This document shows, piece by piece, positions 1-64,000 of a DNA stretch of 64,000 nt. The stretch is from Candidatus Nomurabacteria bacterium. Lineage in GTDB: Bacteria > Patescibacteriota > WWE3 > UBA101185 > UBA10185. A model generated the notes under the pieces. The model had not been told where the DNA came from, did not search any database, and saw only the letters and a program-made list of their open reading frames with translations. The stretch spans positions 298,615 to 362,614 of the forward strand of contig JACKGU010000002.1 of the NCBI GenBank assembly GCA_020631855.1, in the 5' to 3' direction. The stretch's first letter is position 1, and the number at the start of each line of letters is the position of its first letter. Made by a program: the position numbers and the translations under genes.

Positions 1-2279
1 GAAGGAGCAATGGAAAGAAACTTTTTTATAGAAAATAGATTAGCGAGCTTTGGAGAAAGGGCGTCAATTATAAAACCGACACGTCTGTTTTGGGACAGTC
101 TGCATAAAATCTTATGAGAGAGTGCGCCGAATAAAACTATAAACCAAATCCGCATGCTTACTTTCATGACCAGCAAATACCAATGGAACGGCTGCCCTTT
201 GTCTTCTATAGCTTGCGTAGCCCTGTCAAGAACATGATATTGAATATATACATCATAAAATTCTCTCCCCAAGCGAGAAAACATATAAAAGTGCCAAGGA
301 CCAAAGACGGCCACAGCCGCACCAATCAGTATGAAAAAATGAATAATAACAGGCCTTAAACGATAAAGCTGTTTTTTAAACGCGATCAAATATGTTAAGT
401 GCAGAGCAACTATCGGCAAGGGTAACAAACCGACAATACCTTTTGTCATAACGGCTAGGCCTACACACAAACCTGCATAAAACATGAGGGCTTCTGTAGA
501 GGTCAGGGCTCTATACAGTTTCTGTAAGGGAATTAGAATTAAACTGAGAATCTTGGCTTCAGAAGAAATACTTTTACTCGTACCTGCAATGGGAACACGG
601 TCAAACAAACCAACAAAAAAGCTGCTGCAAAATAAATAATAAAACAGGAGGGATGCGGTGATAAAAAATGTTGTTGTAACATCAAGCATAGAAGCACGCC
701 CATAATAAATAAAAGATACATTTGTAAGTAATACCAGCGCACTAAAAAACCCGGCAAGCCTTCCATAAAGTTTTGTGCCAAAAACATATGTTAACAAAAC
801 TGTACCGAGACCAAACAATGCCGAAGGTAAACGCACCGCAAAACTTGTTATCGAGAATATTTTCATGCTCAAAGCCATGAGCCACATATACAAAGGGGGC
901 TTTTCAAGCCACAGCTCGCTAGAACTCCATTTTAAGAAAATGTAATCCCCGGTCTGATAAATGTTTTTAGCTATTTTTGCATAAATTGCCTCATCCCAAG
1001 GGATTAGATGATTAGAGCCTAGCTTTGTAAAAAATACAACAACGCCTAAAACAAAAAGCCCAAAAAACTGACTTCGAGAAGAATCAAAAACGTAATTAAC
1101 AGCCTTTGAAAATGTAAAATCTTTTCCTAAAACTCCGATGGTGTAAACAAAGTAAAAAGCTAAAATAATCCAAAAAAATTCATTATTGTAAGAATAAAAA
1201 ATACCCGCAGTTAACCAGCCGACAATAGCCCCGACCATGGCTGAAACTGTAAAATATGTTTTTGCATTTTTTAACTTCTGGCTTGCATAGAGCATTGCGC
1301 TCAACATCAAACCAATAACCGCAACAAAAGCTGCTAAACCTAGAGCGCCTGTTTCGGACAACAATTCACCCCAAATTGTGTGAGGAGGAACGCGGGTGTT
1401 AAATGCAGCCGGGTCACGTCCAAAAAATTCAGAAGCAATCTCTGTCTTGCTGAAATGCTCAAAAAACCCACCATAGCCGCCACCTATTAAGGGGTATTTC
1501 TCGAATATCTCCACGCTCCCCTTCAATAAAAGTACGTGAGAATCAAAAGAATCTATCCTGTAATGGAAATAGTCTTTAACCTTTGCTCTAAAAGGGCTCG
1601 ACTTAATGTTGTATTCTCTAACCAGCGGGATAGTCAAAAGAAAAAGAGTAAAAACTAACGCAAGAACACCTCTTAAGTGTAGCTTTCTGTAAATAAGAAG
1701 CATGCCAAAAATAAGTAGCGAAACAAAACCTGCAATCCAAGCGGTTCGAGAACTTGTAAGTAGCAATATAGCCGACATAGAAACAAGATAAATAAAATAT
1801 TTTAATCTCTCTTTGTAGGTTTCAGCAAAAAGAAAAAGAACTCCGGTAACAGGAAGTAACCCTGTTAAAAAGCCTCCAAAGTGATTTGTGTCCCAGAAAA
1901 GAGAGCCTACTCTAGGAGTATGGCCGGGAATATTCCACAAAGCCCCCATAATAAAATCGAATCTACTGTAAACAAGCACTTGGATAAATCCAAAAACACA
2001 AAGGTAAAAGGCGACGTTAATATAGTATTTAATAAATTCTAGGATTTTGTCCGGCTTATCTTTATAAACACTGTAAGTAAATATCACAAAAGCACAGGCG
2101 GTAGCAAAAAATGCCAATAAAGATACACTGGCACCTAAATTTTTTGTGTTTGAAATAGAAATAAGTCTGGCTAAAAACAAGAGTCCTAAAGATAAAACAA
2201 AGGGGTCAGAAATAAGAGCGGCTAATTTTTTATAATTTTTAATAAAATATAAAGTAGCATAAGCAGAAAAAGCTAACAT
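1..2279 (-). CDS. Bifunctional-looking polytopic membrane protein (partial, C-terminus lies beyond the window start). The N-terminal ~330 aa form an O-antigen ligase/Wzy_C-like domain. The C-terminal >430 aa form a PMT_2/ArnT-like (GT39-type) GT-C glycosyltransferase domain.
   Basis: I translated the minus strand by hand in the frame whose codon high end is congruent to 2 mod 3. It is open from 2357 down to position 1 with no stop. The ORF track does not list it because it has no in-window stop. Wzy_C-type motifs are 'RVGSLFWDTNHFGGFL', 'LLLTSSRTAWIAGFV' and 'HTIWGELLSETGALGLAAF'. PMT_2/ArnT-type motifs are 'IPWDEAIYAKIAKNIYQTGDY' and 'EKPPLYMWLMALSMKIFS..FAVRLPSALFG'. The first ATG is at 2279 (MLAFSAY), with a GTG at 2282 as an alternative start. 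Confidence 0.8.
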   Translation of the reverse strand, partial: MLAFSAYATLYFIKNYKKLAALISDPFVLSLGLLFLARLISISNTKNLGASVSLLAFFATACAFVIFTYSVYKDKPDKILEFIKYYINVAFYLCVFGFIQVLVYSRFDFIMGALWNIPGHTPRVGSLFWDTNHFGGFLTGLLPVTGVLFLFAETYKERLKYFIYLVSMSAILLLTSSRTAWIAGFVSLLIFGMLLIYRKLHLRGVLALVFTLFLLTIPLVREYNIKSSPFRAKVKDYFHYRIDSFDSHVLLLKGSVEIFEKYPLIGGGYGGFFEHFSKTEIASEFFGRDPAAFNTRVPPHTIWGELLSETGALGLAAFVAVIGLMLSAMLYASQKLKNAKTYFTVSAMVGAIVGWLTAGIFYSYNNEFFWIILAFYFVYTIGVLGKDFTFSKAVNYVFDSSRSQFFGLFVLGVVVFFTKLGSNHLIPWDEAIYAKIAKNIYQTGDYIFLKWSSSELWLEKPPLYMWLMALSMKIFSITSFAVRLPSALFGLGTVLLTYVFGTKLYGRLAGFFSALVLLTNVSFIYYGRASMLDVTTTFFITASLLFYYLFCSSFFVGLFDRVPIAGTSKSISSEAKILSLILIPLQKLYRALTSTEALMFYAGLCVGLAVMTKGIVGLLPLPIVALHLTYLIAFKKQLYRLRPVIIHFFILIGAAVAVFGPWHFYMFSRLGREFYDVYIQYHVLDRATQAIEDKGQPFHWYLLVMKVSMRIWFIVLFGALSHKILCRLSQNRRVGFIIDALSPKLANLFSIKKFLSIAP

Positions 2280-2445
2280 CACAAATCTTATAGGCAATAA
2301 ATTCCAGCTGTAAAAACTAAAAAGCTCTTTGTGAAGTAAGACCGAGCATAGCAGAATTATCTTCATTCCCTTTTCAATATCCAGTTTAAAAAGAAGTAAG
2401 GATAGCAAGGTTATTCCGAATAAAGAAAGAAGTTCAATAGACATA

Positions 2446-3591
2446 TTATTTCAGTAATTCATTATACACGTCGAAAATTTTATGAGCCGCGTTTTGCCAA
2501 GTGTACTCGCGCAGCATAAAAGACGGCACCTTTGGTCTATCCGCAAAATACTGTTCAACTACAGCGTTCTTTATCGATCTAATATCATTTGGGCTGCAGT
2601 AAGACACAAGATCGCCAAGATACTCTCTAGCTCTTTCGCCCGAAGCTACTGCATTAGAACCGCAGAAAAGAGCTTCGATACTTGTGAGCCCTGTAGTCTC
2701 AAACCAACTTGCTGAAACACACACCTTCGCTTTTCTATAAACCGCAGGCATTTGCTCATAAGGAACCTGATTAACAAAGGTTATCCAGCTATATCTTTTT
2801 AGAGCGAGGTTAAATCTTATAATATATTCCTGGTGCTTGAGTTTACTTTTTTTCCCGACAAAAACCAGTCTCAGATCCTTGCCTGTCTCTTCTCTTGCTG
2901 ATTTTACAGCATCAATTATACTTAGTTGATTTTTCCTTGCTTCAACTCGCCCAACGCACAGAATATAGTCTTCCATATCCTGCAACGCCTTTGGCATAAT
3001 TTGTTCTTTATCGTAGCCAGCAGAGTCTATGAATAGATCAGAAACTCCATTAGGTATTTTTTTCCATTTAAAATCTACGCCGTAAGAGGTTTTTAGATCA
3101 TGGGCCTCCAGCTCGGTCTGTACTAAAATATAATCCGATAAAGACAAAGCTTTTTTCTGAATATTAAATAAACCGAATCGTAAACTTTGAACAGTGGGAT
3201 AAATTTTCTTTGGCATGAAAAGTGATTTATAAACATTTTTCAATGTATCTCTTTTAAACTGATCTTTAAATACAGCCTTAGAGAGTCTTCTAAAATCAAA
3301 GGCGTATGTTTCGTCAAATAATTTTACCTCAGAAATTGAGTGGTGAATTGGTGAAAACACCAGCGGCTTACCAGACGACTTTATCGTCTCGGCGTACATA
3401 CTCGGGTCGGGGGTCCAGTCGAGCTGAAAAAGATGGACAAGATCGTAAGAATTATAATTACTAACATTGCCGGCTACGATTTCAACGTCAATACCTAGCT
3501 TTTTCAGCTCTCGGGCCGTATTCTCAATTTGAATTTTATCTCCGCCGCCCGTATCAAAAAGCTCTACACGCGCCTGCATTAAAACTTTCAT
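2446..3591 (-). CDS. Glycosyltransferase family 4 (GT-B, RfaB-like)
   Basis: ORF track 2446..3615. The GT4 C-terminal motif is 'FETTGLTSIEALFCG'. The likely true start is the internal Met (MKVLMQARVELFDTGGG) at 3591, directly abutting the stop of the upstream gene. Confidence 0.85.
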   Translation of the reverse strand: MKVLMQARVELFDTGGGDKIQIENTARELKKLGIDVEIVAGNVSNYNSYDLVHLFQLDWTPDPSMYAETIKSSGKPLVFSPIHHSISEVKLFDETYAFDFRRLSKAVFKDQFKRDTLKNVYKSLFMPKKIYPTVQSLRFGLFNIQKKALSLSDYILVQTELEAHDLKTSYGVDFKWKKIPNGVSDLFIDSAGYDKEQIMPKALQDMEDYILCVGRVEARKNQLSIIDAVKSAREETGKDLRLVFVGKKSKLKHQEYIIRFNLALKRYSWITFVNQVPYEQMPAVYRKAKVCVSASWFETTGLTSIEALFCGSNAVASGERAREYLGDLVSYCSPNDIRSIKNAVVEQYFADRPKVPSFMLREYTWQNAAHKIFDVYNELLK

Positions 3592-4745
3592 TCTGATTCT
3601 TTCTTTCTTACACATTTTTTATACAAATCTTCATAGCTACTCACGAAATCTTCTAAGCTGTAATTTTTCCTTACCACAGTATGAGCGGCAACAACTCTCT
3701 CTTTTGTGTTTAGTCCGTCAAGGCTATGAAAAAGCTCATACATTTTTACACATAAATCCTCGCTGTTCCCAGATTCAAAATACTTAACCGTACCTTTAGA
3801 AACTTCTTTCAAGACGGGTAGGTCAGAACATATGAGAGGAATATACATGTACATTGCCTCTATAAGAACAATACCGAAACCTTCTGCTAAAGTCGGGAAA
3901 ATAAACATATCGAAAGAAGCTAAATATTTAATTTTATCTTCTTCAATGAATCGTCCTGTAAAAGTAACTTTGTTAGAAATACCTAGATCTTTTGCCTGCT
4001 GCTCTAGAGACTCTTGTAAATAACCTCCGCCCGCAACCAGCAGATGTGACTTTGAGAGCTCAGGATGTGACTCCAACAAATTCGCAAAAGCCGACACTAA
4101 AAACCTATGACCTTTCTCTTCCGTAAGACGGCTTATATTACCAATAATAAAAATATCCTCAGGAAGCCCATGTTTCTTTAAAATCTCAGCCCTGTATTTA
4201 TTTTTCTGGGATTCATTTAGCTTCAGCGCATCAAAATTAACGGAATTACCTATAATCTTTAACTTCGACAGAGGAATTCCCTCCTCAAGCTTTACTTTTA
4301 AAGTCTCATTTGTCAGTGCAATTTCAGAAGAAGAAAGTAGTCTTACAGCCATGGCATAACAAATGCTATATATCTTTCTTTTATAGACAGGCACTTGCCA
4401 CTGGGAATATGGAGTATGAATGTGAGAGATACGACATCGGACTCCTGCAAGCCTGGAGGCAATAAGAGTATTTGCTACAGCCCTCAACTCATTGCAATGA
4501 ACAACCTGAATGTTATGTTTTTTTATGTATTTTATCTGCCTGTAAATATATAACGGATCTATGTCGTATTTTACTTCTACCGGAACGACGACTGCTCCGG
4601 CATTCTGGTATATCTTAGCTAGAGGTCCCTGTCGACACCATATGTGCACCTCATGGCCTCTAGACATCATTCCCTCGGCTAAGTCCAGGACGTATTTCTC
4701 CATCCCACCTATATTTGCTGAATCCAATGTGTATAAAATTTTCAT
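3588..4745 (-). CDS. Glycosyltransferase family 4
   Basis: N-term 'MKILYTLDSANIGGMEKYV' and C-terminal 'FPTLAEGFGIVLIEAM' (the GT4 EX7E-type motif region). Confidence 0.9.
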   Translation of the reverse strand: MKILYTLDSANIGGMEKYVLDLAEGMMSRGHEVHIWCRQGPLAKIYQNAGAVVVPVEVKYDIDPLYIYRQIKYIKKHNIQVVHCNELRAVANTLIASRLAGVRCRISHIHTPYSQWQVPVYKRKIYSICYAMAVRLLSSSEIALTNETLKVKLEEGIPLSKLKIIGNSVNFDALKLNESQKNKYRAEILKKHGLPEDIFIIGNISRLTEEKGHRFLVSAFANLLESHPELSKSHLLVAGGGYLQESLEQQAKDLGISNKVTFTGRFIEEDKIKYLASFDMFIFPTLAEGFGIVLIEAMYMYIPLICSDLPVLKEVSKGTVKYFESGNSEDLCVKMYELFHSLDGLNTKERVVAAHTVVRKNYSLEDFVSSYEDLYKKCVRKKESE

Positions 4746-4813
4746 TTATTTATTATACCTGATAGTTAATTACTTCTTATAAAATGTCACAATTTCGAGA
4801 CCGAAGGCTAAAC

Positions 4814-6082
4814 TTACCGGGCAGAGTCTTTACCAGATAGAAAATCTGATATTGCTTTTAACTGTTTAGATACTTTTATATCCCAAGTATTATTTTCTGC
4901 TACAGCCACCCTCGTTTTAGCTTTTACGGGATCCTTGTCTAAAACTGCCTGCCTCACCTTGTCCACGAACTCTTCTTTATCTTTAGCAACATACAAAACA
5001 TTCTCCAAACCTTCGTAAGCCGGAAGATCAGAAACTACAACAGGACACCCCGTGGAAAGAGAATTAAAAACCTTTACCGGAAAACATCCGTTATATGTAT
5101 ATTCGTTTATCACATAAGGAATTATGTATGCGTCAAAATAGTGGGTTAACTCCGCCGTAACTTCAAATGGTCTAGATCCAACACACATAACATTCTTTAA
5201 AGATTTAATCTTAACAACGGCGGGGTTTGAATCTGAAATGTAAAAATTTCCAATTAAGTAATACGTTATTTCGGGAGTTTGTTCAGCCAAGTATATAAAA
5301 AGATCAGAGTCAAATTTATATGCATCTATTGCTCCGCTATATCCTACAAGAGGACGGCTCACATTATTTAGTTCAGAAGGAAGAGATTCTGGTTTTTTAG
5401 AATATATTTCAAAATCACCTGCATTTGGGGTGTATATAATACGTTTTGTTTTTTCTGCAAAGTTTTTGTAAAGCAAAGGATGCGAGGCAAACATCAAATC
5501 AGCACGCTTTGCTAACTCATTTTCACGAAAACGAACCCACTCTTTTCCGCCCAAACCGTGCTGTTCAATGTGCTCTTTCAACCAGCGGTCTGCAAGTTGA
5601 ATTAATTTTACAACGCCTTTATTTGTAACATCTTTTCTTGCATATTCCGGAAAAAATTCGTACGCATCAACAACATCATAAATCAACACATCGGGTTTTA
5701 AATTTTTATCTAAATCCCATAACCTAGGAAAATCAAAATGATAAACCCACAATACCCTTTTCATATTTTCCAGCCCCTGTTTCTTTATGTATCTACTTAA
5801 TAGCCAGCAATGAATTTTATTTTGCAAAAACAAAAACGGCGAGAAGTTAAATTGATTTACAGGGGAATACACAGTCAAATTAGAGTTAATTTTTGAAAAA
5901 ATCCATTTTCTATTTTTCAACATCTGTTTTAAGAATTTAAAACGAGCAGGAGGATCTATAAAAATAACCTTATGCCCTAAAGATGCTGCCTTTGTCATTA
6001 CCAAGTGCTTATTAGTTTTATAAGGTATATCAAAAAATTGATTGGACAGACATATTATTAAATATTTTTCATCAGAAGACAT
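4814..6082 (-). CDS. Glycosyltransferase (GT-B fold, GT4/TuaH-like)
   Basis: The 422-aa ORF has a C-terminal nucleotide-sugar-binding half of the Rossmann type: 'NVMCVGSRPFEVT..GCPVVVSDLPAYEG'. Confidence 0.7.
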   Translation of the reverse strand: MSSDEKYLIICLSNQFFDIPYKTNKHLVMTKAASLGHKVIFIDPPARFKFLKQMLKNRKWIFSKINSNLTVYSPVNQFNFSPFLFLQNKIHCWLLSRYIKKQGLENMKRVLWVYHFDFPRLWDLDKNLKPDVLIYDVVDAYEFFPEYARKDVTNKGVVKLIQLADRWLKEHIEQHGLGGKEWVRFRENELAKRADLMFASHPLLYKNFAEKTKRIIYTPNAGDFEIYSKKPESLPSELNNVSRPLVGYSGAIDAYKFDSDLFIYLAEQTPEITYYLIGNFYISDSNPAVVKIKSLKNVMCVGSRPFEVTAELTHYFDAYIIPYVINEYTYNGCFPVKVFNSLSTGCPVVVSDLPAYEGLENVLYVAKDKEEFVDKVRQAVLDKDPVKAKTRVAVAENNTWDIKVSKQLKAISDFLSGKDSAR

Positions 6083-6084
6083 AG

Positions 6085-7539
6085 CTATTCAAAGACAGAC
6101 GGCTCGCAAACCTCGCACGCCCTTTCCAGATAACCTATCTTTACTAGCATTCTTCTTATGTTAAATGCCGCCTCGCTGTCTCTAATTGACCACAACCAGG
6201 AGGTGTCGGAGTAACCTTTATCATAAGCGGCATGCCATATTCCATCAAAAAATACCAATCCCATAAGCTGTACTGCAAATGAAACACAAACTAAAAGATA
6301 GAACGGCTTACGAAATTTCTCCTTGGCTGTAGAAGTTAAAAAAGGTATTAAAGCCAAAACCATGTAAGGCATGACGTCAGACGCCATTCTATAACCAAAA
6401 GACCACCCCCCATACCAATGTTTCCATTTACCTAAAACTATTGTGTGCATAAAAACAATTGAAATAAAAGCAACATACTGATAGTCCATTCCCGAAAAGT
6501 TTCTATTTTTTATTTTCCTAACTAGAAAGAATATTGACACGAAAATAAATAAAAAAACAGGAGAATAGACAAGAATACCCTTACTTGGAGATACCCACAA
6601 CCCAAAAAACCCGTTTACAACTTGAGACTTCCAGCCCACATCAATTTGCTCTACGTAACCTTGATTAGCAAACGATCTATAAAATTTCCCGGTGTAAAAT
6701 ATAAGAAATCCTAGAGCAGGAAATAAACCAAAAACAAATGTAAACATCGATCCCAGCAACATTCCAAGATTTTTGTACTTAGAAAAATAAATAACTATAA
6801 GAAGCACGAACCACGGAAGAACAGCTGTAGGCCTGGTAATAAAAGCTAATCCGAAAAACATTCCGGACATAAAGATGTTAAAAAAATATGAGCTCGCACC
6901 CTTAGCACTAAGATTCGGAGCTTCAATCTCTAATGCCCTGTTAAAAAATAGCAAAGCGAGCAAAGAAAAAAGTTGCAAAGTTCCAAACTGCCACATTGCC
7001 TGAGAAACAACTGCAAAATTAATAGTACAAAACAAATAAATAAATGTTAAAAAAACAGCTTTTTTACGCATGCCCGGCAAATAATATCTTTCGATCAAAT
7101 ATAAAAAAACAACTCCTGCCGCCGCCATAGTTAAAGCGCTTGAAAGGTGTGAAAGAACGTATAAATTATGCCAACTTACCGGCATGCCAAGCAGCAGTGG
7201 GGGCATAAAAACGGGCAATGCCGTGATCGCGGGGGTTATTGGAAAAGCCGATAAATAATGAGTTTGACCGGATTGATTATCGAGAGCTTTTTTTAAATAA
7301 AAAGGAGTTAATCCAAGCTCTTGCTGCTTGTCGTCGGGCTGGGGGTACGAATCAACCAGCATGTCGTAATATGAATCTAGATATAAAGTTCTCTCTTTTG
7401 AAATTGCAACAGCAGTGAAAATAGAGGGAAGAGTATCTTCAGATTGAATTGGCATTGGATTTATGCCTGTTCTATAAAGTAATACCCACGGAGCGAAAAA
7501 AAGCAAAGTATATAAAAGAAAAGACTTTATAAACCTCAT
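6085..7539 (-). CDS. Polytopic integral membrane protein, probable GT-C-type glycosyltransferase
   Basis: The 484-aa ORF has about 11 hydrophobic segments. It lies inside the glycosyltransferase operon. The C-terminus has a Cys motif 'CEVCEP'. Confidence 0.6.
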   Translation of the reverse strand: MRFIKSFLLYTLLFFAPWVLLYRTGINPMPIQSEDTLPSIFTAVAISKERTLYLDSYYDMLVDSYPQPDDKQQELGLTPFYLKKALDNQSGQTHYLSAFPITPAITALPVFMPPLLLGMPVSWHNLYVLSHLSSALTMAAAGVVFLYLIERYYLPGMRKKAVFLTFIYLFCTINFAVVSQAMWQFGTLQLFSLLALLFFNRALEIEAPNLSAKGASSYFFNIFMSGMFFGLAFITRPTAVLPWFVLLIVIYFSKYKNLGMLLGSMFTFVFGLFPALGFLIFYTGKFYRSFANQGYVEQIDVGWKSQVVNGFFGLWVSPSKGILVYSPVFLFIFVSIFFLVRKIKNRNFSGMDYQYVAFISIVFMHTIVLGKWKHWYGGWSFGYRMASDVMPYMVLALIPFLTSTAKEKFRKPFYLLVCVSFAVQLMGLVFFDGIWHAAYDKGYSDTSWLWSIRDSEAAFNIRRMLVKIGYLERACEVCEPSVFE

Positions 7540-7662
7540 TAGCTTATTCTACAATGTTTTCAGACGAATCGCACGTGCATTCTCATGCATCCTAAAGCAA
7601 CAGAAAATTCAAACCTCTGCCCGATCGTCGGTTTAGCTATTTTTAACAACACACATATAAAA

Positions 7663-9864
7663 TCAGCGATTTCTAATAAACACCGGGCCACTGGGATGTG
7701 GAATCCAAAGATTAAAACCTCCCACTATTAATCTCTTTTTTATTAGCTCATTGATAGGCTCGCTGACATCTAACCTACCGTTTTTTATCTTCGATTCTAT
7801 TTCTACGTCTTCCTTGTAATCACCAAATATCACGAGTATTTCTTTAGAGGGTTCAACATTAAATACACTACTCAGCTTTCCCGGAACAACAATACCGGTA
7901 CCCGTCAGAACATTGGCCCCGAACTCGGTAATCAATTTTGTACCATAGCTACCGCCAACACCGGTCAAATAAACTACAAATTTGCCGTCAATTTCGAGGG
8001 GGAAATCAAAAGGCACAACATACTCACGACTAATGTTAGACGGCACTGCGGAAAACTCTTCTGGGGTCATTGAAACATCATAAATTCCCTGCTTATCGTC
8101 TATGGCCGAACAGCCGGGAAAATAAACTAACTTGTTCGTATGAGACTTTAATTTACCATCGCTGCCAAGATAAAAAATTGTTGCTGAAACATCATCGCCC
8201 GGATCCAAGTCATTACAATCTAAGGTTATTTTTAATTCTGTGCCTTCCGGTCTAATGAGAGAGGGAGGGTCAAAAAGAAATAATGAGGAATACTCTTTGC
8301 CCTTAACTTTCGATACGTCAACACTATCTTCTAGTAGCTTTTTGGCCATAGAACTAGCTTTGGTGTAGTAAAAGACATACGCACTTTCTGTAGAGAGATC
8401 TCTTATGTTTTTGTGCACGAGTTTTTTAAAACCAGGGTAATGTATAACAAAATTATCTGCCATAAAAACGTTTTCCGGAGCTTCAATGTTTAAAGGCTCC
8501 ACCAGAACGCGTTTTCCGAGCTGTTTATAGTACGGGAGCATGACAACAGGATCGCGCAAACCAATAAACTGCTCATATTTCCAATCACTGCTGGGGCGAT
8601 CGAGATATCCTACAAAAAACAAAACGACCGACATAGATAATACGGACAGCGCTGTCAGAGAAATTTTGTGCACCGGAGACAGTGATTTAGTTATATTATA
8701 TTTTGATTCAATAACTAGCAGAGAAATGAGGCATAGCGAGAACAAGACAGAAAAAAAATACAATTCAAAATAAATGTGGGCAAGAGAAAAGAGTCCGACG
8801 ATCGGCACAGGAAGCAGGAATAAAATCATAGAGAATACCTTTGATTTGTTAAATTTTATTGGTAATAAAATTAATTTAGATTTTCCGGATAAGAAAAACG
8901 AGATGGCGGCGGGGAGCTGCAATAATAGCGAGGTAAACAACCAACACAATATAAGCATAGAGAGTATAAAAGAAAGTGAGGCTGAGAAAGAGTTAAAAGA
9001 CGGGGCCCTGTATAAAAGCTGAAACATATAGGGCAGGCTTACCGTGCCAACATCTTTTAATGAAATTAACAACACTAATGACAGCAAAACAAACAATATT
9101 CCAATATTGCTGAGTGTTATGTAATCTCTTACGCGCTCTATGTATGAGATTATCGACAGCAAAGCTTTTTTATAAAGCAAGGGATCAAGAAAGAGTTTGG
9201 GAGAAATTAAATATCTCTTAATCGTACTGCCCAAAGCTAGATAAACAAAGGAGAGAAGTGCTCCTGTCGCTGCGACTTCGAGACCGAAGAGATAGTCGAC
9301 ATTGAACAAAGGAGGGTTCTTCTCGATAAGATCTACGTTTGTTTTCTCAAAACCATTTGCTCTCGCAACTTCCCTTGCCTGCAGATAGAGCGAGAGGGAC
9401 TCACGTAATTTCGGGGCTATCAGAAAAGATTCAGGTATTATTGTGGCCAGATACTTACCTGAATCAATCTCCACCAAATTAACTGAAACGAGAGATGCGA
9501 AATTTTTAACCGGGACAGAGACAACGAATTCTTCAGAAAAAACGTTCTGACGATTGCAAGAGAAAAGATCTTCAATCGAAGCTTCATCATCACAAACTAT
9601 AATAGTGTCGCTAACAGGACGGCGCACCGCTTGCCATAAGTCGTCGTCATCTATCATAGAAGTTAGTAATACAACATAGCTGTCTTTTGAAGAATTTCGA
9701 TTTTGCCGGCTATTCTGAGAGTTTTCGAGAACATTTGTTTCATTTATATCCAGACCAACATTGCTGAAGTAATCAACATAATACTCATAAGGATCCCCGC
9801 CGGCACTTATGGATCCTACTAATAAAAACCATACTATAAAGTAGGCGAAAATTGCCCTAATCAT
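7663..9864 (-). CDS. Large membrane protein of unknown function. It has an N-terminal signal/anchor, an Asp-rich ectodomain, a central multi-TM block and a ~300-aa C-terminal extracytoplasmic domain.
   Basis: The 733-aa ORF begins with a hydrophobic N-terminus 'MIRAIFAYFIVWFLLVGSISA'. It contains 'DDDDLW' and a TM cluster around residues 190-420. No motif I recognise. Confidence 0.6.
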   Translation of the reverse strand: MIRAIFAYFIVWFLLVGSISAGGDPYEYYVDYFSNVGLDINETNVLENSQNSRQNRNSSKDSYVVLLTSMIDDDDLWQAVRRPVSDTIIVCDDEASIEDLFSCNRQNVFSEEFVVSVPVKNFASLVSVNLVEIDSGKYLATIIPESFLIAPKLRESLSLYLQAREVARANGFEKTNVDLIEKNPPLFNVDYLFGLEVAATGALLSFVYLALGSTIKRYLISPKLFLDPLLYKKALLSIISYIERVRDYITLSNIGILFVLLSLVLLISLKDVGTVSLPYMFQLLYRAPSFNSFSASLSFILSMLILCWLFTSLLLQLPAAISFFLSGKSKLILLPIKFNKSKVFSMILFLLPVPIVGLFSLAHIYFELYFFSVLFSLCLISLLVIESKYNITKSLSPVHKISLTALSVLSMSVVLFFVGYLDRPSSDWKYEQFIGLRDPVVMLPYYKQLGKRVLVEPLNIEAPENVFMADNFVIHYPGFKKLVHKNIRDLSTESAYVFYYTKASSMAKKLLEDSVDVSKVKGKEYSSLFLFDPPSLIRPEGTELKITLDCNDLDPGDDVSATIFYLGSDGKLKSHTNKLVYFPGCSAIDDKQGIYDVSMTPEEFSAVPSNISREYVVPFDFPLEIDGKFVVYLTGVGGSYGTKLITEFGANVLTGTGIVVPGKLSSVFNVEPSKEILVIFGDYKEDVEIESKIKNGRLDVSEPINELIKKRLIVGGFNLWIPHPSGPVFIRNR

Positions 9865-10280
9865 ATTTTCCCCCTTAGATAATTTCTAATAAATAGACAG
9901 GTAGAAACAAGCACAAACACCAGCGCCAGCAATCTGAATAAAGAAAAAGAGCCTGTTATCCAAACAAGAGGCAGTGCAAATGCAACAAAATATAGAACAA
10001 AATTTAAATACCACATATCCACAAAAAACAAAAACAAGAGAAATAAAGAAAGTACGAAAATAAGAGCCGCAATTAGTAAAATATTTACAAAGTCAAAGCG
10101 AATAAGATTGCAAACCGAAATGTAAAATATAACACCGATGTATCCCGATATAATATAGTTTGCGAGCTGCACGATACTTCGACGCATATCTAAAGAGCGT
10201 ATTAATATAAAAAAAGGTAAAAAAGTTAAAAAAAGGTAAAAAAAAGATTTTCCCTCTAACAGCTGAGTAAAGGAACACAT
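9861..10280 (-). CDS. Small 4-TM membrane protein, unknown function
   Basis: The 139-aa ORF is all hydrophobic helices. Its stop overlaps the start of the next gene by 4 nt. Confidence 0.5.
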   Translation of the reverse strand: MCSFTQLLEGKSFFYLFLTFLPFFILIRSLDMRRSIVQLANYIISGYIGVIFYISVCNLIRFDFVNILLIAALIFVLSLFLLFLFFVDMWYLNFVLYFVAFALPLVWITGSFSLFRLLALVFVLVSTCLFIRNYLRGKI

Positions 10281-10283
10281 ACC

Positions 10284-12101
10284 TTAATTATAACAACTAC
10301 TGACAAGAAAACTATCTTTTTCTATTTTGTAGAGAATTATTTCTTGGGAAAAACTATCTTCTCCAGAAATGTTTGTTTTATAAACATAAAGCTGTTTTAG
10401 AAATTGATTATGAGTAATAAAATCGACGATGCGCGAAGACAACGACGAAATGTTGTAAACCAAAACATACCCCACGCCCAAATCAATGGCCTCCTGCATT
10501 CCTTCACAGGAAACTAGATTTTCCGTGAACTTATCAGACTCAAACCCAAAACTACCTTGCCCGAAACCTCGGGGGTTAATTATGGGCCTCTGGGTGTATG
10601 AAATCCAAAACATATATTCATTAACATTGCTAAAGGGGTATACAGCTATAACTGAATCTTTCGGTAAATTTTCCTTAATATAAGAAAGGATGCTCGGGGG
10701 ATATGAGTATTTTGTAACCTTTAATGGAATGTATTTTTCGGAGACCGCAAAAACGGTAATCACAAAAACGAATAGTGAAATTATAAAGGCTCTGGTTCTT
10801 TCACTCATTTTTGGAAACTTTGCCGCTATAGTAAAATCTGCCCATGAATTAAAAAAAAGAAGGCCATAGCCTGCAAATATTAAAACTATGATGTTTATTA
10901 GTTCAGAGAGTCTAACCAGAGACCTAAACATCGGAAACATGAGATACGACACGTAACTTGGTGTATAAATTTTATGTAGTGCGATAGTGAAATACGGAGG
11001 CATAGTGAGAGAAAATAACACAACTGTAGAAAGTGCAAGCGAAATAAGAATATTTTTGTGCATCAGATAAACCTCCTTACGATAAACAGGGCGAGCTCGG
11101 GCCTGACTGGTATAAGCCTTACTGGTTCTGCTAAACAAAGAAAAAACCTTACGACAAGCAACAAAACTAAGACGACCACGAGGAAATAAAGTCCTACACA
11201 CTCCCAGAAGCGATAGGAATAGGACGGAATATCCTATATAACTTGCGGAATGTTCCTGTTTGAAAAAATTTCCTGTTAACCAATATCCCCAATCATCTTG
11301 CAGATAAGAAAGAGCGCTCGAAGACAACTTTCCCAATAAGGGGTTGTCTATTGGTGGAAGTAAAAAGTACCAAGGTCTTGAAGTGAAGTAAAAAAAATCC
11401 TCCAACGTTCTGGCCGGAGTTGTAAAATCCGTTAGAGAGGTCCTTAATAGAAGTAAATAATTCCGTAAAAAAAATACACCCAGAAGAAAAAAAGGTACTA
11501 AAGATATCAAAGAACTTTTGAATAATAAGAGAAGCCGTGATTTATAACGCTTATACAATAAGGAATAGATCGATATGTAAATAGCGTGAAACATGAGCAA
11601 AAAAAATCCATAGTAATTACTAAAAACAGTTACTAGCCCAAACAGGGCCCCTAATATTAAAGATCTAAACCCCCAACCTTTTTGTTCTAATCTTTCGTTA
11701 TAAAATATTGTCGCATACATGCCTATAAGCAACAGCCAGTATTGGCTAAGGTCGTGGTGACTTCGCGCATGATAATAAAAATACGGACTGCCAAGAAGAA
11801 TTACTGAAAGTAATAACGAAAGATAAGAATTTCTAATAAAGGCCTTGTAAAATTTATAGCCCACGATAAGACCCATAATAGCTGCGGTCAGTGTAAAGAT
11901 ATTATAAACCGCGATTGAAGGTGCAAATCTCGATAGAAAAAAAAATAAATCGAAGCTCAAAGGCTGAGAATTTTCATACGGAACAACAGGATAAGATCTA
12001 TACATCGGGAAAAATTTTATGCTGTTAGAGCCAAAAATCCTATAAAGGTTGCCCAGGGCTATGTGATAAACATTATCTTCGAGCACTCCAAGTAATAACA
12101 C
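10284..12101 (-). CDS. Polytopic membrane protein with a C-terminal extracytoplasmic domain, probably GT-C-like/YfhO-like
   Basis: The 605-aa ORF has multiple TM segments and a soluble ~180-aa C-terminus. Its start overlaps the upstream stop by 1 nt. Confidence 0.6.
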   Translation of the reverse strand: MLLLGVLEDNVYHIALGNLYRIFGSNSIKFFPMYRSYPVVPYENSQPLSFDLFFFLSRFAPSIAVYNIFTLTAAIMGLIVGYKFYKAFIRNSYLSLLLSVILLGSPYFYYHARSHHDLSQYWLLLIGMYATIFYNERLEQKGWGFRSLILGALFGLVTVFSNYYGFFLLMFHAIYISIYSLLYKRYKSRLLLLFKSSLISLVPFFLLGVFFLRNYLLLLRTSLTDFTTPARTLEDFFYFTSRPWYFLLPPIDNPLLGKLSSSALSYLQDDWGYWLTGNFFKQEHSASYIGYSVLFLSLLGVCRTLFPRGRLSFVACRKVFSLFSRTSKAYTSQARARPVYRKEVYLMHKNILISLALSTVVLFSLTMPPYFTIALHKIYTPSYVSYLMFPMFRSLVRLSELINIIVLIFAGYGLLFFNSWADFTIAAKFPKMSERTRAFIISLFVFVITVFAVSEKYIPLKVTKYSYPPSILSYIKENLPKDSVIAVYPFSNVNEYMFWISYTQRPIINPRGFGQGSFGFESDKFTENLVSCEGMQEAIDLGVGYVLVYNISSLSSRIVDFITHNQFLKQLYVYKTNISGEDSFSQEIILYKIEKDSFLVSSCYN

Positions 12102-13639
12102 TATTGATTCCTAAAATATGTAATATCTATAATTGCCGGATCCGAGAAAAAGCGAGTAGGAGAAAGTATAGACTGGTACTTAATAGTTGACCCGTCTGTC
12201 GAAAAACGATCATAATCGATATCAGTTTCAACATTATAAAGATTTTTATAATTAGAGATTATATAAGTTCTTGTCCATATGTTGTCAAGCACAGGAATGC
12301 CTTTGTAAGTTCTAATATCTGTGCTTAGATTGATCAGGGTATTTTCTGAAATTTCCGTATGCTTAATAAATTCTGCGAACTCTAGTTGCAGCTCAGACGC
12401 TCGTATATAGTGCGCAAGAGAAATGTTATTCATAATAGTAAAAAACAGTAAAAAGAGAAAAATAACTTTAAGACCTAAAACTCTTGCCTTATCCAAGATA
12501 ATAGCAGAACCTAATGTCGCTAGCAAAAGAAGGTGCGGGAGGTTTATTCTATCTCCCATAGGCGCAGAGCTTGTGCTGTAGTTACCTATTACCGGGACAA
12601 AAAATGACAAAATAAATGAGAAATACAAAATCCACCGAGAAATTGGTGGCACATCGCACAAATATTTACTGCTGTGATATTTCTTTCTCACATAGACGTA
12701 AAGCGTATACAAAAGATAAAGAAAGGCGACCAACAACAAGAGCACAGAAGAGAAATATTCTAAGACAATCAGATCGCGGTAATTCCTCAAGATATCAGAA
12801 ACAAACTTCAAGGCATCTGGCCCAAAGAAGAAATTACTAAACAACGTAATCTGCTCCAGCATGAGTTTTAAACTATCGGACCTTATTAGAGAGGCCTCTT
12901 TTACAAACTCTGTAGCATTAATAAAAACAAGCGCAGTCCTCTTGAACAGTAAATAACTAAAAAGTCCTAGGGGATAAGGTAATACGTAGATGACCTTTTT
13001 GTAAAAACTCTCTTTGGAGAATAAAATTACCAACACTATCAGCGGCATCAAAGCAATAGAATTCTCATATACGAGAATAGAAATAAATGCGAATAAATAG
13101 GATAAAAATGTACTATAAAAGATACTATATTTAATACTGAAGTACATTGCTATAGATATAAATAACAAAGAGAAAAGAGACATCTGGGCAGATATCCAGT
13201 AAAGGCTTGCGGTATGGAAAGGGGCGCAAATGAACAGAAGAATCGCAAAGAAAGCAACCTCCTTGCTACCTAGAACTGCCGTAAAAAAGTTATAGAAAAA
13301 CCAACAAGCAAGAGAAAAAATAAACACATTCACTATAAAGTACAACGCGATATTTCCCTGGAAAAACCCTATCTGCAAAGGCATTATTGTTAACCAGAAC
13401 GGCCGCTGAATTAAATACGGACCGCTTTGCCAAAGAAAAAAATCAAAAGCATCAGAAACAGACTTTGAATTCAATAAAAAAACGGCCCTGAACGTATCCC
13501 AATCGTCAGAAATCAAACCCAATCTGCTGATGTTGACCAAACCATACTGAAAAAATGTAAAAATAAAGAAAATTGGAAAGACAAACTTATCTCTATTCTG
13601 ATATAAAACTGAGGATGCTTTTTCCAAGAATATTTTCAT
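12101..13639 (-). CDS. Polytopic membrane protein, probably GT-C-like
   Basis: The 512-aa ORF has about 12 TM segments plus a C-terminal soluble tail. Confidence 0.6.
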   Translation of the reverse strand: MKIFLEKASSVLYQNRDKFVFPIFFIFTFFQYGLVNISRLGLISDDWDTFRAVFLLNSKSVSDAFDFFLWQSGPYLIQRPFWLTIMPLQIGFFQGNIALYFIVNVFIFSLACWFFYNFFTAVLGSKEVAFFAILLFICAPFHTASLYWISAQMSLFSLLFISIAMYFSIKYSIFYSTFLSYLFAFISILVYENSIALMPLIVLVILFSKESFYKKVIYVLPYPLGLFSYLLFKRTALVFINATEFVKEASLIRSDSLKLMLEQITLFSNFFFGPDALKFVSDILRNYRDLIVLEYFSSVLLLLVAFLYLLYTLYVYVRKKYHSSKYLCDVPPISRWILYFSFILSFFVPVIGNYSTSSAPMGDRINLPHLLLLATLGSAIILDKARVLGLKVIFLFLLFFTIMNNISLAHYIRASELQLEFAEFIKHTEISENTLINLSTDIRTYKGIPVLDNIWTRTYIISNYKNLYNVETDIDYDRFSTDGSTIKYQSILSPTRFFSDPAIIDITYFRNQ

Positions 13640-14702
13640 GTGTCTTTGCTAATCTTAAACAATTACTACTATAATACTCGTATCGAGACATTATTTCATC
13701 ATAGGCCTCAACGTACTGTGTCGAATTTACATCACAGACAACACCACATTCGTAATCTACAATCTCTTTAACTGTGGAGTGGGTGTCTGTTGTAATTACC
13801 GGGACACCAAAAGCAAAGAATTCCCTGCACTTAGTGCTATCTCCATAATAATTAAATCCCCAACTTCCGTTATACAATGCGATTCCTATACCGGCACCCA
13901 TTGCGGCTAAGAGATACTCTTTGTGAGGTATAAAATCGTGAAACAGAACAGTTTCCTCCAGTTCGAGAGATTTTACGTAATTTTTGTACATTTCTTCTTT
14001 ATCCCCATTACCATATATTTTAAGTAGTATTGATGGGTATTTTACTTTTAAAACCTTTACGGCATCAAAGAGGCCAAAATAGTCCTGCTGATCTGATAGA
14101 ATACCCGAGGTTATTAAGACATGATTTAACTTTTTCTTGGCTGATATTTCAACTTGGATATCCGGAACATTCGGTACAAAAACTAACCTGTCTGCCGGAA
14201 CTCCTTGTGAAAGTCTCTTATCAAATATTCTCGATGAAACACACCATATATAATCAGAGAACATCACGCACACTCTCTCAATAAACCTGAAAAAAAAGTT
14301 AAGTATCCAGGAGTCAAACCGCCTATCTGAGTAATCCGTGTTGTAAAAAACAACTTTTGAACTTGGGCTGAATATTTTAAACAAAATTCCAGAAAATGCG
14401 TTTAAAGGGTTCGCGGCAATAAACCTTGCCCCCGCACGATACTTGCTCAACACTTTGAGCAGCACTAAAACTTGAGAGAAGTACGCAAGCGGTAAGTTTC
14501 CTGTCATGGTAGCAAGGGTTGCGGTCTCCACTAAAACACCGTTTTTGTAAGTTAAAACCTCACTTCGGCGCTCGCCGTATATGTAATTTCTTACAAACAC
14601 AAACGAGTGATTTTTTTTAATCAGCAATTCTAAAGTACGCTCAAAAAGCACATCAAAAACCTGATCGTCGACTAAATATGCGTGAGATGCCAGAACAATC
14701 AT
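13593..14702 (-). CDS. Glycosyltransferase family 4
   Basis: 'FAFGVPVITTDTHSTVKEIVDYECGVVCD'. Overlaps the downstream gene by 47 nt. Confidence 0.8.
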   Translation of the reverse strand: MIVLASHAYLVDDQVFDVLFERTLELLIKKNHSFVFVRNYIYGERRSEVLTYKNGVLVETATLATMTGNLPLAYFSQVLVLLKVLSKYRAGARFIAANPLNAFSGILFKIFSPSSKVVFYNTDYSDRRFDSWILNFFFRFIERVCVMFSDYIWCVSSRIFDKRLSQGVPADRLVFVPNVPDIQVEISAKKKLNHVLITSGILSDQQDYFGLFDAVKVLKVKYPSILLKIYGNGDKEEMYKNYVKSLELEETVLFHDFIPHKEYLLAAMGAGIGIALYNGSWGFNYYGDSTKCREFFAFGVPVITTDTHSTVKEIVDYECGVVCDVNSTQYVEAYDEIMSRYEYYSSNCLRLAKTHENILGKSILSFISE

Positions 14703-14777
14703 ACAATACTTGTAACCATGAAAATCTGATCCTAACGAAGGGTCAGACCTCTAGCCAAAAATCGATCCATGGTTACA

Positions 14778-15632
14778 TTATAACAAGCCTTTCCGCCGAA
14801 GCATGTTAAATAATGGGATTTTAAATTTCTCCGGCATAATATACAATAACCCAAGTTGAACAATATTTAAAATAGTGGCTTTAGCACTTGGCCTATAACC
14901 GAGCTTTAGGGCTTTGAACCTTAATTTAAATGTCAACCTCTCTACATCTCTTGGAAATGCATGGCTGGAACCCTCGTGGTGCACTCTGTAGTCAATTACA
15001 GCCACGCCCACATTGCCAAACTTATATTCAACACCAACTCTAATCCAAAAATCAAGATCGTCTATCGGATGAAAAGCCTCGTCATAACCATCAACTGTTT
15101 CATAAATTTCTTTTCGACACATTACAGTCGGGTTAGGTATTGGGTTGAATAAAAAGAATGCTTTTCTTATATCCTTGTCGCTCACAGGGTATTCTCTTGT
15201 ATACTTGAAGGCACCATTCTCATCTATAACATTTAGATTGCCCATACAAACACCTACGTCAGGATTGTTTTGTAAAAACTCATATTGTTGTCCAAGTCTA
15301 TGAGGCAGTGCTATGTCATCTGCATCCATGGTTGCAATATAAGCGGAAGTCGATAACTCAATTCCTCTGTTTCTTGAATACGCTATCTTCATGTTCTTAG
15401 AATTTCTTTCATAAATTATGCGACCGTCTGCTTTTGCAAAATCTTGCAAAAGCTTGCTAGTGCCGTCAGTACAGCAATCATCGATAATAATAAATTCGAA
15501 ATCCTCAAATGATTGAGATAAAATACTTTTGACTGCTTTATCCACGTACTTTACAGAATTATAAACCGGCATTACGACACTAATCCTAGCCTTAGAGAGC
15601 TTTTGTTTTTTTGATAAAAGTGTTTTACCCAT
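14778..15632 (-). CDS. Glycosyltransferase family 2
   Basis: 'ISVVMPVYNSVKYVDKAVKSILSQSFEDFEFIIIDDCCTDGT' followed by 'DADD'. Confidence 0.85.
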   Translation of the reverse strand: MGKTLLSKKQKLSKARISVVMPVYNSVKYVDKAVKSILSQSFEDFEFIIIDDCCTDGTSKLLQDFAKADGRIIYERNSKNMKIAYSRNRGIELSTSAYIATMDADDIALPHRLGQQYEFLQNNPDVGVCMGNLNVIDENGAFKYTREYPVSDKDIRKAFFLFNPIPNPTVMCRKEIYETVDGYDEAFHPIDDLDFWIRVGVEYKFGNVGVAVIDYRVHHEGSSHAFPRDVERLTFKLRFKALKLGYRPSAKATILNIVQLGLLYIMPEKFKIPLFNMLRRKGLL

Positions 15633-15656
15633 CTATATATGCTAAACTCTTAAAAA

Positions 15657-16613
15657 CTATACCTCTTCATCAACAATATAAATCGGCCGATCTATAACTT
15701 CAACGTAAATACAGCTTAGATACAAAGCTACTATACCTAAAGAAGATAATAAAATTCCATTTAGCAAGGTGTTGAATACACTCAACGCAAAGGTTGGAGA
15801 GAATAGCCATTCTTTACTTCTAATAAAATAAATAAAATTATAAGACAGCAGCAACAAAGAGAATCCAATAAGAGCGATGCCGATATAGCCAATAAATTTT
15901 AATGGTTTGCTCGAGAGACTTAATATCCCAAGTTTTGCAAATGTTAAGTTACGCCTGAAATTGTACCACGGCTTACCATATACCCGCTCTCGAGCAACAA
16001 AAGAAACAACGGCACTCCTATATCCCATCCAAGGAACAAGGCCCCTCAAAAACCTGTTATGCTCACGCATACTTTTTAACTCTTTTAATACCGAATTATC
16101 AAGAAGTTTGAAATCAGCAAAGCCTTTTTTGACAGGGTATTCAGTAAAGATGTTTAGAACTTTGTAAAAAAACTCTGAAAAAAGCTTTTTCAAAATGGGT
16201 TCCCCCTTTGTATATTTTCTAAATGTGTGGACTATTTTGTAGCCGTCTTCCCATTTTCTAATAAGTTCGGGGAAAATTGACGGGGGGTGCTGTAAATCGG
16301 AATCGCAGTAAATTACAGCAGCTCCGGATGCACGATCCAATCCTGCCGTAAGAGCTATCTGGTGACCAAAATTTCTCGACAAATTTATGCCCCTTATATT
16401 ACCGCATTTTGAGCAAAGGTCTTTAATAATTTCCCAAGTATCGTCAGTGCTACCATCGTTGACTATGATGTATTCAAAGTCGTACTTTGTTTCTTTTGCA
16501 AAGACAGCCGCGATTTCACTATACATCAGAGGAAGGTTTTTCTCCTCATTATGGGCAGGGGATACAACAGATATTAATGTGCGATCAGTTTTCGCAGAGC
16601 TTTTACCGCCCAT
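15657..16613 (-). CDS. Polyprenyl-phosphate sugar synthase, a GT2 of the Dpm1/GtrB/ArnC type with C-terminal TM helices
   Basis: 'ISVVSPAHNEEKNLP', 'VNDGSTDDT', 'DSDLQHPP', and two C-terminal hydrophobic helices. Confidence 0.85.
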   Translation of the reverse strand: MGGKSSAKTDRTLISVVSPAHNEEKNLPLMYSEIAAVFAKETKYDFEYIIVNDGSTDDTWEIIKDLCSKCGNIRGINLSRNFGHQIALTAGLDRASGAAVIYCDSDLQHPPSIFPELIRKWEDGYKIVHTFRKYTKGEPILKKLFSEFFYKVLNIFTEYPVKKGFADFKLLDNSVLKELKSMREHNRFLRGLVPWMGYRSAVVSFVARERVYGKPWYNFRRNLTFAKLGILSLSSKPLKFIGYIGIALIGFSLLLLSYNFIYFIRSKEWLFSPTFALSVFNTLLNGILLSSLGIVALYLSCIYVEVIDRPIYIVDEEV

Positions 16614-17286
16614 TTACTGTCTCCAACAAGAAAACAAACTGCAGAGTAAACAGAGTAGGCCATAGGTGCTTTAAAATCTGTAAAAAGGAATGCTGGGGGG
16701 CTACTTCGTTATAGCATACACGAGAGACCACTCTTAAACCGCGCTCTTCAAAAAACTTATTCATTGTTTTAAGTGTATAAAACCTTAAGTGCGTAGAGTC
16801 CATGACCCCAACATCTTTATAATCAAAATTACCAAAAAGATGCTTAAGTCGATATAAAATAAAGGCTATATTAGGAAGACTAACTATTATCTTTCCGTTT
16901 TCTTTCAGTCGATCTTTAAAAAAGTCGACAATCTCTCCGGGCTGTAGAATATGTTCGAGAACATCAGCAAAAATTATGAAATCATACTTTGTATCAATTA
17001 CTAGCTCGTTTACGGGATCGTTAAGGTTAAAACAATAAGTATTGCGATATCCAGAAGATTTAGCCTCTTTCAGAACTTCCGGATAAACATCAACACCGTC
17101 TACCGTACATTTTTTTGCGTCTACCAACTTCCTGCCTAAATCTCCTGTCCAGCACCCGACATCAAGCACACTGGAATCAGGAAGAACAAAGTCAAAAACA
17201 GCAGTATTAATATGCGCATATTTAGAATTATCAACGGAACCCATGGTTAAATTGTAATATCTACCGACACAATATACAATAGACAC
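16603..17286 (-). CDS. Class I SAM-dependent methyltransferase
   Basis: Motif I is 'VLDVGCWTGDLGRKL'. The real start may be the internal Met (MGSVDNSKY) near 17244. Confidence 0.75.
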   Translation of the reverse strand: MSIVYCVGRYYNLTMGSVDNSKYAHINTAVFDFVLPDSSVLDVGCWTGDLGRKLVDAKKCTVDGVDVYPEVLKEAKSSGYRNTYCFNLNDPVNELVIDTKYDFIIFADVLEHILQPGEIVDFFKDRLKENGKIIVSLPNIAFILYRLKHLFGNFDYKDVGVMDSTHLRFYTLKTMNKFFEERGLRVVSRVCYNEVAPQHSFLQILKHLWPTLFTLQFVFLLETVNGR

Positions 17287-18225
17287 ATGTCAAATGTAGC
17301 TGTACTTGTGATTAATCATAACGGCGCTAAATACGTTGATGGCTGTCTAAAAAGTCTTAATAAACAAACGGGAAATGATTTTAAAACCTACTTTTTTGAT
17401 TCCGGTTCCACAGACAACTCTCTAGAATATGTAAAAAGCAAGTATCCCGAAGTTGAGGTGCTCTCATTTCCAAACTTAGGATATACGGGCACTTATAACA
17501 AAGGCATTGAAGTAATAAATAAAAAAAGCAAATACGATACCTACCTTCTTTTAAACATTGATACAATTCTTGACCACGAGGCTATTAAAGAGATAAATCG
17601 CATCTTCTTCATGAAAAAAGATGCGGGGATTGTGATACCTGCGGTCCTAGACTCAAATAATAAGATAGATTCAATAGGAGGAAAATACAACTTCATTACA
17701 GGCACTACATTTGGCTATAAAAACGGCAGAATGTTTAAGAGGGGCAACAACATATATAAATGCGCCTGGGCAAGCGGGTGCTGCATGGCTATTAAAAGAG
17801 AGGTTTTTGAAGCAGTAGGGGGACTTGATGATTATTTCATGTTCTACGAAGATGTCAGTATTTCATGGAAAACGCTAAGGCTCGGTTACGAAATATATGC
17901 GACAAACAGTACCTATGTTATCCATTATGGTGGCGGCAGCAAAAGCCCGAAGGCTAAAGCGATTGAGATGTGCGAAACCAACAGAATAAGGGCTTATAGA
18001 AGAAATTTCAATCCAATTATTTTTTATTCATATTTGCCGTTTTTAACTGTTTTTCGATCAGCATTGTTCTTTTACAACACAAAAGGCGACACTGAACTTA
18101 TTAAAGCAAAAATGAGGGGTCTTGTGAGTGGTTTAAAATACGCTTTCCGCCTCAAAGAATACGATCAAGAGATTTCTATGAAAAGTTCTATTAGATTACT
18201 GAAGAGGATATTTGAGTTTAGATGA
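17287..18225 (+). CDS. Glycosyltransferase family 2
   Basis: 'VAVLVINHNGAKYVDGCLKSLNKQT..DSGSTDNS'. It is divergent from the methyltransferase with zero intergenic spacing as called. Confidence 0.8.
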   Translation: MSNVAVLVINHNGAKYVDGCLKSLNKQTGNDFKTYFFDSGSTDNSLEYVKSKYPEVEVLSFPNLGYTGTYNKGIEVINKKSKYDTYLLLNIDTILDHEAIKEINRIFFMKKDAGIVIPAVLDSNNKIDSIGGKYNFITGTTFGYKNGRMFKRGNNIYKCAWASGCCMAIKREVFEAVGGLDDYFMFYEDVSISWKTLRLGYEIYATNSTYVIHYGGGSKSPKAKAIEMCETNRIRAYRRNFNPIIFYSYLPFLTVFRSALFFYNTKGDTELIKAKMRGLVSGLKYAFRLKEYDQEISMKSSIRLLKRIFEFR

Positions 18226-18387
18226 CAACCAGCAAACCAACCACCACCAGCTTACGCAGGTTGTTTACTGTAATTTCTTTGCGTTGCAAAGCCTAACATA
18301 TTGGGTAAAGTACATCTACTAGCTTACATAGGTAGTTTTAAGTAACGAAATTATAAAATTGAAATAAGAAACATTTCCAAAAATTAA

Positions 18388-19671
18388 CTACTGCTTACTA
18401 GCTGAATAAACAAAGCGGCCCGAGCTGAAAAAATAAACCGTAACAGCTAAAAACAGAGCAAGGCTAACGAAAACATTAACATTTATTACCTCGGTCAAAG
18501 AGTCGTGGAAAAGTTCAATGAGCACAAACTGAGCAAAAGATGCAGGCAATAAAAACCAATATACCTTGGTTTTATCTGTTGCAAGAAAAAACATAATCAT
18601 AAAATACGTCAATATGTACAAAGCCACAAAAATGGCAAAGTGCGGTAAATATTCGGCTGCCTCAGAAAAATGATTACCGAAAAGAGTTTTAATAACAAGA
18701 GGCGAGAAAAAATAAAAAAACCCAAGACCTAAAGAAACCACCGACGCCTGCAGTACAAAAAAATGTCTAAATCTTCTCATATAATCTCCGCCGGATGCAT
18801 ACAATTGAGAGATTTGCGGGTACATGACAACGGTTATGATGCTTGCTCCAAATAAAAAAACCTTTCCCACAGTCACAATACCAGAATAAATACCTGCGTC
18901 CTGAGGATCAAAGTGATGCTTAACTAAAAGTACATCGACATTATTTAAAAGGTTGAGGCCCAAAGTGACAAAAACAGTAGTGATAGCAAACTTAAAAACT
19001 TCCTTAAAGTGCTCATCAGCTATTTTAACCTCATGAGAAGTAAAATTTTTCTTTAATAATAAGAGAGATATTCCATAGCTCGCCACAATAGCAATAGACA
19101 TTCCCGTAAACGCCCCGCTAAGTCCGGTTTTTAAAACGACGACAAACAACAACGCAAGTAAAAGCCTGAGAAAGCTGCTAAAAGAAGTAAAAAAAGCAAA
19201 AGCTTTGAATCTCAACAAGCCCTGAAGGTAAGAAGACGGGGCCATTATTATAAAGGTCAAACATGTAAAAACGCCGAATATAAAAACAAGTAATTCGTGA
19301 TCAATTTTTAAATAACTGCTCAGAGTATACCTGGAAACTACTATTAAAAGAAAAGAATAGAATCCTGCTAAAAGCGAGAAGAGGCTAAATTTCTTGAAAA
19401 GCAAGGTTAGAACATCAAATCTGTTTGCAACACGAAGTTCAGTTACTTTCTTAATAAGTGCTGTTACCAAAGCACCAATAGGAACGCCAAAAATAACAGA
19501 CAGAGACAGTAATGCATTGAATGTACCGTAATCCTCAACCGACAGAAACCTACCTAATAAAACCTGCAATAAATATGAAAAAACACTACCTAAAAGTGTT
19601 CCGGCACTCACTACCACTGTCCCATACAAGAGCTGACTATCTCTTAGTCTTCCGATTTTTTGTAACATCAT
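18388..19671 (-). CDS. Polysaccharide biosynthesis protein/flippase (Wzx-like, MOP superfamily)
   Basis: The 427-aa ORF has about 12 TM segments. The N-term 'LLYGTVVVSAGTLLGSVFSYLLQVLLGRFLSVEDYGTFNAL' is typical of the Polysacc_synt family. Confidence 0.8.
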   Translation of the reverse strand: MMLQKIGRLRDSQLLYGTVVVSAGTLLGSVFSYLLQVLLGRFLSVEDYGTFNALLSLSVIFGVPIGALVTALIKKVTELRVANRFDVLTLLFKKFSLFSLLAGFYSFLLIVVSRYTLSSYLKIDHELLVFIFGVFTCLTFIIMAPSSYLQGLLRFKAFAFFTSFSSFLRLLLALLFVVVLKTGLSGAFTGMSIAIVASYGISLLLLKKNFTSHEVKIADEHFKEVFKFAITTVFVTLGLNLLNNVDVLLVKHHFDPQDAGIYSGIVTVGKVFLFGASIITVVMYPQISQLYASGGDYMRRFRHFFVLQASVVSLGLGFFYFFSPLVIKTLFGNHFSEAAEYLPHFAIFVALYILTYFMIMFFLATDKTKVYWFLLPASFAQFVLIELFHDSLTEVINVNVFVSLALFLAVTVYFFSSGRFVYSASKQ

Positions 19672-19674
19672 AGG

Positions 19675-21378
19675 TTAGTTTTCTCTTCCGCAGTCAAAAA
19701 TTCTACAAGATCTATAAACATTATATAACTTTACTCCCCTTTCAGATATACTTCCTAGGTACTCAATTTCAAACCTGTCCTCATCGGCAGAAGTATCATC
19801 CCACACCGGATAAACAAAATAGGCAGTTTTAACCGCTTGTGGGGTTAAGGTTTTTATAGTAGCCCATGCCCCAACTTCCCTAATAAAAGGCCAGACCTGC
19901 GTATAATATTTTTCGGGGAATCCAACAAGCAACCTTTCGTTTATAGTTGATTTGTAGAGAAGGCCGTCGAGTGACTCTTCTTTTGCAAATGGTTCAAAGT
20001 CAGCCCACACAACAGGATCAGAAAAGAAGCCTTTAATCTGCTTTTGCCCAATCAACCACTTCGGCTCAAGAACTTTAATTCCGACACGAAGACCGCCGAA
20101 ATACGGACTATAGTAAGAAAAATAATCGCCGTTTAAATAAAGGTAAGTAAAAAATGCAGGCAGTATAAAACATATAGCGACAAGATATTTATACACAGCT
20201 TTAATTTTTGTGACAAATAACTCACGAAAAAAATACTCGAGCCCCACTGCAGATGTCATAAGCTGCAGAACCAGCGCAGGAAGAATATACCTATCCAACT
20301 TCTTTGTTGGAATAGTCATTTCTATAAAATACATGGCCGAGAAGAACAGCGTGTACTTAATAAATTTTTTTTTGCTATTCGAAAGCTTCTTATATGAAAA
20401 TAAAGTAAGCAAAAAGCCCGGAATCATGTATAACGAGGATCGCAGCAGCAAAACGACAAAATAAAAAGTTGGCCCGGGATCATCAACTAGTTCTCCAAAA
20501 TATAACTGGATGTGTCCCTCCTCGACTCCGGTATCAAATATCCCCTTTGAAAGCTCATTCAAAACAGAGACGGGCTGTACCCACATAGCAGGCCATAATA
20601 AAATGAAAAATACTGATACTAAAACTAACCACGGAATGTAATATTTAAGTGACGAGATTATATTTTTGGAATTAAAGTACAGCATTAAACCAAAAGTCGG
20701 CAGTATAATTAAAGCCGATGTTTTTGTTAGAACAGCACATGCGGCAAAAAAAGAAGCGAATAGAAAGCTTTTGTTGTGGTAGAATTTTTTATTTTGCGGG
20801 GCAACATCACTTTGATGTATGAAAGCTAAATAAAACCACAGAAAGGCAGCCAGCATGAAGGTAGCCAGAAGACCTTCAAGATGAACTACTCTGGTTAGCG
20901 CTATGTAGAAAGGTTCGAAATTCAACAGCAAAACAAAAATTACTGCCAGGCTTATTCCGGCAATTTTTTTTAGAGCAAAAAAAATTGCCGCAACCGCCAA
21001 ACCCAAAGCTAACACAATTACAATTTTTTGAAAAAAATGCAAAATAAAGACTGTCTGTATATCATTGTCCGGCGGAGAAAATCCTAGAACTACTTTATAA
21101 TAAAAGCTCTGAAGTTTAACGCCTAATGCGCCCAACCACATTAAAGTTACTCCAGGATGATAACGCTGCAAAGTTTTCTCAAAAGAAAGAGTAAAGATAC
21201 CTTCACCAAAATCGTATATTCTGGATTTCCACTTCCATACATCTGTGTTAAACATGTCATAGCCTAAATTATTAAGTCGCGTTAAAACAAACAACAGAAA
21301 AGCGAACATTTCGTAACGCAAATCAGATAAAACCTCGACGATCTTGTTTTTTACTTTACGTAAAATTAACACTGTCAT
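19675..21378 (-). CDS. GT-C-like polytopic membrane glycosyltransferase (paralog A)
   Basis: It shares 'FLLTRL..LG.D', 'YHPGVTLMW', 'LEPFYI' and 'LWPAMWVQP' with the gene at 22615..24456. Confidence 0.65.
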   Translation of the reverse strand: MTVLILRKVKNKIVEVLSDLRYEMFAFLLFVLTRLNNLGYDMFNTDVWKWKSRIYDFGEGIFTLSFEKTLQRYHPGVTLMWLGALGVKLQSFYYKVVLGFSPPDNDIQTVFILHFFQKIVIVLALGLAVAAIFFALKKIAGISLAVIFVLLLNFEPFYIALTRVVHLEGLLATFMLAAFLWFYLAFIHQSDVAPQNKKFYHNKSFLFASFFAACAVLTKTSALIILPTFGLMLYFNSKNIISSLKYYIPWLVLVSVFFILLWPAMWVQPVSVLNELSKGIFDTGVEEGHIQLYFGELVDDPGPTFYFVVLLLRSSLYMIPGFLLTLFSYKKLSNSKKKFIKYTLFFSAMYFIEMTIPTKKLDRYILPALVLQLMTSAVGLEYFFRELFVTKIKAVYKYLVAICFILPAFFTYLYLNGDYFSYYSPYFGGLRVGIKVLEPKWLIGQKQIKGFFSDPVVWADFEPFAKEESLDGLLYKSTINERLLVGFPEKYYTQVWPFIREVGAWATIKTLTPQAVKTAYFVYPVWDDTSADEDRFEIEYLGSISERGVKLYNVYRSCRIFDCGREN

Positions 21379-22631
21379 CTATAGAGAACTCCAAGTCTCA
21401 CTAAATCATTAACGGCAACAAAAAATATTGGAATTCCAAAGTAAATAATGTTGAATAGAATTTTAGAACCTTTAGCATTGGCAAATTTGGTTAAAAAATA
21501 GCTTGAACAGCATCCTGAAATAATTGCTACTAAAGGATAAACAATAAGATAATAGTGCGAACGCGTCTTATCAAATCCGGCAATATAAAAAAAGTAAACA
21601 AACGATACAATGTATAAATATAGAGCATTAAGATCGACTTTCTTCTTTACAACCCCTACTAGAGATAGTGCAAAAATAAAAAAATATCCAACCAAAGGCG
21701 TAAATCCAAAGTCATCGGGAAATTTAGTAATGAAAAATGAAAAAAAGTTCGAACTCTGTTCAATAAAATTTACACTTCCAACATTTGTAAATTGCCACAA
21801 CGCGCCGGTCGGACCGTCTGTCCTAATAAAAGTGTCAAAATCGAAAAGAGCAAACGGTGTGCCGAGGATAAACCCTGCAATTGCAGAGAAGCCGGCATAG
21901 ATAGAAGGTAATAATAAATCTTTAAGCCAAACAATCGGACTGTGTTTTTTATCTTTTAGTAAAGTTCTGATACCAACCGCGGTAAAAAATGCTAAGAGTA
22001 CCAAAGCTCCGTTGTACTTTGTAGAAGCTGAGAGGCCTGCAAATAGTCCGGCAAGTATAAAGTTTGATTTTCTATTTATGCCATCTACCAAGATTGATGA
22101 GCTGAAGTATAACGACCAAGCAAATAGAAAAACCATTGGGATATCAGGCATAGTATATTGAGAGGTCCAGACGTGATATGGCAAAACACCGATGGTTAGG
22201 GCCGAAGCCAAGCCAACTTTTTTGCTGTATAGCTTTTGTCCGGATAAATAAACCGGGAATACTGTCAGCGCGCCAAAGAAAGCAGTAAGGGCTCTGGTTA
22301 ACGCGTAAAATACAAGGTTGTCGTCATAAAATAAGGGTAAAACATTCTTTACTAGACTACTCAGGTTTAGAAAATCTATTGCGTTTCTAAAAAAAGCAAA
22401 GACCATATACACAAAATAGTTAGTATAGATATATAAATGAGGCCAATCGAAATGCTTAGGGTTTAAGTAAAACCTTACTCCAAGGGCCGATCGGACTATT
22501 GTAGGCTCATCGGGATGAAGTATTTCTGGAAAGCCATGCAGTATGCCCACAAGCCTTATTACAAGAGCAAATAAAAATATTGCTACAAGCTCTTTATTAT
22601 TTGTAATAGATGCCTTAATACTTTTTAACAT
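21375..22631 (-). CDS. ArnT/PMT_2-like (GT39-type) GT-C glycosyltransferase
   Basis: 'HPDEPTIVRSA', 'RALTAFFGALTVFPVYLSGQKLYSKKVGLASALTIGVLPYHVW'. Confidence 0.8.
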   Translation of the reverse strand: MLKSIKASITNNKELVAIFLFALVIRLVGILHGFPEILHPDEPTIVRSALGVRFYLNPKHFDWPHLYIYTNYFVYMVFAFFRNAIDFLNLSSLVKNVLPLFYDDNLVFYALTRALTAFFGALTVFPVYLSGQKLYSKKVGLASALTIGVLPYHVWTSQYTMPDIPMVFLFAWSLYFSSSILVDGINRKSNFILAGLFAGLSASTKYNGALVLLAFFTAVGIRTLLKDKKHSPIVWLKDLLLPSIYAGFSAIAGFILGTPFALFDFDTFIRTDGPTGALWQFTNVGSVNFIEQSSNFFSFFITKFPDDFGFTPLVGYFFIFALSLVGVVKKKVDLNALYLYIVSFVYFFYIAGFDKTRSHYYLIVYPLVAIISGCCSSYFLTKFANAKGSKILFNIIYFGIPIFFVAVNDLVRLGVLYR

Positions 22632-24456
22632 ATACTCTCCAGTATTCTAACCCATTTACATATAAAGAGCTGTCTTTTTCGAAATAAAAACCGGACCTCT
22701 TTGCCGATTGAATAGTTTCTTCGGGCAAATCTTCGTCCGAGGCTAGTATAATAAGGTCATAGGAGCCGGCCCCAGAAACTCTAATATCCCGTAGCCTTGA
22801 ATTAGGATAAATCATACTCATGGGCTTTATGTCTAACATACCTATCTTAGGGTAGGCATCTGAGTCGCTACGGCTATCTACATAATAAGATGCATAACGT
22901 GAAATTATTAATTCTTTAAGTTCAGGAACTGCAATACCGAATGGTTTTTGGGCGATGACTTGCTCGGCTGACTGAGCCGAGCCAAAAAGAGGGCTGGTAT
23001 AGGTAAAATAATAAGGAGAGTAATAATACATGGGCCAAAAAATAAAAAATGTTAAAAAAGCACCTAAAACAAGCCTCCCAAGTTGCAAAAAGTTGTTTTT
23101 CAATGAAACTAATAACTTCGCGTAACCCAGAACTGCCAGCAAGGCAAGATAGGGATAGAGCGGGAGCATATATCTATCTATTTTCTTAGATAAAAAAGAC
23201 ATAACTATAAAGTATCCTAAGTAGAATATACTGAGGTATAAAATTAGAGCCTTTTCTGAAAAGAGAAAATTGCAAAAAGCAAAAAGGCCTGACCTCAGCA
23301 TACCAAAAGAAATCTTGCTGTGGGATTTCTCTTTTAGGAAAGTTTTAATGAGGTTTATTTTGTATAGAAACACGCCCAATAGAGTAAAGGGCGAGATTTT
23401 AAGCAATATAATAAGAGGATAAAAGAGAAATCCCGGATTAGTTGTCTCCATGCCAAAAAAAATTTGTTCATGGCCCTTTCGTCCTCCTACTCTTTCTGCC
23501 TCTGTAAAAATCTCGGATAGCGTGTGAATCGGCTCAACCCACATAGCAGGAAATAATATAAAAATAAAGAAAACAGAGACAACCAAATACCCGATAACAG
23601 GCGACATCGCATAAAGAAATTTTCTATATTCTGCCTTAGAATAAGATCTCAAAGAGATCGCACAGCTAAAGATCCCACTATTAAGTAGCCGGTATGCAGA
23701 GTGTGCTGCCATATAGGCAGAGATAAAAAATAACACACCTATTCCTATACTCTTAGTCAAAAAAGATAATGCTGAAAATAGTCCCGATAAAAATAGAGAA
23801 AATAGCAAACCTTTAAGCTGCTTTTTATAGAGAGGATTTTTGACTTCCTTGCCTGTTTTTATTTCTACTTGAGATACATTTAGAAGTTTTCTGCTTAGTT
23901 CTACAGAGTAAAATGCAAACAGTAAAGATAAAAAAACAAAAAGAGAAAACAAAACATCCATATGCAAAAGCCTAGAGTTCCCTATAAAGAAGGGCTCAAG
24001 CGAAAAAAGAGAAACAGAAAGAACTGCAACTATCCCGCATTGCCTTAACACGGGCTCCTTCGAGTCTCGATAGTAATTTTCTAACACTCTGCATAATATA
24101 AAAGCCACAAAGGCAGATAGTACAAGCTGCACGAATACCAACGCCCATTTTATGCTCACATGGTATAGGTAAAAGTTAACATGGTTTCTCACTGCCTCAG
24201 AAGGAAAAATTTGCTTTATTGCTTCAATTACAAATCCCACAACCCACATTAAGCTAACCCCAGGATGATAGTGCTGATAAGTTTTTGCAAAGTCGAAAGT
24301 TTTAATTCCAACATAAAATTGCTCGGATCTAAAATACCAATTCACGCCGTCGGGGTTTATAGCGTCATGCCCTAAATACGGCAGTCGAGTTAGTAAAAAC
24401 AATACAAAAAAAATTACTGCTAAAACCAGAATGAGGTTATTCTTTATCACTTGCAT
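22615..24456 (-). CDS. GT-C-like polytopic membrane glycosyltransferase (paralog B) with a C-terminal soluble domain
   Basis: 'YQHYHPGVSLMW', 'LEPFFIGNSRLLHMD', 'LFPAMWVEP'. It is a clear paralog of 19675..21378. Confidence 0.65.
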   Translation of the reverse strand: MQVIKNNLILVLAVIFFVLFLLTRLPYLGHDAINPDGVNWYFRSEQFYVGIKTFDFAKTYQHYHPGVSLMWVVGFVIEAIKQIFPSEAVRNHVNFYLYHVSIKWALVFVQLVLSAFVAFILCRVLENYYRDSKEPVLRQCGIVAVLSVSLFSLEPFFIGNSRLLHMDVLFSLFVFLSLLFAFYSVELSRKLLNVSQVEIKTGKEVKNPLYKKQLKGLLFSLFLSGLFSALSFLTKSIGIGVLFFISAYMAAHSAYRLLNSGIFSCAISLRSYSKAEYRKFLYAMSPVIGYLVVSVFFIFILFPAMWVEPIHTLSEIFTEAERVGGRKGHEQIFFGMETTNPGFLFYPLIILLKISPFTLLGVFLYKINLIKTFLKEKSHSKISFGMLRSGLFAFCNFLFSEKALILYLSIFYLGYFIVMSFLSKKIDRYMLPLYPYLALLAVLGYAKLLVSLKNNFLQLGRLVLGAFLTFFIFWPMYYYSPYYFTYTSPLFGSAQSAEQVIAQKPFGIAVPELKELIISRYASYYVDSRSDSDAYPKIGMLDIKPMSMIYPNSRLRDIRVSGAGSYDLIILASDEDLPEETIQSAKRSGFYFEKDSSLYVNGLEYWRVYVKKY

Positions 24457-25372
24457 ATAACACGCCGCCTATTAAACTTACGCCCAATCTGCTTAAATGA
24501 TAAATTATTGAAGCGCTAAGCGCGGCTTCGGTAGATATTCCCACTAAAGAAAAGAGTTGAATATACAGAGCATCTTGGACACCAACCCCATTTAATGATG
24601 GGATAAAGAAACTCGCCAAAGTCACAATCGGCAAGGTAAACAGGGCATACGAAATTTTTAAATCTGCTCCCAGAGATATAAAAATAAAATATTGAGTAAA
24701 AATAGCAATAAATTGAACGACAAATGAAGTTAAAACGGCAAAAAATAATGTTCTGCGATTTGACCTATACTCAAGTAAAGAATTATAAATCTTAGATAGG
24801 AAAGGAATTTTAGATGAAATAACTTTAAGAGCAATAAAACCAGCAAATGAAGCTATCCAGAAGCCTAAAATTACGCCCGTTTCAAAAAGTTTAAGTAGTA
24901 TCGGGTTTATACTTAAGGACTCAGGTATCATTTCAACCCAAAAACCCCAAGTCCGTATTAAACCAAAATAAGAAATAAGAATGAGGGCAACAAAGCCTGT
25001 AAATCTCTCCATAAATGTCGCTGTAAAAGCATGAGCGTTGTTACCAATCTTTTTTCCTAACCTCAATACCTTATAAACATCGCCGCCCATACTAGTGGGC
25101 ATAAAATTATTGAAAAAAGCACCTATAAAATAAAGTCTTGTCAAAAAAGCCACGTTGACGGGCTTGAGATTTTTAAAGACCAGCAAAGCCTTCCACCTAT
25201 AAGAGCTAACGACGTAATTAAGCACCAATAAGAGCACGATCAGGGGAATAAATCGATAATCCATAAGCCTGATGTTGGAAACTAATTCTTCTCGATCTAC
25301 TTTCAAAACAATGACGGTTATTAGAACCAAACTAAAAAGTATCTTTATTGCAGGGTGCTTAAGAAGCTTCAT
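24437..25372 (-). CDS. Flippase-like domain membrane protein (LPG_synthase_TM / UPF0104, MprF-type)
   Basis: 'YRWKALL...LTRLYFIGAFFNNFMPTSMGGDVYKV' and about 8 TM segments. Confidence 0.75.
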   Translation of the reverse strand: MKLLKHPAIKILFSLVLITVIVLKVDREELVSNIRLMDYRFIPLIVLLLVLNYVVSSYRWKALLVFKNLKPVNVAFLTRLYFIGAFFNNFMPTSMGGDVYKVLRLGKKIGNNAHAFTATFMERFTGFVALILISYFGLIRTWGFWVEMIPESLSINPILLKLFETGVILGFWIASFAGFIALKVISSKIPFLSKIYNSLLEYRSNRRTLFFAVLTSFVVQFIAIFTQYFIFISLGADLKISYALFTLPIVTLASFFIPSLNGVGVQDALYIQLFSLVGISTEAALSASIIYHLSRLGVSLIGGVLYASDKE

Positions 25373-25378
25373 TTTATA

Positions 25379-26881
25379 TTAATTACCAACTTTCTGTGAT
25401 TGAAATTTTGCTAAAATTTTTTTATAGACCAAAAATGCTTGCGAGACCGTAAAGAACTTCGTCGCATTTATCCCAATTACTGCAAGCAAAACATATAATA
25501 GATATAAGATTACCTTATACAAAAAGTTATTGTTAAAAGCATTTTGAGAAGCTCCTATAAGAAAGGCTTGAAAAATTAAAAGGTAGTGATCGTGTGTAAA
25601 AATCTTAAATTTCAACCTTAGATATATAGCATAGATAGCAAAAAGCAAAGCTAAAGTTGAGCCCACCAATAACCCGAGCGTCATTGAGCTTACATGAGAA
25701 AAGTCCGTGAATGCCAAAAATCCATAGTAAGAGCCGATTCCAAAACCAATTAATATTACAAAAGTTGCGATCATTTGAGTTACTAATTTTGCCGGTACTA
25801 AGATGCTGGATTTTATGATGTTTAAATAAGAGTAAAAGATAAATGTGAACATAAAAGGCAGTATTAAAGGCAGAGCATCTGAGTACTTCGAGCTCGCAAA
25901 TAACAAAACCAGCTGCTTTGACCAAAAAACTGCGCTAACTCCTATAAATAGTATAAGTACAAAAACTTTGTTGAAATTGTCACTGAAAGCTTTTTGAAAC
26001 TCTGCAATATTATTTACATATTTCTCCGATAAATACGGGAGATTAACATCGGTAATTGCATCAGATATATGAATGATCTTCTTTGAAAACAAAAATGCTG
26101 CAGAAAAAACCGCCACAGCCTCGGGAGAAATAGTTAAACCAAGGATTAACGTTCCCGAGCGCTCCCAGAGAGTATAAATGATCTTTACCAAATAAATTGA
26201 AAGGCTAATAGTGAAAAGTTCTCTAAAGAAGTATTTAAATTCGCGAAAATTTGGCAAAGCCAAATTTTCCCTCAAAGGCCCCAAAGCTATAAAAGCTAGA
26301 GCGACAGATCCAAGAAAATTATGAGCAAACATAGCATAAAAATAGCCGTTTATACCATAAAAATGCACAAGTGGGAGATAAAGAACTAGACTAGCAACAG
26401 CGATAGCGACTTGATATGTGAAAAGGGCGTTAAATCTTTTTGTTCCTGAAAGTACAGAGTTGAGCATGCTCTGAACACCCTGAACAATAAGTGTCAGTGC
26501 GTATATCTTTAGTGGCAGAATGAGCGCTGCGTTATTGTATTTATCAAGAGCTATGTATTCGGCATAATGAAAAAGCCCTATAGCCAGAGGAAAAGTTATA
26601 ATATACCTGATTGAAAGTGCTGTTATAAAGATTTTGAAAACCTCGTTTTTATCTTTGGAAGCGGCTATTTCTCTTGTACTTCCGGAAGCGAGACCAAGGT
26701 GCTGATAGATGCCTAGTGCGCTACCTACAGCAACAGCTATTTGAACTACGCCGTAATCATGAACAGAAAAAAGCCTGAACAGAAAGAAGCTCTGCAGTAA
26801 GCCCACAAACATAGCCGAAAGCCTCGATGCCAAGCTCAATATTTGTAATTTTTCTAGATTATTTTTATTTGCACCCATCAT
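25379..26881 (-). CDS. Polysaccharide/O-antigen flippase (Wzx-like, MOP superfamily)
   Basis: The 500-aa ORF has about 12-14 TM segments. N-term 'LSLASRLSAMFVGLLQSFFLFRLFSVHDYGVVQIAVAVGSALGIY'. Confidence 0.75.
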   Translation of the reverse strand: MMGANKNNLEKLQILSLASRLSAMFVGLLQSFFLFRLFSVHDYGVVQIAVAVGSALGIYQHLGLASGSTREIAASKDKNEVFKIFITALSIRYIITFPLAIGLFHYAEYIALDKYNNAALILPLKIYALTLIVQGVQSMLNSVLSGTKRFNALFTYQVAIAVASLVLYLPLVHFYGINGYFYAMFAHNFLGSVALAFIALGPLRENLALPNFREFKYFFRELFTISLSIYLVKIIYTLWERSGTLILGLTISPEAVAVFSAAFLFSKKIIHISDAITDVNLPYLSEKYVNNIAEFQKAFSDNFNKVFVLILFIGVSAVFWSKQLVLLFASSKYSDALPLILPFMFTFIFYSYLNIIKSSILVPAKLVTQMIATFVILIGFGIGSYYGFLAFTDFSHVSSMTLGLLVGSTLALLFAIYAIYLRLKFKIFTHDHYLLIFQAFLIGASQNAFNNNFLYKVILYLLYVLLAVIGINATKFFTVSQAFLVYKKILAKFQSQKVGN

Positions 26882-26896
26882 TGACTCCTACGAAAG

Positions 26897-29089
26897 CTAT
26901 TTTACTACTACGTCCCCCAAATAAACACTTCTTGTTCGAATATTATTCGTCATCCCCATAAAAGAAAGATACTCGCCTGGGGACACAAAAGACGGAATAG
27001 TCAGCTCTATATTTTCAGTATAATACATACCCTTATCCCACTCTCTTAGCTGCTTCAGCGAAAATGACGGCAAATTTGCAACTTGGTAAATCTCCCCGTT
27101 ATCTTTATTGATGAAAGTCATAAATAAAACATAATCATCCAAACCTTCTTGAGTTCTTTTAACATAAGTGAAGTAAGCCTGCTCGTTTGAATCTCTTTTC
27201 AACACCGAAGGAAGCATATAGTCGACAATCGTCAAGCCCTTAAATATTTCAATAGAAGAAGTCTCAGTATACTCATATCTTTCTTGAAGAGGCAGGAGAC
27301 GATTTTTATCGTGAGGGCCGACATTTTTGAACACAAATAAGTTTCCGCATCCGAATACCTGCTGGTAATCTTCGCTTTTTATTACATCAGCAACAACGTC
27401 CCTTACTATAGTCACGTCAAGGTCTAAGATTCGTAAAATTTTCTGTGCAAAAACATCGACAATCACGTAGTCCGCTTCCTTGTATAGCGCGGGGAATATA
27501 GCATAGGTGGGTCGCAAAGATAAGTGAGCACCTAAATAGTCAGGCCCACTAACAGAAGCTTCATCAGGAATTTGTGAAATAATTTTCTGCGCACACTCAC
27601 GATCTTTGTTTTCCAATTCCGAAAGTCGCAGAACATCACCAATTTTAATATCAGAGAGCTTGATGGTTTCTAGATCGGTTTTTGCCTGAACTTCTTGGAA
27701 AAATCCTATATTTATTCTCTTAGCCACAGCCTGTTGGAACCATATATAAACCGGGTTTTGATAACTAAATGAGGTGGAAATATTCATGTACATAACAAAA
27801 AAAGCCAACGCGGCAGGCAAGTACGAAGAAAGTATCTTCTGTTTTTTTGATTTCGAAAATAAAAAAATCACGGTGTCACTAAGATATCGAACACCGTAAA
27901 TGCTTGAAATAAAAAGAATAGGTATAATCATCGAAATGCGATGGTTAATTATTTCTGACGTACCTATTCCCCCTGCAGTAGTAGAATAATTAATTAATAA
28001 ATCAGGAAGAGCCAGAATAAAAAGCGGTGCGTAAAGAAGAGAGGTATAACCCATCGGCTCAAGAGTCTGTCTTAGGTTTTCACTCTTGTCGCCCCCAAAG
28101 AGCACGCTAACTAAATATCTGGGGTTCTTAAGCATACCCAGAACGATATCTGTATAAGAATCTCCAAAACCTTCGTATCTGCTTAGAAAATAATTATCTT
28201 CGTCGACATTAGTTGCTGAATTCGGGTCTATAGACAGCATCAACGCGAAATTATTAAACCCCTCAATTCTATAGCTGGAATAGTGAGGGATTATAATAAA
28301 AAAAGCTACTATAAACCATAAAGATCCGACCAGCGCCATCGCAGAACCCACTCGTACATTAATGCTTGAATAAATTTTCTTGAACTGTTTTGCTCTAATC
28401 AAGTCAAAAAAGCTAATTTTTAAAGATATAGGGATACGAAAAAGTACAATAAACATACCGTACAAAACAATATATAAAGGGATCTGCTCTTTTCCCATCA
28501 TAGTTAATATGAGAAACAGCCAAAACACAGACAATCCATAAACACTATACTTATCGGCTTTGTACATACGTTCATATACGTAAAAAGCCAGAAACATAAA
28601 AGGAATAGCTGCTGTTACCCCATGATAACCGGTCCAGGCATTTAAAAAACCTATAGCAGGATAGAAAGTGAAAGCAAGACCAAAAAAAAGTGCGGCCAGT
28701 TTTGACCTTAGATGTAGCTCGGCGATTTTATAGACTGTTATACTTGAAAAAAGAACCATTGCCGCTTGCGCTAAAGCCAAAGTAAGGGGATGTGGGATAG
28801 CAGCAAAAAGGGGTAAAAAAATAACTAAAATGGGATCTACATGGCTCATGGCCCATCGCGGAACATTTGCTCCAAATAAATCTGTTAGCCACATAAATTT
28901 TCCTCCATACAATGTGTACCAAGCCATTTGCGCCATATTTCCAAGATCAAATTTACCTAAATCAAAATTGTTATATCTAAATATATTGATTCTGACTGTT
29001 ATTAAAAACGCCCCAATACAAAAAACCACAAGAAATATTATAGGGGCTTGCTGAAATGATTTTTTGATAGTCTCTTTACGATTAAACAT
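26897..29089 (-). CDS. DUF2079-like large polytopic membrane protein (GT-C-like) with a C-terminal extracytoplasmic domain
   Basis: 'NNFDLGKFDLGNMAQMAWYTLYGGKF' near the N-terminus. The ORF is 730 aa. Confidence 0.6.
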   Translation of the reverse strand: MFNRKETIKKSFQQAPIIFLVVFCIGAFLITVRINIFRYNNFDLGKFDLGNMAQMAWYTLYGGKFMWLTDLFGANVPRWAMSHVDPILVIFLPLFAAIPHPLTLALAQAAMVLFSSITVYKIAELHLRSKLAALFFGLAFTFYPAIGFLNAWTGYHGVTAAIPFMFLAFYVYERMYKADKYSVYGLSVFWLFLILTMMGKEQIPLYIVLYGMFIVLFRIPISLKISFFDLIRAKQFKKIYSSINVRVGSAMALVGSLWFIVAFFIIIPHYSSYRIEGFNNFALMLSIDPNSATNVDEDNYFLSRYEGFGDSYTDIVLGMLKNPRYLVSVLFGGDKSENLRQTLEPMGYTSLLYAPLFILALPDLLINYSTTAGGIGTSEIINHRISMIIPILFISSIYGVRYLSDTVIFLFSKSKKQKILSSYLPAALAFFVMYMNISTSFSYQNPVYIWFQQAVAKRINIGFFQEVQAKTDLETIKLSDIKIGDVLRLSELENKDRECAQKIISQIPDEASVSGPDYLGAHLSLRPTYAIFPALYKEADYVIVDVFAQKILRILDLDVTIVRDVVADVIKSEDYQQVFGCGNLFVFKNVGPHDKNRLLPLQERYEYTETSSIEIFKGLTIVDYMLPSVLKRDSNEQAYFTYVKRTQEGLDDYVLFMTFINKDNGEIYQVANLPSFSLKQLREWDKGMYYTENIELTIPSFVSPGEYLSFMGMTNNIRTRSVYLGDVVVK

Positions 29090-29090
29090 G

Positions 29091-29816
29091 TTAATTCGTG
29101 AATCTGAACTTAATTAAGGTGAACAGTGCCGAGAGACCGTCTCTCCAAGTTATTTTTTTACCCTCATTATGAGAACGTCCTTGATAGCTTATTGGAACTT
29201 CAACTATTTTCAGGCCTGATTTAAGTATCTTTGCTGTAATCTCAGGTTCAAAGTTAAAACGCGCCGACTTAATCTCAACCTGCCTTGCGAACTTTCCAGG
29301 CATGAGCTTGTAGCAGGTTTCCATATCAGTAAGCAATACTCCAAAAAAAATGTTAGTTATGATAGTTAAAATTTTGTTACCGTAATAGTGTAAATTACTC
29401 ATGTCTTTATATGTTCCAGAGAATCGGGATCCATAAACTACGTCTGCACCGTCTTCAACAACCGCCCTAAGTAATTTTTTGAAATCGTTCGGGTCGTATT
29501 CCAAATCAGCATCTTGAACAATAACATAATCACCTGTTGTTTTTCGAAACCCGTCTCTCAGAGCAAACCCTTTACCCTCGTTAGTTTTTTTAAAAATCAC
29601 AACAATATCAGGATCGGATTTCTGCAGTTCTTGAAGAATTTGGGTAGTACCATCTGTAGAACAATCATCTATTATGATAATCTCCTTCTCGATATCTGGT
29701 AACTCGGGAGTGTCAGAAAAATCAACTTCTTTAACACGGGCCAAAATTGACTCAAGAGTGCTTTTTTCATTGTAAGCGGGCACAACAACGGAAAGTTTCA
29801 TTACATAATTATACAT
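29091..29816 (-). CDS. GT2 polyprenyl-phosphate sugar synthase (Dpm1-like, soluble)
   Basis: 'MKLSVVVPAYNEKSTLESIL', 'IIIDDCSTDGT', 'DADLEYDP'. The true start is likely Met at 29801 (MKLS). Confidence 0.85.
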   Translation of the reverse strand: MYNYVMKLSVVVPAYNEKSTLESILARVKEVDFSDTPELPDIEKEIIIIDDCSTDGTTQILQELQKSDPDIVVIFKKTNEGKGFALRDGFRKTTGDYVIVQDADLEYDPNDFKKLLRAVVEDGADVVYGSRFSGTYKDMSNLHYYGNKILTIITNIFFGVLLTDMETCYKLMPGKFARQVEIKSARFNFEPEITAKILKSGLKIVEVPISYQGRSHNEGKKITWRDGLSALFTLIKFRFTN

Positions 29817-29836
29817 TTTTTACGCGCACTAACCAA
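29808..29836 (-). promoter_or_regulatory. Candidate sigma70-type promoter (TTGGTT-N17-TATAAT on the minus strand), 7 nt upstream of the MKLS start
   Basis: Minus-strand sense reads 'ttggtt agtgcgcgtaaaaaatg tataat tatgta ATG'. There is no SD, which suggests a leaderless mRNA. Confidence 0.3.
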
Positions 29837-30099
29837 CAAAAGATTTAGCGAAAACACTTCTAACACTACAGCGCCCTAGTAATAAAACCTTTCAAAAAGA
29901 AGCCCCATGTTTAGCGGCAGACTCACTAGCCCTGAGATCTTAGTAATGTTTTTAGTATAAATTATCCGCAGAAATGTCTTTACAAGTTGCCGACCCCAAA
30001 AAGTAAAAGACTCGGTAGGATAAGTAACAACGCGAAAGTTATTCAATATTCTTTGTAACCAACAGGATAGATTATGTGTAGATTATATTAATCTGTACT

Positions 30100-31232
30100 T
30101 TATGCATAATATATTCTTTTAAGTTCTTTTGAAACAGCGGGCCACTCAAATTTCTTACATTGAATGTGTCCTTTTTTTACCAATTTCTTACTTAAAGTAC
30201 TACTCGAAACAACTTTCAATATACCTTTACTTATACTTTCCGACGAATAAGGATCTACTATCTCTGCGGCATCCCCTAAAACCTCCTTTAATGAATAGCA
30301 GGAAGAAGAAATTACCGGAGTACCGTAAACAAAAGCCTCCAGAACAGGGAACCCGAATCCCTCATACAAAGAAACAAATACAAAAGCCTTCGCTTTCTTA
30401 TACAATGTGGCCAACTCCTCGTTTGAAACCCAGCCGGTTAACACCACCCTGCCTTTTTCATAATTTTTGAGAAGATATTCCGAGACTGCTTCGCCATACT
30501 TTCCTCCAGAACCGACAATCACAAGTTGGAGGTTTGTTGCAACACTTACATATTTGAATGCCTCTAACAACCTCATGATATTTTTGTGTGGTAAAAATGA
30601 AGATACGGTTAGAATAAACTCACCTTCTATTTCTGGAACGATGCTCTTGATATTCTTGTCGACGCTTGAATATTTTGTGTAGCCGGGATAAAAAGCTAAT
30701 ACCTTATTCTCAGGAATATTTAACACCTCAATAAGCGAATCTCGCGAAGCCTGAGATGAGGTTATGATAACATCCGCTACTCGAGCTGAAAAAGTTACTA
30801 AAAATTTCCAAAAGAGACGATTGATTCTGGAGAAGGAATCTTTTTGATAGTACCAGTTGAGATCGTATATAGTTACAATGTTTTTTCCTGGTATAAAAAA
30901 AGGTGATGTGTAACCTAATGAATGTAATACATCCACCCCATGTTTCCTCATAATAAAAGGCAGAATAAAATTTTCATATAAAAATCTTAGAGTGCGGTTT
31001 TTAGTATCAAAACCAACAGTGTGAAAAATGAAACCGTATTCGTTTTTTTTAGTAGTTCGTAATATCTGCTTGAACAAAAAACATGAACTTCTAAGCCGGA
31101 GCTATCTTCACTTAAACTTCGCAAAATGCCCTCCGCATAGGTCTGCGTACCGCCAACCTTGTTCGGAACCACGTAAAGCAGATTCAAACCTACCTTTTTT
31201 ATAGAAACTCTCCTCTTCTCACCCTTTTTCAT
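30100..31232 (-). pseudogene. GT4 glycosyltransferase disrupted by a -1 frameshift at an A8 tract (plus-strand T8 at 31043..31050)
   Basis: The ORF at 30987..31232 encodes the GT4 N-terminus 'KVGLNLLYVVPNKVGGTQTYAEGIL'. The ORF at 30100..31077 encodes the remainder, including 'YEGFGFPVLEAFVYGTPVISS'. The frames switch inside 'gaactact-aaaaaaaa-cgaatac'. One extra A (A9) would restore a single ~375-aa ORF. Confidence 0.7.
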
Positions 31233-32017
31233 TAGTATCTCTTTAGTAATTTATAAAAAAATCTTGCCAGCATATAATGCAGATCACTAAGCTTACGAAT
31301 AAAAAAATTACTAGTATGCTTATAAACAATCTCCTGTTGTTCCCTAAATACTTTCTCAAATGCTGTTCCGCACTTGGAGCTATCATGAATTCTGAATGAA
31401 GAAAGGTTTTTGTATACAACTTTAAGCGGGTATTTTTTTATCGCACGCATCCAAAAATCAAAGTCCATTACATAATTTAAATCTTCATTAAAAAAACCTA
31501 TATCGTCGTGTAAGGTTCTTCTCCAAAAAGTACTTGGCTGAATAATGTAATTTGCTATTGCTAAAACAGTCATTACAGGGAAAAGGCGCAGCATATTTTT
31601 GAATAACTTTATTTCGAGCTGTATCTTTTTGCCATTAGCATTTATTATCCAGCCATCACCGCTCAACCACATTATCTTTGGATTATCCAAGAAAATTTGT
31701 GCTACTAAAAACAAGGAACCGGGAAGTAATAAATCATCAGAGTTTAGGTAAGCCACTATGTCGCCGGTGGATTTAGCTATGCCCTTGTTTATAGCCTCAG
31801 TCTGGCCATTGTCCTTTTCAGATACCCACAATATCCTCTCACCATAGCCTCTTAAAATATCCAGTGTGCTGTCAGTTGAAGCACCGTCCACGACAATATA
31901 CTCAAGATTAGGGTAGTTTTGACTTAACACACTTTCAATTGTTTCTTTAATAAAGCGGCCTTGGTTATAGCTTGGAGTTATTATTGAAATTTTAGGATAT
32001 TCTCTATACCTACTCAT
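31232..32017 (-). CDS. Glycosyltransferase family 2
   Basis: 'KISIITPSYNQGRFIKETIESVLSQNYPNLEYIVVDGASTDST'. Confidence 0.85.
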   Translation of the reverse strand: MSRYREYPKISIITPSYNQGRFIKETIESVLSQNYPNLEYIVVDGASTDSTLDILRGYGERILWVSEKDNGQTEAINKGIAKSTGDIVAYLNSDDLLLPGSLFLVAQIFLDNPKIMWLSGDGWIINANGKKIQLEIKLFKNMLRLFPVMTVLAIANYIIQPSTFWRRTLHDDIGFFNEDLNYVMDFDFWMRAIKKYPLKVVYKNLSSFRIHDSSKCGTAFEKVFREQQEIVYKHTSNFFIRKLSDLHYMLARFFYKLLKRY

Positions 32018-32112
32018 TGATCAATTTTACCATTTTGTTTCCGAGCATTACGAAGGAAAACCTACCTCCACCCCCGATGCCAAATAAGAAAAGCAAGTCA
32101 GCGCATCTAATG

Positions 32113-33927
32113 TCACTTTTCGAACTCAATAATGTTAGTGAAGAATGTTTTGCCGTTTATATTACTTGAAAAACTTTTTATAACCTTTAAATGTGGCCAA
32201 GACGATAAGTCAATAGTTAAATCTGTATTATGCTCGTTAGTGACAAGAAAATAGTCAAATCCTTGCTCAAGTAATACGTCATACTCTCTATTACTCTTCT
32301 TAGTTAAATCAAAAAATCTACCCGAGATAGACTTATTCAAGCCGGCCTGATTTAAATACCAATCACTGACACTGCTTACGTCATTATAACCTACCGTACC
32401 TTTTAGATTAGACGTCGCATACACATTTGCCTGCCGCACAACTTTAAAAATATCTTTATGAAGAAAAACAGTAGAGAGAGACCACCCAAAGACAACAAAT
32501 GCCAAAGACACCAGAAACACATTTTTATTTTTTAGCAATTGTAAAAAAACAAGCAATACCTGTAATACAAGCATTACGATAAAAACTTCCTTTATAGGAA
32601 GCAGAAACTGTAAACGGTATTTAAACTGCAAAACAACATATAAAAAAAGTAAAAAAAACTGAGATGAAAGAAAAAATAAAAACATTTTCTTACTATCTTT
32701 CATAACCGATCTAAAATTCTCAAGACCATTATGTAAATTTATTGTCAGCAATATAATCAGAAATGGGAGAACCGGCGTAAATATTCTTGGTATTGCTGCG
32801 GGCCAAATTAAAACTAACAATAGTTCGGCAATAACAAAAGCCGAGACCCCTAAGTTTTCGTTACCTATTGAGATAACATCTTTAAGGTTCTTCTTTATAG
32901 TTGCACGAGCCTCAGCCGAAAATGATAAAGTGCTGCTCGACTTAGAATCTTTCTCAACAAAAGTCGTGCTTGAGCTTAGACTTCCTGCGGCAGGTCTAAA
33001 GAAAATATAGCTAAAAAAAGGAACAAATCCAGATATAAAAAACAGCGAAGCAAAATAAATCAAAAAGGTATTCAAATCATAGCTTCTTCCTGAAGGTTCT
33101 TCAAAATATGACGAAGATAGGGGATTTCTATAATACCAGTAGGGCACCAGTATAAAAAGCTGTGCCGTTACAAAAGCAAGAATCTCTCTATTTTTCTTTC
33201 TCAAAAGATTAAAAATGAGATTAAGCTGAGAAAAAACAAATCTTATAATATTTTTCAAATTTGTCACAGTGGCTGGAATTTTTGAAGTGCGCCTCTTTTT
33301 ACCTGCACTAGGTGTTTTCTGTAAATTTTTTCGTTGTAAAATAGTCTCTTCCCAAGAATAAAATCCGCGTTCCAAAAATATGATGCCAATAAACAATGCG
33401 CAAATAAGAATGTAGCCCTCAAAACGAACTAAAACGCCTAATGCGCCTAAAATCCCCAAAATAAAAGATTTTTGCCAATAAAACCTTCCAAGCGTTGATT
33501 GCCGCTTTAGTAAATAAAAAGAGCATAAAACTAGGAGTAAAAAAGGCACATCGGCCATTATTCTAAGAGACCAATAAAAAAACACAGGATTAAAACCTAA
33601 TAAAGCGATGGATAGAGATTGATAAACCGGACTCGAAATAAAATAACGAACATAGTACGTAAAAACTGTTAAGAGCAAAGCTGTAATAACTAACATTTCC
33701 GCCCGCCCCCATTGCACAGGGTCAACTTTAGAAGGGCGAGCAGCTAAAATAAGTGAAAATAACGGGGCTCTTTTTTCGTCTGAAGGGTATTGATAATTTC
33801 TTAAATACTCCGCTGCTCGCAAAATTCGATAGCTATCGCCCCATTCTGCCGCGTTTACGTTGGTAAATAAGGCTCGTATAAGTATGACGAAAGCCAAAAC
33901 TATAAAAGGTAGTTTTTTCATATTCAT
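32113..33927 (-). CDS. PMT_2/ArnT-like GT-C glycosyltransferase with a Ser/Thr-rich internal loop
   Basis: 'WGDSYRILRAAEYL', 'SDEKRAPLFSLILA', 'WGRAEMLVITALLLTVFTYYVRYF', and the low-complexity stretch 'SLSSSTTFVEKDSKSSSTLSFS'. Confidence 0.7.
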   Translation of the reverse strand: MNMKKLPFIVLAFVILIRALFTNVNAAEWGDSYRILRAAEYLRNYQYPSDEKRAPLFSLILAARPSKVDPVQWGRAEMLVITALLLTVFTYYVRYFISSPVYQSLSIALLGFNPVFFYWSLRIMADVPFLLLVLCSFYLLKRQSTLGRFYWQKSFILGILGALGVLVRFEGYILICALFIGIIFLERGFYSWEETILQRKNLQKTPSAGKKRRTSKIPATVTNLKNIIRFVFSQLNLIFNLLRKKNREILAFVTAQLFILVPYWYYRNPLSSSYFEEPSGRSYDLNTFLIYFASLFFISGFVPFFSYIFFRPAAGSLSSSTTFVEKDSKSSSTLSFSAEARATIKKNLKDVISIGNENLGVSAFVIAELLLVLIWPAAIPRIFTPVLPFLIILLTINLHNGLENFRSVMKDSKKMFLFFLSSQFFLLFLYVVLQFKYRLQFLLPIKEVFIVMLVLQVLLVFLQLLKNKNVFLVSLAFVVFGWSLSTVFLHKDIFKVVRQANVYATSNLKGTVGYNDVSSVSDWYLNQAGLNKSISGRFFDLTKKSNREYDVLLEQGFDYFLVTNEHNTDLTIDLSSWPHLKVIKSFSSNINGKTFFTNIIEFEK

Positions 33928-35165
33928 ATACGAGTATTTTTACTTCTTGCGGTTGAAACAAAATCGTACACCTTATTAAGTTGTAAAGCCCTCTGTCTCC
34001 AAGAATAAATGCGAGACACTAAATCCACGTCCACAAAAGGCCTGCCTTCAATAATCTCTTTGATTTGTCTTGCAATGGTCTCAGGCTTGGTATCGTGTAA
34101 GTAAAAAACTCCTGAGACAGAATCGTCAATTTTAAAAGCCGAGCCAAGGACAGGAATGCCGCACGCAAGGCCTTGCACAGCAACTTTTGGCAAACCTTCC
34201 CAAGACGACGGGAGCACAAAAATATCCGAAGCCTGGTAAGCTATAGGAACCTCTTCATTTGGAGTATACCCAACAAATACAATTCTTTTTGAAAGCCTGT
34301 TTTCTTCAATAATCAAATCGACCGTTTGCCGATACTTAGAATCGGGCCAGGGCCCTACCAGTAAAAGCTTGTAGTGGGGAGGCAGGTACTTTAATGCCTC
34401 AACAACACAATGAGTGTTTTTCCGATCTATCATTGCCCCATGGTGCAAAATAACTACATCTTTTGGATCTAAACCTAAATCTTTTCTAGTCTTATCCTTT
34501 TCTTCAATAGTGGTCGGTTTAAATAAATCCGGATTTACTCCTGACTCTAAAATAAAACATTTTTTTGCGTCGACATTGTAATGCTTTTTGGCCTCATTAA
34601 AAACATCTAGGCTTACAAAGATACATGCATCTGCTATCTTAACAGCCGTTTCATCAGACAAACGTGCTAACGGCCAGTCAATTTTCTCTGTCAAATATTT
34701 AAGCTCTTTGCCGCTTTTATTCATAGCCTCGAACCTGCCGGCCACTGTGTTATGGAAATGAACTACAAGAGGAGTTCTTAGTTCTTTTGCTCTTTTATAA
34801 AATTTTCGTAAGAAATATCTATACAGGTAAATCCACAGTGCAAAATGTCCGTGACTATGAATAACATCTACAGAATTGGACTTTTTCAAACGCCAAAACC
34901 AATATCTAAAAAACAACAGAGGAGCGACAGTAACTAGCATTAGTCCTTGAGCCGGTGTGCGGAAAGGTAATGAAGAATTACCTAAAAAGTGGATGAGTTT
35001 TATCTTACCGCTGTAATCGGCAGGAGGGCCTTGCCGTGGCCATCGTGCGGAAAATACCGACACCTCGTGACCCAGATCAATTTGGGCTTTTGACAATTCA
35101 TAGGGATGTGGCGCCAAGCCGTCAGAAGGCGGTGGCCAATCATATATGATTCTTAGAATCTTCAT
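33924..35165 (-). CDS. Glycosyltransferase family 4
   Basis: 'MKILRIIYDWPPP', 'VLPSSWEGLPKVAVQGLACGIPVLGS'. Confidence 0.85.
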   Translation of the reverse strand: MKILRIIYDWPPPSDGLAPHPYELSKAQIDLGHEVSVFSARWPRQGPPADYSGKIKLIHFLGNSSLPFRTPAQGLMLVTVAPLLFFRYWFWRLKKSNSVDVIHSHGHFALWIYLYRYFLRKFYKRAKELRTPLVVHFHNTVAGRFEAMNKSGKELKYLTEKIDWPLARLSDETAVKIADACIFVSLDVFNEAKKHYNVDAKKCFILESGVNPDLFKPTTIEEKDKTRKDLGLDPKDVVILHHGAMIDRKNTHCVVEALKYLPPHYKLLLVGPWPDSKYRQTVDLIIEENRLSKRIVFVGYTPNEEVPIAYQASDIFVLPSSWEGLPKVAVQGLACGIPVLGSAFKIDDSVSGVFYLHDTKPETIARQIKEIIEGRPFVDVDLVSRIYSWRQRALQLNKVYDFVSTARSKNTRI

Positions 35166-36508
35166 TGAAGAACCTCCTCGATGACTTTCAGATACCCGTC
35201 AACCATGTTATTCAATGTAAACTCAGACCTTGCCTTTGTCAAAGCACGATCTGAAAATTTTGCGGATAAAGACTTGTCTAAAAGTAAGGCTTTGCAAGCT
35301 TCTACAAGCTCGGAAATGTTTCCGGGGCTAACCAAAAAACCTGTTTCACCCGACACCACAGCATCTGAATTACCTCCAATATCGCTAGCTATACAAGGCA
35401 GGCCGCACATCATGGCTTCAACTAAAACCATCGGGAATCCCTCTTTACGCAATGTCGGAAAAATAAATATTGACATGTTTTTAAGTAAGCTGACTACCTG
35501 TTCGTATTGAAGTTTGCCATGCAAAACAAAAATATCCTGTAAATCATATTTTTGAATCTTATCTTTTAAAGCAGCTAGATCCTTGCCGTCTCCAATTACA
35601 TGCATTTTTAGTTGAACATTAATTTCGCTATCGTTTATCAATTCTTCGACAAAGGGTAACAATAAAAAAACCCCCTTTGTTTTTTCAATTCTGCCATTAA
35701 AAACAAGGTTCACATAGCCATCATATTCTGCCAAGCTCGAAATATCTTTATTAGCAGATTTCGAATAAAGAGAGCTGTTTTTGGCGGGCAAACTTTTATC
35801 AAATAAGCCGGCCTCTACCCCATTGTGTATTACAACTACCCTATCTTCAGGAATAAAAGTCTCGTCAATTACTGATTTTTTTACGCTATTCGATACAGCA
35901 ATAATTTTATCGGAACCAAAAATAAAACGCCGCTGGTTTGTAAAATAATTTACTAAAACATAAGCGGTATCTCTAAATAAAGAAAGCAGCGCGACGGGTG
36001 AAAAATAAGATTTAATCTCAAGCTCCTTAACTCTTGTGACATATTCACTCAAAATCGATCCGTGCGAAATTGACACTATTTTTATTCCAAGCTGTTTTTT
36101 AGCATTTATGATTCCCAAGCCTACAGAACTCTGACATATAACCACATCAAATCTATTCTCAGCATGGTACTTAGAAAAATAGGCTAATGATTTCTCTTTC
36201 CAATCTTCTTTTCCTTTTTTGGAGAACAGCCCGCTTACATTTATAAATGGTAAAAATTTCTCAAAAAACCTTGCGACATCATCTTCAATATTTTGAAAGA
36301 ATATGCCCATACGATACACGGCAGGAATAAAAACATAAGTAACCCCTGAATCAACAGTGCCGTCAGTCTCAATCTCGGCTTTCGGTGAAAAAACAATAAC
36401 GGAATTTCCTCGCCTAACCAATTCCTCAACAAGTAATTTATTTTGGGTCTCTAAACCTCCATATCCCTTATGGAAAGTGGTTTTTTTGGTAAAGACTGCT
36501 ATATGCAT
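35162..36508 (-). CDS. Glycosyltransferase family 4
   Basis: 'IFPTLRKEGFPMVLVEAMMCGLPCIASDIGGNSDAV'. Confidence 0.85.
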   Translation of the reverse strand: MHIAVFTKKTTFHKGYGGLETQNKLLVEELVRRGNSVIVFSPKAEIETDGTVDSGVTYVFIPAVYRMGIFFQNIEDDVARFFEKFLPFINVSGLFSKKGKEDWKEKSLAYFSKYHAENRFDVVICQSSVGLGIINAKKQLGIKIVSISHGSILSEYVTRVKELEIKSYFSPVALLSLFRDTAYVLVNYFTNQRRFIFGSDKIIAVSNSVKKSVIDETFIPEDRVVVIHNGVEAGLFDKSLPAKNSSLYSKSANKDISSLAEYDGYVNLVFNGRIEKTKGVFLLLPFVEELINDSEINVQLKMHVIGDGKDLAALKDKIQKYDLQDIFVLHGKLQYEQVVSLLKNMSIFIFPTLRKEGFPMVLVEAMMCGLPCIASDIGGNSDAVVSGETGFLVSPGNISELVEACKALLLDKSLSAKFSDRALTKARSEFTLNNMVDGYLKVIEEVLQ

Positions 36509-36593
36509 ATGTTAATTCTATCAAAAAATACGAACTAATTGCTATCATTCCCATGTGACAAAGAGGCTCAAGCACTAACACCGCCGAGTAATC

Positions 36594-36622
36594 TTTAAAA
36601 ATAAGGCCTGTTAGTGTAAAAT
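36594..36622 (+). promoter_or_regulatory. Candidate extended -10 promoter (TGTAAAAT) 9 nt upstream of the ATG of 36632
   Basis: 'tttaaa-N17-tgTAAAAT' is followed by 'caaagtact ATG'. No SD. Confidence 0.25.
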
Positions 36623-36631
36623 CAAAGTACT

Positions 36632-37564
36632 ATGGCCTTAAATAATAACGAAATAAGAAAAAAAGAGCTTGAAGTCTATAATTTATATCTTCAAAAAACA
36701 GGGCTTAGCCCCGCAACAATTAAAAAACTGGAACTTTCCCCCGAAGATGTAGCTAAAATTATTACCAAAATGACATCCGCAGACTCAACACTACGACTTT
36801 TCACAAATGCAAAGAAAGAAACCAGAGACAACTACCTAAAGCAGTCTGTAACTATAAGAGAACAGGGCTTCATTATGGTTGCACTCACAATGCTAGACGC
36901 GGTTCAGGCATGGGATATCGCCAATAAATACGCTAAAGGTATTAGAGAGACAAACGATCATAAAAAAATAGCCTACACACTTCTTGCCGACAGAGAAAAA
37001 ACAAACAAAGGCAAGCTAAAATATCTAACAGAAGCTAGTAAATGTCTTGAAGAGGCTTTAAAAGCAACGGAAGGTGAGAGCATATCAATTTTGAAAGTTC
37101 ATCAAGCTTCATTAAATTACGACCTGGCTTTACTTCACGACACTAAATCTAAAGAGAAAAAACTTAAAACAGCGCTAAAAATGGTAGACGAGGCTTTAAA
37201 AACCTTGCCCGGATCACAAGCACACAGAGCTTGGCCACTGCCTATAAAAGCTAAAATACTCATAGAGCTCAAACTTTACGACAAAGCATTGAAAGTGCTT
37301 CAAGAAGCGGAGTCTTGTATTTACTATGGCTACGAAGAAGAACAAAATAAGAATAAACAAGCCGACATGGTTCTATCGGTATGGACAACGGGAATAGCAC
37401 TACAAATGGCTCTTCTGCACATAAAGACCAATAAAAATACTACAGCCAGAATTTACCTATCGGCAGTAATAAACTGTCCCGATGCAGCCGGCGTACTGGC
37501 TAATCGAAAATTGCAGGCAAAAAATCTTCTTAAAAAATTAGAAGAGCCCTCAAAAGAAAATTGA
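36632..37564 (+). CDS. Hypothetical soluble alpha-helical protein. It is the only plus-strand gene embedded in the minus-strand glycosylation locus.
   Basis: The 310-aa ORF has no TM segments and is Lys/Glu/Ala-rich with helical repeats. No motif I recognise. Confidence 0.55.
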   Translation: MALNNNEIRKKELEVYNLYLQKTGLSPATIKKLELSPEDVAKIITKMTSADSTLRLFTNAKKETRDNYLKQSVTIREQGFIMVALTMLDAVQAWDIANKYAKGIRETNDHKKIAYTLLADREKTNKGKLKYLTEASKCLEEALKATEGESISILKVHQASLNYDLALLHDTKSKEKKLKTALKMVDEALKTLPGSQAHRAWPLPIKAKILIELKLYDKALKVLQEAESCIYYGYEEEQNKNKQADMVLSVWTTGIALQMALLHIKTNKNTTARIYLSAVINCPDAAGVLANRKLQAKNLLKKLEEPSKEN

Positions 37565-37697
37565 AGCAGGGTCTAAGATTTTGCACTCTTAATTTACCCC
37601 GGTTGATATTTTTGGATCTCGGCTATAAGGATCCTTTGCTTCTACCGTTATCGGTTCCGGGCTTTGGACTTAAAAAAAATAGCTTGTGGCCAAAATA

Positions 37698-38993
37698 CTA
37701 ATCCAAAAGCATCTGCTCAAGCTGTCTTACATTTATATCTATGTTAAAGAGTTTCTCTGCTTTAATATAAACCGCCTCACCCAGTTTCTTAGACAATGCA
37801 GTATCTGCTGTTAGCTTTTTCACCCCGTCAACTATTGCACCGACATCCTTTTGAGGAATAATAATGCTGTTTGTTGAGTCAATTAAATCTCCAACGCTTC
37901 CTACATCTGTGGAAATTATAGGCAACTTTGCAAGTGCCGCCTCTATCAACACAGTCGGTACGCCATCTACATCGCCTTCTTTTGTCTCAATGCCAGGAAA
38001 TACAAATATATCCGAAATTCTGTAAAATTCCAGAACTTTTTCATTTGGCATGCCTTTGCCGTCACCGTGAATTATTACGGTCTCTTCGAGACCGTATTCT
38101 TTAATTTTATCCTTAATCTCGTTGTAGGTAGAAAGATCATCTGCAGGCCCTACCAGATTTACAACATGAGCAAAACCTTCATCCCTCAATATCTTGGAAG
38201 CCTCAACCATGTAAATAATTCCCTTTTTTTTAGTAAATCGAGTACCGCCTAAAAATATAGACGTTATTGCAGGCTTTTCTACGGACAATGGTTTAGAATA
38301 AGCGTCTTTATAGTCAAAGCCGTGAAACAGCAGATGAACATTACCGCTAGAGGCCGAGAGATTTGCGAACTCGATGGTTTTTCGCCATGTGTTTCCGTTG
38401 CAAACAACAATAAATTTTGCCTCCCTTGCTTTTACTGGAATTAGCGACCCTTCAACAAACACGTCTTTCGCGTGAGCAGAAACACTAAAGGGCACCCCCA
38501 ATAACTTTGCGGCAACCATTACAATTGTCGACTGATCTGACAGAAAGTGACAATGGATGTGCTCCGGCTTGTAAACCTCAAACATTCGCGCAAAAGCCAC
38601 TCCCTTAAAAAAATGGACTAATCTTGCACGATGGAATCTTTTTAAGACGCTGTTATCCGCCGCCGGATCAAAATTTTTTCTTTTTAGTTGCAACAAATAA
38701 GGCACAGAATCTTCACCTGAGATCAGTCTATGGGCTTGCCAGGTTTTTCTGGGGCGTAACAGAATATATTTTATCAGCGCCTCAAAGCAAATCTTCACCG
38801 ACAATCTTTGATAGTGAGTTTTTGCCAAAACTTTCTGCGAAGCAAAACCTGTACCTCTAGACATTGAGAGAACAGAAATATCAAGATTATCCCATTCAAC
38901 AAGCTTTCCAATCTCACGACTAATGAAAGTCTGAGACAGCATCGGAAACTGCGGAACGAAATATAGAATTTTCTTCTTTTGATCTTTACTCAT
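37698..38993 (-). CDS. Glycosyltransferase family 4
   Basis: 'IFVFPGIETKEGDVDGVPTVLIEAALAKLPIISTDVGSVGDLI'. Confidence 0.85.
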   Translation of the reverse strand: MSKDQKKKILYFVPQFPMLSQTFISREIGKLVEWDNLDISVLSMSRGTGFASQKVLAKTHYQRLSVKICFEALIKYILLRPRKTWQAHRLISGEDSVPYLLQLKRKNFDPAADNSVLKRFHRARLVHFFKGVAFARMFEVYKPEHIHCHFLSDQSTIVMVAAKLLGVPFSVSAHAKDVFVEGSLIPVKAREAKFIVVCNGNTWRKTIEFANLSASSGNVHLLFHGFDYKDAYSKPLSVEKPAITSIFLGGTRFTKKKGIIYMVEASKILRDEGFAHVVNLVGPADDLSTYNEIKDKIKEYGLEETVIIHGDGKGMPNEKVLEFYRISDIFVFPGIETKEGDVDGVPTVLIEAALAKLPIISTDVGSVGDLIDSTNSIIIPQKDVGAIVDGVKKLTADTALSKKLGEAVYIKAEKLFNIDINVRQLEQMLLD

Positions 38994-38998
38994 AAGAA

Positions 38999-40411
38999 CT
39001 ATTTTTTCCCATTCTGGCTCTTTAATAAAGCGGTTGTAACAAATCCTCTCTTCTCTTCGTCCTCAAGTAAAAATTCGTTGTATCCGTTTGTTCTCTTTCC
39101 TACAGCAAAATATGTAAAGCCCTGAGCTTCGACTTTCTTTTGATCCAAAAGGTTACGACCATCGAAAACAAATTTTCTCTTTGATGAGCCCATTGCACGC
39201 CACAACTTCTCTATGTCTATATTTTTAAACTCACCCCATTCCGTTAGTATACAAACAGCATCAACATCTTTTACAGCTGAGTACATGTCTTCGGCATAGG
39301 TAATGTCTTTATCCCCAAGTTCGCGCCTTGAGTTTTCCATTGCCTGCGGGTCATAAACCGAAACAGTTGCTCCATGACCTCGAAGCTCTCGAACAATTTT
39401 TATTGCCTTAGAATCTCTAATGTCGTCTGTATCTGCTTTGAATGCGAGACCAAGGCAAGCTATCTTTTTACCTTCCATATTAATTCCAAACACTTTTCTT
39501 ATTTTTCTAACAAAATGGTGCATTTGCGAGTCATTAACTTCCATAACACTTCTCAATAATTTGAAATCGTATGCCTCCTCTGTAGAAGTTTTATACAATG
39601 CAGCAACATCTTTCGGGAAGCAACTTCCTCCATAACCAATGCTTACATTTAAAAAGTGTCTTCCTATTCTTTTATCGTAACCCATGCCCTTAGCAACAAG
39701 ACCAACGTCTGCTCCTGCGCGCTCGCAAAGCTGGCCGATTTCATTAATAAAAGAGATTTTAGTGGCTAAAATAGCGTTTGATGCATACTTAATCATCTCA
39801 GCGGTTCTAAGGTCGCACTCAACCATAGGAGCATCTAAATGACCATAAAATTCACGTAAAACAGTTAAAGCACGCTCATTTTCTGTTCCCACAACAGTTC
39901 GATCAGTCTCCTTCATGTCCTCCAAAGCTCTGCCTTCCGCTAAGAATTCGGGGTTTGAGGCTACATCAAACTCAACGCCTTCCTCAGCGTACTCTCGAAC
40001 TATTTGTTTAACACGCTCATTAGTACCTACAGGAACGGTACTTTTAGTTATAATAACAACGTATTTATCACCTTTCTTAAGATTTTGACCGATTTCTTTT
40101 GCCACAGCCCACACATAGGATAAATCGGCAGCTCCGGTGTCGGACATAGGAGTACCTACGCATATCAAAATCATGTCTGCGTCCTTCATGCCTTCAGCTA
40201 AAGAGGTTGTAAACGAAAGTTTGCCCGTTTTGATATTTCTCAGCACCACCTCGTCAAGACCAGGCTCATAAATAGGCATAATACCCTCTTCAATCTTAGC
40301 TATCTTTTTTTCATCTATATCAACTCCAACAACGCTGTTGCCCCAGTCAGCGAACACAGCAGCACCAACTAAACCTACATATCCTGTACCTATAACACAT
40401 ACTTTTTTCAT
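38999..40411 (-). CDS. ugd: UDP-glucose 6-dehydrogenase (nucleotide-sugar dehydrogenase family)
   Basis: The N-terminal NAD fold is 'KVCVIGTGYVGLVGAAVFADWG'. The catalytic motif is 'GYGGSCFPKDV'. SD 'AAAGGAGAG' lies upstream. Confidence 0.92.
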   Translation of the reverse strand: MKKVCVIGTGYVGLVGAAVFADWGNSVVGVDIDEKKIAKIEEGIMPIYEPGLDEVVLRNIKTGKLSFTTSLAEGMKDADMILICVGTPMSDTGAADLSYVWAVAKEIGQNLKKGDKYVVIITKSTVPVGTNERVKQIVREYAEEGVEFDVASNPEFLAEGRALEDMKETDRTVVGTENERALTVLREFYGHLDAPMVECDLRTAEMIKYASNAILATKISFINEIGQLCERAGADVGLVAKGMGYDKRIGRHFLNVSIGYGGSCFPKDVAALYKTSTEEAYDFKLLRSVMEVNDSQMHHFVRKIRKVFGINMEGKKIACLGLAFKADTDDIRDSKAIKIVRELRGHGATVSVYDPQAMENSRRELGDKDITYAEDMYSAVKDVDAVCILTEWGEFKNIDIEKLWRAMGSSKRKFVFDGRNLLDQKKVEAQGFTYFAVGKRTNGYNEFLLEDEEKRGFVTTALLKSQNGKK

Positions 40412-40490
40412 TAAACTCTCCTTTAGTTAGGACCTTTACACCGGCGATTTTTTAAGAAAAGCCTCTTTATCAAAGCGGGCCCTAAATTTA

Positions 40491-41240
40491 TTACTTATAC
40501 CTTCCAAGAAGGTCATTTATTCTTACTTTTAGAACATCGGTCGACATTCTAAATGTGTTTTCAAAAAAATTTAATCTGGTTGTTTTAACGTATTTCCAAA
40601 TAACAGGTAATTCTTTAACTTTATACTTGAATTTTTTTGCTAGATATAAAACTTCGACATCAAATGCTCCGAACTGCGGGCGATTTATTTCAGGCGCATT
40701 TTCCCCATAAACCTGCAGCTTTGAGAAGATCACCTTTGCCGGCTCTCTTCTAAATAATTTGAATCCGCATTGAGAGTCTTTAATGCCCGGAAGTGCGAAA
40801 GCTTGAACCCACGCATTAAAAATTCTTCCCGCTAAATGTCTTGTAAGAGGCTCGTTAATACGAACAGCGCCCGCGCCTTCTCGCGAAGCAATCACTATGT
40901 CGTAGTTATGCTCTGTAATCCACGAAGCTAGCTTTTTCAACTCCTCTATAGGAGTAGCAAGGTCTGCATCGCACATATAAATATAATCGCCTTTGGCCTG
41001 ATACATCCCGGACCAGACGGCAGCGCTTTTACCTTTATGCTTGTTTTTTATTATTACAAGTTCTTTATAAGAAGAAGTGAGGTTTTCCAGTATCTGTACA
41101 GTATTGTCGGAGCTGCCATCGTCAACCACAATAACCTCAAATTTCTCTGAAAAAGTTCTCATAAAAGTTATGACTTGGTTTATTGTATTGGCGATTTTAT
41201 CTGACTCGTTGTAAACGGGTATAACAATGGTGTATTCCAT
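40491..41240 (-). CDS. GT2 polyprenyl-phosphate sugar synthase (Dpm1-like, soluble)
   Basis: 'YTIVIPVYNESDKIANTINQV', 'VVDDGSSDNT', 'CDADLATPIEEL'. Confidence 0.85.
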   Translation of the reverse strand: MEYTIVIPVYNESDKIANTINQVITFMRTFSEKFEVIVVDDGSSDNTVQILENLTSSYKELVIIKNKHKGKSAAVWSGMYQAKGDYIYMCDADLATPIEELKKLASWITEHNYDIVIASREGAGAVRINEPLTRHLAGRIFNAWVQAFALPGIKDSQCGFKLFRREPAKVIFSKLQVYGENAPEINRPQFGAFDVEVLYLAKKFKYKVKELPVIWKYVKTTRLNFFENTFRMSTDVLKVRINDLLGRYK

Positions 41241-41258
41241 ATGATCAATAATTATACA

Positions 41259-42392
41259 CTATTTTTTCTTCCAAATGACCTTGCTATAAATTGTAAAGTT
41301 CCACACTAATCCAATAAATATACCTATAAAAAAAGCGCCGTTTCTAACAAAAAATGACTCGCCAAAGGTCTGCTCAGAAAAATGAATTAAGAAACTTCTA
41401 AAGACAATTGGTAAATATGATGTTGCGTAGTAAAAACCTAGCTTAGCCGCAAGCTCAATCTTAGAACCTATTTTTCGAGCTGAAAACGACCAAAAATTAT
41501 TCAGGGTGAATGTAACAAACATTGCAATAAATCCCGACACTAAACTTTCTACAGAGGAGCTCATGTGCAAGAGATCGTGTAAACTAACCGCATAAAGAAT
41601 ATTAAACAGTGCTGAATCAGTAAACAGGCCAATTAATCCGACTCCAAGAAATTTAAAGAACGATTCGTTTTGTCTGTATCTTAGAGTTAAAACCGTTTTT
41701 AGAGAGTCTTGGAAATTATCTTTTTCCATTTTCGAATCCCCTCTATCTCTTAAGCCAAAGGCGATAGGAACTTCAGTTATCTTTGCACCGAGTTTATGCA
41801 TTTTATATAAAAGGTCTATTTTATATGCAAAACCTTTAGAAAGGATACTATCCAGATCTATTTTGTCTACAAAGCCACGAACACGTGAAGCCCTAAAACC
41901 CGACGTAAAGTCATTAACATTAAAAATTCCTAAAACTATCTTGGAAAAATAACTACCGCCTATACTTAATAGCTTTCTGTACAAGGCCCAATCAGATGGG
42001 ATAGAGCCCCCCTTTGCGAATCTTGAACCTATTGCGTAATCCGCCCCGGCATCAAGTGCAGCAATTAATCTTGGGATGTCGGCGGGATTGTGCTGAAAAT
42101 CAGCGTCCATCTCTACTACTACATCAGCTGACATTTCAGACATAGCATATTTAAAAGCATAAATGTAAGCCGCCCCCAGACCTCGTTTCTCGGGTTCAAG
42201 TATTACGCTCACAAAAGGGTAGAGCGCGCTCATTTCTTTAACTTTTTCCGCAGTACCGTCTGGAGAATTTCCATCCACAAAAAGAACCCTTACATCGTGA
42301 GAAAGTTCTTTAGTTTCCTGCCAAATCGCCGGAATTAAATTTCCTACATTTTCTACCTCATTATAAGTCGGGACTACAATTACAATTTTCAT
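41259..42392 (-). CDS. GT2 polyprenyl-phosphate sugar synthase (GtrB/ArnC-like) fused to a C-terminal GtrA-like 4-TM domain
   Basis: 'MKIVIVVPTYNEVENV', 'DADFQHNPADIPRLIAAL'. The C-terminus 'FFKFLGVGLIGLFTDSALFNILY..FTLNNFWSF' is GtrA-family-like. Confidence 0.85.
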   Translation of the reverse strand: MKIVIVVPTYNEVENVGNLIPAIWQETKELSHDVRVLFVDGNSPDGTAEKVKEMSALYPFVSVILEPEKRGLGAAYIYAFKYAMSEMSADVVVEMDADFQHNPADIPRLIAALDAGADYAIGSRFAKGGSIPSDWALYRKLLSIGGSYFSKIVLGIFNVNDFTSGFRASRVRGFVDKIDLDSILSKGFAYKIDLLYKMHKLGAKITEVPIAFGLRDRGDSKMEKDNFQDSLKTVLTLRYRQNESFFKFLGVGLIGLFTDSALFNILYAVSLHDLLHMSSSVESLVSGFIAMFVTFTLNNFWSFSARKIGSKIELAAKLGFYYATSYLPIVFRSFLIHFSEQTFGESFFVRNGAFFIGIFIGLVWNFTIYSKVIWKKK

Positions 42393-42395
42393 TTT

Positions 42396-42665
42396 TTATA
42401 AAGCCATTGTCATCATAACGAGAACAAAGACAAAGACGGAAAACGAGAAGTACTCCAAAACTATTTTAGCAGTAACCCGATCCTCAATTGCATGATGTAC
42501 TATACCCCAAACAAAATAAAATAGCGAACCTAAAAATAGAACAAAAGAGCTTATAACAAAACTGTAAGAGAAATAATCAAAAAAGAAAACGGTAAGTAAG
42601 AGCCCAACTATGAGAACTGTAAAATGTATAAAATGATGAGAGTTGCTTTTACCTATAATATGCAT
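42396..42665 (-). CDS. Small membrane protein (2-3 TM), unknown
   Basis: The 89-aa ORF is hydrophobic. Confidence 0.45.
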   Translation of the reverse strand: MHIIGKSNSHHFIHFTVLIVGLLLTVFFFDYFSYSFVISSFVLFLGSLFYFVWGIVHHAIEDRVTAKIVLEYFSFSVFVFVLVMMTMAL

Positions 42666-42671
42666 GATATA

Positions 42672-43694
42672 TCAAAGGACAGTGCCTGAACTTAGTACAA
42701 AAGAAACCCCTACTAATACAACAATTAAAAATATTATATGGGCGAGAGCGTGCCCGGAGACTCTCGAAATACCCTTCTTAGAAGAATACCAGATGTCCAA
42801 AAACAACAATGAAAGTATAAAAGATCCGAAAATTCCAAACAGCAGCTTAGCTGTTAGGGATAGGTCTAAAGACAAAACAACTTTCTCCTGCCCATCGGTT
42901 CCGGACATCGAGCTCTTAAAAACTAACGGCTCAAGAGGACTTTCTGAAGCATTTTTTGCCACAATATTTTCTTGGTTTAATGTCGCCAATGTTAGTTCGT
43001 TTTGCGCATTTACTTGAGAAATATTTTCGGCGCTTTTCCCTGAACTTGAGGACGGTACTTCTGCGACAGCAGAAGTACCAGGAAAATCCTGATTTTGATT
43101 CTGAGCTGAATAAGAAGGATTACGTAGAGTTCCAAACATCTGCACGACAAGCGTAGTCTGATATCCCTCCAGCTCCCCATTTCTTACGGCAAAGCCAATT
43201 TCGGAATAATTCGGGCTTAGAAGATTTTCTCTGTGGCTTGGAGATTTATACCAAGCATCAACTACAGCTTTAGAGTTATCAAAATTTTTTGCCAAATTTT
43301 CTCCGGCATAAGCATAGTCGTATTGCTCAGAGAGAATAAAATCCCAAGGCTTTACGTTTGTGGGAGAGATATGGGCCCAATAGTTATTTGTAAACATATC
43401 CTGAGCTTTCTTGTCAGCCGCTCTATTTAGAGCTTGGTTTATTGTTAGTTCTCCCAATCCGTGCTGCAACCTTATTTGGTTTGTATATCTAAGTAAGTCT
43501 TCGGAATTAATGTTCGAAGCATAACCCAAAACTCCAGGAGCCAACTGAGGAGTTGCTCTTATAATTAAAAAAGACAAGACCAGTACGATACAGTATGTAA
43601 AAATTGCAGCCTCAGTTAAAAGAGTGGCACGCTGCTTTCCGGAAGGATGCGGCAAAAAATGGTGTTTAAAACTTTTGCTAACTTTGCTTCCCAT
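42672..43694 (-). CDS. CAP/SCP/PR-1 (YkwD-like) domain protein, membrane anchored, with a Ser-rich linker
   Basis: 'YTNQIRLQHGL', 'WYKSPSHRENLLSPNYSEIGFAV'. There is one N-terminal TM and two C-terminal TM helices. Confidence 0.8.
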   Translation of the reverse strand: MGSKVSKSFKHHFLPHPSGKQRATLLTEAAIFTYCIVLVLSFLIIRATPQLAPGVLGYASNINSEDLLRYTNQIRLQHGLGELTINQALNRAADKKAQDMFTNNYWAHISPTNVKPWDFILSEQYDYAYAGENLAKNFDNSKAVVDAWYKSPSHRENLLSPNYSEIGFAVRNGELEGYQTTLVVQMFGTLRNPSYSAQNQNQDFPGTSAVAEVPSSSSGKSAENISQVNAQNELTLATLNQENIVAKNASESPLEPLVFKSSMSGTDGQEKVVLSLDLSLTAKLLFGIFGSFILSLLFLDIWYSSKKGISRVSGHALAHIIFLIVVLVGVSFVLSSGTVL

Positions 43695-43697
43695 ATT

Positions 43698-44054
43698 TTA
43701 TTCTCCAAGAATCAGATTCATTCGAACTATTGCGGCTATCATTAAAACTATCCAAAAAATTACCTCATAAAAAACTTTAGAATCGTGATTAATACTCCCC
43801 ATCACATATAAGAAAATGGTTGATAATACAATGTTTCCAACAGTCCAACCAATAATAAGCACTAAAATACTTACCGTAAAACTTGAATGCCTCATTAACG
43901 AAAGGCTTATAAAATAAAGTGCTGTAGCTAAAGCCCCCACAACGACCTCCGCTATATCTACCTTTTTCAAACCAAAAAGAGTGTAGAATTCGGTTTCAAT
44001 AAGAGATATTACTGAAAATGAAGCTATAAATGTGATAGGCCAGAGAAAGTCCAC
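43698..44054 (-). CDS. Small 4-TM membrane protein, unknown
   Basis: The 118-aa ORF is hydrophobic. Confidence 0.5.
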   Translation of the reverse strand: MDFLWPITFIASFSVISLIETEFYTLFGLKKVDIAEVVVGALATALYFISLSLMRHSSFTVSILVLIIGWTVGNIVLSTIFLYVMGSINHDSKVFYEVIFWIVLMIAAIVRMNLILGE

Positions 44055-44075
44055 ACATCAATTATATAACCACAA

Positions 44076-44104
44076 TTGCAAAAAGAAAAAGACTCTGATA
44101 TATT
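44076..44104 (+). promoter_or_regulatory. Candidate sigma70-type promoter TTGCAA-N17-TATATT ending 6 nt before the speH ATG
   Basis: 'ttgcaa aaagaaaaagactctga tatatt cctggt ATG'. There is no SD, so this is a leaderless candidate. Confidence 0.3.
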
Positions 44105-44110
44105 CCTGGT

Positions 44111-44533
44111 ATGACTGCCTATAAAAACATTGAGACGACTACTTTTGGGCCCCACTTAATTTTTGACGCCTATGGATGTCCTTATAAAACTCTAAGTAAC
44201 ATGGAGCTATGTTTTGGAATACTATCCGATCTTGCCGATCTTGCTGGTATGAAAAAAATGACAGAGCCCTATGTAATAAAAGCTACAAGCAACGAATTTA
44301 TGGGAGGAAAAGATCCGGGAGGATTTAGTGGATTCGTTATTATCCAAGAATCTCATATTAGTATACATACTTTCGCGAAAAGAGGTTTTGCTACTGTAGA
44401 CCTGTACTCATGCAAAAACTTTGAACCTGAAAGTGCTGTAGAGTACCTTAAAAAAACCCTACAGCCTAGAGATGTTGATGTAATAAAACTGGATCGAGGA
44501 CTTAAATACCCCAAGCAGAACATATATAAATAA
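44111..44533 (+). CDS. speH: S-adenosylmethionine decarboxylase proenzyme (pyruvoyl-dependent, class 1b)
   Basis: 'GPHLIFDAYGC', 'GFSGFVIIQESHISIHTFAKRGFATVDLYSC'. The self-cleavage site is ES|H. Confidence 0.9.
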   Translation: MTAYKNIETTTFGPHLIFDAYGCPYKTLSNMELCFGILSDLADLAGMKKMTEPYVIKATSNEFMGGKDPGGFSGFVIIQESHISIHTFAKRGFATVDLYSCKNFEPESAVEYLKKTLQPRDVDVIKLDRGLKYPKQNIYK

Positions 44534-44620
44534 ATGGTGTATTCTTCACAACGTACTTTACTCGCAACATAAAATAAGCACGGAATAGGCTGCGAAACAA
44601 AAAAACTCAGCTAAACTAAT

Positions 44621-45667
44621 TTAGAGTATTGCTGAAAGCCTCTTTCTTTTTCTGCTCGACCAAGAAGTATTATGGTAGGCGTAGCTCGCTATCAAGGGAA
44701 GAACGGAGGTTGCCTCAGCGAAAACCATTTGTTGATGAGAAAGAGATACCTTGCCCCAAGACTGAGCCTCTGAAAGCGTCGAGCTTGAACAGGCCCCATC
44801 TCTGACATCAGCGACAGTTATTTGAACAGCGTATTTGTGCATGGGAACCTCTATTCCCTGGGTTTCAGCACATATAACGGTATCCTGAGCAAAGTTTTTC
44901 GGTGCCCCGCCACCAATCATCATTAAACCGGAGTTTTCCGAGGCAATCTTTACTGCCGTAAGCTCACGTAGATCTTTTACGGAATCTATTGAGACGTGTT
45001 TTTCAGGACGCTCTGCTTGATGTAAAACAAGACCAAACCCGGCGCTGCTGTCGGAAAATGCGGGACAAAACACAGGCACTTGATTTTTATATGCCTGCAG
45101 CACTAATGAATCTTCCTTTTTTCCGGATTTTTCCAAATATCTTCCCATTTCGACTATAAACTCCCTTGAAGATAAAACTCCTTCTCCAATGGAGTTTGCA
45201 ATATCACGCACAACGCTATCGCATACCTGAAGTTGTTCTTCGTCGATATATGTATCGTAGATTCTATCTATATACAAATCTCTTAGAGTATCATCAGGTA
45301 CCTCAAATTCTCGAACGTAATGCCTAAAACCTAAAGCCTCAAAAAAATCCATATCAACTATGCTTGCACCCGTTGCTACAACAACATCAACCAAATTGTA
45401 CTTGATCAGATCAGAATAGATTTTCATACAGCCCGCGGCACTTGTACTTCCGGCTATAGTTAAGATTACAGTACAAGATTCGTCATTTATCATGTCAACA
45501 AATATCTGTGCGGCGTTTGAAACTTCCCGTGACGTGAATCCCATAGATCCCATAGAATCAACAAAAGACGTAGGTTCTAGCTTAGTGATGTCTATGTGTT
45601 CGATGGGTTTTGCGAGCAGATCTTTTTTACTATACGGCACAGTTAACTTAACTCCTAAAGCTAGCAC
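44621..45667 (-). CDS. Deoxyhypusine synthase-like protein (DHS family; possible homospermidine synthase)
   Basis: 'VILTIAGSTSAAGCMKIYSDLIKYNLVDVVVATGASIVDMDFFEALG' is the DHS NAD-binding core. Confidence 0.88.
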   Translation of the reverse strand: MLALGVKLTVPYSKKDLLAKPIEHIDITKLEPTSFVDSMGSMGFTSREVSNAAQIFVDMINDESCTVILTIAGSTSAAGCMKIYSDLIKYNLVDVVVATGASIVDMDFFEALGFRHYVREFEVPDDTLRDLYIDRIYDTYIDEEQLQVCDSVVRDIANSIGEGVLSSREFIVEMGRYLEKSGKKEDSLVLQAYKNQVPVFCPAFSDSSAGFGLVLHQAERPEKHVSIDSVKDLRELTAVKIASENSGLMMIGGGAPKNFAQDTVICAETQGIEVPMHKYAVQITVADVRDGACSSSTLSEAQSWGKVSLSHQQMVFAEATSVLPLIASYAYHNTSWSSRKRKRLSAIL

Positions 45668-45754
45668 GTTAGTAGCTTTATATATTTATATTAAGAATGA
45701 CAAGAAACAGCCGTTGTGTCAAATATATCTCTCTGAATTAAAACGAAAATCCTT

Positions 45755-46624
45755 TTAATTTTGAAAGCTAAGAAATTTATAACCTAGCATTTTTCTAATT
45801 AGTAGAGCGGTGTTAAAGGCGCATTTTGTCGGAGACTCTCTGCCTATCAATTCAACCACATCCACGGCTATTACGTCGTACTTTTTAAATATATGCTTTA
45901 ATATGCGTAAAGTTTGATACCACCCTAAACCTCCCGGTTCAGGAGTTCCCGTTAACGATACAACGCTGGCATCAAATACATCGACGTCAAATGTTATATA
46001 AACTTTTTTGTTTCTAATCACTTTCGACAAATATTCCTGAACTTCTTTATCGCTCATTTCAAATAAATCTTTTGCATATAAAATCGGGTAGTCATTTTTC
46101 TTTATATAGGACGCCGCGTCCTCCCCCATGCTCCTAATGCCTAATGCCAAAGTATTAGGAAACATCTCACTTGCCCTTCTCATAACACATGCGTGGCTTT
46201 TTTTTGAAGGAGGATAAAAAGACCTCAAATCCGCGTGGGCGTCAAATTGAATGATACTTACGTCTTCTTCCACCTGCTTTAAACCCTCAAGCAAGCCAAT
46301 CGTAATAGAATGCTCTCCTCCAACAGAAACTATAAATTTACCGGATTTATAATGTTTTAGGAACTCTTTACCTATATATTTTAGATTTGCGTCATGGTCT
46401 TCTGAAAAATCCGCGACATCAACGTGGCTAATACCATATATATGGGGCTTGAACTGAAGTTCTTCGTCATATAGCTCGACATTGGCGGAGGCATGCAAAA
46501 CTGCCGAGGGCCCAAGATCGCACCCGGCCATAAAAGACACGGTGTGCTCATAAGGTATGCTAATGATACAAGCCTTTGATCCTTTATATTGTGCGTATTT
46601 TTTATTAATATTAAAGAAATGCAC
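45755..46624 (-). CDS. speB: Agmatinase (ureohydrolase/arginase family)
   Basis: The Mn-binding motifs are 'GGEHSIT', 'FDAHADL' and 'DVDVFD'. Confidence 0.88.
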   Translation of the reverse strand: MHFFNINKKYAQYKGSKACIISIPYEHTVSFMAGCDLGPSAVLHASANVELYDEELQFKPHIYGISHVDVADFSEDHDANLKYIGKEFLKHYKSGKFIVSVGGEHSITIGLLEGLKQVEEDVSIIQFDAHADLRSFYPPSKKSHACVMRRASEMFPNTLALGIRSMGEDAASYIKKNDYPILYAKDLFEMSDKEVQEYLSKVIRNKKVYITFDVDVFDASVVSLTGTPEPGGLGWYQTLRILKHIFKKYDVIAVDVVELIGRESPTKCAFNTALLIRKMLGYKFLSFQN

Positions 46625-46682
46625 ACCCTATGCTACCACAAATAACTTGACTAATAAAAAACAAAAATGGGATAATTAATCA

Positions 46683-47492
46683 ATGAAATCTCTGCCTCTG
46701 CCTAAAATCTATATCATATTAACTATATTTTGGATAATCTACTGGATAGCACTACAATTTTTTAGTCCGGAAAGCAGATATTTTTATGACATATTTGCAA
46801 TAGTGCTATTTGCACAGCCTCTTTATGGAAGCGTAAAAGCTGCAATAAATTCAAAAAAATGGAACGGGCGCAAAAGTGCGGTCGGTAGAATTTTAATTTT
46901 AATATCATTAGGGCTGTTTGCTTGGTCACTTGGGCAGCTCGCTTACACAATTATTTCTTTCTTTGTTGAAGAAGTACCTTACCCCGGGCTGCCAGACATC
47001 TTCTTTATATTCATCGATCCTTTCTACTCTTTTGCAATGTTTAACCTAATCTTAGTCGGAGGAATTGTCTCTAACATTAAAAAGAGCTTAGTCCTTAATG
47101 TATCACTTCTAACAACCACAATTGTGGCATTAACATTCACTACACTCTATCTTCTTTTCAACGACCTTTCTTATTTCGAAACTTTTGACCTTGCTATAGC
47201 GGTAGACCTTCTATATTCATTCGGCAGCATTGTCGTAATATCCTTAGTTGCAATAAATATTATGTTCAGCCGTCTGGGAGGTAAAATGAAAGTAGGCTTA
47301 TACTGCCTTTTAGCAGGATTTGTATTCCAGTATATTGGGGACATCTCCTACTCTTTGCTCGAACCTCTTGGACAAGCATACAGCGCCAGCATGCCGGATT
47401 TTCTATTTTACATAGCAACTTCCCTAGTTTCATTAGCAGGCATGATGATTAATGCTGAACTTATATCAACTACTAGAGGAGAACGCGAATGA
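46683..47492 (+). CDS. 7-TM membrane protein, unknown; possible sensory partner of the downstream kinase
   Basis: The 269-aa ORF has about 7 hydrophobic helices. It is the first gene of a 3-gene plus-strand unit. Confidence 0.6.
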   Translation: MKSLPLPKIYIILTIFWIIYWIALQFFSPESRYFYDIFAIVLFAQPLYGSVKAAINSKKWNGRKSAVGRILILISLGLFAWSLGQLAYTIISFFVEEVPYPGLPDIFFIFIDPFYSFAMFNLILVGGIVSNIKKSLVLNVSLLTTTIVALTFTTLYLLFNDLSYFETFDLAIAVDLLYSFGSIVVISLVAINIMFSRLGGKMKVGLYCLLAGFVFQYIGDISYSLLEPLGQAYSASMPDFLFYIATSLVSLAGMMINAELISTTRGERE

Positions 47493-47797
47493 CCGATGAG
47501 CAGCTGAAAAGGCTAGTTCTAGCTATTATTAAGAAACAGACACAGATAATAGGAGAGAATCTTGCTCTCGAACGTGCCGTAAACACAGGTTTAATTCAGA
47601 TTTCGTCTAAAGATGCGAGAAATCTGACTATAGAGCAGATTCATTTTTCCGGTGCCGATAACGAAGTAGTAACTAGATTAATTGAGTCCTACAGAGAGAT
47701 ATTCGGCCAAGCTTCCGTAGATGTGTGTGTAAATATTCTACGGGAAAACTTTCCTAATGATTTTCGAACTGTTATACCTCAAACTCTCCTGGTCTAA
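47489..47797 (+). CDS. Hypothetical small soluble protein
   Basis: The 102-aa ORF overlaps the upstream gene by 4 nt. The downstream gene starts 4 nt after its stop. Confidence 0.5.
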   Translation: MTDEQLKRLVLAIIKKQTQIIGENLALERAVNTGLIQISSKDARNLTIEQIHFSGADNEVVTRLIESYREIFGQASVDVCVNILRENFPNDFRTVIPQTLLV

Positions 47798-47800
47798 AAA

Positions 47801-48979
47801 ATGAGATCAAATAAAACGGATCAATTCCAAAAGGTTGCTCAGGAAATATATAAGAAAAATCTCGAACTCTACAATGAGCGAAAGAGGGCCGAGCTTCTAC
47901 TATATAAAGTGTCCGAGGCGATCTACGCAACAGACCCTAAAGGCAAAATCACTCTCTTCAACCACACGCTGGAGAAAATGCTAAACACAACATCTGCTGA
48001 AGTAATTGGGAAAAAAGCTTCTGACATAATTTCAATAACAACAGAGAAGGGGGAGGCGATCGATATAACATCATTTTATAGAATGACTGAAAATTTTGGG
48101 ATTCCTGATACCGCCATTCTGTTATCGCCCGAAGGGAAAAAATACTATGTGCATATCAAAGTGTCTGTTATTAAAACAGGCGAAAACAACATAGAGCACC
48201 TTGTTACAATGAGTGATATCACAAAAGAGAAGGAATTGGAAAAAACAAAGGATGACTTCGTATCCATTGCCTCACATGAGCTTAGAACACCAATGTCAAT
48301 AATAAAAAGCTACCTGTGGATGCTTTCTGCAGGAAAAGGAGGGAAATTATCTAAAAAACAGGCTATTTATGTAGAAAAATCGATGAAAAGCACAGATAGA
48401 ATGATTGCGCTTATTAATGACATGCTAAACATTTCACGTATAGAAGAGGGCAGAGTTAAGATCGAAGAAAAAAGGCTTAACCTAGATCTAATTTTACCCG
48501 ATATTATTGAAGAGTTAGAAATTAAAACCGCCGAAAAAGATCTTTATTTAAAGCTGGAAAACAAAACAAACGTGAGATATGTTTATGGAGACAGGCAAAA
48601 AATTAGAGAGATTTTTGTAAACCTTGTCGGTAATGCCATAAAATTCACACAAACCGGAGGAATAACTGTGAAAATAGAGAGACTTAAAAATGCAAGGCAC
48701 GTTAAATTTTCTATAATTGATACCGGAAAAGGAATTTCTTCAACAGACACACAAATGCTCTTCAAAAAATTCCAACGACTAGAAAACTCTTACAAGACGG
48801 TTGCTGAGGCCGGAGGCACAGGACTGGGCCTATACATTGTAAAACTATACGTGTCTAAAATGGGCGGCGAGGTGGGCGTATTCTCAGGCGGTCCCGACAA
48901 AGGCAGTACTTTTTGGTTTACTTTACCAACAACCAAACAACAGGAAGATGCGGTTTCTTTGAGCACCCAGCAGCCTTAG
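47801..48979 (+). CDS. Sensor histidine kinase (cytoplasmic PAS + HisKA + HATPase_c)
   Basis: H-box 'HELRTPMSIIKSY', N-box 'LVGNAIKF', G-box 'GTGLGLYIV'. No TM segment. No response regulator lies nearby. Confidence 0.9.
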   Translation: MRSNKTDQFQKVAQEIYKKNLELYNERKRAELLLYKVSEAIYATDPKGKITLFNHTLEKMLNTTSAEVIGKKASDIISITTEKGEAIDITSFYRMTENFGIPDTAILLSPEGKKYYVHIKVSVIKTGENNIEHLVTMSDITKEKELEKTKDDFVSIASHELRTPMSIIKSYLWMLSAGKGGKLSKKQAIYVEKSMKSTDRMIALINDMLNISRIEEGRVKIEEKRLNLDLILPDIIEELEIKTAEKDLYLKLENKTNVRYVYGDRQKIREIFVNLVGNAIKFTQTGGITVKIERLKNARHVKFSIIDTGKGISSTDTQMLFKKFQRLENSYKTVAEAGGTGLGLYIVKLYVSKMGGEVGVFSGGPDKGSTFWFTLPTTKQQEDAVSLSTQQP

Positions 48980-49048
48980 CATAAGGTAATTTAAAACTCT
49001 AAACTCAATTAATTCTTCTTCAGAGCGGCTTTTGCTTATAGAAACGAG

Positions 49049-49078
49049 AAGGCGGGCCTGATGGCCCGCCTTAAAAAA
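49049..49078. terminator. GC-rich hairpin between the convergent histidine kinase and hup genes; probable bidirectional or hup terminator
   Basis: 'aaggcgggcc tgat ggcccgcctt' is a 10-bp stem flanked by A6 on the plus strand and a U-containing tract on the minus strand. Confidence 0.35.
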
Positions 49079-49095
49079 CCTAGATTAAACTAAGC

Positions 49096-49368
49096 TTATT
49101 TTCTAACAGCATCTCTCAAAGCTTTACCGGCTTTGAATGCAGCTATTCTGGTTGCTGGTATTTGAATAACAACCCCAGTCTGTGGGTTTCTACCTGCTCT
49201 TGCAGCTCTCTTCCTTGTTTCGAATGTACCGAATCCGGTAAGAGTTACTTTTTCTCCTTTTGCAAGTGCTTTGGTTATGATTGTTGTTAAAGCTTCTAAA
49301 ACTCTAGCTGCTTCAACTTTGGTCATGCCTTGTTGTGCTAATGCATTTACTATATCTTGTTTTGACAT
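49096..49368 (-). CDS. hup: DNA-binding protein HU
   Basis: 'GFGTFETRKRAARAGRNPQTG..IPA'. SD 'AGGGGG' lies upstream. Confidence 0.95.
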   Translation of the reverse strand: MSKQDIVNALAQQGMTKVEAARVLEALTTIITKALAKGEKVTLTGFGTFETRKRAARAGRNPQTGVVIQIPATRIAAFKAGKALRDAVRK

Positions 49369-49445
49369 CTTGCTACACCCCCTTTCAAATTTCTAAGTTA
49401 TTATCAACTAATTACTAAGAGACTTGTGCTCTCAATTAACAGAGG

Positions 49446-50237
49446 CTAGTCGCTGATTCTATCTAATCGACTAATCACCTTGCTATCAGTATCTATTATT
49501 ACACTTCTAAAAGCTTTTTTTCCAGTATTTTCCCACTCAAAGCGCTGATTTTGTGCAGTAAGATATTGCTGAATAATAATCTCTTTCTTTACACCAAGAA
49601 CGGAATCAATGTTTCCAGTCATTCCCGCATCTGTTACATACATCGTACCAGAAGGCAAAACTCTTTCATCACAAGTCGGAACATGGGTGTGAGTACCGCA
49701 AACAGCGCCAACGCGACCATCTAAATAATAAGCGAATGCTTGCTTTTCACTTGTTGCCTCGGCGTGAAAATCAATTAATGAAAATGCTATATCTAAGTTT
49801 TCTGTATCTGAAAGTATTTTATCGGCTAAAGTAAAAGGATCATCTGTATATGCCTGATTTCCCCCAAAAGAGGTTCTACCAATGAGATTTGCAATTAAAA
49901 CCGACCCGTTCCTACCTGTATCTAAAACCTTGTAGCCTTCTCCTGAGCATGTGCTTGGGTAATTTGCCGGCCTTATTAATGGAAATTCCTGAAAACAATC
50001 TTCGACTTCTTTTTGCCAGAAAATATGATCGCCCCCGGTAAAAAAATCTACTCCTGCATCCTGCATCTCTTTAAGAGTACTTCTAGTTACACCCTTACCG
50101 CCAGAGAGATTCTCAACATTTGCAATAACAAGATCTATGCTTTCTTTTACTTTAATCTCGGGCAGAATGTTGTTTACTATTTCTCTGCCAGGCTTGGCTA
50201 CAATATCGCCTATAAATAAAATTCTCATATTTTTCAA
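49446..50237 (-). CDS. ymdB: YmdB-like metallophosphoesterase (2',3'-cNMP phosphodiesterase family)
   Basis: 'MRILFIGDIVAKPGREIV', 'VIANVENLSGGKGVT'. It is adjacent to rny, as in Bacillus. Confidence 0.9.
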   Translation of the reverse strand: MKNMRILFIGDIVAKPGREIVNNILPEIKVKESIDLVIANVENLSGGKGVTRSTLKEMQDAGVDFFTGGDHIFWQKEVEDCFQEFPLIRPANYPSTCSGEGYKVLDTGRNGSVLIANLIGRTSFGGNQAYTDDPFTLADKILSDTENLDIAFSLIDFHAEATSEKQAFAYYLDGRVGAVCGTHTHVPTCDERVLPSGTMYVTDAGMTGNIDSVLGVKKEIIIQQYLTAQNQRFEWENTGKKAFRSVIIDTDSKVISRLDRISD

Positions 50238-50275
50238 TTTTGCATGCTACAAAAATAAGTGAGCATGAATCCCAA

Positions 50276-50458
50276 TCACGGCAGTAAGTTGTAGAGGCTA
50301 GATAAAAAATCGGCTCTATAACCTAAATAATACAACACAATTGCAATAAATAAAACAAATAACGTTGCAGTTATGCATCCTCTTATGATAGATTTCAAAA
50401 TTTTTGCTATAAAAACAAAAACGATAAAACCTAATATTATTAAATAAACGTAATACAT
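50276..50458 (-). CDS. Possible small 2-TM membrane protein
   Basis: The 60-aa ORF is hydrophobic and lies between rny and ymdB. Support is weak. Confidence 0.3.
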   Translation of the reverse strand: MYYVYLIILGFIVFVFIAKILKSIIRGCITATLFVLFIAIVLYYLGYRADFLSSLYNLLP

Positions 50459-50559
50459 ATTATCTTTTTAAATTACTTACTTTCTGCCTTTCCGGCGCAA
50501 GCACCGTTTTTCACTATGCTTGCGCCCCCTAAGGCCAATAACATAAAATAAACCAATCT

Positions 50560-52137
50560 CTACTTGGCTGTTTCTGTAAAACGAGTTTCTCGAATTACGG
50601 TAACTTTAACTACGCCGGGGTAAGATTGTTCTAACTCAATCTTTTTTGCAATCTCACGTGCCAACAAAGCTGTAGAATCGTCGTCTACTTTGGACGGGGT
50701 AACAAATATTCTAAGCTCTCTTCCTGCTGAAATAGCAAAGGACTTCTCTACCCCATCAAAAGACATTGCTGCTTCTTCCAGAGCCTTCATTCGTTGTACA
50801 TAAGCCTCGTAGTCCTCTGATCTGGCGCCGGGCCTCGCACCGCTAACATGGTCTGCCAAAGCTACAATTGCCGACTCGATTGAACTGAACGGTCTGTCTT
50901 CGTGGTGCTCAGCAACACAATTGATAACTCTCTCGTCAATTTTGTGCTTCTTGAGAAGATCAACTCCTAGCTGTACGTGCGTACCTTCTTCATCATTTAC
51001 AACTTTCCCTATGTCGTGAAACAAACATCCTAGCTTTACAACCTCAACATCTACCTTTAACTCATTAGCAATAGCGACACCTATTCTTGTTTCCTCAAGA
51101 GTGTGCTCAATCATGTTCTGTCCATATGAAAATCTGTACTTGAATCTACCTAACATCTGTACCAAATCTTTTGGTATATTGTAGACGCCAACTCTATGGC
51201 AGAGATTGTCGCCTTCTTTATACATAATATGCTCGATCTCTTTGGTGGTTTTCTCTACAATCTCTTCTATGCGAGAGGGCTGAATTCTTCCATCGGCAAT
51301 AAGCCTTTCAAGAGATACCTTAGCAATCTCTCTTCTAATAGGATCAAAGGACGATACGATAATTTCACCCGGTGAAGAATCCAAATCCAACTCGACTCCG
51401 GTGTATTCTTCAAAAGTTCTTATGTTTCTTCCTTCTTTACCAATTATCCTTCCTTTAATATCTTCGTCAGGAAGTTTAACTTTAGAAGTAGTGTGAGCTA
51501 CAACATAATCTGTTGCACCAAATCTCATGGCATCTACTAAAATTTCTTGCGCCTTCTCAACAGAGTCGCGCTTAATCTCTTCCTCTACTTCACGGATTCT
51601 TTTGCTTTTTTCTACAGCCAATTCTTTATCGAATACTTTTAATAGCTGCTCCCTTGCCTCTTCCCTAGTTAAAGAAGCTATCTTAGCTAATTTGCTTTGC
51701 TGTTCAGACTCTAAAGAGGCTAAATTATCTAGCTTCTTCTGAACCTCTTCTCTGTCGCTCTTTAGCTCATTTTGCCTATTCTCAATCTCTTTTTCCTTAA
51801 CTTCTACTGCAGCCTCTTTTTTAACGAGTTCGCGCTCCTTTAACTCCAAGGCTTGCTTTACCTTCATTGCATAATCTTGGGCTTCCTTTTTTATTTGAAG
51901 TGAGGAATCTTTAGCCTCAAGAATTATTTCTCGTGCCTTTGCACGAGCTTCCGACACCAAACTTGGTTTGTCGGAATCCTGAGAAGAATCCTGGTTATCT
52001 AAACCAGGCTCTAATTTTTTTGACTCTGCGGAATCATCGATACCCTGCTTTTTTTGTTTTACCGAGTAATACTGATAAGCCTTTATGCCAAGGCCAAAAG
52101 ACGATAAAACAGCTAGAATTAATATAATACTTTGCAT
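50560..52137 (-). CDS. rny: Ribonuclease Y
   Basis: N-terminal TM. KH domain 'GRIIGKEGRNIRTFE'. HD domain 'LFHDIGK'. SD 'AAGGAGG' lies upstream. Confidence 0.95.
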   Translation of the reverse strand: MQSIILILAVLSSFGLGIKAYQYYSVKQKKQGIDDSAESKKLEPGLDNQDSSQDSDKPSLVSEARAKAREIILEAKDSSLQIKKEAQDYAMKVKQALELKERELVKKEAAVEVKEKEIENRQNELKSDREEVQKKLDNLASLESEQQSKLAKIASLTREEAREQLLKVFDKELAVEKSKRIREVEEEIKRDSVEKAQEILVDAMRFGATDYVVAHTTSKVKLPDEDIKGRIIGKEGRNIRTFEEYTGVELDLDSSPGEIIVSSFDPIRREIAKVSLERLIADGRIQPSRIEEIVEKTTKEIEHIMYKEGDNLCHRVGVYNIPKDLVQMLGRFKYRFSYGQNMIEHTLEETRIGVAIANELKVDVEVVKLGCLFHDIGKVVNDEEGTHVQLGVDLLKKHKIDERVINCVAEHHEDRPFSSIESAIVALADHVSGARPGARSEDYEAYVQRMKALEEAAMSFDGVEKSFAISAGRELRIFVTPSKVDDDSTALLAREIAKKIELEQSYPGVVKVTVIRETRFTETAK

Positions 52138-52210
52138 TATGCCTCCTTAAAACACTGTGACGGTTCCTAAATAAACGAGTTAATGCAATATATCAGAAAT
52201 AGATAAAGGC

Positions 52211-52245
52211 TCTAAAAATTAAGCCAGTCTGCGCAAAGCTGGCGC
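52211..52245 (-). terminator. Candidate intrinsic terminator downstream of recX
   Basis: Minus strand 'gccag ctttgcgcaga ctggc' is followed by 'ttaattttt'. Confidence 0.3.
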
Positions 52246-52436
52246 TGTCGATACATGTAATAATCGATAGGTAAAGGCTTTATTAGATTTAGTTAATAAT
52301 TCTGATATTATATTCATGGCATTAAACTAGATTATAAATTTAGGCTTAGCGCCCGTCATAGATAAACTCTTATGCTATAGGTCTGTTTACTCTACTTTTG
52401 TAAACTTTCCCATGTATGATTCTAGTTCAGAATACC

Positions 52437-52946
52437 TTACCTGTCAATTAAATCAGCTATTAGGGCGTAATTGTACCCCTTGCCGGTTAGATAATTCACC
52501 AGCTTCTGCTTCTCCGAATAACGACCGCTAAGCTTTGAGATCAGAGTTGAAATGGCTTTTTTTTGCAGACCCGAGGTATAAAGATCGCTTAATATAGATT
52601 CAATTACTTCAAGAGAAACACCCCTATCGTATAAATAACGCTTAAGCTCAAGAGGACTCTTAGGGTTAGGGGAATTGGCGACCGAATTCACTAGATCTTT
52701 AAAGTATATGCTGTCGTTTAAGTAGTTTAAATTTTTAAGCCGATCAATCGCCTGCTTTATAACAACAGTACTTTTATCAAACTCGACATCATCGGATATT
52801 TTGACCCAATAAGCACTAAGTTTTTTTTCAAGCTCATAAGAGCTGTGAGGCCGTAGCGCTAAATAAGCTACGGCCTTATTGAAAATTTTAGCTTCAAGAG
52901 ATCTACTCCTCGATTCCATTTTCTTCTGATTCTTCGCCGGAAACAA
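52437..52946 (-). CDS. recX: Recombination regulator RecX
   Basis: '[19 protein letters not shown]' and helical repeats. Overlaps recA by 44 nt as called. Confidence 0.85.
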
Positions 52947-53991
52947 GCTCTAAAGGAAGAGGTTTAGAGTCTTTCATTTTTGCTCGAATAGATTTTTCGA
53001 TTTCGTCTCTCACCTTTGTATTTTCCTTCAAAAATTGTTTAGCGGCTTCTCGGCCTTGACCTAATTTTTCACCCGCGTACTCATACCAAGACCCGCTTTT
53101 TTTTACAATATCCATCTCGACTCCAACATCAACAAGATTACCTTCTTTGCTTATGCCCTCATTAAACATAATGTCGAATTCTGCAGTTCTAAAAGGGGGA
53201 GCAACTTTATTTTTAACAACCTTAACCTTTGCTTTGATACCTATATCTTCAGTTCCCGATTTCAATGCCTGTACTCTTCTTATCTCAAGTCTTACAGAAG
53301 AATAGAACTTTAGCGCCTTTCCTCCTGGAGTAACTTCGGGGTTACCAAACATAATGCCTATTTTCATTCTCAGCTGGTTAGTAAAGATAACCAAACAATT
53401 AGACTTACTTACGGCCGATGTAATTTTACGCAAAGCTTGGCTCATCAAACGGGCCTGAAGTGCAACAAAACTATCTCCCATCTCACCCTCTATCTCTGCT
53501 CTTGGAGTTAAAGCTGCGACCGAATCTATAGCAATAACATCAACAGCATTAGAGCGGATCAAGGTTTCAGCTATTTCAAGGGCCTGCTCCCCGGTATCAG
53601 GCTGAGAAACAAGAAGATTATTTACATCTACACCTGTTCTCTCTGCATAGACAGGGTCGAAGGCATGTTCAGCATCTATAAGAGCTGCTGTGCCTCCCGC
53701 CTTTTGAACCTCGGCGATTATATGCTGCACTAAGGTGGTTTTACCTGAGGACTCCGGACCATAGATTTCCACAATTCGTCCTTTAGGCAGGCCCCCGAGA
53801 CCTAAGGCTATATCTAACGCGATTGAACCTGTAGGTATAACCTGTATATTTCTTTGAGGACTATTTTCACCTAGCTTCATAATTGAACCCTTCCCGTAAG
53901 ATTTTTCTATCTGAGCAAGAGCTGATTGTAGAGCAGAATCTTTATTTTTATCTGCAGTTGATTGGGCTGTTTGTGTATTTTGTTTTGGCAT
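52903..53991 (-). CDS. recA: Recombinase RecA
   Basis: '[13 protein letters not shown]' Walker A, '[14 protein letters not shown]'. Confidence 0.97.
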
Positions 53992-54063
53992 AACTATCCT
54001 TTAATTTAATTAAACTAATTGTATACTTATTGAACTTTAATTGTACGTTAAAATCTATCAAAA

Positions 54064-55524
54064 CTAGAGCCGGGCCAAAGCAGAATCTAACCTCCTTAAG
54101 GTTGTCTCTTTACCCAAAAGTTCTAATGTATCGAAAATCGGGGGAGTTGCAGTTTCCGAGGTCACTGCGGCCCGAAGAGACATAAAAACTTGCTTTGTTT
54201 TGTAACCGCCATTCGTCACATATGAGTGAGACAATTCATCTAAATCGGCGGAGGTCCATTTTTTTGGGTCAACGGCCTTGTATAAAGATAATAGATCTTT
54301 AATTATCCTTGCTGATTCGTCTCCTCCAAAAGAAACAATTAAGGAAGGGTCTACTTTTGGATCCGCATAGAAATAGTGCGTAAGCGGCACAAACTCTGAC
54401 AAAGTTTTCATTCGTTCGTGCACCAAGCTAAGTACTTCTAGATGATATTTTTTATCGGCTTGGGGCAGTTCAATCTCATGCTCTTGCGCCCAAGCAGCAA
54501 GTCTGAGCATGAGATCCTCGACGGACAAGGAGCGAATATAATGGCCGTTGTACCACAAAAGCTTTTCTCTATCCATTACAACTAAGTCGGTCTTTCCTAT
54601 TTTCTCTATTGTAAAATCTTTAATAAACTCATCGAGGGAATATATCTCTTTTTCGGTTCCGGGGTTCCAGCCCAAAAACATTACAAAATTCAATACTGCT
54701 TCTCTCAAATATCCCTGCTTTAGAAAATCCATTGCAGCAACAGCACCGAACCTCTTGCTGAGCTTTTTCGAAGATCCCAACTCTTTCAGCAAAGGCAGGT
54801 GAATGAATTTTGGAGTCCTGTCTTCCCAGCCAAAAAATCTATACAGTAAAATATGTTTCGGGGTTGAGGGAATCCAATCATTACCTCTAAGAATATGGGT
54901 TATGTTCATAATATAATCATCGACCACTACCGCAAAGTGGTAAGTAGGAAAACCGTCTCCTTTTATCAACACCTGATCGTCTATTTGATTAGAATCAAAA
55001 GTAATTTCGCCATAAACTAAATCATCGACTTTAATAAGTTCATCTTTTGGAACGTTGAGCCTAATAACATAGGGCTCTCCCTGATCTAGCTTTTTTTGAA
55101 CTTCTTCACTGCTTAGAGATAAACATTTTTTATCATATCTGGTAGCCGCCATACCTGACTTCCTCTGACCATCTCTTAATTCTTCTAAACGTTCTTTTGA
55201 GCAAAAACAATAGTAAGCATGTCCGCTATCAAGAAGCTTCTTTGCGTATTCCTTGTACAACTCTAATCTTTGAGATTGAATGTAAGGTTCGTAAGGACCT
55301 CCGACCAGGGGGCTCTCATCTCCGGGTATTCCGTACTTCTCTAAAACCTCAAGGGTTCGCTCCATAGAACCCTCTACATATCTATTTCTGTCAGTGTCTT
55401 CAACCCTAACGACAAAAGCTCCTGAGGTGTTTTTTGCCAAAGCATAGTTATATAAGGCTGTTCGAAAATTACCTAACTGAAACTCCCCAGTAGGACTTGG
55501 TGCTATTCTGGTACGCATTTTCAT
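54064..55524 (-). CDS. gltX: Glutamate--tRNA ligase
   Basis: 'RIAPSPTGEFQLGNFRTALYNYA', with an 'KLSKRFG' KMSKS-type motif. Confidence 0.93.
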   Translation of the reverse strand: MKMRTRIAPSPTGEFQLGNFRTALYNYALAKNTSGAFVVRVEDTDRNRYVEGSMERTLEVLEKYGIPGDESPLVGGPYEPYIQSQRLELYKEYAKKLLDSGHAYYCFCSKERLEELRDGQRKSGMAATRYDKKCLSLSSEEVQKKLDQGEPYVIRLNVPKDELIKVDDLVYGEITFDSNQIDDQVLIKGDGFPTYHFAVVVDDYIMNITHILRGNDWIPSTPKHILLYRFFGWEDRTPKFIHLPLLKELGSSKKLSKRFGAVAAMDFLKQGYLREAVLNFVMFLGWNPGTEKEIYSLDEFIKDFTIEKIGKTDLVVMDREKLLWYNGHYIRSLSVEDLMLRLAAWAQEHEIELPQADKKYHLEVLSLVHERMKTLSEFVPLTHYFYADPKVDPSLIVSFGGDESARIIKDLLSLYKAVDPKKWTSADLDELSHSYVTNGGYKTKQVFMSLRAAVTSETATPPIFDTLELLGKETTLRRLDSALARL

Positions 55525-55567
55525 AGAACCATTCTAACATAAAGCATACCGTGATAATATTATTATA

Positions 55568-56743
55568 ATGAATCTAGTGAAGGCTTCTGTAATTGGAAAA
55601 AGGCTCACAGTCATACTAGCGATACTGCTTGTACTATACATTCTATTCCTTATTACAAAACCTGCAGTTATTAGTGCTTTTTATTATGTCTTCCCGCCAA
55701 AAGATCTACCGAATCCAATTTTTGGAATGCTCGATCCTCTTGAGTTTGTTGAGAAACCGGTAGCAAATAATAATTTCTCTATAGAACTAAATACCAGCAA
55801 TGGAAGGCTTCCGGCCGGCATGCCGACCAGAATGAAGGTATACGAATTTGCGCCGGATTATTTCTCATATGAAGCAGGGCGAGCTGCTCAAGACAATGCT
55901 CAGAAGCTAGGTTTCACAGACGACGAGCTGATAACAGATCTTAAGGGGGATTTGTATTCTTGGAGAAGCAAAATATCCGGAGGAACACTTAATATAAACA
56001 AAAACACAAAGTCGCTTGAGTTAAAAACTCCATTAGTTGGAAAAAATATTATGTACAAAGCCCAGACTATAAGCTCCGGTTCAGCGGCTCAAGGAGCAAT
56101 ATCCATCCTTACCCAGATTAATAGATTCTCGGACCCTTTATATTCAAAAGGCACGAACACAGTAACATTCGGGAAAATACAAGGAAACAACCTAACTATG
56201 GCAACAAATAATACAGAGATCCAATTTGCTAGGGTTGACTTTTTTAGACAAATTGAAACAGTACCTATCCTAGGACCAAATCCTAAAATCGGTCTAATAA
56301 ACGTTACGTTAAGTGCTGCAAAAATCCAAAACACAGAAATGAACTACCCTTTCATGACAGCAGATGTGCACGAAATCATCCCAAACACAGAAGCGACCTA
56401 TCCAATAATTCCTATAGACGAGGCTTGGGCTGCCGTGGTGTCGGGTAAAGGAGTAGTAGTAAATGTAACGCCAAAAGGATCGTCCGTTTTTGATTCTACT
56501 ACGGCACCAAGAGTAGATAGAGCATTAATAGAAAATATATACATGGCTTACTACGAAACGCCCGAAAAACAGCAATATCTTCAACCGATATATGTTTTTG
56601 ACGGAAAATATAACATTGGAAACGCGCCGGGCGGAGAAATAACTATTTATTACCCGGCAATACAAGGACAATATATAAAACCGTTGGAAGCAATTCCCAC
56701 CACCCCGACTCCAATAACACAGCCAAGCTCACCCGTACAGTAA
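55568..56743 (+). CDS. Hypothetical secreted/membrane-anchored protein
   Basis: The 391-aa ORF has an N-terminal TM 'LTVILAILLVLYILFLI' and a Thr/Asn-rich ectodomain. Confidence 0.6.
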   Translation: MNLVKASVIGKRLTVILAILLVLYILFLITKPAVISAFYYVFPPKDLPNPIFGMLDPLEFVEKPVANNNFSIELNTSNGRLPAGMPTRMKVYEFAPDYFSYEAGRAAQDNAQKLGFTDDELITDLKGDLYSWRSKISGGTLNINKNTKSLELKTPLVGKNIMYKAQTISSGSAAQGAISILTQINRFSDPLYSKGTNTVTFGKIQGNNLTMATNNTEIQFARVDFFRQIETVPILGPNPKIGLINVTLSAAKIQNTEMNYPFMTADVHEIIPNTEATYPIIPIDEAWAAVVSGKGVVVNVTPKGSSVFDSTTAPRVDRALIENIYMAYYETPEKQQYLQPIYVFDGKYNIGNAPGGEITIYYPAIQGQYIKPLEAIPTTPTPITQPSSPVQ

Positions 56744-56809
56744 TACTGACAACCCTCAAGCATCGTTGCTTCGAACTATATCGAACTTAGTGACTAATTG
56801 TGAGTTTAG

Positions 56810-57850
56810 TTAAAATTTGTAACTAGATATAACCCATTCTAAAAGATTCTTTGTGTCAGTAAAACGATCTGAACTTCCCATAACGACAATCACAATGTTG
56901 GTGCTATCTTTATTATATTCATACACCAAAACCTCTCCCGCCCCGGCCGTCGTTCCTGTTTTGATGCCAACCGTACCTTCCACGTCAAAAAGGAGCTTGT
57001 TGGTATTAGTCATTATTACCTTCTTGTTGGAAAGGTATAAAACGTATTCTTTTGTTTGAACTATCTGTTTAAATAAAGTGTTTTTAGTCAGTTCAACAGA
57101 AAGGAGATATAAATCCCAAGCTGAAGAAACGTGATTTCCATTGGCGTCATCTAAACCAATAGGATTAGAGAAAACTGTATCGTCTAGGTTTAAAGAGGCA
57201 GCTTTAAGATTCATTAAATCAATAAATTTATCGTAGGTTATTAACTGCTCTCCTCCCAAAGTATTTACAAAACCGCTAGCCAATGCACATGCTGCGTCTC
57301 CCGAAGAGCTTACCAATAAACTAAAAAATAGATCGCGGACTGAAACATAATCACCGGCCTGAAAACCGGCCTTCTGATTATCTCCGCGAGTACAGGTAGC
57401 AGGCACAAGCAACATACTATCAAGATCATATAAATCATATGCAGTTAAAGCCGTCATCATCTTGGTAGTGGATGCAGGAGGAAGCTTCTGCATTGAATTT
57501 TTTTCGGAAAGAATGGTTTGGGTGTTCTTATCCACAATTATGTACGCCAAAGCACTGATTTCAGGCACTGCCGCATTATTTATTCTTTTTGGCAAACTAG
57601 ATTGAAAGAGTTGTTTGTCGCCAAAAGAGTAATTGTAGGCAGAGTTATAATTAGTAACTAATAAGTAATCCGTGATACGACCTATGGAGCCGCCTAGTGG
57701 AATGATAACGAAAACTGCAAAAAAAATTGCAAGAAGTAAAAATCCAAATCGAGAGAATTTATAGGTAGTATTCGAAGAATAGTTATAATCAAGAAATTTC
57801 AATGTAGAAAGCACTATAAGTATTGGAATTATAATGAGCTGCTCAAACAT
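56810..57850 (-). CDS. D-alanyl-D-alanine carboxypeptidase (peptidase S11, PBP5-like)
   Basis: SxxK 'ASTTK', 'SSGDAA', KTG 'KTGTT'. N-terminal TM anchor. Confidence 0.85.
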   Translation of the reverse strand: MFEQLIIIPILIVLSTLKFLDYNYSSNTTYKFSRFGFLLLAIFFAVFVIIPLGGSIGRITDYLLVTNYNSAYNYSFGDKQLFQSSLPKRINNAAVPEISALAYIIVDKNTQTILSEKNSMQKLPPASTTKMMTALTAYDLYDLDSMLLVPATCTRGDNQKAGFQAGDYVSVRDLFFSLLVSSSGDAACALASGFVNTLGGEQLITYDKFIDLMNLKAASLNLDDTVFSNPIGLDDANGNHVSSAWDLYLLSVELTKNTLFKQIVQTKEYVLYLSNKKVIMTNTNKLLFDVEGTVGIKTGTTAGAGEVLVYEYNKDSTNIVIVVMGSSDRFTDTKNLLEWVISSYKF

Positions 57851-57852
57851 TG

Positions 57853-58350
57853 CTATATGCTAAAATCCAAAATTTTAGGCTTTTCTATGACCATTAGTGA
57901 CTCGGGCTTCATAATAACCGATGCTGTATGAGCTCCGATGTTAAATGCTACAACTTCGTGCTCCAGCAGTTTAGAATCAAAATAACTATGAAGCCCCATC
58001 ACACTTCCAAACGGAGGTATGCTGCCTATAACTAGGCCGGTAAGATCTTCTACCTCAACGGGCGTAGCCAACCGAACATTTTCTGCCATAAACAATTTTT
58101 TTATCTTATTAAAATCTGCTTTTAAACTTCCGGGAAGAACAAACAGCGAGGGAACATCATCCACATATAATACTAATGCTTTAGCTCCGGAATCAAAAGG
58201 GGTTCCTCTTATCTTTGAAGCTTCTTCGGAGGTCCATACAGGCTCATGCTCAAACATTTTATACTCAACTCCGCTTTCCGACAGTAATTTTTTTATGGCA
58301 AGTAACACTTTTGAGTTTTTTATTACTTTTTTATCAGACATGCTTTTCAA
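57853..58350 (-). CDS. YbaK/ProX-type aminoacyl-tRNA deacylase domain protein
   Basis: The 165-aa ORF contains 'GAKALVLYVDD', 'GSIPPFG'. Confidence 0.7.
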   Translation of the reverse strand: MKSMSDKKVIKNSKVLLAIKKLLSESGVEYKMFEHEPVWTSEEASKIRGTPFDSGAKALVLYVDDVPSLFVLPGSLKADFNKIKKLFMAENVRLATPVEVEDLTGLVIGSIPPFGSVMGLHSYFDSKLLEHEVVAFNIGAHTASVIMKPESLMVIEKPKILDFSI

Positions 58351-60041
58351 ACACTATATCTAAAATCTACTATTACAACTTCTAGGTAAGTGCTGCCGTT
58401 GTAAAAATTTTCCGACATTCTAAACACAATATCAATCTTATCACCCAGAGCAAGCCGTTTCATTATGTCGTGCTCGACACCGTTAAACATCTTCGCTTTA
58501 ATCTTTATATCATCAGTAGCAAGCTGCAAACTAATGTGTGCTTGCTCTCTCCCAAAAGAATTAATTGATACAACAACTAAATTTTTGGTTAAAAAAATCG
58601 GCTCAGGATTTCCTATACCGAAGGGCTTTAGTCTTTGAAGCAGAGAGTTTGTACTTAAACTTATCTCTTCGGGCATTAATTCTAGATCAATCTCTAATGA
58701 AGGTACCAGCTGGCTGTCTAGAATATGCTCTTCCGTATATTCTGCAAGCTTTTGCCTTAAAAGACTGATGTTTTCAGTTTTAATACTAAAGCCCGCAGCC
58801 ATAGGGTGGCCACCGAGCGAAAGAAACAAGTCCTCAAAGTTTCTTAAGATTTCTATAATATTTATACCCTTTACGGACCTTACTGAGCCCTTAGCTACGT
58901 CCCCATCTGTACTTATAACAATTGACGGCCTGTGGTACTTTTGCACCAACTTGGAAGCTACAAGCCCTATGATACCCTCATGGTAACGTTCATCGTCTGA
59001 GACAATGATTTTAGGCATGCTGGCTTCATCGAAATTTAGACTGGCGAGATCATACATTTCAAAAGTCATATCTTGTCTTTCTTTATTCACATCAGCTAGC
59101 ATGCCGGCAATTTCACCTGCCGCCAAACTATCATCAGTGGTGAGAAGCTCTAAAGCCTGGGCGGCATCATTCAAGCGCCCTCCCGCATTGAGCCTAGGCC
59201 CAAGTACCCAGCCTAATGCGTAAGTATCAATGTCTTTACTATCTCTACCTGATACTTCAAGTAATTTCTTTATGCCGAGTGGGCAATTTGCACTTATTAC
59301 GTGAAGCCCATCTAGCACAAGCCTCCTATTAAAACCTATTAGGGGCTGGAGGTCAGTAACAGTTGCGATGCTTGCTAAAGCGAGATTGGATGTATTTTTA
59401 GACCCAAGAACAAGGCCCAACACCCAAGCTATAGAAGCACCAACCAGTTGATCATTCCACACTATTACATCGGCCTCAGGAAGATTTTGTGGTTTTTGGT
59501 GGTGATCAGTAATTATTACCGTATGGCCGGCCTTCTTTAGTTGTGCAGTTTCATTAAAGGCCGTTATACCGCTATCAACAGTGATGAGCACAAATTTTGT
59601 ATCAGGAGAATATCCGTTTTTTATTAACATCCCGAGAACAGCGGCTACAGAATTTTCTGAGAGCCCGTAACCGTGCTCAAAGCGATTTGGGATAAATGTA
59701 TAAACACTAGAATAGCCGAGTTCTTTTTTAAGAACGTTATGCATCAAAGCAGTCGCACAAACACCATCCGCGTCATAATCTCCATGAATTATTATAGGAA
59801 CATTTGCATCTGCTGCTTCTAGTATAGCTTTTTTAGCGTTTCTCAGAGATTCAATAAAATTCCTATCGAAATTTCTGATATATTCTTGTAATTTAGGTGG
59901 GTTCAAAAAGCTTTCTACTAGGTCTTCTCCGATATCACGAATTTTAAGAAGATCTTTTATTATGTCATCGGATCTTTGCTCTAGCGCAATTTGCCATCTT
60001 TTCATTTTATATCGAGCACAATTCTTCTTCATCTCCCACAA
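58347..60041 (-). CDS. recJ: Single-stranded-DNA-specific exonuclease RecJ
   Basis: DHH 'IIHGDYDADGVCA', 'ITDHH', DHHA1 'GGHPMAAGF'. Confidence 0.93.
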   Translation of the reverse strand: MWEMKKNCARYKMKRWQIALEQRSDDIIKDLLKIRDIGEDLVESFLNPPKLQEYIRNFDRNFIESLRNAKKAILEAADANVPIIIHGDYDADGVCATALMHNVLKKELGYSSVYTFIPNRFEHGYGLSENSVAAVLGMLIKNGYSPDTKFVLITVDSGITAFNETAQLKKAGHTVIITDHHQKPQNLPEADVIVWNDQLVGASIAWVLGLVLGSKNTSNLALASIATVTDLQPLIGFNRRLVLDGLHVISANCPLGIKKLLEVSGRDSKDIDTYALGWVLGPRLNAGGRLNDAAQALELLTTDDSLAAGEIAGMLADVNKERQDMTFEMYDLASLNFDEASMPKIIVSDDERYHEGIIGLVASKLVQKYHRPSIVISTDGDVAKGSVRSVKGINIIEILRNFEDLFLSLGGHPMAAGFSIKTENISLLRQKLAEYTEEHILDSQLVPSLEIDLELMPEEISLSTNSLLQRLKPFGIGNPEPIFLTKNLVVVSINSFGREQAHISLQLATDDIKIKAKMFNGVEHDIMKRLALGDKIDIVFRMSENFYNGSTYLEVVIVDFRYSV

Positions 60042-60585
60042 GCATTGTCCGGCCTTGGCTTAATACTTTTGAGATGAATTGATCGTTACGTCTTTTTCTA
60101 AATAAAAACTCTTCTGCCCCCATAACCGAGTAATGAATTTCTTTACCTAGACTCTGCTCATAGTTCTTTACAATAGCATCCAAAACTTCAAGATTTATAC
60201 TCCCAACTATGAATAAATCTATATCCAGCATGGTTGAGGGCTCATTTCGAGAAAATCTCCTCGCCAATATTGCAAATCTAATATCTCCCAGCTTTTTCCT
60301 TGATGCTATAATGTCAGCCCCCAAGCCGTATTCTTTTGAAACTAGAGAGAGAAGTTCTGCGTATAAAATGTGTGAGGTGTCTACGGTGTAATAAATTCTG
60401 TTACTGCTTTGTCTACGTTTCATAAGCCCTATGTTGTATAAGTTTGACAGCTCTCGACGAACAGCATTAATTTCGGTGTCTATTGCCCTTACTATAGCTC
60501 GCACATGCAACGATTCTGCAGGATTTGGCAGCATTAATGCTAGTATTTTTACTCTTACTTCAGATACAAATAAATCTTTTAACAT
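60007..60585 (-). CDS. Hypothetical protein with a probable N-terminal winged-helix DNA-binding domain
   Basis: 'VRVKILALML..ESLHVRAIVRAI..INAVRRELSNLYNIGLM'. Overlaps recJ by 35 nt. Confidence 0.5.
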   Translation of the reverse strand: MLKDLFVSEVRVKILALMLPNPAESLHVRAIVRAIDTEINAVRRELSNLYNIGLMKRRQSSNRIYYTVDTSHILYAELLSLVSKEYGLGADIIASRKKLGDIRFAILARRFSRNEPSTMLDIDLFIVGSINLEVLDAIVKNYEQSLGKEIHYSVMGAEEFLFRKRRNDQFISKVLSQGRTMLVGDEEELCSI

Positions 60586-60626
60586 ATAAGTTAGGGGGCA
60601 GTATTTAAACTAAATACTTATCGACT

Positions 60627-61802
60627 TTAATAAATTACTTGGTCTATATTTCTATCAGGAACTACCATGATCCAAAAATTTCCCCTGTTAAACACAACTT
60701 CGTTGCCACTCTCATCGTACAGCATAGTTCGATCATCTCTAGAAGCCTTGCTCCAAGTAACAGGAATGCTGGTACCGTCAATAAATACAACTCCCTGCCC
60801 ACTACCTACAAGCTCATAGTCTAATCTGTTCTTATCGTCGCCATCTATAGAAAGTTCTGTTACATACAGCACAATTAAATTTTTTGCACTAACTTGGGTT
60901 GTTGTCTGTTCCTGATCAAACAAAGGAATAGGATTGCCTTCTAGGTCAAATCCTGAAAACCTAAGATATGAATTTGTGTCACGATTATATTTCCAAATAG
61001 CCGTATAGTCGCCCTCGTACCAAAAATTTACCTGAATGGGTTCAAATTCCCCAACCAAACCTATTTCGTTAGCAACTGGGGGAATTGTTTCATCCTTAAA
61101 TTTCCAAGGGGTAATTTCTCTTTTCCCTTCCCAACCTAATTCATTGCCCACTTCCCGGAGATACTTCCCATTAACAAAAGCGGTATGTTCGGTGGCAACA
61201 TTTCTGGGATTATCCCGCCAAAAGTCAGCCCCGCCTTTAAAAAGACTTCGTACCGGCCAGGTATCTATAGCTTCAATTGCCTGGGGAGACCATCCTATAT
61301 GCATTATCATCGCATCCCCTAATTCTTTAACCGGTATAAAAAAGTAGTGTCGCGCGCTTCTCACGGGCCCGATCTTTTCAGGAGTATTAGTTAAAAAAAA
61401 TGCAATGAATCTTGTTATACCGCCTTCAGCGACTATTTCATATACAACATCAGTATAAATTAAGCCTGACTGCGGTCGGGCATCAACATGATTGTTTACC
61501 ATTACTGCCAGGGGCCTATTGTCCAACCATTCCTGTGCAGCAAAAGGAGTATATAACACACCGGTTAGAGGATTCATGACATCGGCCTTCTGAGAACCGT
61601 CATTTTGAGATCTCGAAAGAGGACTTTTTAAATCAATCGGATTACGAGCTTTTACAGAGTAAACGTAATAACCTATAAGACCTAAAATTACAGGTATGGC
61701 AAAAGCTATTATAAAAATAGTCAAATTCTTTTTGTCTATCTTCTTCTTAGGTTGAGGTTGAACTAGTCCTGAGGAATATAACTGTGTATTATCGATCTCC
61801 AT
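60627..61802 (-). CDS. Membrane-anchored extracytoplasmic protein, possibly DUF3048 (YerB-like) family
   Basis: N-terminal TM, then 'VYEIVAEGGITRFIAFF'. The family assignment is from memory only. Confidence 0.5.
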   Translation of the reverse strand: MEIDNTQLYSSGLVQPQPKKKIDKKNLTIFIIAFAIPVILGLIGYYVYSVKARNPIDLKSPLSRSQNDGSQKADVMNPLTGVLYTPFAAQEWLDNRPLAVMVNNHVDARPQSGLIYTDVVYEIVAEGGITRFIAFFLTNTPEKIGPVRSARHYFFIPVKELGDAMIMHIGWSPQAIEAIDTWPVRSLFKGGADFWRDNPRNVATEHTAFVNGKYLREVGNELGWEGKREITPWKFKDETIPPVANEIGLVGEFEPIQVNFWYEGDYTAIWKYNRDTNSYLRFSGFDLEGNPIPLFDQEQTTTQVSAKNLIVLYVTELSIDGDDKNRLDYELVGSGQGVVFIDGTSIPVTWSKASRDDRTMLYDESGNEVVFNRGNFWIMVVPDRNIDQVIY

Positions 61803-61878
61803 AATGGAATTATAGTATTGAGTAAATTTTTTGTCTAGTTATTTTCAAAGTCTGCCGCAAATTATTATACAATTGAGC

Positions 61879-62880
61879 TCAAAGCCCTAGCTCTTCTTGT
61901 ATAAAAAGGTCCAAATCTCCGTCTAATACCGCGTCGGGGTTTGTAGATTCAATGCCGGTTCGAACATCTTTGACTAACTTATAAGGATGCAGAACATAAT
62001 TTCGTATCTGATTACCCCAGCCCGGGGTTTTATAGTTACCCTTAAGTTTAGCTTTCTCATCTTCAACTCGCTGTAGTTCTATGGCATATACTTTCGATCT
62101 TAATACTTTCATTGCTTTTTCCCGATTCTTCGCTTGAGTACGCTCTTCCTGACATTCAACCACTATGCCAGTGGGCACATGCCTCAGCCGCACCGCTGTA
62201 GAAACCTTATTCACATTCTGACCTCCGGAACCGCCGGACCTAAAAGATTCAAAGGTTATATCAGATTCTGACAATTCAACCTCTTCCCCCTCTTCTATAT
62301 AGGGTATAACTTCAACTAACGCAAAAGATGTTTGCCTAAGACTATCGGCATTAAAAGGAGATTGCCTGACAAGCCTGTGTACCCCAGACTCTCGTTTTAA
62401 TAGGCCATATGCGTACTTACCGCTAAGCTCAAGCTGAACGCTTTTATAGCCCGCCTCTTCGCCCTTAACCAAACTTAAAAGGGAAGTCTTCCAACCCTTT
62501 CGCTCAGAAAATCTTGTGTACATTCTATAGAGCATTTCTGTCCAATCCATGGCTTCGGTCCCACCTTGCCCGGCATGAATTGACAAAATAGCGTTATCCT
62601 TGTCGTGTTTGCCAGATAAGTAGGTTTTAATTTCGACCCTTTTCACCTCATTTTCAAAAGATATATAATCTTCCTCTTCTAGGTACAATTCCAAGAGCTC
62701 GATATCCTCAACGTCTCTTTTTAACTCAGCCAGATCTTGAGAGACTTTTTGTCCGGCTTCCCAATCTGCCCACAAAGTTTCATCTTGAAGTCGCAACTCT
62801 AATTCTGCTATCTTAGACTTCTTATCATCATAAAACAGGCTTTCTTTTAATTTATCCAATTGAATTTTATGCTCTTCCAT
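61879..62880 (-). CDS. prfB: Peptide chain release factor 2
   Basis: The 'SPF' tripeptide, 'GGQ' motif ('[13 protein letters not shown]'). Single contiguous ORF. Confidence 0.93.
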
Positions 62881-62915
62881 AATCTGAATTATATCAGGTG
62901 TTTTATTAGTTAGCG

Positions 62916-64000
62916 TTAGGTATTTAATACCTCCAAGTTTAAAACGAGTTCGTCGCCTTGAGATAACTCCTTGGATAGTATCTTTTTGGCTAAATAAGTC
63001 TCTACGGTATCCTCAATAAGCCTGTTGAGAGGTCGAGCGCCCCACTCAATGCTTGTACCTCTGTCAACAAGAGCGTCGATCAGCCCATCTTCATATTGAA
63101 CTTTAATACCTTTATTTTGAGCCAAACGCTCTACACTTTTTAGACTTAAAAGGGCTATTTTTCTCAAAGATTCCCTATCTAAAGGTTTATATACAATTAT
63201 CCCACTAAACCTGTTAAGAAATTCTGGGGCGAATTTATCTCGAACAGCGCCTAATCCTGCTTCCTGAATCTCATCAAAAGAAGCACGTTGAGCAACCAAG
63301 TCTTGTATCTTTTTGGTGCCCGAGTTGCTGGTTGCTATTATGATTGTGTTTGTAAAATTTACTGTGTCGCCCATAGAATCTGTGAGTCTCCCATCGTCTA
63401 AAACCTGAAGAAAGGTTAATAATACCGAAGATTCGGCTTTTTCGATTTCATCAAGAAGCACAAGCGTGAAGGGAGTGTTCTTTACTGCGTCTGTGAGCAA
63501 GCCACGTTTTGTTCCATCAGAAGTTCCTATGAGTTTATCCAAACTACTTACCTCCTGGTATTCGCTCATGTCCAATCTAATCATTCTCTCTTCATCCCCA
63601 AAATACTCCGTAGCTAGAGCTTTTGCTGTTTCAGTTTTTCCTACGCCCGTTGTACCTACAAACAAAAAGCTAGCAATAGGCTTGTTCTTGTTTCGTATTC
63701 CAACACGAGCTCTCTGCAGAGCTTTTACAATCATAGAAATTGCTTGATCTTGCCCAATAACCCTTTTTTTGAGAACTTCTTCTAAATTTAGCAGCTTGTC
63801 GCTTTCGTCATCCGAAACTGTAGTCACGGGAACATTAGAAACTCGTGAAATTTCTTTCTTGATCACCTCTCTATTCACGACCCTATCTGTACTAAGACTG
63901 CTAACGACCCCTCTCTCTAGAACATTGATGGCAGAATCAGGCAAAACCCTGCCGCCTATATATTGTTTAGATAAAGATATAGCCTCAAGCAAAGCAGGAA
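62916..64000 (-). CDS. Clp/Hsp100 AAA+ ATPase (ClpB/ClpC family), C-terminal part only; the N-terminus lies beyond the window end
   Basis: Second AAA module Walker A '[19 protein letters not shown]', 'LLDEIEKA', sensor-2 region '[10 protein letters not shown]'. The ORF continues open to position 64000. Confidence 0.88.

Follow-up and report, generated by a model that had tools for sequence, protein, structure and literature searches.

The closest described counterparts of the gene reported here are two separate enzymes, one bimodular ligase, one multi-protein system and two groups of protein glycosyltransferases. In the O-antigen ligase WaaL of Cupriavidus metallidurans (CmWaaL; family GT121, structure 7TPG), Arg-191, equivalent to R215 of E. 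coli WaaL, binds a phosphate of undecaprenyl-PP (Und-PP), and His-313 is the proposed activator of the acceptor (PMC10920833). Ligases of CAZy clan GT-C1 have a histidine at the catalytic position and polymerases an aspartate or glutamate (PMC10920833), a rule that is a correlation across CAZy families and no proven discriminator. In ArnT (undecaprenyl-P-L-Ara4N:lipid A transferase, GT83, structures 5EZM and 5F15) the DE, EK, D-K and R positions serve the sugar, the acceptor and the lipid-carrier phosphate; D55/E56, like D77/E78 of yeast Pmt1, form the GT-C catalytic DE motif, and E84/K85 contact the metal and the lipid-carrier phosphate (PMC7801869).

Brucella WadA carries a GT25 domain and a GT121 ligase in one polypeptide. 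The extra domain adds the sugar that becomes the ligase's attachment point for the glycan, and because this domain is soluble and cytoplasmic, its site and that of the ligase are on different sides of the membrane. Enterococcus faecalis makes its EPA polymer without LPS; a ligase homolog (OG1RF_11710) handles an Und-PP unit flipped by a Wzx protein (11709), and the GT-C proteins EpaP and EpaQ presumably add sugars outside the cytoplasm, all of these assignments being proposals. Protein O-oligosaccharyltransferases such as PglL and PilO lie within the Wzy_C group and use the same histidine as the ligases.

Here we describe a gene at the edge of a 64,000-nucleotide window, the whole stretch of DNA analysed, in which a WaaL/Wzy_C-type module and an ArnT/PMT_2-type GT-C module occupy one polypeptide. 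WadA is its closest precedent, since it too joins a ligase-type module to a second glycosyltransferase of apparently the same pathway. However, the WadA partner is an N-terminal GT-A-type domain using a nucleotide sugar and WadA acts on LPS, whereas the partner here is a C-terminal polytopic GT-C module that would draw on a lipid-linked sugar, with the two sites predicted on the outer face. No GT25 or other soluble glycosyltransferase domain was found in the fragment by Pfam or in the AlphaFold2 (AF2) model. The fusion resembles WadA in logic and stands outside the WadA class. It shares with EPA the absence of LPS, a WaaL-like protein and GT-C enzymes, but in EPA these proteins are separate and the known homology is at family level. 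PglL/PilO and the PMTs (GT39) belong to the same broad families, Wzy_C and PMT/PMT_2 with a DE motif in loop 1.

Reading frame, neighbourhood and distribution

An earlier note on this DNA had described an uninterrupted minus-strand ORF of more than 750 codons that runs off the window. Translation of positions 1-2279 indeed gives 759 codons and zero stops, but 2279 is not the start. The frame stays open further upstream to an ATG at 2444, hence the fragment comprises 814 codons (nt 3-2444). This ATG lies one base past the TAA (2446-2448) that ends the preceding GT4 gene, and the identical start, MSIELL, was called independently by NCBI/ENA for P0001, a 100% identical sequence from a different assembly. 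An open frame of 814 codons cannot be a product of chance in DNA with a G+C content of 37%.

In relatives the full-length protein has about 945-1050 residues, and the C-terminal ~150-190 residues lie beyond the window. The 3' end of the gene at the window edge is uncertain because the last ~35 codons align to the family in no frame; the family motif FFSxAKSKLVWYIIP is likewise absent from the window 3' end in all frames checked. A frameshift was considered as the cause of this divergence and rejected, as SKLVWY is encoded in no frame of nt 1-330. Given the missing C-terminal part and the diverging last codons, the window copy might be damaged.

The architecture was searched for in related genomes, and a single uninterrupted ORF of ~970 residues crosses the junction in 77 of 80 loci. 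At least 120 homologs of 945-1080 residues were found, every one with PF04932 and PF13231/PF02366, and at least 104 species-level genomes carry the fusion, all of them WWE3/Patescibacteria and among them the closed genome CP006914.1. That an assembly or sequencing error joined two adjacent genes has next to no probability. Such an error could be suspected from the atypical 3' end of the window, from two related loci of the 80 (L068 and L079) with an apparent frameshift or rearrangement, and from a split arrangement in one other lineage. Against this, the continuous frame recurs in independent genomes, closed and curated ones included, the linker length is conserved, with an H355-to-D484 spacing of 124-134 residues throughout the family, and the junction is identical in the independent assembly of the same sequence (P0001). 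No stop or frameshift that would split the ORF into two genes occurs at the junction (residues 442-457). The artefact reading is effectively refuted already, and the fusion is a real gene, conserved across uncultivated WWE3 bacteria.

The fusion lies in a conserved block with the order GT-C-like gene, three GT4 genes, fusion, Wzx, GT4, Bac_transf and DUF4012, the last four being downstream of the fusion in the loci of relatives (Table 1). DUF4012 has been linked to CPS/EPS clusters. The split arrangement was seen in one unrelated metagenomic genome, where the modules are encoded by adjacent co-directional genes (Wzy_C, 460 aa; PMT_2, 497 aa) that are flanked by GT4 genes and adjoin a Wzx gene; its PMT_2 protein shares 32% identity with the C-terminal half of the window protein (E=3e-49).

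Literature searches for a fusion of a ligase with a GT-C enzyme, in general and in CPR or WWE3 bacteria, found no published description. The suggestion that the architecture is undescribed holds to that extent, but not for bimodular O-antigen ligases as such, of which WadA is a described case. Public databases have listed the gene itself for years, but with generic names, and 'glycosyltransferase family 39 protein' and 'O-antigen ligase family protein' each cover half of the protein.

Table 1. Positions of the fused gene, its motifs and neighbouring genes in the window
Feature	Position (nt)	Strand	Remarks
Fusion gene, 5' part	1..2444	-	814 codons (nt 3-2444); continues beyond window edge
N-terminal WaaL/Wzy_C-type polytopic module	1122..2444	-	residues 1-441; Foldseek WaaL 7TPG_B, Pfam Wzy_C
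Loop P-R178-VGS-x-FW-D185-x-N187-H188	1881..1916	-	family hallmark
Pfam Wzy_C (PF04932) match	1323..1790	-	residues 219-374; model positions 2-149 of 149
T-S-S-R233-T-A-W	1737..1757	-	R233, putative equivalent of CmWaaL Arg-191 / E. coli WaaL R215
H355-x4-E360-x4-T365-G366-x2-G369	1338..1382	-	H355, putative equivalent of CmWaaL His-313
Inter-module linker	1074..1121	-	residues 442-457; short, positively charged, small helix 445-453
ArnT/PMT_2-type GT-C module	3..1073	-	residues 458-814; ends at window edge
P-W-D484-E485-A-I-Y-A	978..1001	-	first external loop; GT-C catalytic DE motif
E514-K515-P-P-L-Y-M-W	882..905	-	ArnT E84/K85 counterpart
C-module segment	675..689	-	ArnT 5EZM alignment, residue roles PMC7801869, family alignment
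M-T-K668-G	438..449	-	ArnT K203 counterpart
Y-H737-V-L-D-R741	222..239	-	R741 aligned with ArnT R270
Last ~35 codons	3..107	-	off family consensus; low model confidence
GT4 directly upstream of fusion	2446..3615	-	same position in 62/63 loci with enough flank
Second upstream GT4	3588..4745	-	kept in 61/63 loci with enough flank
Third upstream GT4	4814..6082	-	kept in 56/63 loci with enough flank
484-aa polytopic membrane protein	6085..7539	-	~4.2 kb upstream in 57/80 loci
Candidate polyprenyl-P-sugar synthase (GT2 + GtrA_DPMS_TM)	41259-42392		same island

The WaaL/Wzy_C-type N-terminal module

The Wzy_C part, placed in the N-terminal third of the protein by the earlier note, in fact makes up its N-terminal half (about 441 aa). 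Pfam Wzy_C matches it with 50.5 bits (cut-off 31.7, E=2.6e-13) and matched all 24 N-terminal halves tested. AF2 models were obtained for the window protein (pLDDT 83, pTM 0.81) and for a full-length homolog (pLDDT 88.7, pTM 0.88). Foldseek returned WaaL as the best solved structural match of this module; chain 7TPG_B matched the first model with E=3e-4 and a TM-score of 0.64 and the second with E=1.8e-5 and 0.62, both scores normalised to WaaL. The predicted structure has the ~12-TM polytopic fold and long external loop near the C-terminus that are typical of WaaL, the loop comprising residues 276-366 in the AF2 model. The models show an N-module with the predicted fold of an O-antigen ligase (CAZy GT121-like).

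Alignments point to the WaaL active-site residues at the expected places. R233 is invariant in the family, and its surroundings (TSSR233, compared with 'ltqtR' in E. coli WaaL and 'NGTR' in C. metallidurans WaaL) share the pattern T-x-(S/T)-R, the register being taken from the alignment of the two WaaL proteins and from shared Pfam model coordinates. H355 and the E, TG and G that follow it are also invariant and reproduce the pattern of the C. metallidurans and E. coli motifs, and the spacing from Arg to His is 122 residues in the fusion against 122-123 in the two WaaL proteins. On this comparison the module retains the putative first phosphate-binding Arg (R233) and the putative acceptor-activating His (H355). 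The second Arg of WaaL (R265 in CmWaaL, R288 in the E. coli enzyme) has two candidate counterparts: R296, which is invariant in the WWE3 fusions only and varies in stand-alone relatives, and the invariant H303, which falls at this position in a gapless register from a conserved Pro. The loop from R178 to H188 does not vary among the relatives, whether fused or stand-alone, and may contribute to the active site.

At the level of sequence the likeness to solved WaaL is not detectable. A search of PDB sequences with the N-half profile gave zero matches at E<=10, solved WaaL included, and hhalign of the profile with the single sequence of E. coli K-12 WaaL gave a probability of 1.7% and an unusable alignment. 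The module can be counted in the WaaL class by fold and mechanism only. Furthermore, the host differs from that of WaaL in having neither an outer membrane nor lipid A-core, so the acceptor must be a different one, and WaaL is not joined to a second membrane glycosyltransferase.

The N-terminal half could instead be a Wzy-type polymerase, because the conserved block, with its priming transferase, GT4 enzymes and Wzx, contains no other recognisable Wzy. The module would then polymerise flipped Und-PP units while the GT-C module adds a side-branch sugar or transfers the chain onward. Both Pfam Wzy_C and clan GT-C1 hold polymerases as well as ligases, and the split locus encodes two Wzy_C paralogs, as expected for one polymerase and one ligase. 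A weak similarity to the 'oligosaccharide repeat unit polymerase' model of NCBIfam (TIGR04370, E=3.5e-4) points the same way. We nevertheless judge a polymerase unlikely. The invariant residue in the WaaL-type H-x4-E-x4-TG-x2-G motif is a His where clan polymerases have Asp/Glu, and the best solved structural match is a ligase; the TIGR04370 score of 19.7 bits lies well under the cut-off of 40, and no Wzz/PCP chain-length regulator was seen among the annotated genes around the fusion.

The ArnT/PMT_2-type C-terminal module

The C-terminal module is matched by Pfam PMT_2 (PF13231; 43.2 bits, cut-off 26.1, E=6e-11) and PMT (PF02366; 34.5 bits, cut-off 22.7, E=2e-8), and a full-length homolog (P0003) scores higher with both (61.0 and 45.2 bits, respectively). 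A Pfam scan of the whole fragment at E<=1 gave Wzy_C, PMT_2, PMT and a chance match to MC6, and nothing else. The family profile matches ArnT (5EZM) with E=4.7e-41 over 333 positions, and ArnT is the sole match of this search of the PDB, no PMT structure being found at E<=1. In Foldseek, ArnT (5F15/5EZM) again ranks first (E=2e-13, TM-score 0.66-0.67 normalised to ArnT) and the yeast Pmt1, Pmt2 and Pmt4 proteins are secondary matches ranked below it; the structural alignment of the full-length homolog with ArnT spans ~575 columns and includes the C-terminal soluble domain. Since ArnT outranks the PMTs in both sequence and structure, the database name 'glycosyltransferase family 39 protein' is poorly founded. 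The DE motif in the first external loop that marks GT39 is nonetheless present as the invariant D484-E485.

Residues D484/E485, E514/K515, D588, K668 and R741 align with ArnT D55/E56, E84/K85, D158, K203 and R270 and are all invariant in the family; the counterpart of ArnT Y345 is nearly invariant in full-length relatives, but its place is in the end of the window copy that diverges or is missing. Hence model and alignment together show a module of predicted ArnT fold that retains the putative DE, EK, D-K and R positions. ArnT H265 and H267, which we take to be Zn-site histidines, have no in-register conservation in the fusion family. In the profile alignment their positions are Y736 and V738, and an invariant H737 sits between them. 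The NCBIfam equivalog model for ArnT (NF009784) gives only a partial match of 62.2 bits, far under its cut-off of 567, and the module is therefore an ArnT-like enzyme and no ArnT ortholog. It differs further from ArnT in following a WaaL-like module in one polypeptide and in belonging to a host without lipid A. As a separate point, the GT-C half was compared with the other PMT_2 genes of the window as a possible recent duplicate, and the idea was dropped, the sole match covering 64 aa at E=0.003.

All four motifs quoted in the earlier note (TSSR233TAW, H355TIWGELLSETGALG, PW-D484-E485-AIYA and E514-KPPLYMW) were found, and with PF04932 and PF13231 both over their curated cut-offs, the profile match to ArnT, the predicted structures and the recurrence in 77 of 80 loci, its fusion of an O-antigen-ligase/Wzy_C domain with a PMT_2/ArnT-like domain is upheld.

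The two modules might alternatively glycosylate proteins, as the earlier note also suggested, the N-module acting like PglL, PilO or WsaB and the C-module like a PMT, with pilins, S-layer proteins or secreted proteins as substrates. An LPS acceptor is missing from CPR bacteria, which abound in pili and surface proteins, the O-oligosaccharyltransferases share the Wzy_C group and its His, and the PMT score and the yeast Pmt structural matches would fit. This reading is quite unlikely in our view, as the C-terminal half is far nearer to the lipid-directed ArnT than to any solved PMT. Pfam models specific to PglL exist, and none of these, nor any MIR-type model, was among the four families returned at E<=1, a scan in which HMMER filters may hide very weak matches. 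No candidate gene for a glycoprotein substrate is conserved beside the fusion. Collectively the data favour a ligase-type over a polymerase-type N-terminal half and an ArnT-like over a PMT-like C-terminal half.

It is very improbable that only one of the modules is active, with the other kept after the fusion as a degenerate scaffold or substrate-binding partner. Relatives of ~700 aa (e.g. P0157) do keep the N-module with a C-terminal extension that lacks the DE motif, which shows that the partner module can degenerate or be replaced. However, neither module varies at its catalytic positions within the WWE3 clade in spite of overall identities of only 32-50%, implying purifying selection on both active sites.

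Topology and a proposed surface-glycan pathway

The loops at residues 386-397 and 441-457 are positively charged, whereas those at 417-421 and from 477 onward are not, and the linker is predicted to lie on the cytoplasmic side. Because four TM helices separate the two catalytic loops, both active sites would lie outside the cytoplasmic membrane; helix parity in the models suggests that both loops face outwards.

From these observations we favour, with modest confidence, a two-module membrane glycosyltransferase of a Wzx-dependent surface-glycan pathway in WWE3, a bifunctional extracytoplasmic enzyme. One protein probably performs two outward-facing steps of cell-surface glycan building in bacteria without LPS. 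We infer the donor, the acceptor and the order of both reactions as follows. In the cytoplasm a small Bac_transf primer and four GT4 enzymes would assemble an oligosaccharide on Und-PP, which Wzx would flip to the outer face. The WaaL-like module would then move the oligosaccharide en bloc onto a non-LPS acceptor, and the ArnT-like module would add one sugar from a polyprenyl-P-monosaccharide to the same acceptor or product; a candidate polyprenyl-P-sugar synthase is encoded at 41259-42392. The added sugar may either create the attachment point for the ligase, which is the task of the GT25 domain in WadA, or be a decoration on the glycan after ligation, and the fusion would hold two sequential extracytoplasmic steps together. 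CPR bacteria have no Gram-negative envelope, so transfer of an Und-PP-linked O-antigen to lipid A-core is not expected and the acceptor cannot be lipid A-core.

The first of these alternatives can be extended to the speculation that an undescribed 'prime-and-ligate' route to surface glycoconjugates in bacteria without LPS is centred on the fusion, with the physically coupled WaaL-like module attaching a whole Und-PP-oligosaccharide to the priming sugar. By analogy WadA could serve as its model. We regard this extension as doubtful; if it were true, the gene would encode an envelope enzyme that defines the WWE3 lineage.

As a bifunctional extracytoplasmic enzyme, the fusion would follow WadA as a second kind of O-antigen-ligase-type enzyme with two functions, and would be the first chain to pair both GT-C structural subclasses with active sites on the same membrane face, one half using a lipid-PP-oligosaccharide and the other a lipid-P-monosaccharide. 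There is almost no experimental knowledge of the surface glycans of CPR/Patescibacteria, which are believed to attach to hosts through their surfaces. The fusion is conserved across the lineage, and its compact, conserved block could be moved into a glyco-engineering host, which makes the question directly testable.

The 484-aa membrane protein encoded upstream of the three GT4 genes has zero Pfam matches. It was weighed as the missing Wzy polymerase, and its sole match is a weak one, to the LA_3751/LA_3752 family of putative membrane glycosyltransferases in NCBIfam.

The fusion gene and its conservation in WWE3

Translation of the minus strand gave 759 codons without a stop across positions 1-2279 of the window, and the frame stays open further upstream to an ATG at 2444 (minus strand), one base past the stop codon (TAA, 2446-2448) of the gene upstream. 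The window fragment therefore comprises 814 codons (nt 3-2444) and runs past the window edge. The same MSIELL start is found in the NCBI/ENA gene call of P0001, a database homolog from an independent assembly that is 100% identical to the window protein. The earlier note had proposed, from sequence alone, that a Wzy_C-like ligase domain is joined in frame to a PMT_2-like GT-C domain. All four motifs that it quoted were found in the translation, and Pfam bears out both domains above their curated thresholds, namely Wzy_C (50.5 bits, E=2.6e-13, full model covered) and PMT_2 (43.2 bits, E=6e-11). The Pfam PMT model also matches above its curated threshold (34.5 bits, E=2e-8).

The best 120 database homologs are 42-50% identical to the window protein and nearly all are 900-1080 aa long, the exceptions being the fragments P0001 and P0025. 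All 120 carry both PF04932 and PF13231, and PF02366 is present in all but P0001. Where they have names at all, these are ‘glycosyltransferase family 39 protein’, ‘O-antigen ligase family protein’ or ‘phospholipid carrier-dependent glycosyltransferase’. When one genome per species was scanned, 104 relatives turned up, all labeled WWE3, Patescibacteria or, generically, Saccharibacteria, and including the closed genome CP006914.1 and one curated complete genome. The junction is spanned by one uninterrupted ORF in 77 of the 80 loci kept (median 969 aa stop-to-stop), with a spacing from the catalytic histidine to the DE motif of only 124-134 residues. The SR, H..W.E, WDE (WDD in one case) and EKPP motifs are kept in nearly all members checked, at 32-45% identity. 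The three remaining loci are one at a contig end (L070) and two that are apparently frameshifted or rearranged (L068 and L079), where the gene is probably either a pseudogene or broken by an assembly or indel error. The fusion itself is genuine and present across the lineage, and the chance that it is an artefact is negligible.

The window copy lacks the C-terminal ~150-190 aa, the part that in relatives contains the final helices of the GT-C module and an alpha/beta domain, as seen in the AlphaFold2 (AF2) model of the full-length homolog P0003. Its last ~35 codons (3-107, minus strand) cannot be aligned to the family; where relatives have a transmembrane helix there is a hydrophilic DALSPKLAN, the SKLVWY motif is absent, and none of the alternative frames, all of which were checked, restored the family sequence. 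A rearrangement, a chimeric end of the contig or genuine divergence could account for this.

Fold, catalytic residues and topology of the two halves

AF2 models were obtained for the window protein (pLDDT 83, pTM 0.81) and for P0003 (pLDDT 88.7, pTM 0.88). Foldseek ranked ArnT first for both, with E=5e-6 for the window protein, which is truncated at the window edge, and E=2e-13 for P0003 (TM-score 0.66-0.67 normalised to ArnT, ~575 columns). Yeast PMTs, oligosaccharyltransferases and ALG enzymes appear among the lower-ranked matches, and it seems quite unlikely that the fusion is a protein O-glycosylation enzyme. A profile of the N-half found no sequence-level relative among the sequences of solved structures; in Foldseek the N-half matches WaaL of Cupriavidus metallidurans (CmWaaL, 7TPG_B) with a TM-score of 0.62-0.64 normalised to WaaL.

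In order to place the N-half residues in register, E. coli K-12 WaaL was aligned to CmWaaL. T-S-S-R233 of the fusion matches the ‘T-x-T-R’ that holds R215 in E. coli WaaL and R191 in CmWaaL, and H355...E360...T365-G366...G369 is the exact H-x4-E-x4-T-G-x2-G pattern that holds H338 and H313, respectively. The window protein and CmWaaL share an Arg-to-His spacing of 122 residues, against 123 in E. coli WaaL, and the Pfam Wzy_C model gives the same register for the E. coli and window proteins. According to the CAZy classification paper (PMC10920833), the Und-PP phosphates are bound in CmWaaL by Arg-191 and Arg-265, the acceptor is activated by His-313, and the polymerase families of this clan have Asp or Glu where the His stands. 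Because the His is invariant in the fusion family, this comparison of sequences favours a ligase-type enzyme over one of the polymerase type. NCBIfam gave weak matches to IctB and polymerase models, and a Wzy-type polymerase in the N-half is an unlikely, though not a negligible, alternative. R296, one candidate for the second WaaL Arg, is invariant within WWE3 fusions only, and a gapless register puts H303, which is invariant throughout the relatives, at that position.

For the C-half, a profile built from 54 family members matched Cupriavidus metallidurans ArnT (5EZM) with E=4.7e-41 across 333 positions. The ArnT residues D55/E56, E84/K85, D158, K203 and R270 align with D484/E485, E514/K515, D588, K668 and R741 of the fusion, all invariant in the family; their roles in ArnT are in acceptor or metal binding, carrier phosphate binding, sugar contact and a salt bridge (PMC7801869). 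ArnT H265 and H267 are out of register, with an invariant H737 between their positions, and the equivalent of Y345, nearly invariant in full-length relatives, lies in the missing or divergent part of the window copy. The NCBIfam ArnT equivalog gave a partial match only, far below threshold. Both modules are from known families, WaaL/GT121-like and ArnT/GT83-like within PMT_2, and with their motifs kept it is very improbable that either one is inactive.

The loop 276-366, which carries H355, is the counterpart of the external loop of WaaL. It is followed by helices at 357-390, 394-413 and 422-439, a short, positively charged linker (441-457, three K/R), the first GT-C helix (456-472) and then the DE loop. 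There are thus four membrane crossings between the two catalytic loops, with a charge pattern that agrees with the positive-inside rule, and therefore both active sites should face outward on the cytoplasmic membrane.

Modularity and proposed function

An exhaustive search with the N-half alone returned a tight family, with 61 clusters at E<=1e-30, rising to 106 at E<=1e-10. The majority are fusions of ~920-1070 aa, alongside stand-alone Wzy_C proteins (428-460 aa), compact Wzy_C+PMT_2 fusions (~845 aa), a single variant of 1160 aa, and proteins of ~700 aa without the DE motif (P0155, P0157 and similar). This last class keeps the WaaL-like N-module and has a C-terminal extension of ~270 aa without a Pfam match, with PSYSEVIF in place of PWDEAIY; this extension is either a GT-C that has degenerated or a partner module of another kind.

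A 285-kb metagenomic contig (L086) has the order GT4, Wzy_C (460 aa), PMT/PMT_2 (497 aa), GT4, Wzy_C (428 aa), Wzx. Its PMT_2 protein is 32% identical to the window C-half (E=3e-49) with the same motifs. Both modules therefore also exist as neighbouring but unfused genes, in the order seen in the fusion, which is classic evidence for functional coupling.

On the observed fold, motifs and synteny, the best-supported reading, and a somewhat probable one, is a bifunctional extracytoplasmic enzyme whose substrates, order of steps and acceptor we infer as follows. After flipping, the undecaprenyl-PP-oligosaccharide would be transferred en bloc by the WaaL-like half to an acceptor other than LPS, and the ArnT-like half would put one sugar from a polyprenyl-P-sugar on this acceptor or on the product. 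If WadA is a guide, this single sugar may be the attachment point for the ligated glycan; decoration by the sugar after ligation is equally possible. Brucella WadA, called the first bifunctional O-antigen ligase by its authors, is the one described precedent for a ligase fused to another GT: its appended GT25 domain adds a core sugar, where its ligase domain then attaches O-antigen. In the enterococcal EPA system, from monoderms, ligase-like and GT-C proteins are separate and are proposed to cooperate in wall-polysaccharide assembly. Our literature search found no published description of a Wzy_C-GT-C fusion, and the gene is abundant in public databases under generic names. It offers a lineage-wide, testable way into CPR surface glycobiology, made of familiar parts and with a function that is still a proposal.

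In L086 the spacer between the split genes holds a short inverted repeat (GGTCGTC-TAGG-GACGACC), and the second Wzy_C paralog adjoins Wzx, 2.8 kb downstream.

Conserved neighbourhood and the glycan island

In the window the fusion is the last gene of a long co-directional operon. Of the 63 loci with sufficient flanking sequence, 62, 61 and 56, respectively, retain the three GT4 genes upstream. Among the 80 related loci, 57 have a 484-aa polytopic protein ~4.2 kb upstream of the fusion, which makes it part of the same core pathway; it could be another enzyme of the GT-C-like kind, or else the polymerase that is missing. In relatives the downstream genes encode a Wzx flippase in the opposite orientation, another GT4, a small priming transferase of the Bac_transf type, DUF4012 and RecO; in the window this part lies past position 1. 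The DUF4012 family, enriched in CPR and Gram-positive bacteria, is found in capsule and exopolysaccharide clusters, and CPR bacteria have no Gram-negative envelope (PMC6744442). The block accordingly resembles a Wzx-dependent pathway for a glycan that cannot be LPS.

Features of the window and of related loci (locus coordinates for L068, L079 and L086)
Feature	Position	Strand	Remarks
Three GT4 genes	2446-6082	-	immediately upstream of fusion
484-aa polytopic protein	6085-7539	-	no Pfam match; weak NCBIfam match to LA_3751/LA_3752 putative glycosyltransferase family, E=4.6e-6
Wzx flippases (two)	18388-19671, 25379-26881		
Stand-alone PMT/PMT_2 GT-C genes (three)	19675-21378, 21375-22631, 32113-33927		
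PMT/PMT_2 paralog	22615-24456		divergent
LPG_synthase_TM protein	24437-25372		
DUF2079	26897-29089		
UDP-sugar dehydrogenase	38999-40411		
GT2 domain fused to GtrA_DPMS_TM	41259-42392	-	DAD motif
L068, related locus	10001-12198		fusion gene in several frames or HSPs out of order
L079, related locus	1577-4166		fusion gene in several frames or HSPs out of order
L086, split version	8001-10932		JGI 3300009105, contig Ga0117905_1000016; Wzy_C and PMT_2 as separate genes with 56 nt between them

Nearly all of window 1-42392 is one glycan-assembly island, almost wholly on the minus strand, with about ten GT4 and seven GT2 genes, one SAM methyltransferase, and at least four PMT-like GT-C genes besides the fusion, plus other polytopic proteins. 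For a small CPR genome this is an unusually large fraction. The GT2-GtrA_DPMS_TM gene may encode a polyprenyl-phosphate sugar synthase, a candidate source of lipid-P-sugar donors for the many GT-C enzymes of the island, including the fusion C-half. Comparison with the other PMT_2 genes of the window ruled out that the C-half is a recent copy of them.

Four consecutive ORFs at 7663-13639 (minus strand; 733, 139, 605 and 512 aa) are all predicted polytopic membrane proteins and are poorly conserved (0-26 of 80 related loci). None of the four has a Pfam match and the 733-, 605- and 512-aa ORFs have no NCBIfam match; the 605-aa ORF has a faint DUF6311 match in precomputed annotation. ARAGORN found no tRNA or tmRNA genes in the whole 64 kb (1-64000). 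A CAP (cysteine-rich secretory protein) domain protein lies at the edge of the island (42672-43694, minus strand). At 44621-46624 (minus strand) a deoxyhypusine-synthase-family gene (E=3e-92) adjoins an arginase/agmatinase-family gene; the two look like a polyamine-related pair with no connection to the glycan island.

Follow-up and report, generated by a model that had tools for sequence, protein, structure and literature searches.

Predicted multiplicity of extracytoplasmic glycosyltransferases in a cell-surface glycan locus of a WWE3 bacterium

Introduction

Glycosyltransferase abundance is a trait of WWE3 and CPR bacteria (PMC3812714, PMC4736985). The richness of WWE3 in these enzymes was already noted in 2013, and was read as polysaccharide, glycoprotein or glycosylated S-layer (PMC3812714, Kantor et al.). 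The locus analyzed here originates from an uncultured CPR/WWE3 bacterium of anaerobic digesters, which has a tiny genome and is labelled 'candidate division WWE3' or 'Ca. Nomurabacteria' by NCBI. It raises the question of whether its many membrane proteins add sugars outside the membrane and, if so, to what. The window refers to the whole stretch of 64,000 nucleotides that was analyzed; genes are designated by their first coordinate in it.

Results

Extent and integrity of the locus

ORF layout and Pfam and NCBIfam scans showed that positions 1 to 44054 of the window form a dense, almost co-directional glycan locus, as proposed in the original prediction. The proposed size of about 42 kb was too small since the locus continues to the left of the window: the whole run of surface-sugar genes covers about 51 kb, including 44 kb inside the window. 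The additional 6.8 kb or so on the left, ending at RecO, encode a third Wzx, two GT4 enzymes, a DUF4012 protein and, just outside the window, a priming phosphoglycosyltransferase of the small Bac_transf type. Positions 2446 to 44054 contain 33 ORFs of 100 residues or more, in addition to an 81-residue gene called by others. Two genes (17287-18225 and 36632-37564), rather than the single one predicted, lie on the plus strand. These two genes and gaps of 120 to 285 nt divide the locus into at least four densely packed sub-operons. Neither a chain-length regulator nor an exporter was detected within the window.

Fifteen stretches from independent assemblies of different samples (NCBI, ENA, JGI, and Logan), among them two NCBI MAG contigs (629 kb and 73 kb), were collinear with the window, with the same gene order and 99.98-100% identity. 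Their overlaps cover positions 1 to 63991. The GC content is even across the locus (0.35-0.41).

Predicted cytoplasmic glycosyltransferases and sugar-modifying enzymes

The window encodes eight GT-B/GT4-type and seven GT2 glycosyltransferases (14778, 15657, 17287, 29091, 31232, 40491, and 41259 for the latter), one UDP-glucose dehydrogenase, and one methyltransferase, which probably methylates sugars. Three of the GT2 enzymes look like ordinary EpsE, TuaG or rhamnosyl-type enzymes; the other four are the proposed synthases described below. Whether the last two genes in the following list belong to the locus is uncertain.

2446-3615, minus: GT4-type (GT-B) glycosyltransferase (Glycos_transf_1, 5.5e-17)
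3588-4745, minus: GT4 glycosyltransferase (Glycos_transf_1, 1.7e-28; Glyco_transf_4, 8.8e-18)
4814-6082, minus: TuaH-like GT-B glycosyltransferase (Glyco_trans_1_4, 1e-6; TuaH, 2.1e-18)
13593-14702, minus: GT4-type glycosyltransferase (Glycos_transf_1, 1e-15)
14778-15632, minus: soluble GT2, ordinary EpsE/TuaG type (Glycos_transf_2, 4.4e-34; EpsE, 1.1e-34)
16603-17286, minus: SAM-dependent methyltransferase (Methyltransf_23, 8.9e-20)
17287-18225, plus: GT2 glycosyltransferase (Glycos_transf_2, 3.2e-15; rhamnosyltransferase subfamily, 1.9e-11)
30100-31077, minus: GT4 glycosyltransferase (Glycos_transf_1, 1.7e-31)
31232-32017, minus: GT2, ordinary TuaG type (Glycos_transf_2, 1.1e-26; TuaG, 3e-21)
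33924-35165, minus: GT4 glycosyltransferase (Glycos_transf_1, 4.7e-24)
35162-36508, minus: GT4 glycosyltransferase (Glycos_transf_1, 4.3e-37)
36632-37564, plus: soluble protein with weak TPR-like matches (TPR_14, 3.9e-5, and other weak ones)
37698-38993, minus: EpsE/TuaC-like GT4 (Glycos_transf_1, 6.2e-20; EpsE, 4.5e-30)
38999-40411, minus: UDP-glucose/GDP-mannose dehydrogenase, uronic acid supply (UDPG_MGDP_dh_N, 3.8e-64, with central and C-terminal domains)
42672-43694, minus: membrane-anchored CAP-domain protein (CAP, 2.2e-20) with a Ser-rich linker visible in its sequence
43698-44054, minus: 118-residue protein with about four TM helices by hydropathy and no family match

Four proposed polyprenyl-phosphate sugar synthases

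GtrB, DPMS or ArnC were the best solved relatives of all four proposed synthases, upholding this part of the original prediction, and two of the four matched over their full length.

15657-16613, minus: GtrB/PgfS-type polyprenyl-phosphate hexose synthase, GT2 with two C-terminal TM helices
29091-29816, minus: soluble DPMS/AglJ-type polyprenyl-phosphate sugar synthase (PDB 5mlz, 2.5e-20, residues 2-220; AglJ, 5.2e-31)
40491-41240, minus: soluble DPMS/ArnC-like GT2, probable polyprenyl-phosphate sugar synthase (PDB 5mlz, 3.7e-18; ArnC, 4e-18; ArnC model, 5.1e-24)
41259-42392, minus: synthase of DPMS architecture, GT2 catalytic domain with a GtrA/DPMS TM domain (PDB 5mlz, GtrA_DPMS_TM)

The match of 15657 to GtrB (PDB 5ekp, 2.3e-60, residues 14-315) includes both C-terminal TM helices (237-295); the PgfS and ArnC models gave 7e-72 and 1.2e-32, respectively. 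Residues 1-374 of 41259 align with residues 23-372 of Pyrococcus furiosus DPMS (5mlz, 2.8e-42). Its C-terminal GtrA_DPMS_TM domain (1.6e-9) is the sole detectable GtrA-type domain in the locus. TM segments are absent from 29091 and 40491, so that a lipid-phosphate acceptor is deduced for these two enzymes from their closest relatives only.

Candidate flippases and GT-C proteins

Two Wzx-like proteins and one UPF0104 protein account for two of the three flippase classes originally proposed; the third class, put forward as several GtrA-like domains, is reduced to that of 41259. We only infer the flippase roles of these Wzx-like, UPF0104, and GtrA-type proteins.

18388-19671, minus: Wzx-like (MOP superfamily) flippase candidate with about 11 TM helices (Polysacc_synt, 7.5e-16)
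24437-25372, minus: UPF0104/LPG_synthase_TM 'flippase-like' membrane protein (PF03706, 1.1e-39; TIGR00374, 2.2e-19)
25379-26881, minus: Wzx-like (MOP superfamily) flippase candidate (Polysacc_synt_3, 9e-18)

Domain, paralogy, and structure searches assigned most polytopic proteins to the GT-C fold and not to unrelated transporters, in agreement with the original prediction. One protein without a Pfam match still displayed the GT-C fold in a structure search. The predicted number of at least nine GT-C proteins stood in part: four assignments are firm, three (19675, 22615, and 32113) are probable, and two (6085 and 12101) are unproven, being based on weak hints. Outside the left third of the locus, the candidates are as follows.

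12101-13639, minus: 512-residue polytopic ORFan with about 10 TM helices, TM1 followed by ISDDWD
19675-21378, minus: probable PMT-like GT-C (PMT, 1e-4, 22.4 bits for a cut-off of 22.7), paralogue of 22615
21375-22631, minus: PMT_2-type GT-C (PMT_2, 6.7e-11, 43.1 bits) with HPDEP behind TM1
22615-24456, minus: probable PMT-like GT-C, paralogue of 19675 (UniRef label RgtA/B/C/D-like)
26897-29089, minus: DUF2079 polytopic protein (PF09852, 2.7e-28, 99.7 bits), with a 293-residue C-terminal domain by topology
32113-33927, minus: probable PMT_2-type GT-C (PMT_2, 2.6e-5, 24.9 bits for a cut-off of 26.1), with nine TM helices and a 129-residue C-terminal domain

The proteins 19675, 22615, and 32113 fall under the Pfam cut-offs, and their support comes from paralogy or profile links. 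No Pfam match was obtained for 22615, which is 27% identical to 19675 over 442 residues (2.9e-28); the joint profile of these two proteins was aligned by hhalign with the PMT region of the Wzy_C fusion described below (probability of 91%). A search by sequence retrieved no PDB relative of 26897, the DUF2079 family of which we take to be placed by Pfam in the GT-C clan. For 12101, relatives were absent outside its own cluster, PDB and Pfam gave no match, and GtrII was hit only at an E value of 1.3. Acidic motifs were found directly behind TM1 in every GT-C candidate, except that the motif of 10284 is present without any TM1.

The genes 29091, 26897, 25379, 24437, 22615, 21375, 19675, and 18388 follow each other in this order with overlaps or gaps of at most 15 nt, 29091 being located 1 nt upstream of 26897. 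Known three-component glycosylation systems include MOP/MATE flippases for lipid-phosphate-sugar donors (PMC11127046). The close, operon-like arrangement of one synthase with candidate flippases and GT-Cs fits this logic.

A core module conserved in WWE3

The left third of the locus, with the five genes listed below, makes up a lineage-conserved core module that is syntenic in six WWE3-type relatives (L097 to L102), with 20-35% identity. All other genes of the locus are probably accessory and variable between species.

1-2444, minus: Wzy_C plus PMT_2/ArnT-like GT-C fusion, N-terminal 815 of 1057 residues, the C terminus lying past the left edge
6085-7539, minus: polytopic membrane protein, possible GT-C (NCBIfam LA_3751/LA_3752 putative glycosyltransferase, 4.6e-6)
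7663-9864, minus: 733-residue orphan membrane protein, not GT-C
9861-10280, minus: 139-residue protein with about four TM helices by hydropathy
10284-12101, minus: GT-C-fold glycosyltransferase of a rare family

The fusion combines an O-antigen polymerase/ligase-like Wzy_C domain (Pfam, 2.6e-13) with matches to PMT_2 (6.1e-11), PMT (2e-8), and ArnT (NCBIfam, 3.6e-17). Its full length and its ATG at position 2444, instead of the predicted start at 2279, were read from a further stretch (L103), and the fusion is kept in L099 and L100 (32% identity). In 10284, no TM1 precedes the conserved N-terminal G-x-L-E-D-N motif, and the C-terminal globular domain is AglB/STT3-like. In all six relatives, the 10284-family and 7663-family genes enclose a gene of 138-159 codons; its representative here, 9861, is translationally coupled to its neighbors (3-nt gap and 4-nt overlap) and had no match in the Pfam and NCBIfam scans. 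In the product of 7663, a signal or anchor helix is accompanied by an alpha/beta domain and a bundle of TM helices, and the C-terminal domain is rich in beta structure and has two pairs of conserved Cys residues. This is clearly another architecture, and 7663 was rejected as a GT-C. The 6085-family gene directly follows the 7663-family gene in the WWE3 relatives. The 6085 protein carries the UniRef label 'RgtA/B/C/D-like domain' and an invariant Q-S-E-D right behind TM1; neither it nor its three homologues had a Pfam match, and its profile retrieved nothing from PDB.

Discussion

The locus is probably the main cell-surface glycan island of this bacterium, combining a Wzx/Wzy-type lipid-linked pathway with several Gtr-like extracytoplasmic glycosylation steps. 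In the first route, composed of identified families with putative functions, the small Bac_transf phosphoglycosyltransferase would prime undecaprenyl phosphate. About ten GT4 enzymes, the three ordinary GT2s, the methyltransferase, and the UDP-sugar dehydrogenase would build a uronic-acid-containing oligosaccharide at the cytoplasmic face. Following flipping by Wzx-like proteins, the Wzy_C domain of the fusion may polymerize this oligosaccharide or ligate it to an acceptor. In the second route, of the Gtr/Arn/Pgf-like three-component kind, the four GtrB/DPMS/ArnC-type synthases would attach single sugars to polyprenyl phosphate. Flipping of these donors may involve the UPF0104 protein, MOP-family proteins and/or the GtrA-type TM domain of 41259, and seven to nine GT-C enzymes, with acidic first-loop motifs and C-terminal domains predicted to face outwards, would pass the sugars to glycan or proteins at the outer face.

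The gene sequences thus support the original reading of multi-step extracytoplasmic glycosylation of a polymer or of proteins, although the locus also contains a conventional Wzx/Wzy Und-PP pathway. The predicted trios of synthase, flippase, and GT-C are physically coupled, but four synthases for seven to nine GT-Cs make strict one-to-one trios impossible. Several GT-Cs must then draw on a common donor, with different acceptors or linkages, unless they use the Und-PP-linked oligosaccharide itself.

The locus might instead juxtapose at least two independent glycan pathways rather than form one assembly line, a possibility that we place somewhat short of even. The presence of three Wzx-like and four synthase genes and the division into at least four sub-operons argue for this view, as do the relatives: within the 10 kb covered on either side, the left core module is the one part that they have in common with this locus, and their flanks differ (other glycosyltransferases, a sulfotransferase, and YfhO). 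Against it, the locus of this organism has only one priming phosphoglycosyltransferase, one Wzy_C protein, and a single uniform orientation.

A role mainly in protein glycosylation is a more tentative proposal, in which the PglL-like Wzy_C fusion and GT-Cs of the PMT_2-like kind would O-glycosylate an S-layer, a pilin or the Ser/Thr-rich tails of membrane proteins instead of decorating a polysaccharide. PglL-type O-oligosaccharyltransferases also have the Wzy_C domain, and the locus contains PMT and PMT_2 matches and AglJ-like synthases. GtrB/PgfS enzymes act with GT-Cs in protein O-glycosylation, and PgfS, from the streptococcal pathway, was the best match of 15657 among named proteins (PMC12041528). 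A glycosylated S-layer was suggested by Kantor et al. (PMC3812714), and stretches rich in Ser/Thr/Pro occur in nearby secreted proteins: 55568-56743 ends '...PTTPTPITQPSSPVQ', and the linker of the CAP protein reads SSSSGKS. However, the PMT-like proteins showed no MIR domains and so are not canonical GT39 PMTs, the locus itself encodes no acceptor protein, and the Tua-like enzymes, the UDP-sugar dehydrogenase, and three Wzx suit a polymer equally well. Protein glycosylation and the combined-route explanation that we favor are not mutually exclusive.

It is unlikely that 10284 serves as a divergent STT3/AglB/PglB-like oligosaccharyltransferase, passing the flipped oligosaccharide en bloc to protein with 9861 and 7663 as its partners, despite the constant association of the three genes. 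An alignment of 17 sequences contained no WWDXG-type motif behind the last TM helix, the acidic motif is at the extreme N terminus without TM1, and the profile retrieved no oligosaccharyltransferase from PDB by sequence. We give very little credit to an ordinary capsule, EPS or O-antigen-type cluster with polymerases, transporters or acyltransferases in place of GT-Cs: five proteins (6085, 7663, 9861, 12101, and 43698) lack a convincing family assignment and 7663 is clearly not GT-C, but the GT-C domain and structure matches (four firm, three probable) and the PDB matches of the synthases largely refute this reading, purely cytoplasmic assembly having no role for four GtrB/DPMS-type synthases. 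A chimeric assembly of separate loci is refuted by the collinear independent assemblies and uniform GC content.

The mechanism that we favor, a lipid-linked pathway with added extracytoplasmic steps, is a known one, and several of the component protein families are undescribed. What is new is the WWE3-conserved core module with its TM1-less GT-C and a family of orphan membrane proteins of about 730 residues. The locus resembles the Gtr/Arn/Pgf systems in its GtrB/DPMS/ArnC-type synthases, candidate flippases, and GT-Cs. The original claim that it goes beyond an ordinary O-antigen or capsule cluster holds for the comparison with classical clusters, although glycosyltransferase abundance as such is a known WWE3/CPR trait: beside those clusters, the locus is unusual in its number of extracytoplasmic transferases, that is, in the many enzymes predicted to add sugars outside the membrane of a CPR bacterium with a tiny genome.

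Extent, organization and authenticity of the glycan island

In the window, 58 ORFs encode at least 100 aa each; the GC content is uniform (0.35–0.41), and neither tRNAs nor Rfam features were detected. Genes are designated by the left coordinate of the ORF (e.g. 15657 for 15657–16613, minus strand). The inventory was as follows.

Positions 1–44054, minus strand unless marked (+):
GT-B/GT4-type glycosyltransferases, eight
GT2 glycosyltransferases, seven (14778, 15657, 17287–18225 (+), 29091, 31232, 40491 and 41259)
Wzx-like MOP-family proteins, two (18388 and 25379)
UPF0104/LPG_synthase_TM 'flippase-like' protein, one (24437)
Methyltransferase, one
UDP-sugar dehydrogenase, one
Weak TPR-like protein, one (36632–37564 (+))
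CAP-domain membrane protein, one (42672–43694)
Large polytopic proteins, ten
4-TM miniproteins, two (9861 and 43698)
Positions 44.1–64 kb (right third), bacterial housekeeping genes:
SAM decarboxylase, deoxyhypusine-synthase homologue, agmatinase and PAS histidine kinase
YmdB, RNase Y, RecX, RecA, GltX, PBP5, RecJ, DUF3048 and RF-2

The original prediction described a co-directional glycosylation locus of ~42 kb with all but one of its genes on the minus strand. Two genes, 17287–18225 (GT2) and 36632–37564 (TPR-like), are in fact on the plus strand, and the locus extends further to the left than the window does. Past the window's left edge were found the remainder of the Wzy_C–PMT_2 fusion gene, whose part inside the window is 1–2444 (minus strand), a third Wzx gene on the opposite strand, two GT4 genes, a gene encoding a Bac_transf (PF02397) phosphoglycosyltransferase, a DUF4012 gene and then recO. 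The Bac_transf protein (209 aa) is encoded ~5 kb past the edge on the same contig, and none is encoded inside the window. With the rest of the fusion, the third Wzx, the GT4s and the priming enzyme, the island therefore extends over ~51 kb and comprises a complete Wzx/Wzy-type route.

The DUF4012 protein (positions 18408–20378 of stretch L103, outside the window) comprises 656 aa with an N-terminal TM helix and closes the island beside the priming phosphoglycosyltransferase; its role may lie in chain length, attachment or export. Comparison of the two NCBI MAG stretches reaching past the left edge, L103 and L104, revealed a single difference between ~16 bp inside the edge and ~7.5 kb beyond it, a 30-bp indel at about position 17337, ~3.7 kb to the left of the edge. 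The indel is located in a GT4 gene, which encodes 384 aa in one MAG and 243 plus 148 aa in the other, and may represent an on/off variant of a glycosyltransferase.

Chimeric assembly of separate loci was ruled out. Fifteen stretches from independent assemblies (NCBI MAGs GCA_020631795.1 and GCA_020427845.1, and ENA, JGI and Logan) were collinear with the window at 99.98–100% identity, and their overlaps tiled positions 1–63991. The conservation of this segment at the same level in stretches L001–L016, across different studies and repositories, indicates a near-clonal WWE3 population across anaerobic digesters. Exact sequence matches were obtained from metagenomes of anaerobic digesters and related samples, on contigs of up to 629 kb. 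Differences in gene lists among assemblies, such as a 215-aa fragment of 10284, were gene-caller artefacts rather than real truncations, the DNA being identical. The same proteins carry both the 'WWE3' and the 'Ca. Nomurabacteria' labels at NCBI, and no mention of the MAG accessions was found in a literature search. An archaeal origin, prompted by the deoxyhypusine synthase, agmatinase and SAM decarboxylase genes, was rejected on the basis of RecA, RecX, RNase Y, YmdB, RF-2 and PBP5.

The genes are tightly packed. The run from 29091 (synthase) through 26897 (GT-C), 25379 (Wzx-like), 24437 (UPF0104) and three GT-C genes (22615, 21375 and 19675) to 18388 (Wzx-like) shows only overlaps or gaps of at most 15 nt and looks like an enlarged three-component operon. 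Genes 12101 and 10284 overlap by 1 nt, 10284 is separated from 9861 by only 3 nt, and 9861 overlaps 7663 by 4 nt, so that the four are coupled; 35162, 33924 and 32113 overlap by 4 nt each; and 41259, 40491, 38999 and 37698 form a further block. A promoter and terminator scan of positions 1–20000 performed no better than on shuffled sequences.

Polyprenyl-phosphate sugar synthases

The presence of four polyprenyl-phosphate sugar synthases, as initially proposed, was confirmed, with strong support for two of them and moderate support for the others. Protein 15657 matched Synechocystis GtrB (5ekp) from end to end, including the two C-terminal TM helices (2.3e-60), and its best named relative was PgfS (7e-72 against the PgfS model). 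Protein 41259 matched Pyrococcus DPMS (5mlz), also from end to end and including the GtrA/DPMS TM domain (2.8e-42). Proteins 29091 and 40491 each consist of a soluble catalytic domain, for which the best solved relatives were DPMS/ArnC (2.5e-20 and 3.7e-18, respectively) and the best named relatives AglJ, ArnC and PpgS. The three other GT2s (14778, 31232 and 17287), which served as an internal control, resembled EpsE, TuaG or rhamnosyl-type enzymes.

GT-C and flippase candidates

At least nine GT-C-like proteins had been proposed. For most of them, domain matches or paralogy made the assignment firm or probable, and it is unproven for 6085 and 12101. The fusion, 21375 and 26897 could be firmly assigned to GT-C. 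The fusion (1057 aa at full length) combines Wzy_C (2.6e-13) with PMT_2/PMT and matched the ArnT model at 3.6e-17; 21375 matched PMT_2 (43 bits) and contains an acidic 'HPDEP' motif; and 26897 matched DUF2079 (99.7 bits). Proteins 19675, 22615 and 32113 are probable GT-Cs. The first scored 22.4 bits against PMT (cut-off 22.7) and is paralogous to 22615 (2.9e-28), the joint profile of the two proteins matching the PMT region of the fusion with an hhalign probability of 91%; 32113 scored 24.9 against PMT_2 (cut-off 26.1). Protein 6085 showed a weak NCBIfam 'putative glycosyltransferase' match, an RgtA/B/C/D-like label in UniRef and an invariant Q-S-E-D motif after TM1, with no match in Pfam or the PDB. 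The sole hint for 12101 was a 'SDDWD' motif following TM1; this protein is an ORFan, with no homologue beyond its own cluster in a word-index search and none in the metagenome scan.

In each candidate, TM1 (or the N-terminus) is followed by an acidic motif, and a soluble domain of 100–300 aa is present at the C-terminus, which is the GT-C layout. The acidic motifs are predicted to face the outside, and their position after TM1 supports a putative transfer, on the outer face, from polyprenyl-phosphate-linked sugar to an acceptor. A Pfam scan covering every member of the 7663, 6085 and 10284 families detected no usable family, and the PDB search gave no meaningful match for the profiles of these families or for the single sequences 12101 and 26897. 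With single-sequence or thin profiles of polytopic proteins, hhalign gave information only when 19675/22615 were compared with the fusion.

The N-terminal TM domain and acidic loop 1 typical of PMT (GT39) were found above the Pfam cut-off in 21375 and the fusion, and just below it in 19675 and 32113. MIR domains, which lie in the large luminal loop of PMT/GT39 enzymes, were absent from all proteins scanned. For the four proteins with PMT or PMT_2 matches, PMT_2/ArnT-like (GT83-like) is a better description than true PMT.

Several classes of flippase had also been predicted. The two Wzx-like proteins, the UPF0104 protein and one GtrA-type domain, located in 41259, were found, and no free-standing GtrA was recognizable by sequence in the locus. 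The 4-TM proteins 9861 and 43698 were tested as possible GtrA-like proteins and lacked sequence support for this assignment. The candidate flippases for lipid-phosphate-linked sugars are the GtrA_DPMS_TM domain of 41259, the UPF0104 protein 24437 and the MOP-family proteins 18388 and 25379. These roles are assigned as candidates only, since MOP-family proteins can flip both lipid-phosphate-linked sugars and repeat units.

A core conserved in WWE3

The succession 10284, 9861, 7663 and 6085, together with adjoining Wzy_C proteins, was found in the same order, at 20–35% protein identity, in related loci of WWE3-type relatives (L097/L098, which are one sequence from two assemblies, L099, L100, L101 and L102). 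The flanks of this core vary between loci and encode transferases, methyltransferases, a sulfotransferase and a YfhO protein. The sulfotransferase and the YfhO-type GT-C lie beside the core at positions 10529–11413 of L097 and 3118–5415 of L099, which suggests species-specific decoration of the glycan, such as sulfation.

Protein 7663 is a true orphan. None of the 35 aligned members of its family matched Pfam, a word-index search detected no relative beyond its own cluster, and 42 relatives were identified when 1.84 billion representatives were searched exhaustively with HMMER. The structural model (pLDDT 72.4, pTM 0.53) has an anchor at the N-terminus and a beta-rich domain at the C-terminus, together with an alpha/beta domain and a bundle of TM helices. 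Two pairs of conserved cysteines speak for an extracellular location of both soluble domains.

Protein 10284 displays a GT-C fold in which, as in STT3, AglB and PglB, an STT3-like TM core is combined with a C-terminal globular domain. Two features of these enzymes were missing. In place of a D/E-x-D loop following TM1, the family has a conserved acidic G-x-L-E-D-N motif, which in 15 of 17 members starts 4–10 residues after the N-terminal methionine, with no preceding TM1. In addition, the WWDXG motif with which the C-terminal domain of these enzymes begins was not found in the alignment of the 17 sequences, the residues conserved at this place being E455 and 'FYVP'. Lacking this motif, 10284 is no canonical oligosaccharyltransferase, although its structure resembles one.

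A tentative proposal, which we consider rather unlikely, is that 10284, 9861, 7663, 6085 and the Wzy_C–PMT_2 fusion constitute an undescribed machine of CPR bacteria, passing a flipped glycan en bloc to a surface protein or wall polymer. In this machine, the obligatory 4-TM partner 9861 (~140 aa) may supply the missing first TM helix, and 7663 (~730 aa), with its disulfide-bonded, CBM-like outer domains, may bind the acceptor or the glycan.

Proposed assembly route

From the protein families identified, we infer as the best-supported reading a route of the Wzx/Wzy type combined with extracytoplasmic additions by GT-C enzymes. In the first part, an oligosaccharide would be assembled on Und-PP. 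The priming phosphoglycosyltransferase is provided by Bac_transf past the left edge, the flippases by the Polysacc_synt proteins 18388, 25379 and a third one outside the window, and the Wzy-type polymerase or ligase by the Wzy_C domain of the fusion. The TuaC/G/H-like enzymes and the dehydrogenase suggest that the polymer contains uronic acid. In the second part, which would follow the established logic of the Gtr, Arn, YfhO and related systems, GT-C enzymes would add several sugars outside the membrane, from polyprenyl-phosphate donors, onto the product of the first part or onto proteins. Donors are probably shared among the GT-Cs because there are four synthases for 7–9 GT-Cs. None of the ORFs scanned matched a Wzz, Wza or ABC exporter family, and no acceptor gene was found in the locus.

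On the plus strand of the right third, the ORF at 55568–56743 encodes a 391-aa protein with no family match, an N-terminal anchor and a C-terminal tail rich in Pro, Thr and Ser ('...EAIPTTPTPITQPSSPVQ'). Tails of this extracytoplasmic, disordered type are O-glycosylated by the streptococcal GtrB/GT-C systems. A linker similar to this tail ('SSSSGKS') is present in the CAP-domain protein (42672–43694).

Genes adjoining the island

The island is adjoined at 44111–46624 by a polyamine-type trio encoding a SAM decarboxylase (+), the deoxyhypusine-synthase homologue (−) and an agmatinase (−). In a genome-collection scan, the closest relatives of the deoxyhypusine-synthase homologue (62–68% identity) were from Syntrophales, Pelagibacterales, Bacteroidales, Micrarchaeota and Paceibacterota, a distribution that suggests frequent horizontal transfer. 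This protein may be a homospermidine-synthase-like enzyme. Two ORFs without family match follow at 46683–47797 (+), encoding a 269-aa polytopic and a 102-aa soluble protein. They overlap by 4 nt, are located directly upstream of the PAS histidine kinase gene (47801–48979) and are kept in all assemblies.

Significance

CPR bacteria (Patescibacteria) have very small genomes and are thought to live mostly as surface-attached episymbionts. Because of this lifestyle and genome size, surface display would be central to host recognition and phage evasion. If the genome is near 1 Mb, a figure typical of CPR bacteria, the ~51-kb island accounts for several percent of it, and the presence of 7–9 outward-acting GT-Cs and four synthases within 51 kb implies that the surface glycan or glycoproteome is elaborate and heavily decorated. 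Glycosyltransferases have been reported to be abundant, 'particularly [in] the WWE3 genome', by Kantor et al. (PMC3812714), who proposed polysaccharides, glycoproteins or a glycosylated S-layer. About eight genes annotated as Dol-P-Man transferases were found in another CPR lineage (PMC4736985). This kind of system is already known, the new elements being the architecture now resolved, the dense packing of outward-acting enzymes and the lineage-conserved core with undescribed families. The GT-C without TM1, the Wzy_C–GT-C fusion and the orphan membrane protein with 42 known relatives offer new families to structural glycobiology, and the near-clonal digester population, sampled in several studies, makes metatranscriptomic, proteomic and glycomic tests feasible.

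Comparison with known systems

The arabinogalactan/LAM machinery of mycobacteria and corynebacteria comprises Ppm1 and the Emb, Aft, PimE and Mpt GT-C enzymes. In mycobacteria, it uses decaprenyl-phosphate-arabinose or -mannose and is encoded by genes scattered over a 4.4-Mb genome, whereas the genes described here occupy ~51 kb within a contig of at most 630 kb. No DPA pathway gene was seen. The lipid A modification system ArnC/ArnT is related through 40491 and 15657, which match ArnC, and through the PMT_2 part of the fusion, which matches ArnT, but the ArnA/B/D/E/F set is absent. Kantor et al. reported the absence of lipid A and LPS genes from the four candidate-phylum genomes that they analyzed, including one WWE3 (PMC3812714), and the acceptor must therefore be other than lipid A. 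The archaeal Agl pathway of N-glycosylation (AglJ, AglD and AglB) shares AglJ/DPMS-like synthases (29091 and 41259) and the AglB/STT3-like fold and C-terminal domain of 10284. In contrast to this pathway, the host is bacterial, WWDXG is absent and Wzy_C and Wzx components are present. The O-antigen, capsule and teichuronic acid clusters of the Wzx/Wzy type share the Bac_transf primer (outside the window), GT4, GT2, Wzx, Wzy_C, TuaC/G/H-like enzymes and UDP-sugar dehydrogenase, and differ in that Wzy_C is here fused to a GT-C domain and extracytoplasmic transferases dominate the locus.

The logic of three-component extracytoplasmic glycosylation, recently generalized (PMC11127046), applies to GtrA/GtrB/Gtr(type) of Shigella and Salmonella phages, CsbB/GtcA/YfhO of Firmicutes and the pentofuranose system of C. 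youngae. As in these systems, a GtrB/DPMS/ArnC-type GT2 synthase, a small or MOP-type flippase candidate and a GT-C-fold transferase are encoded together, 15657 is a full-length GtrB homologue and the acidic catalytic loop is predicted to be outside. However, a single locus here encodes four synthases and 7–9 GT-Cs, instead of one of each, with an extra UPF0104 protein and several GT-Cs from families without Pfam models. Streptococcal protein O-glycosylation by GtrB/PgfS and GT-C enzymes is a close functional counterpart of the proposed additions (Pgf and GtrB/PgtC2; PMC12041528). A GT-A synthase and several GT-Cs are encoded in one operon and act outside the membrane of a monoderm-type envelope. 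The streptococcal system differs in that adhesin or acceptor genes are absent from the locus described here, and its GT-Cs are of the YfhO type, whereas those of the island are of PMT_2, DUF2079 and novel types and are deployed on a far larger scale.
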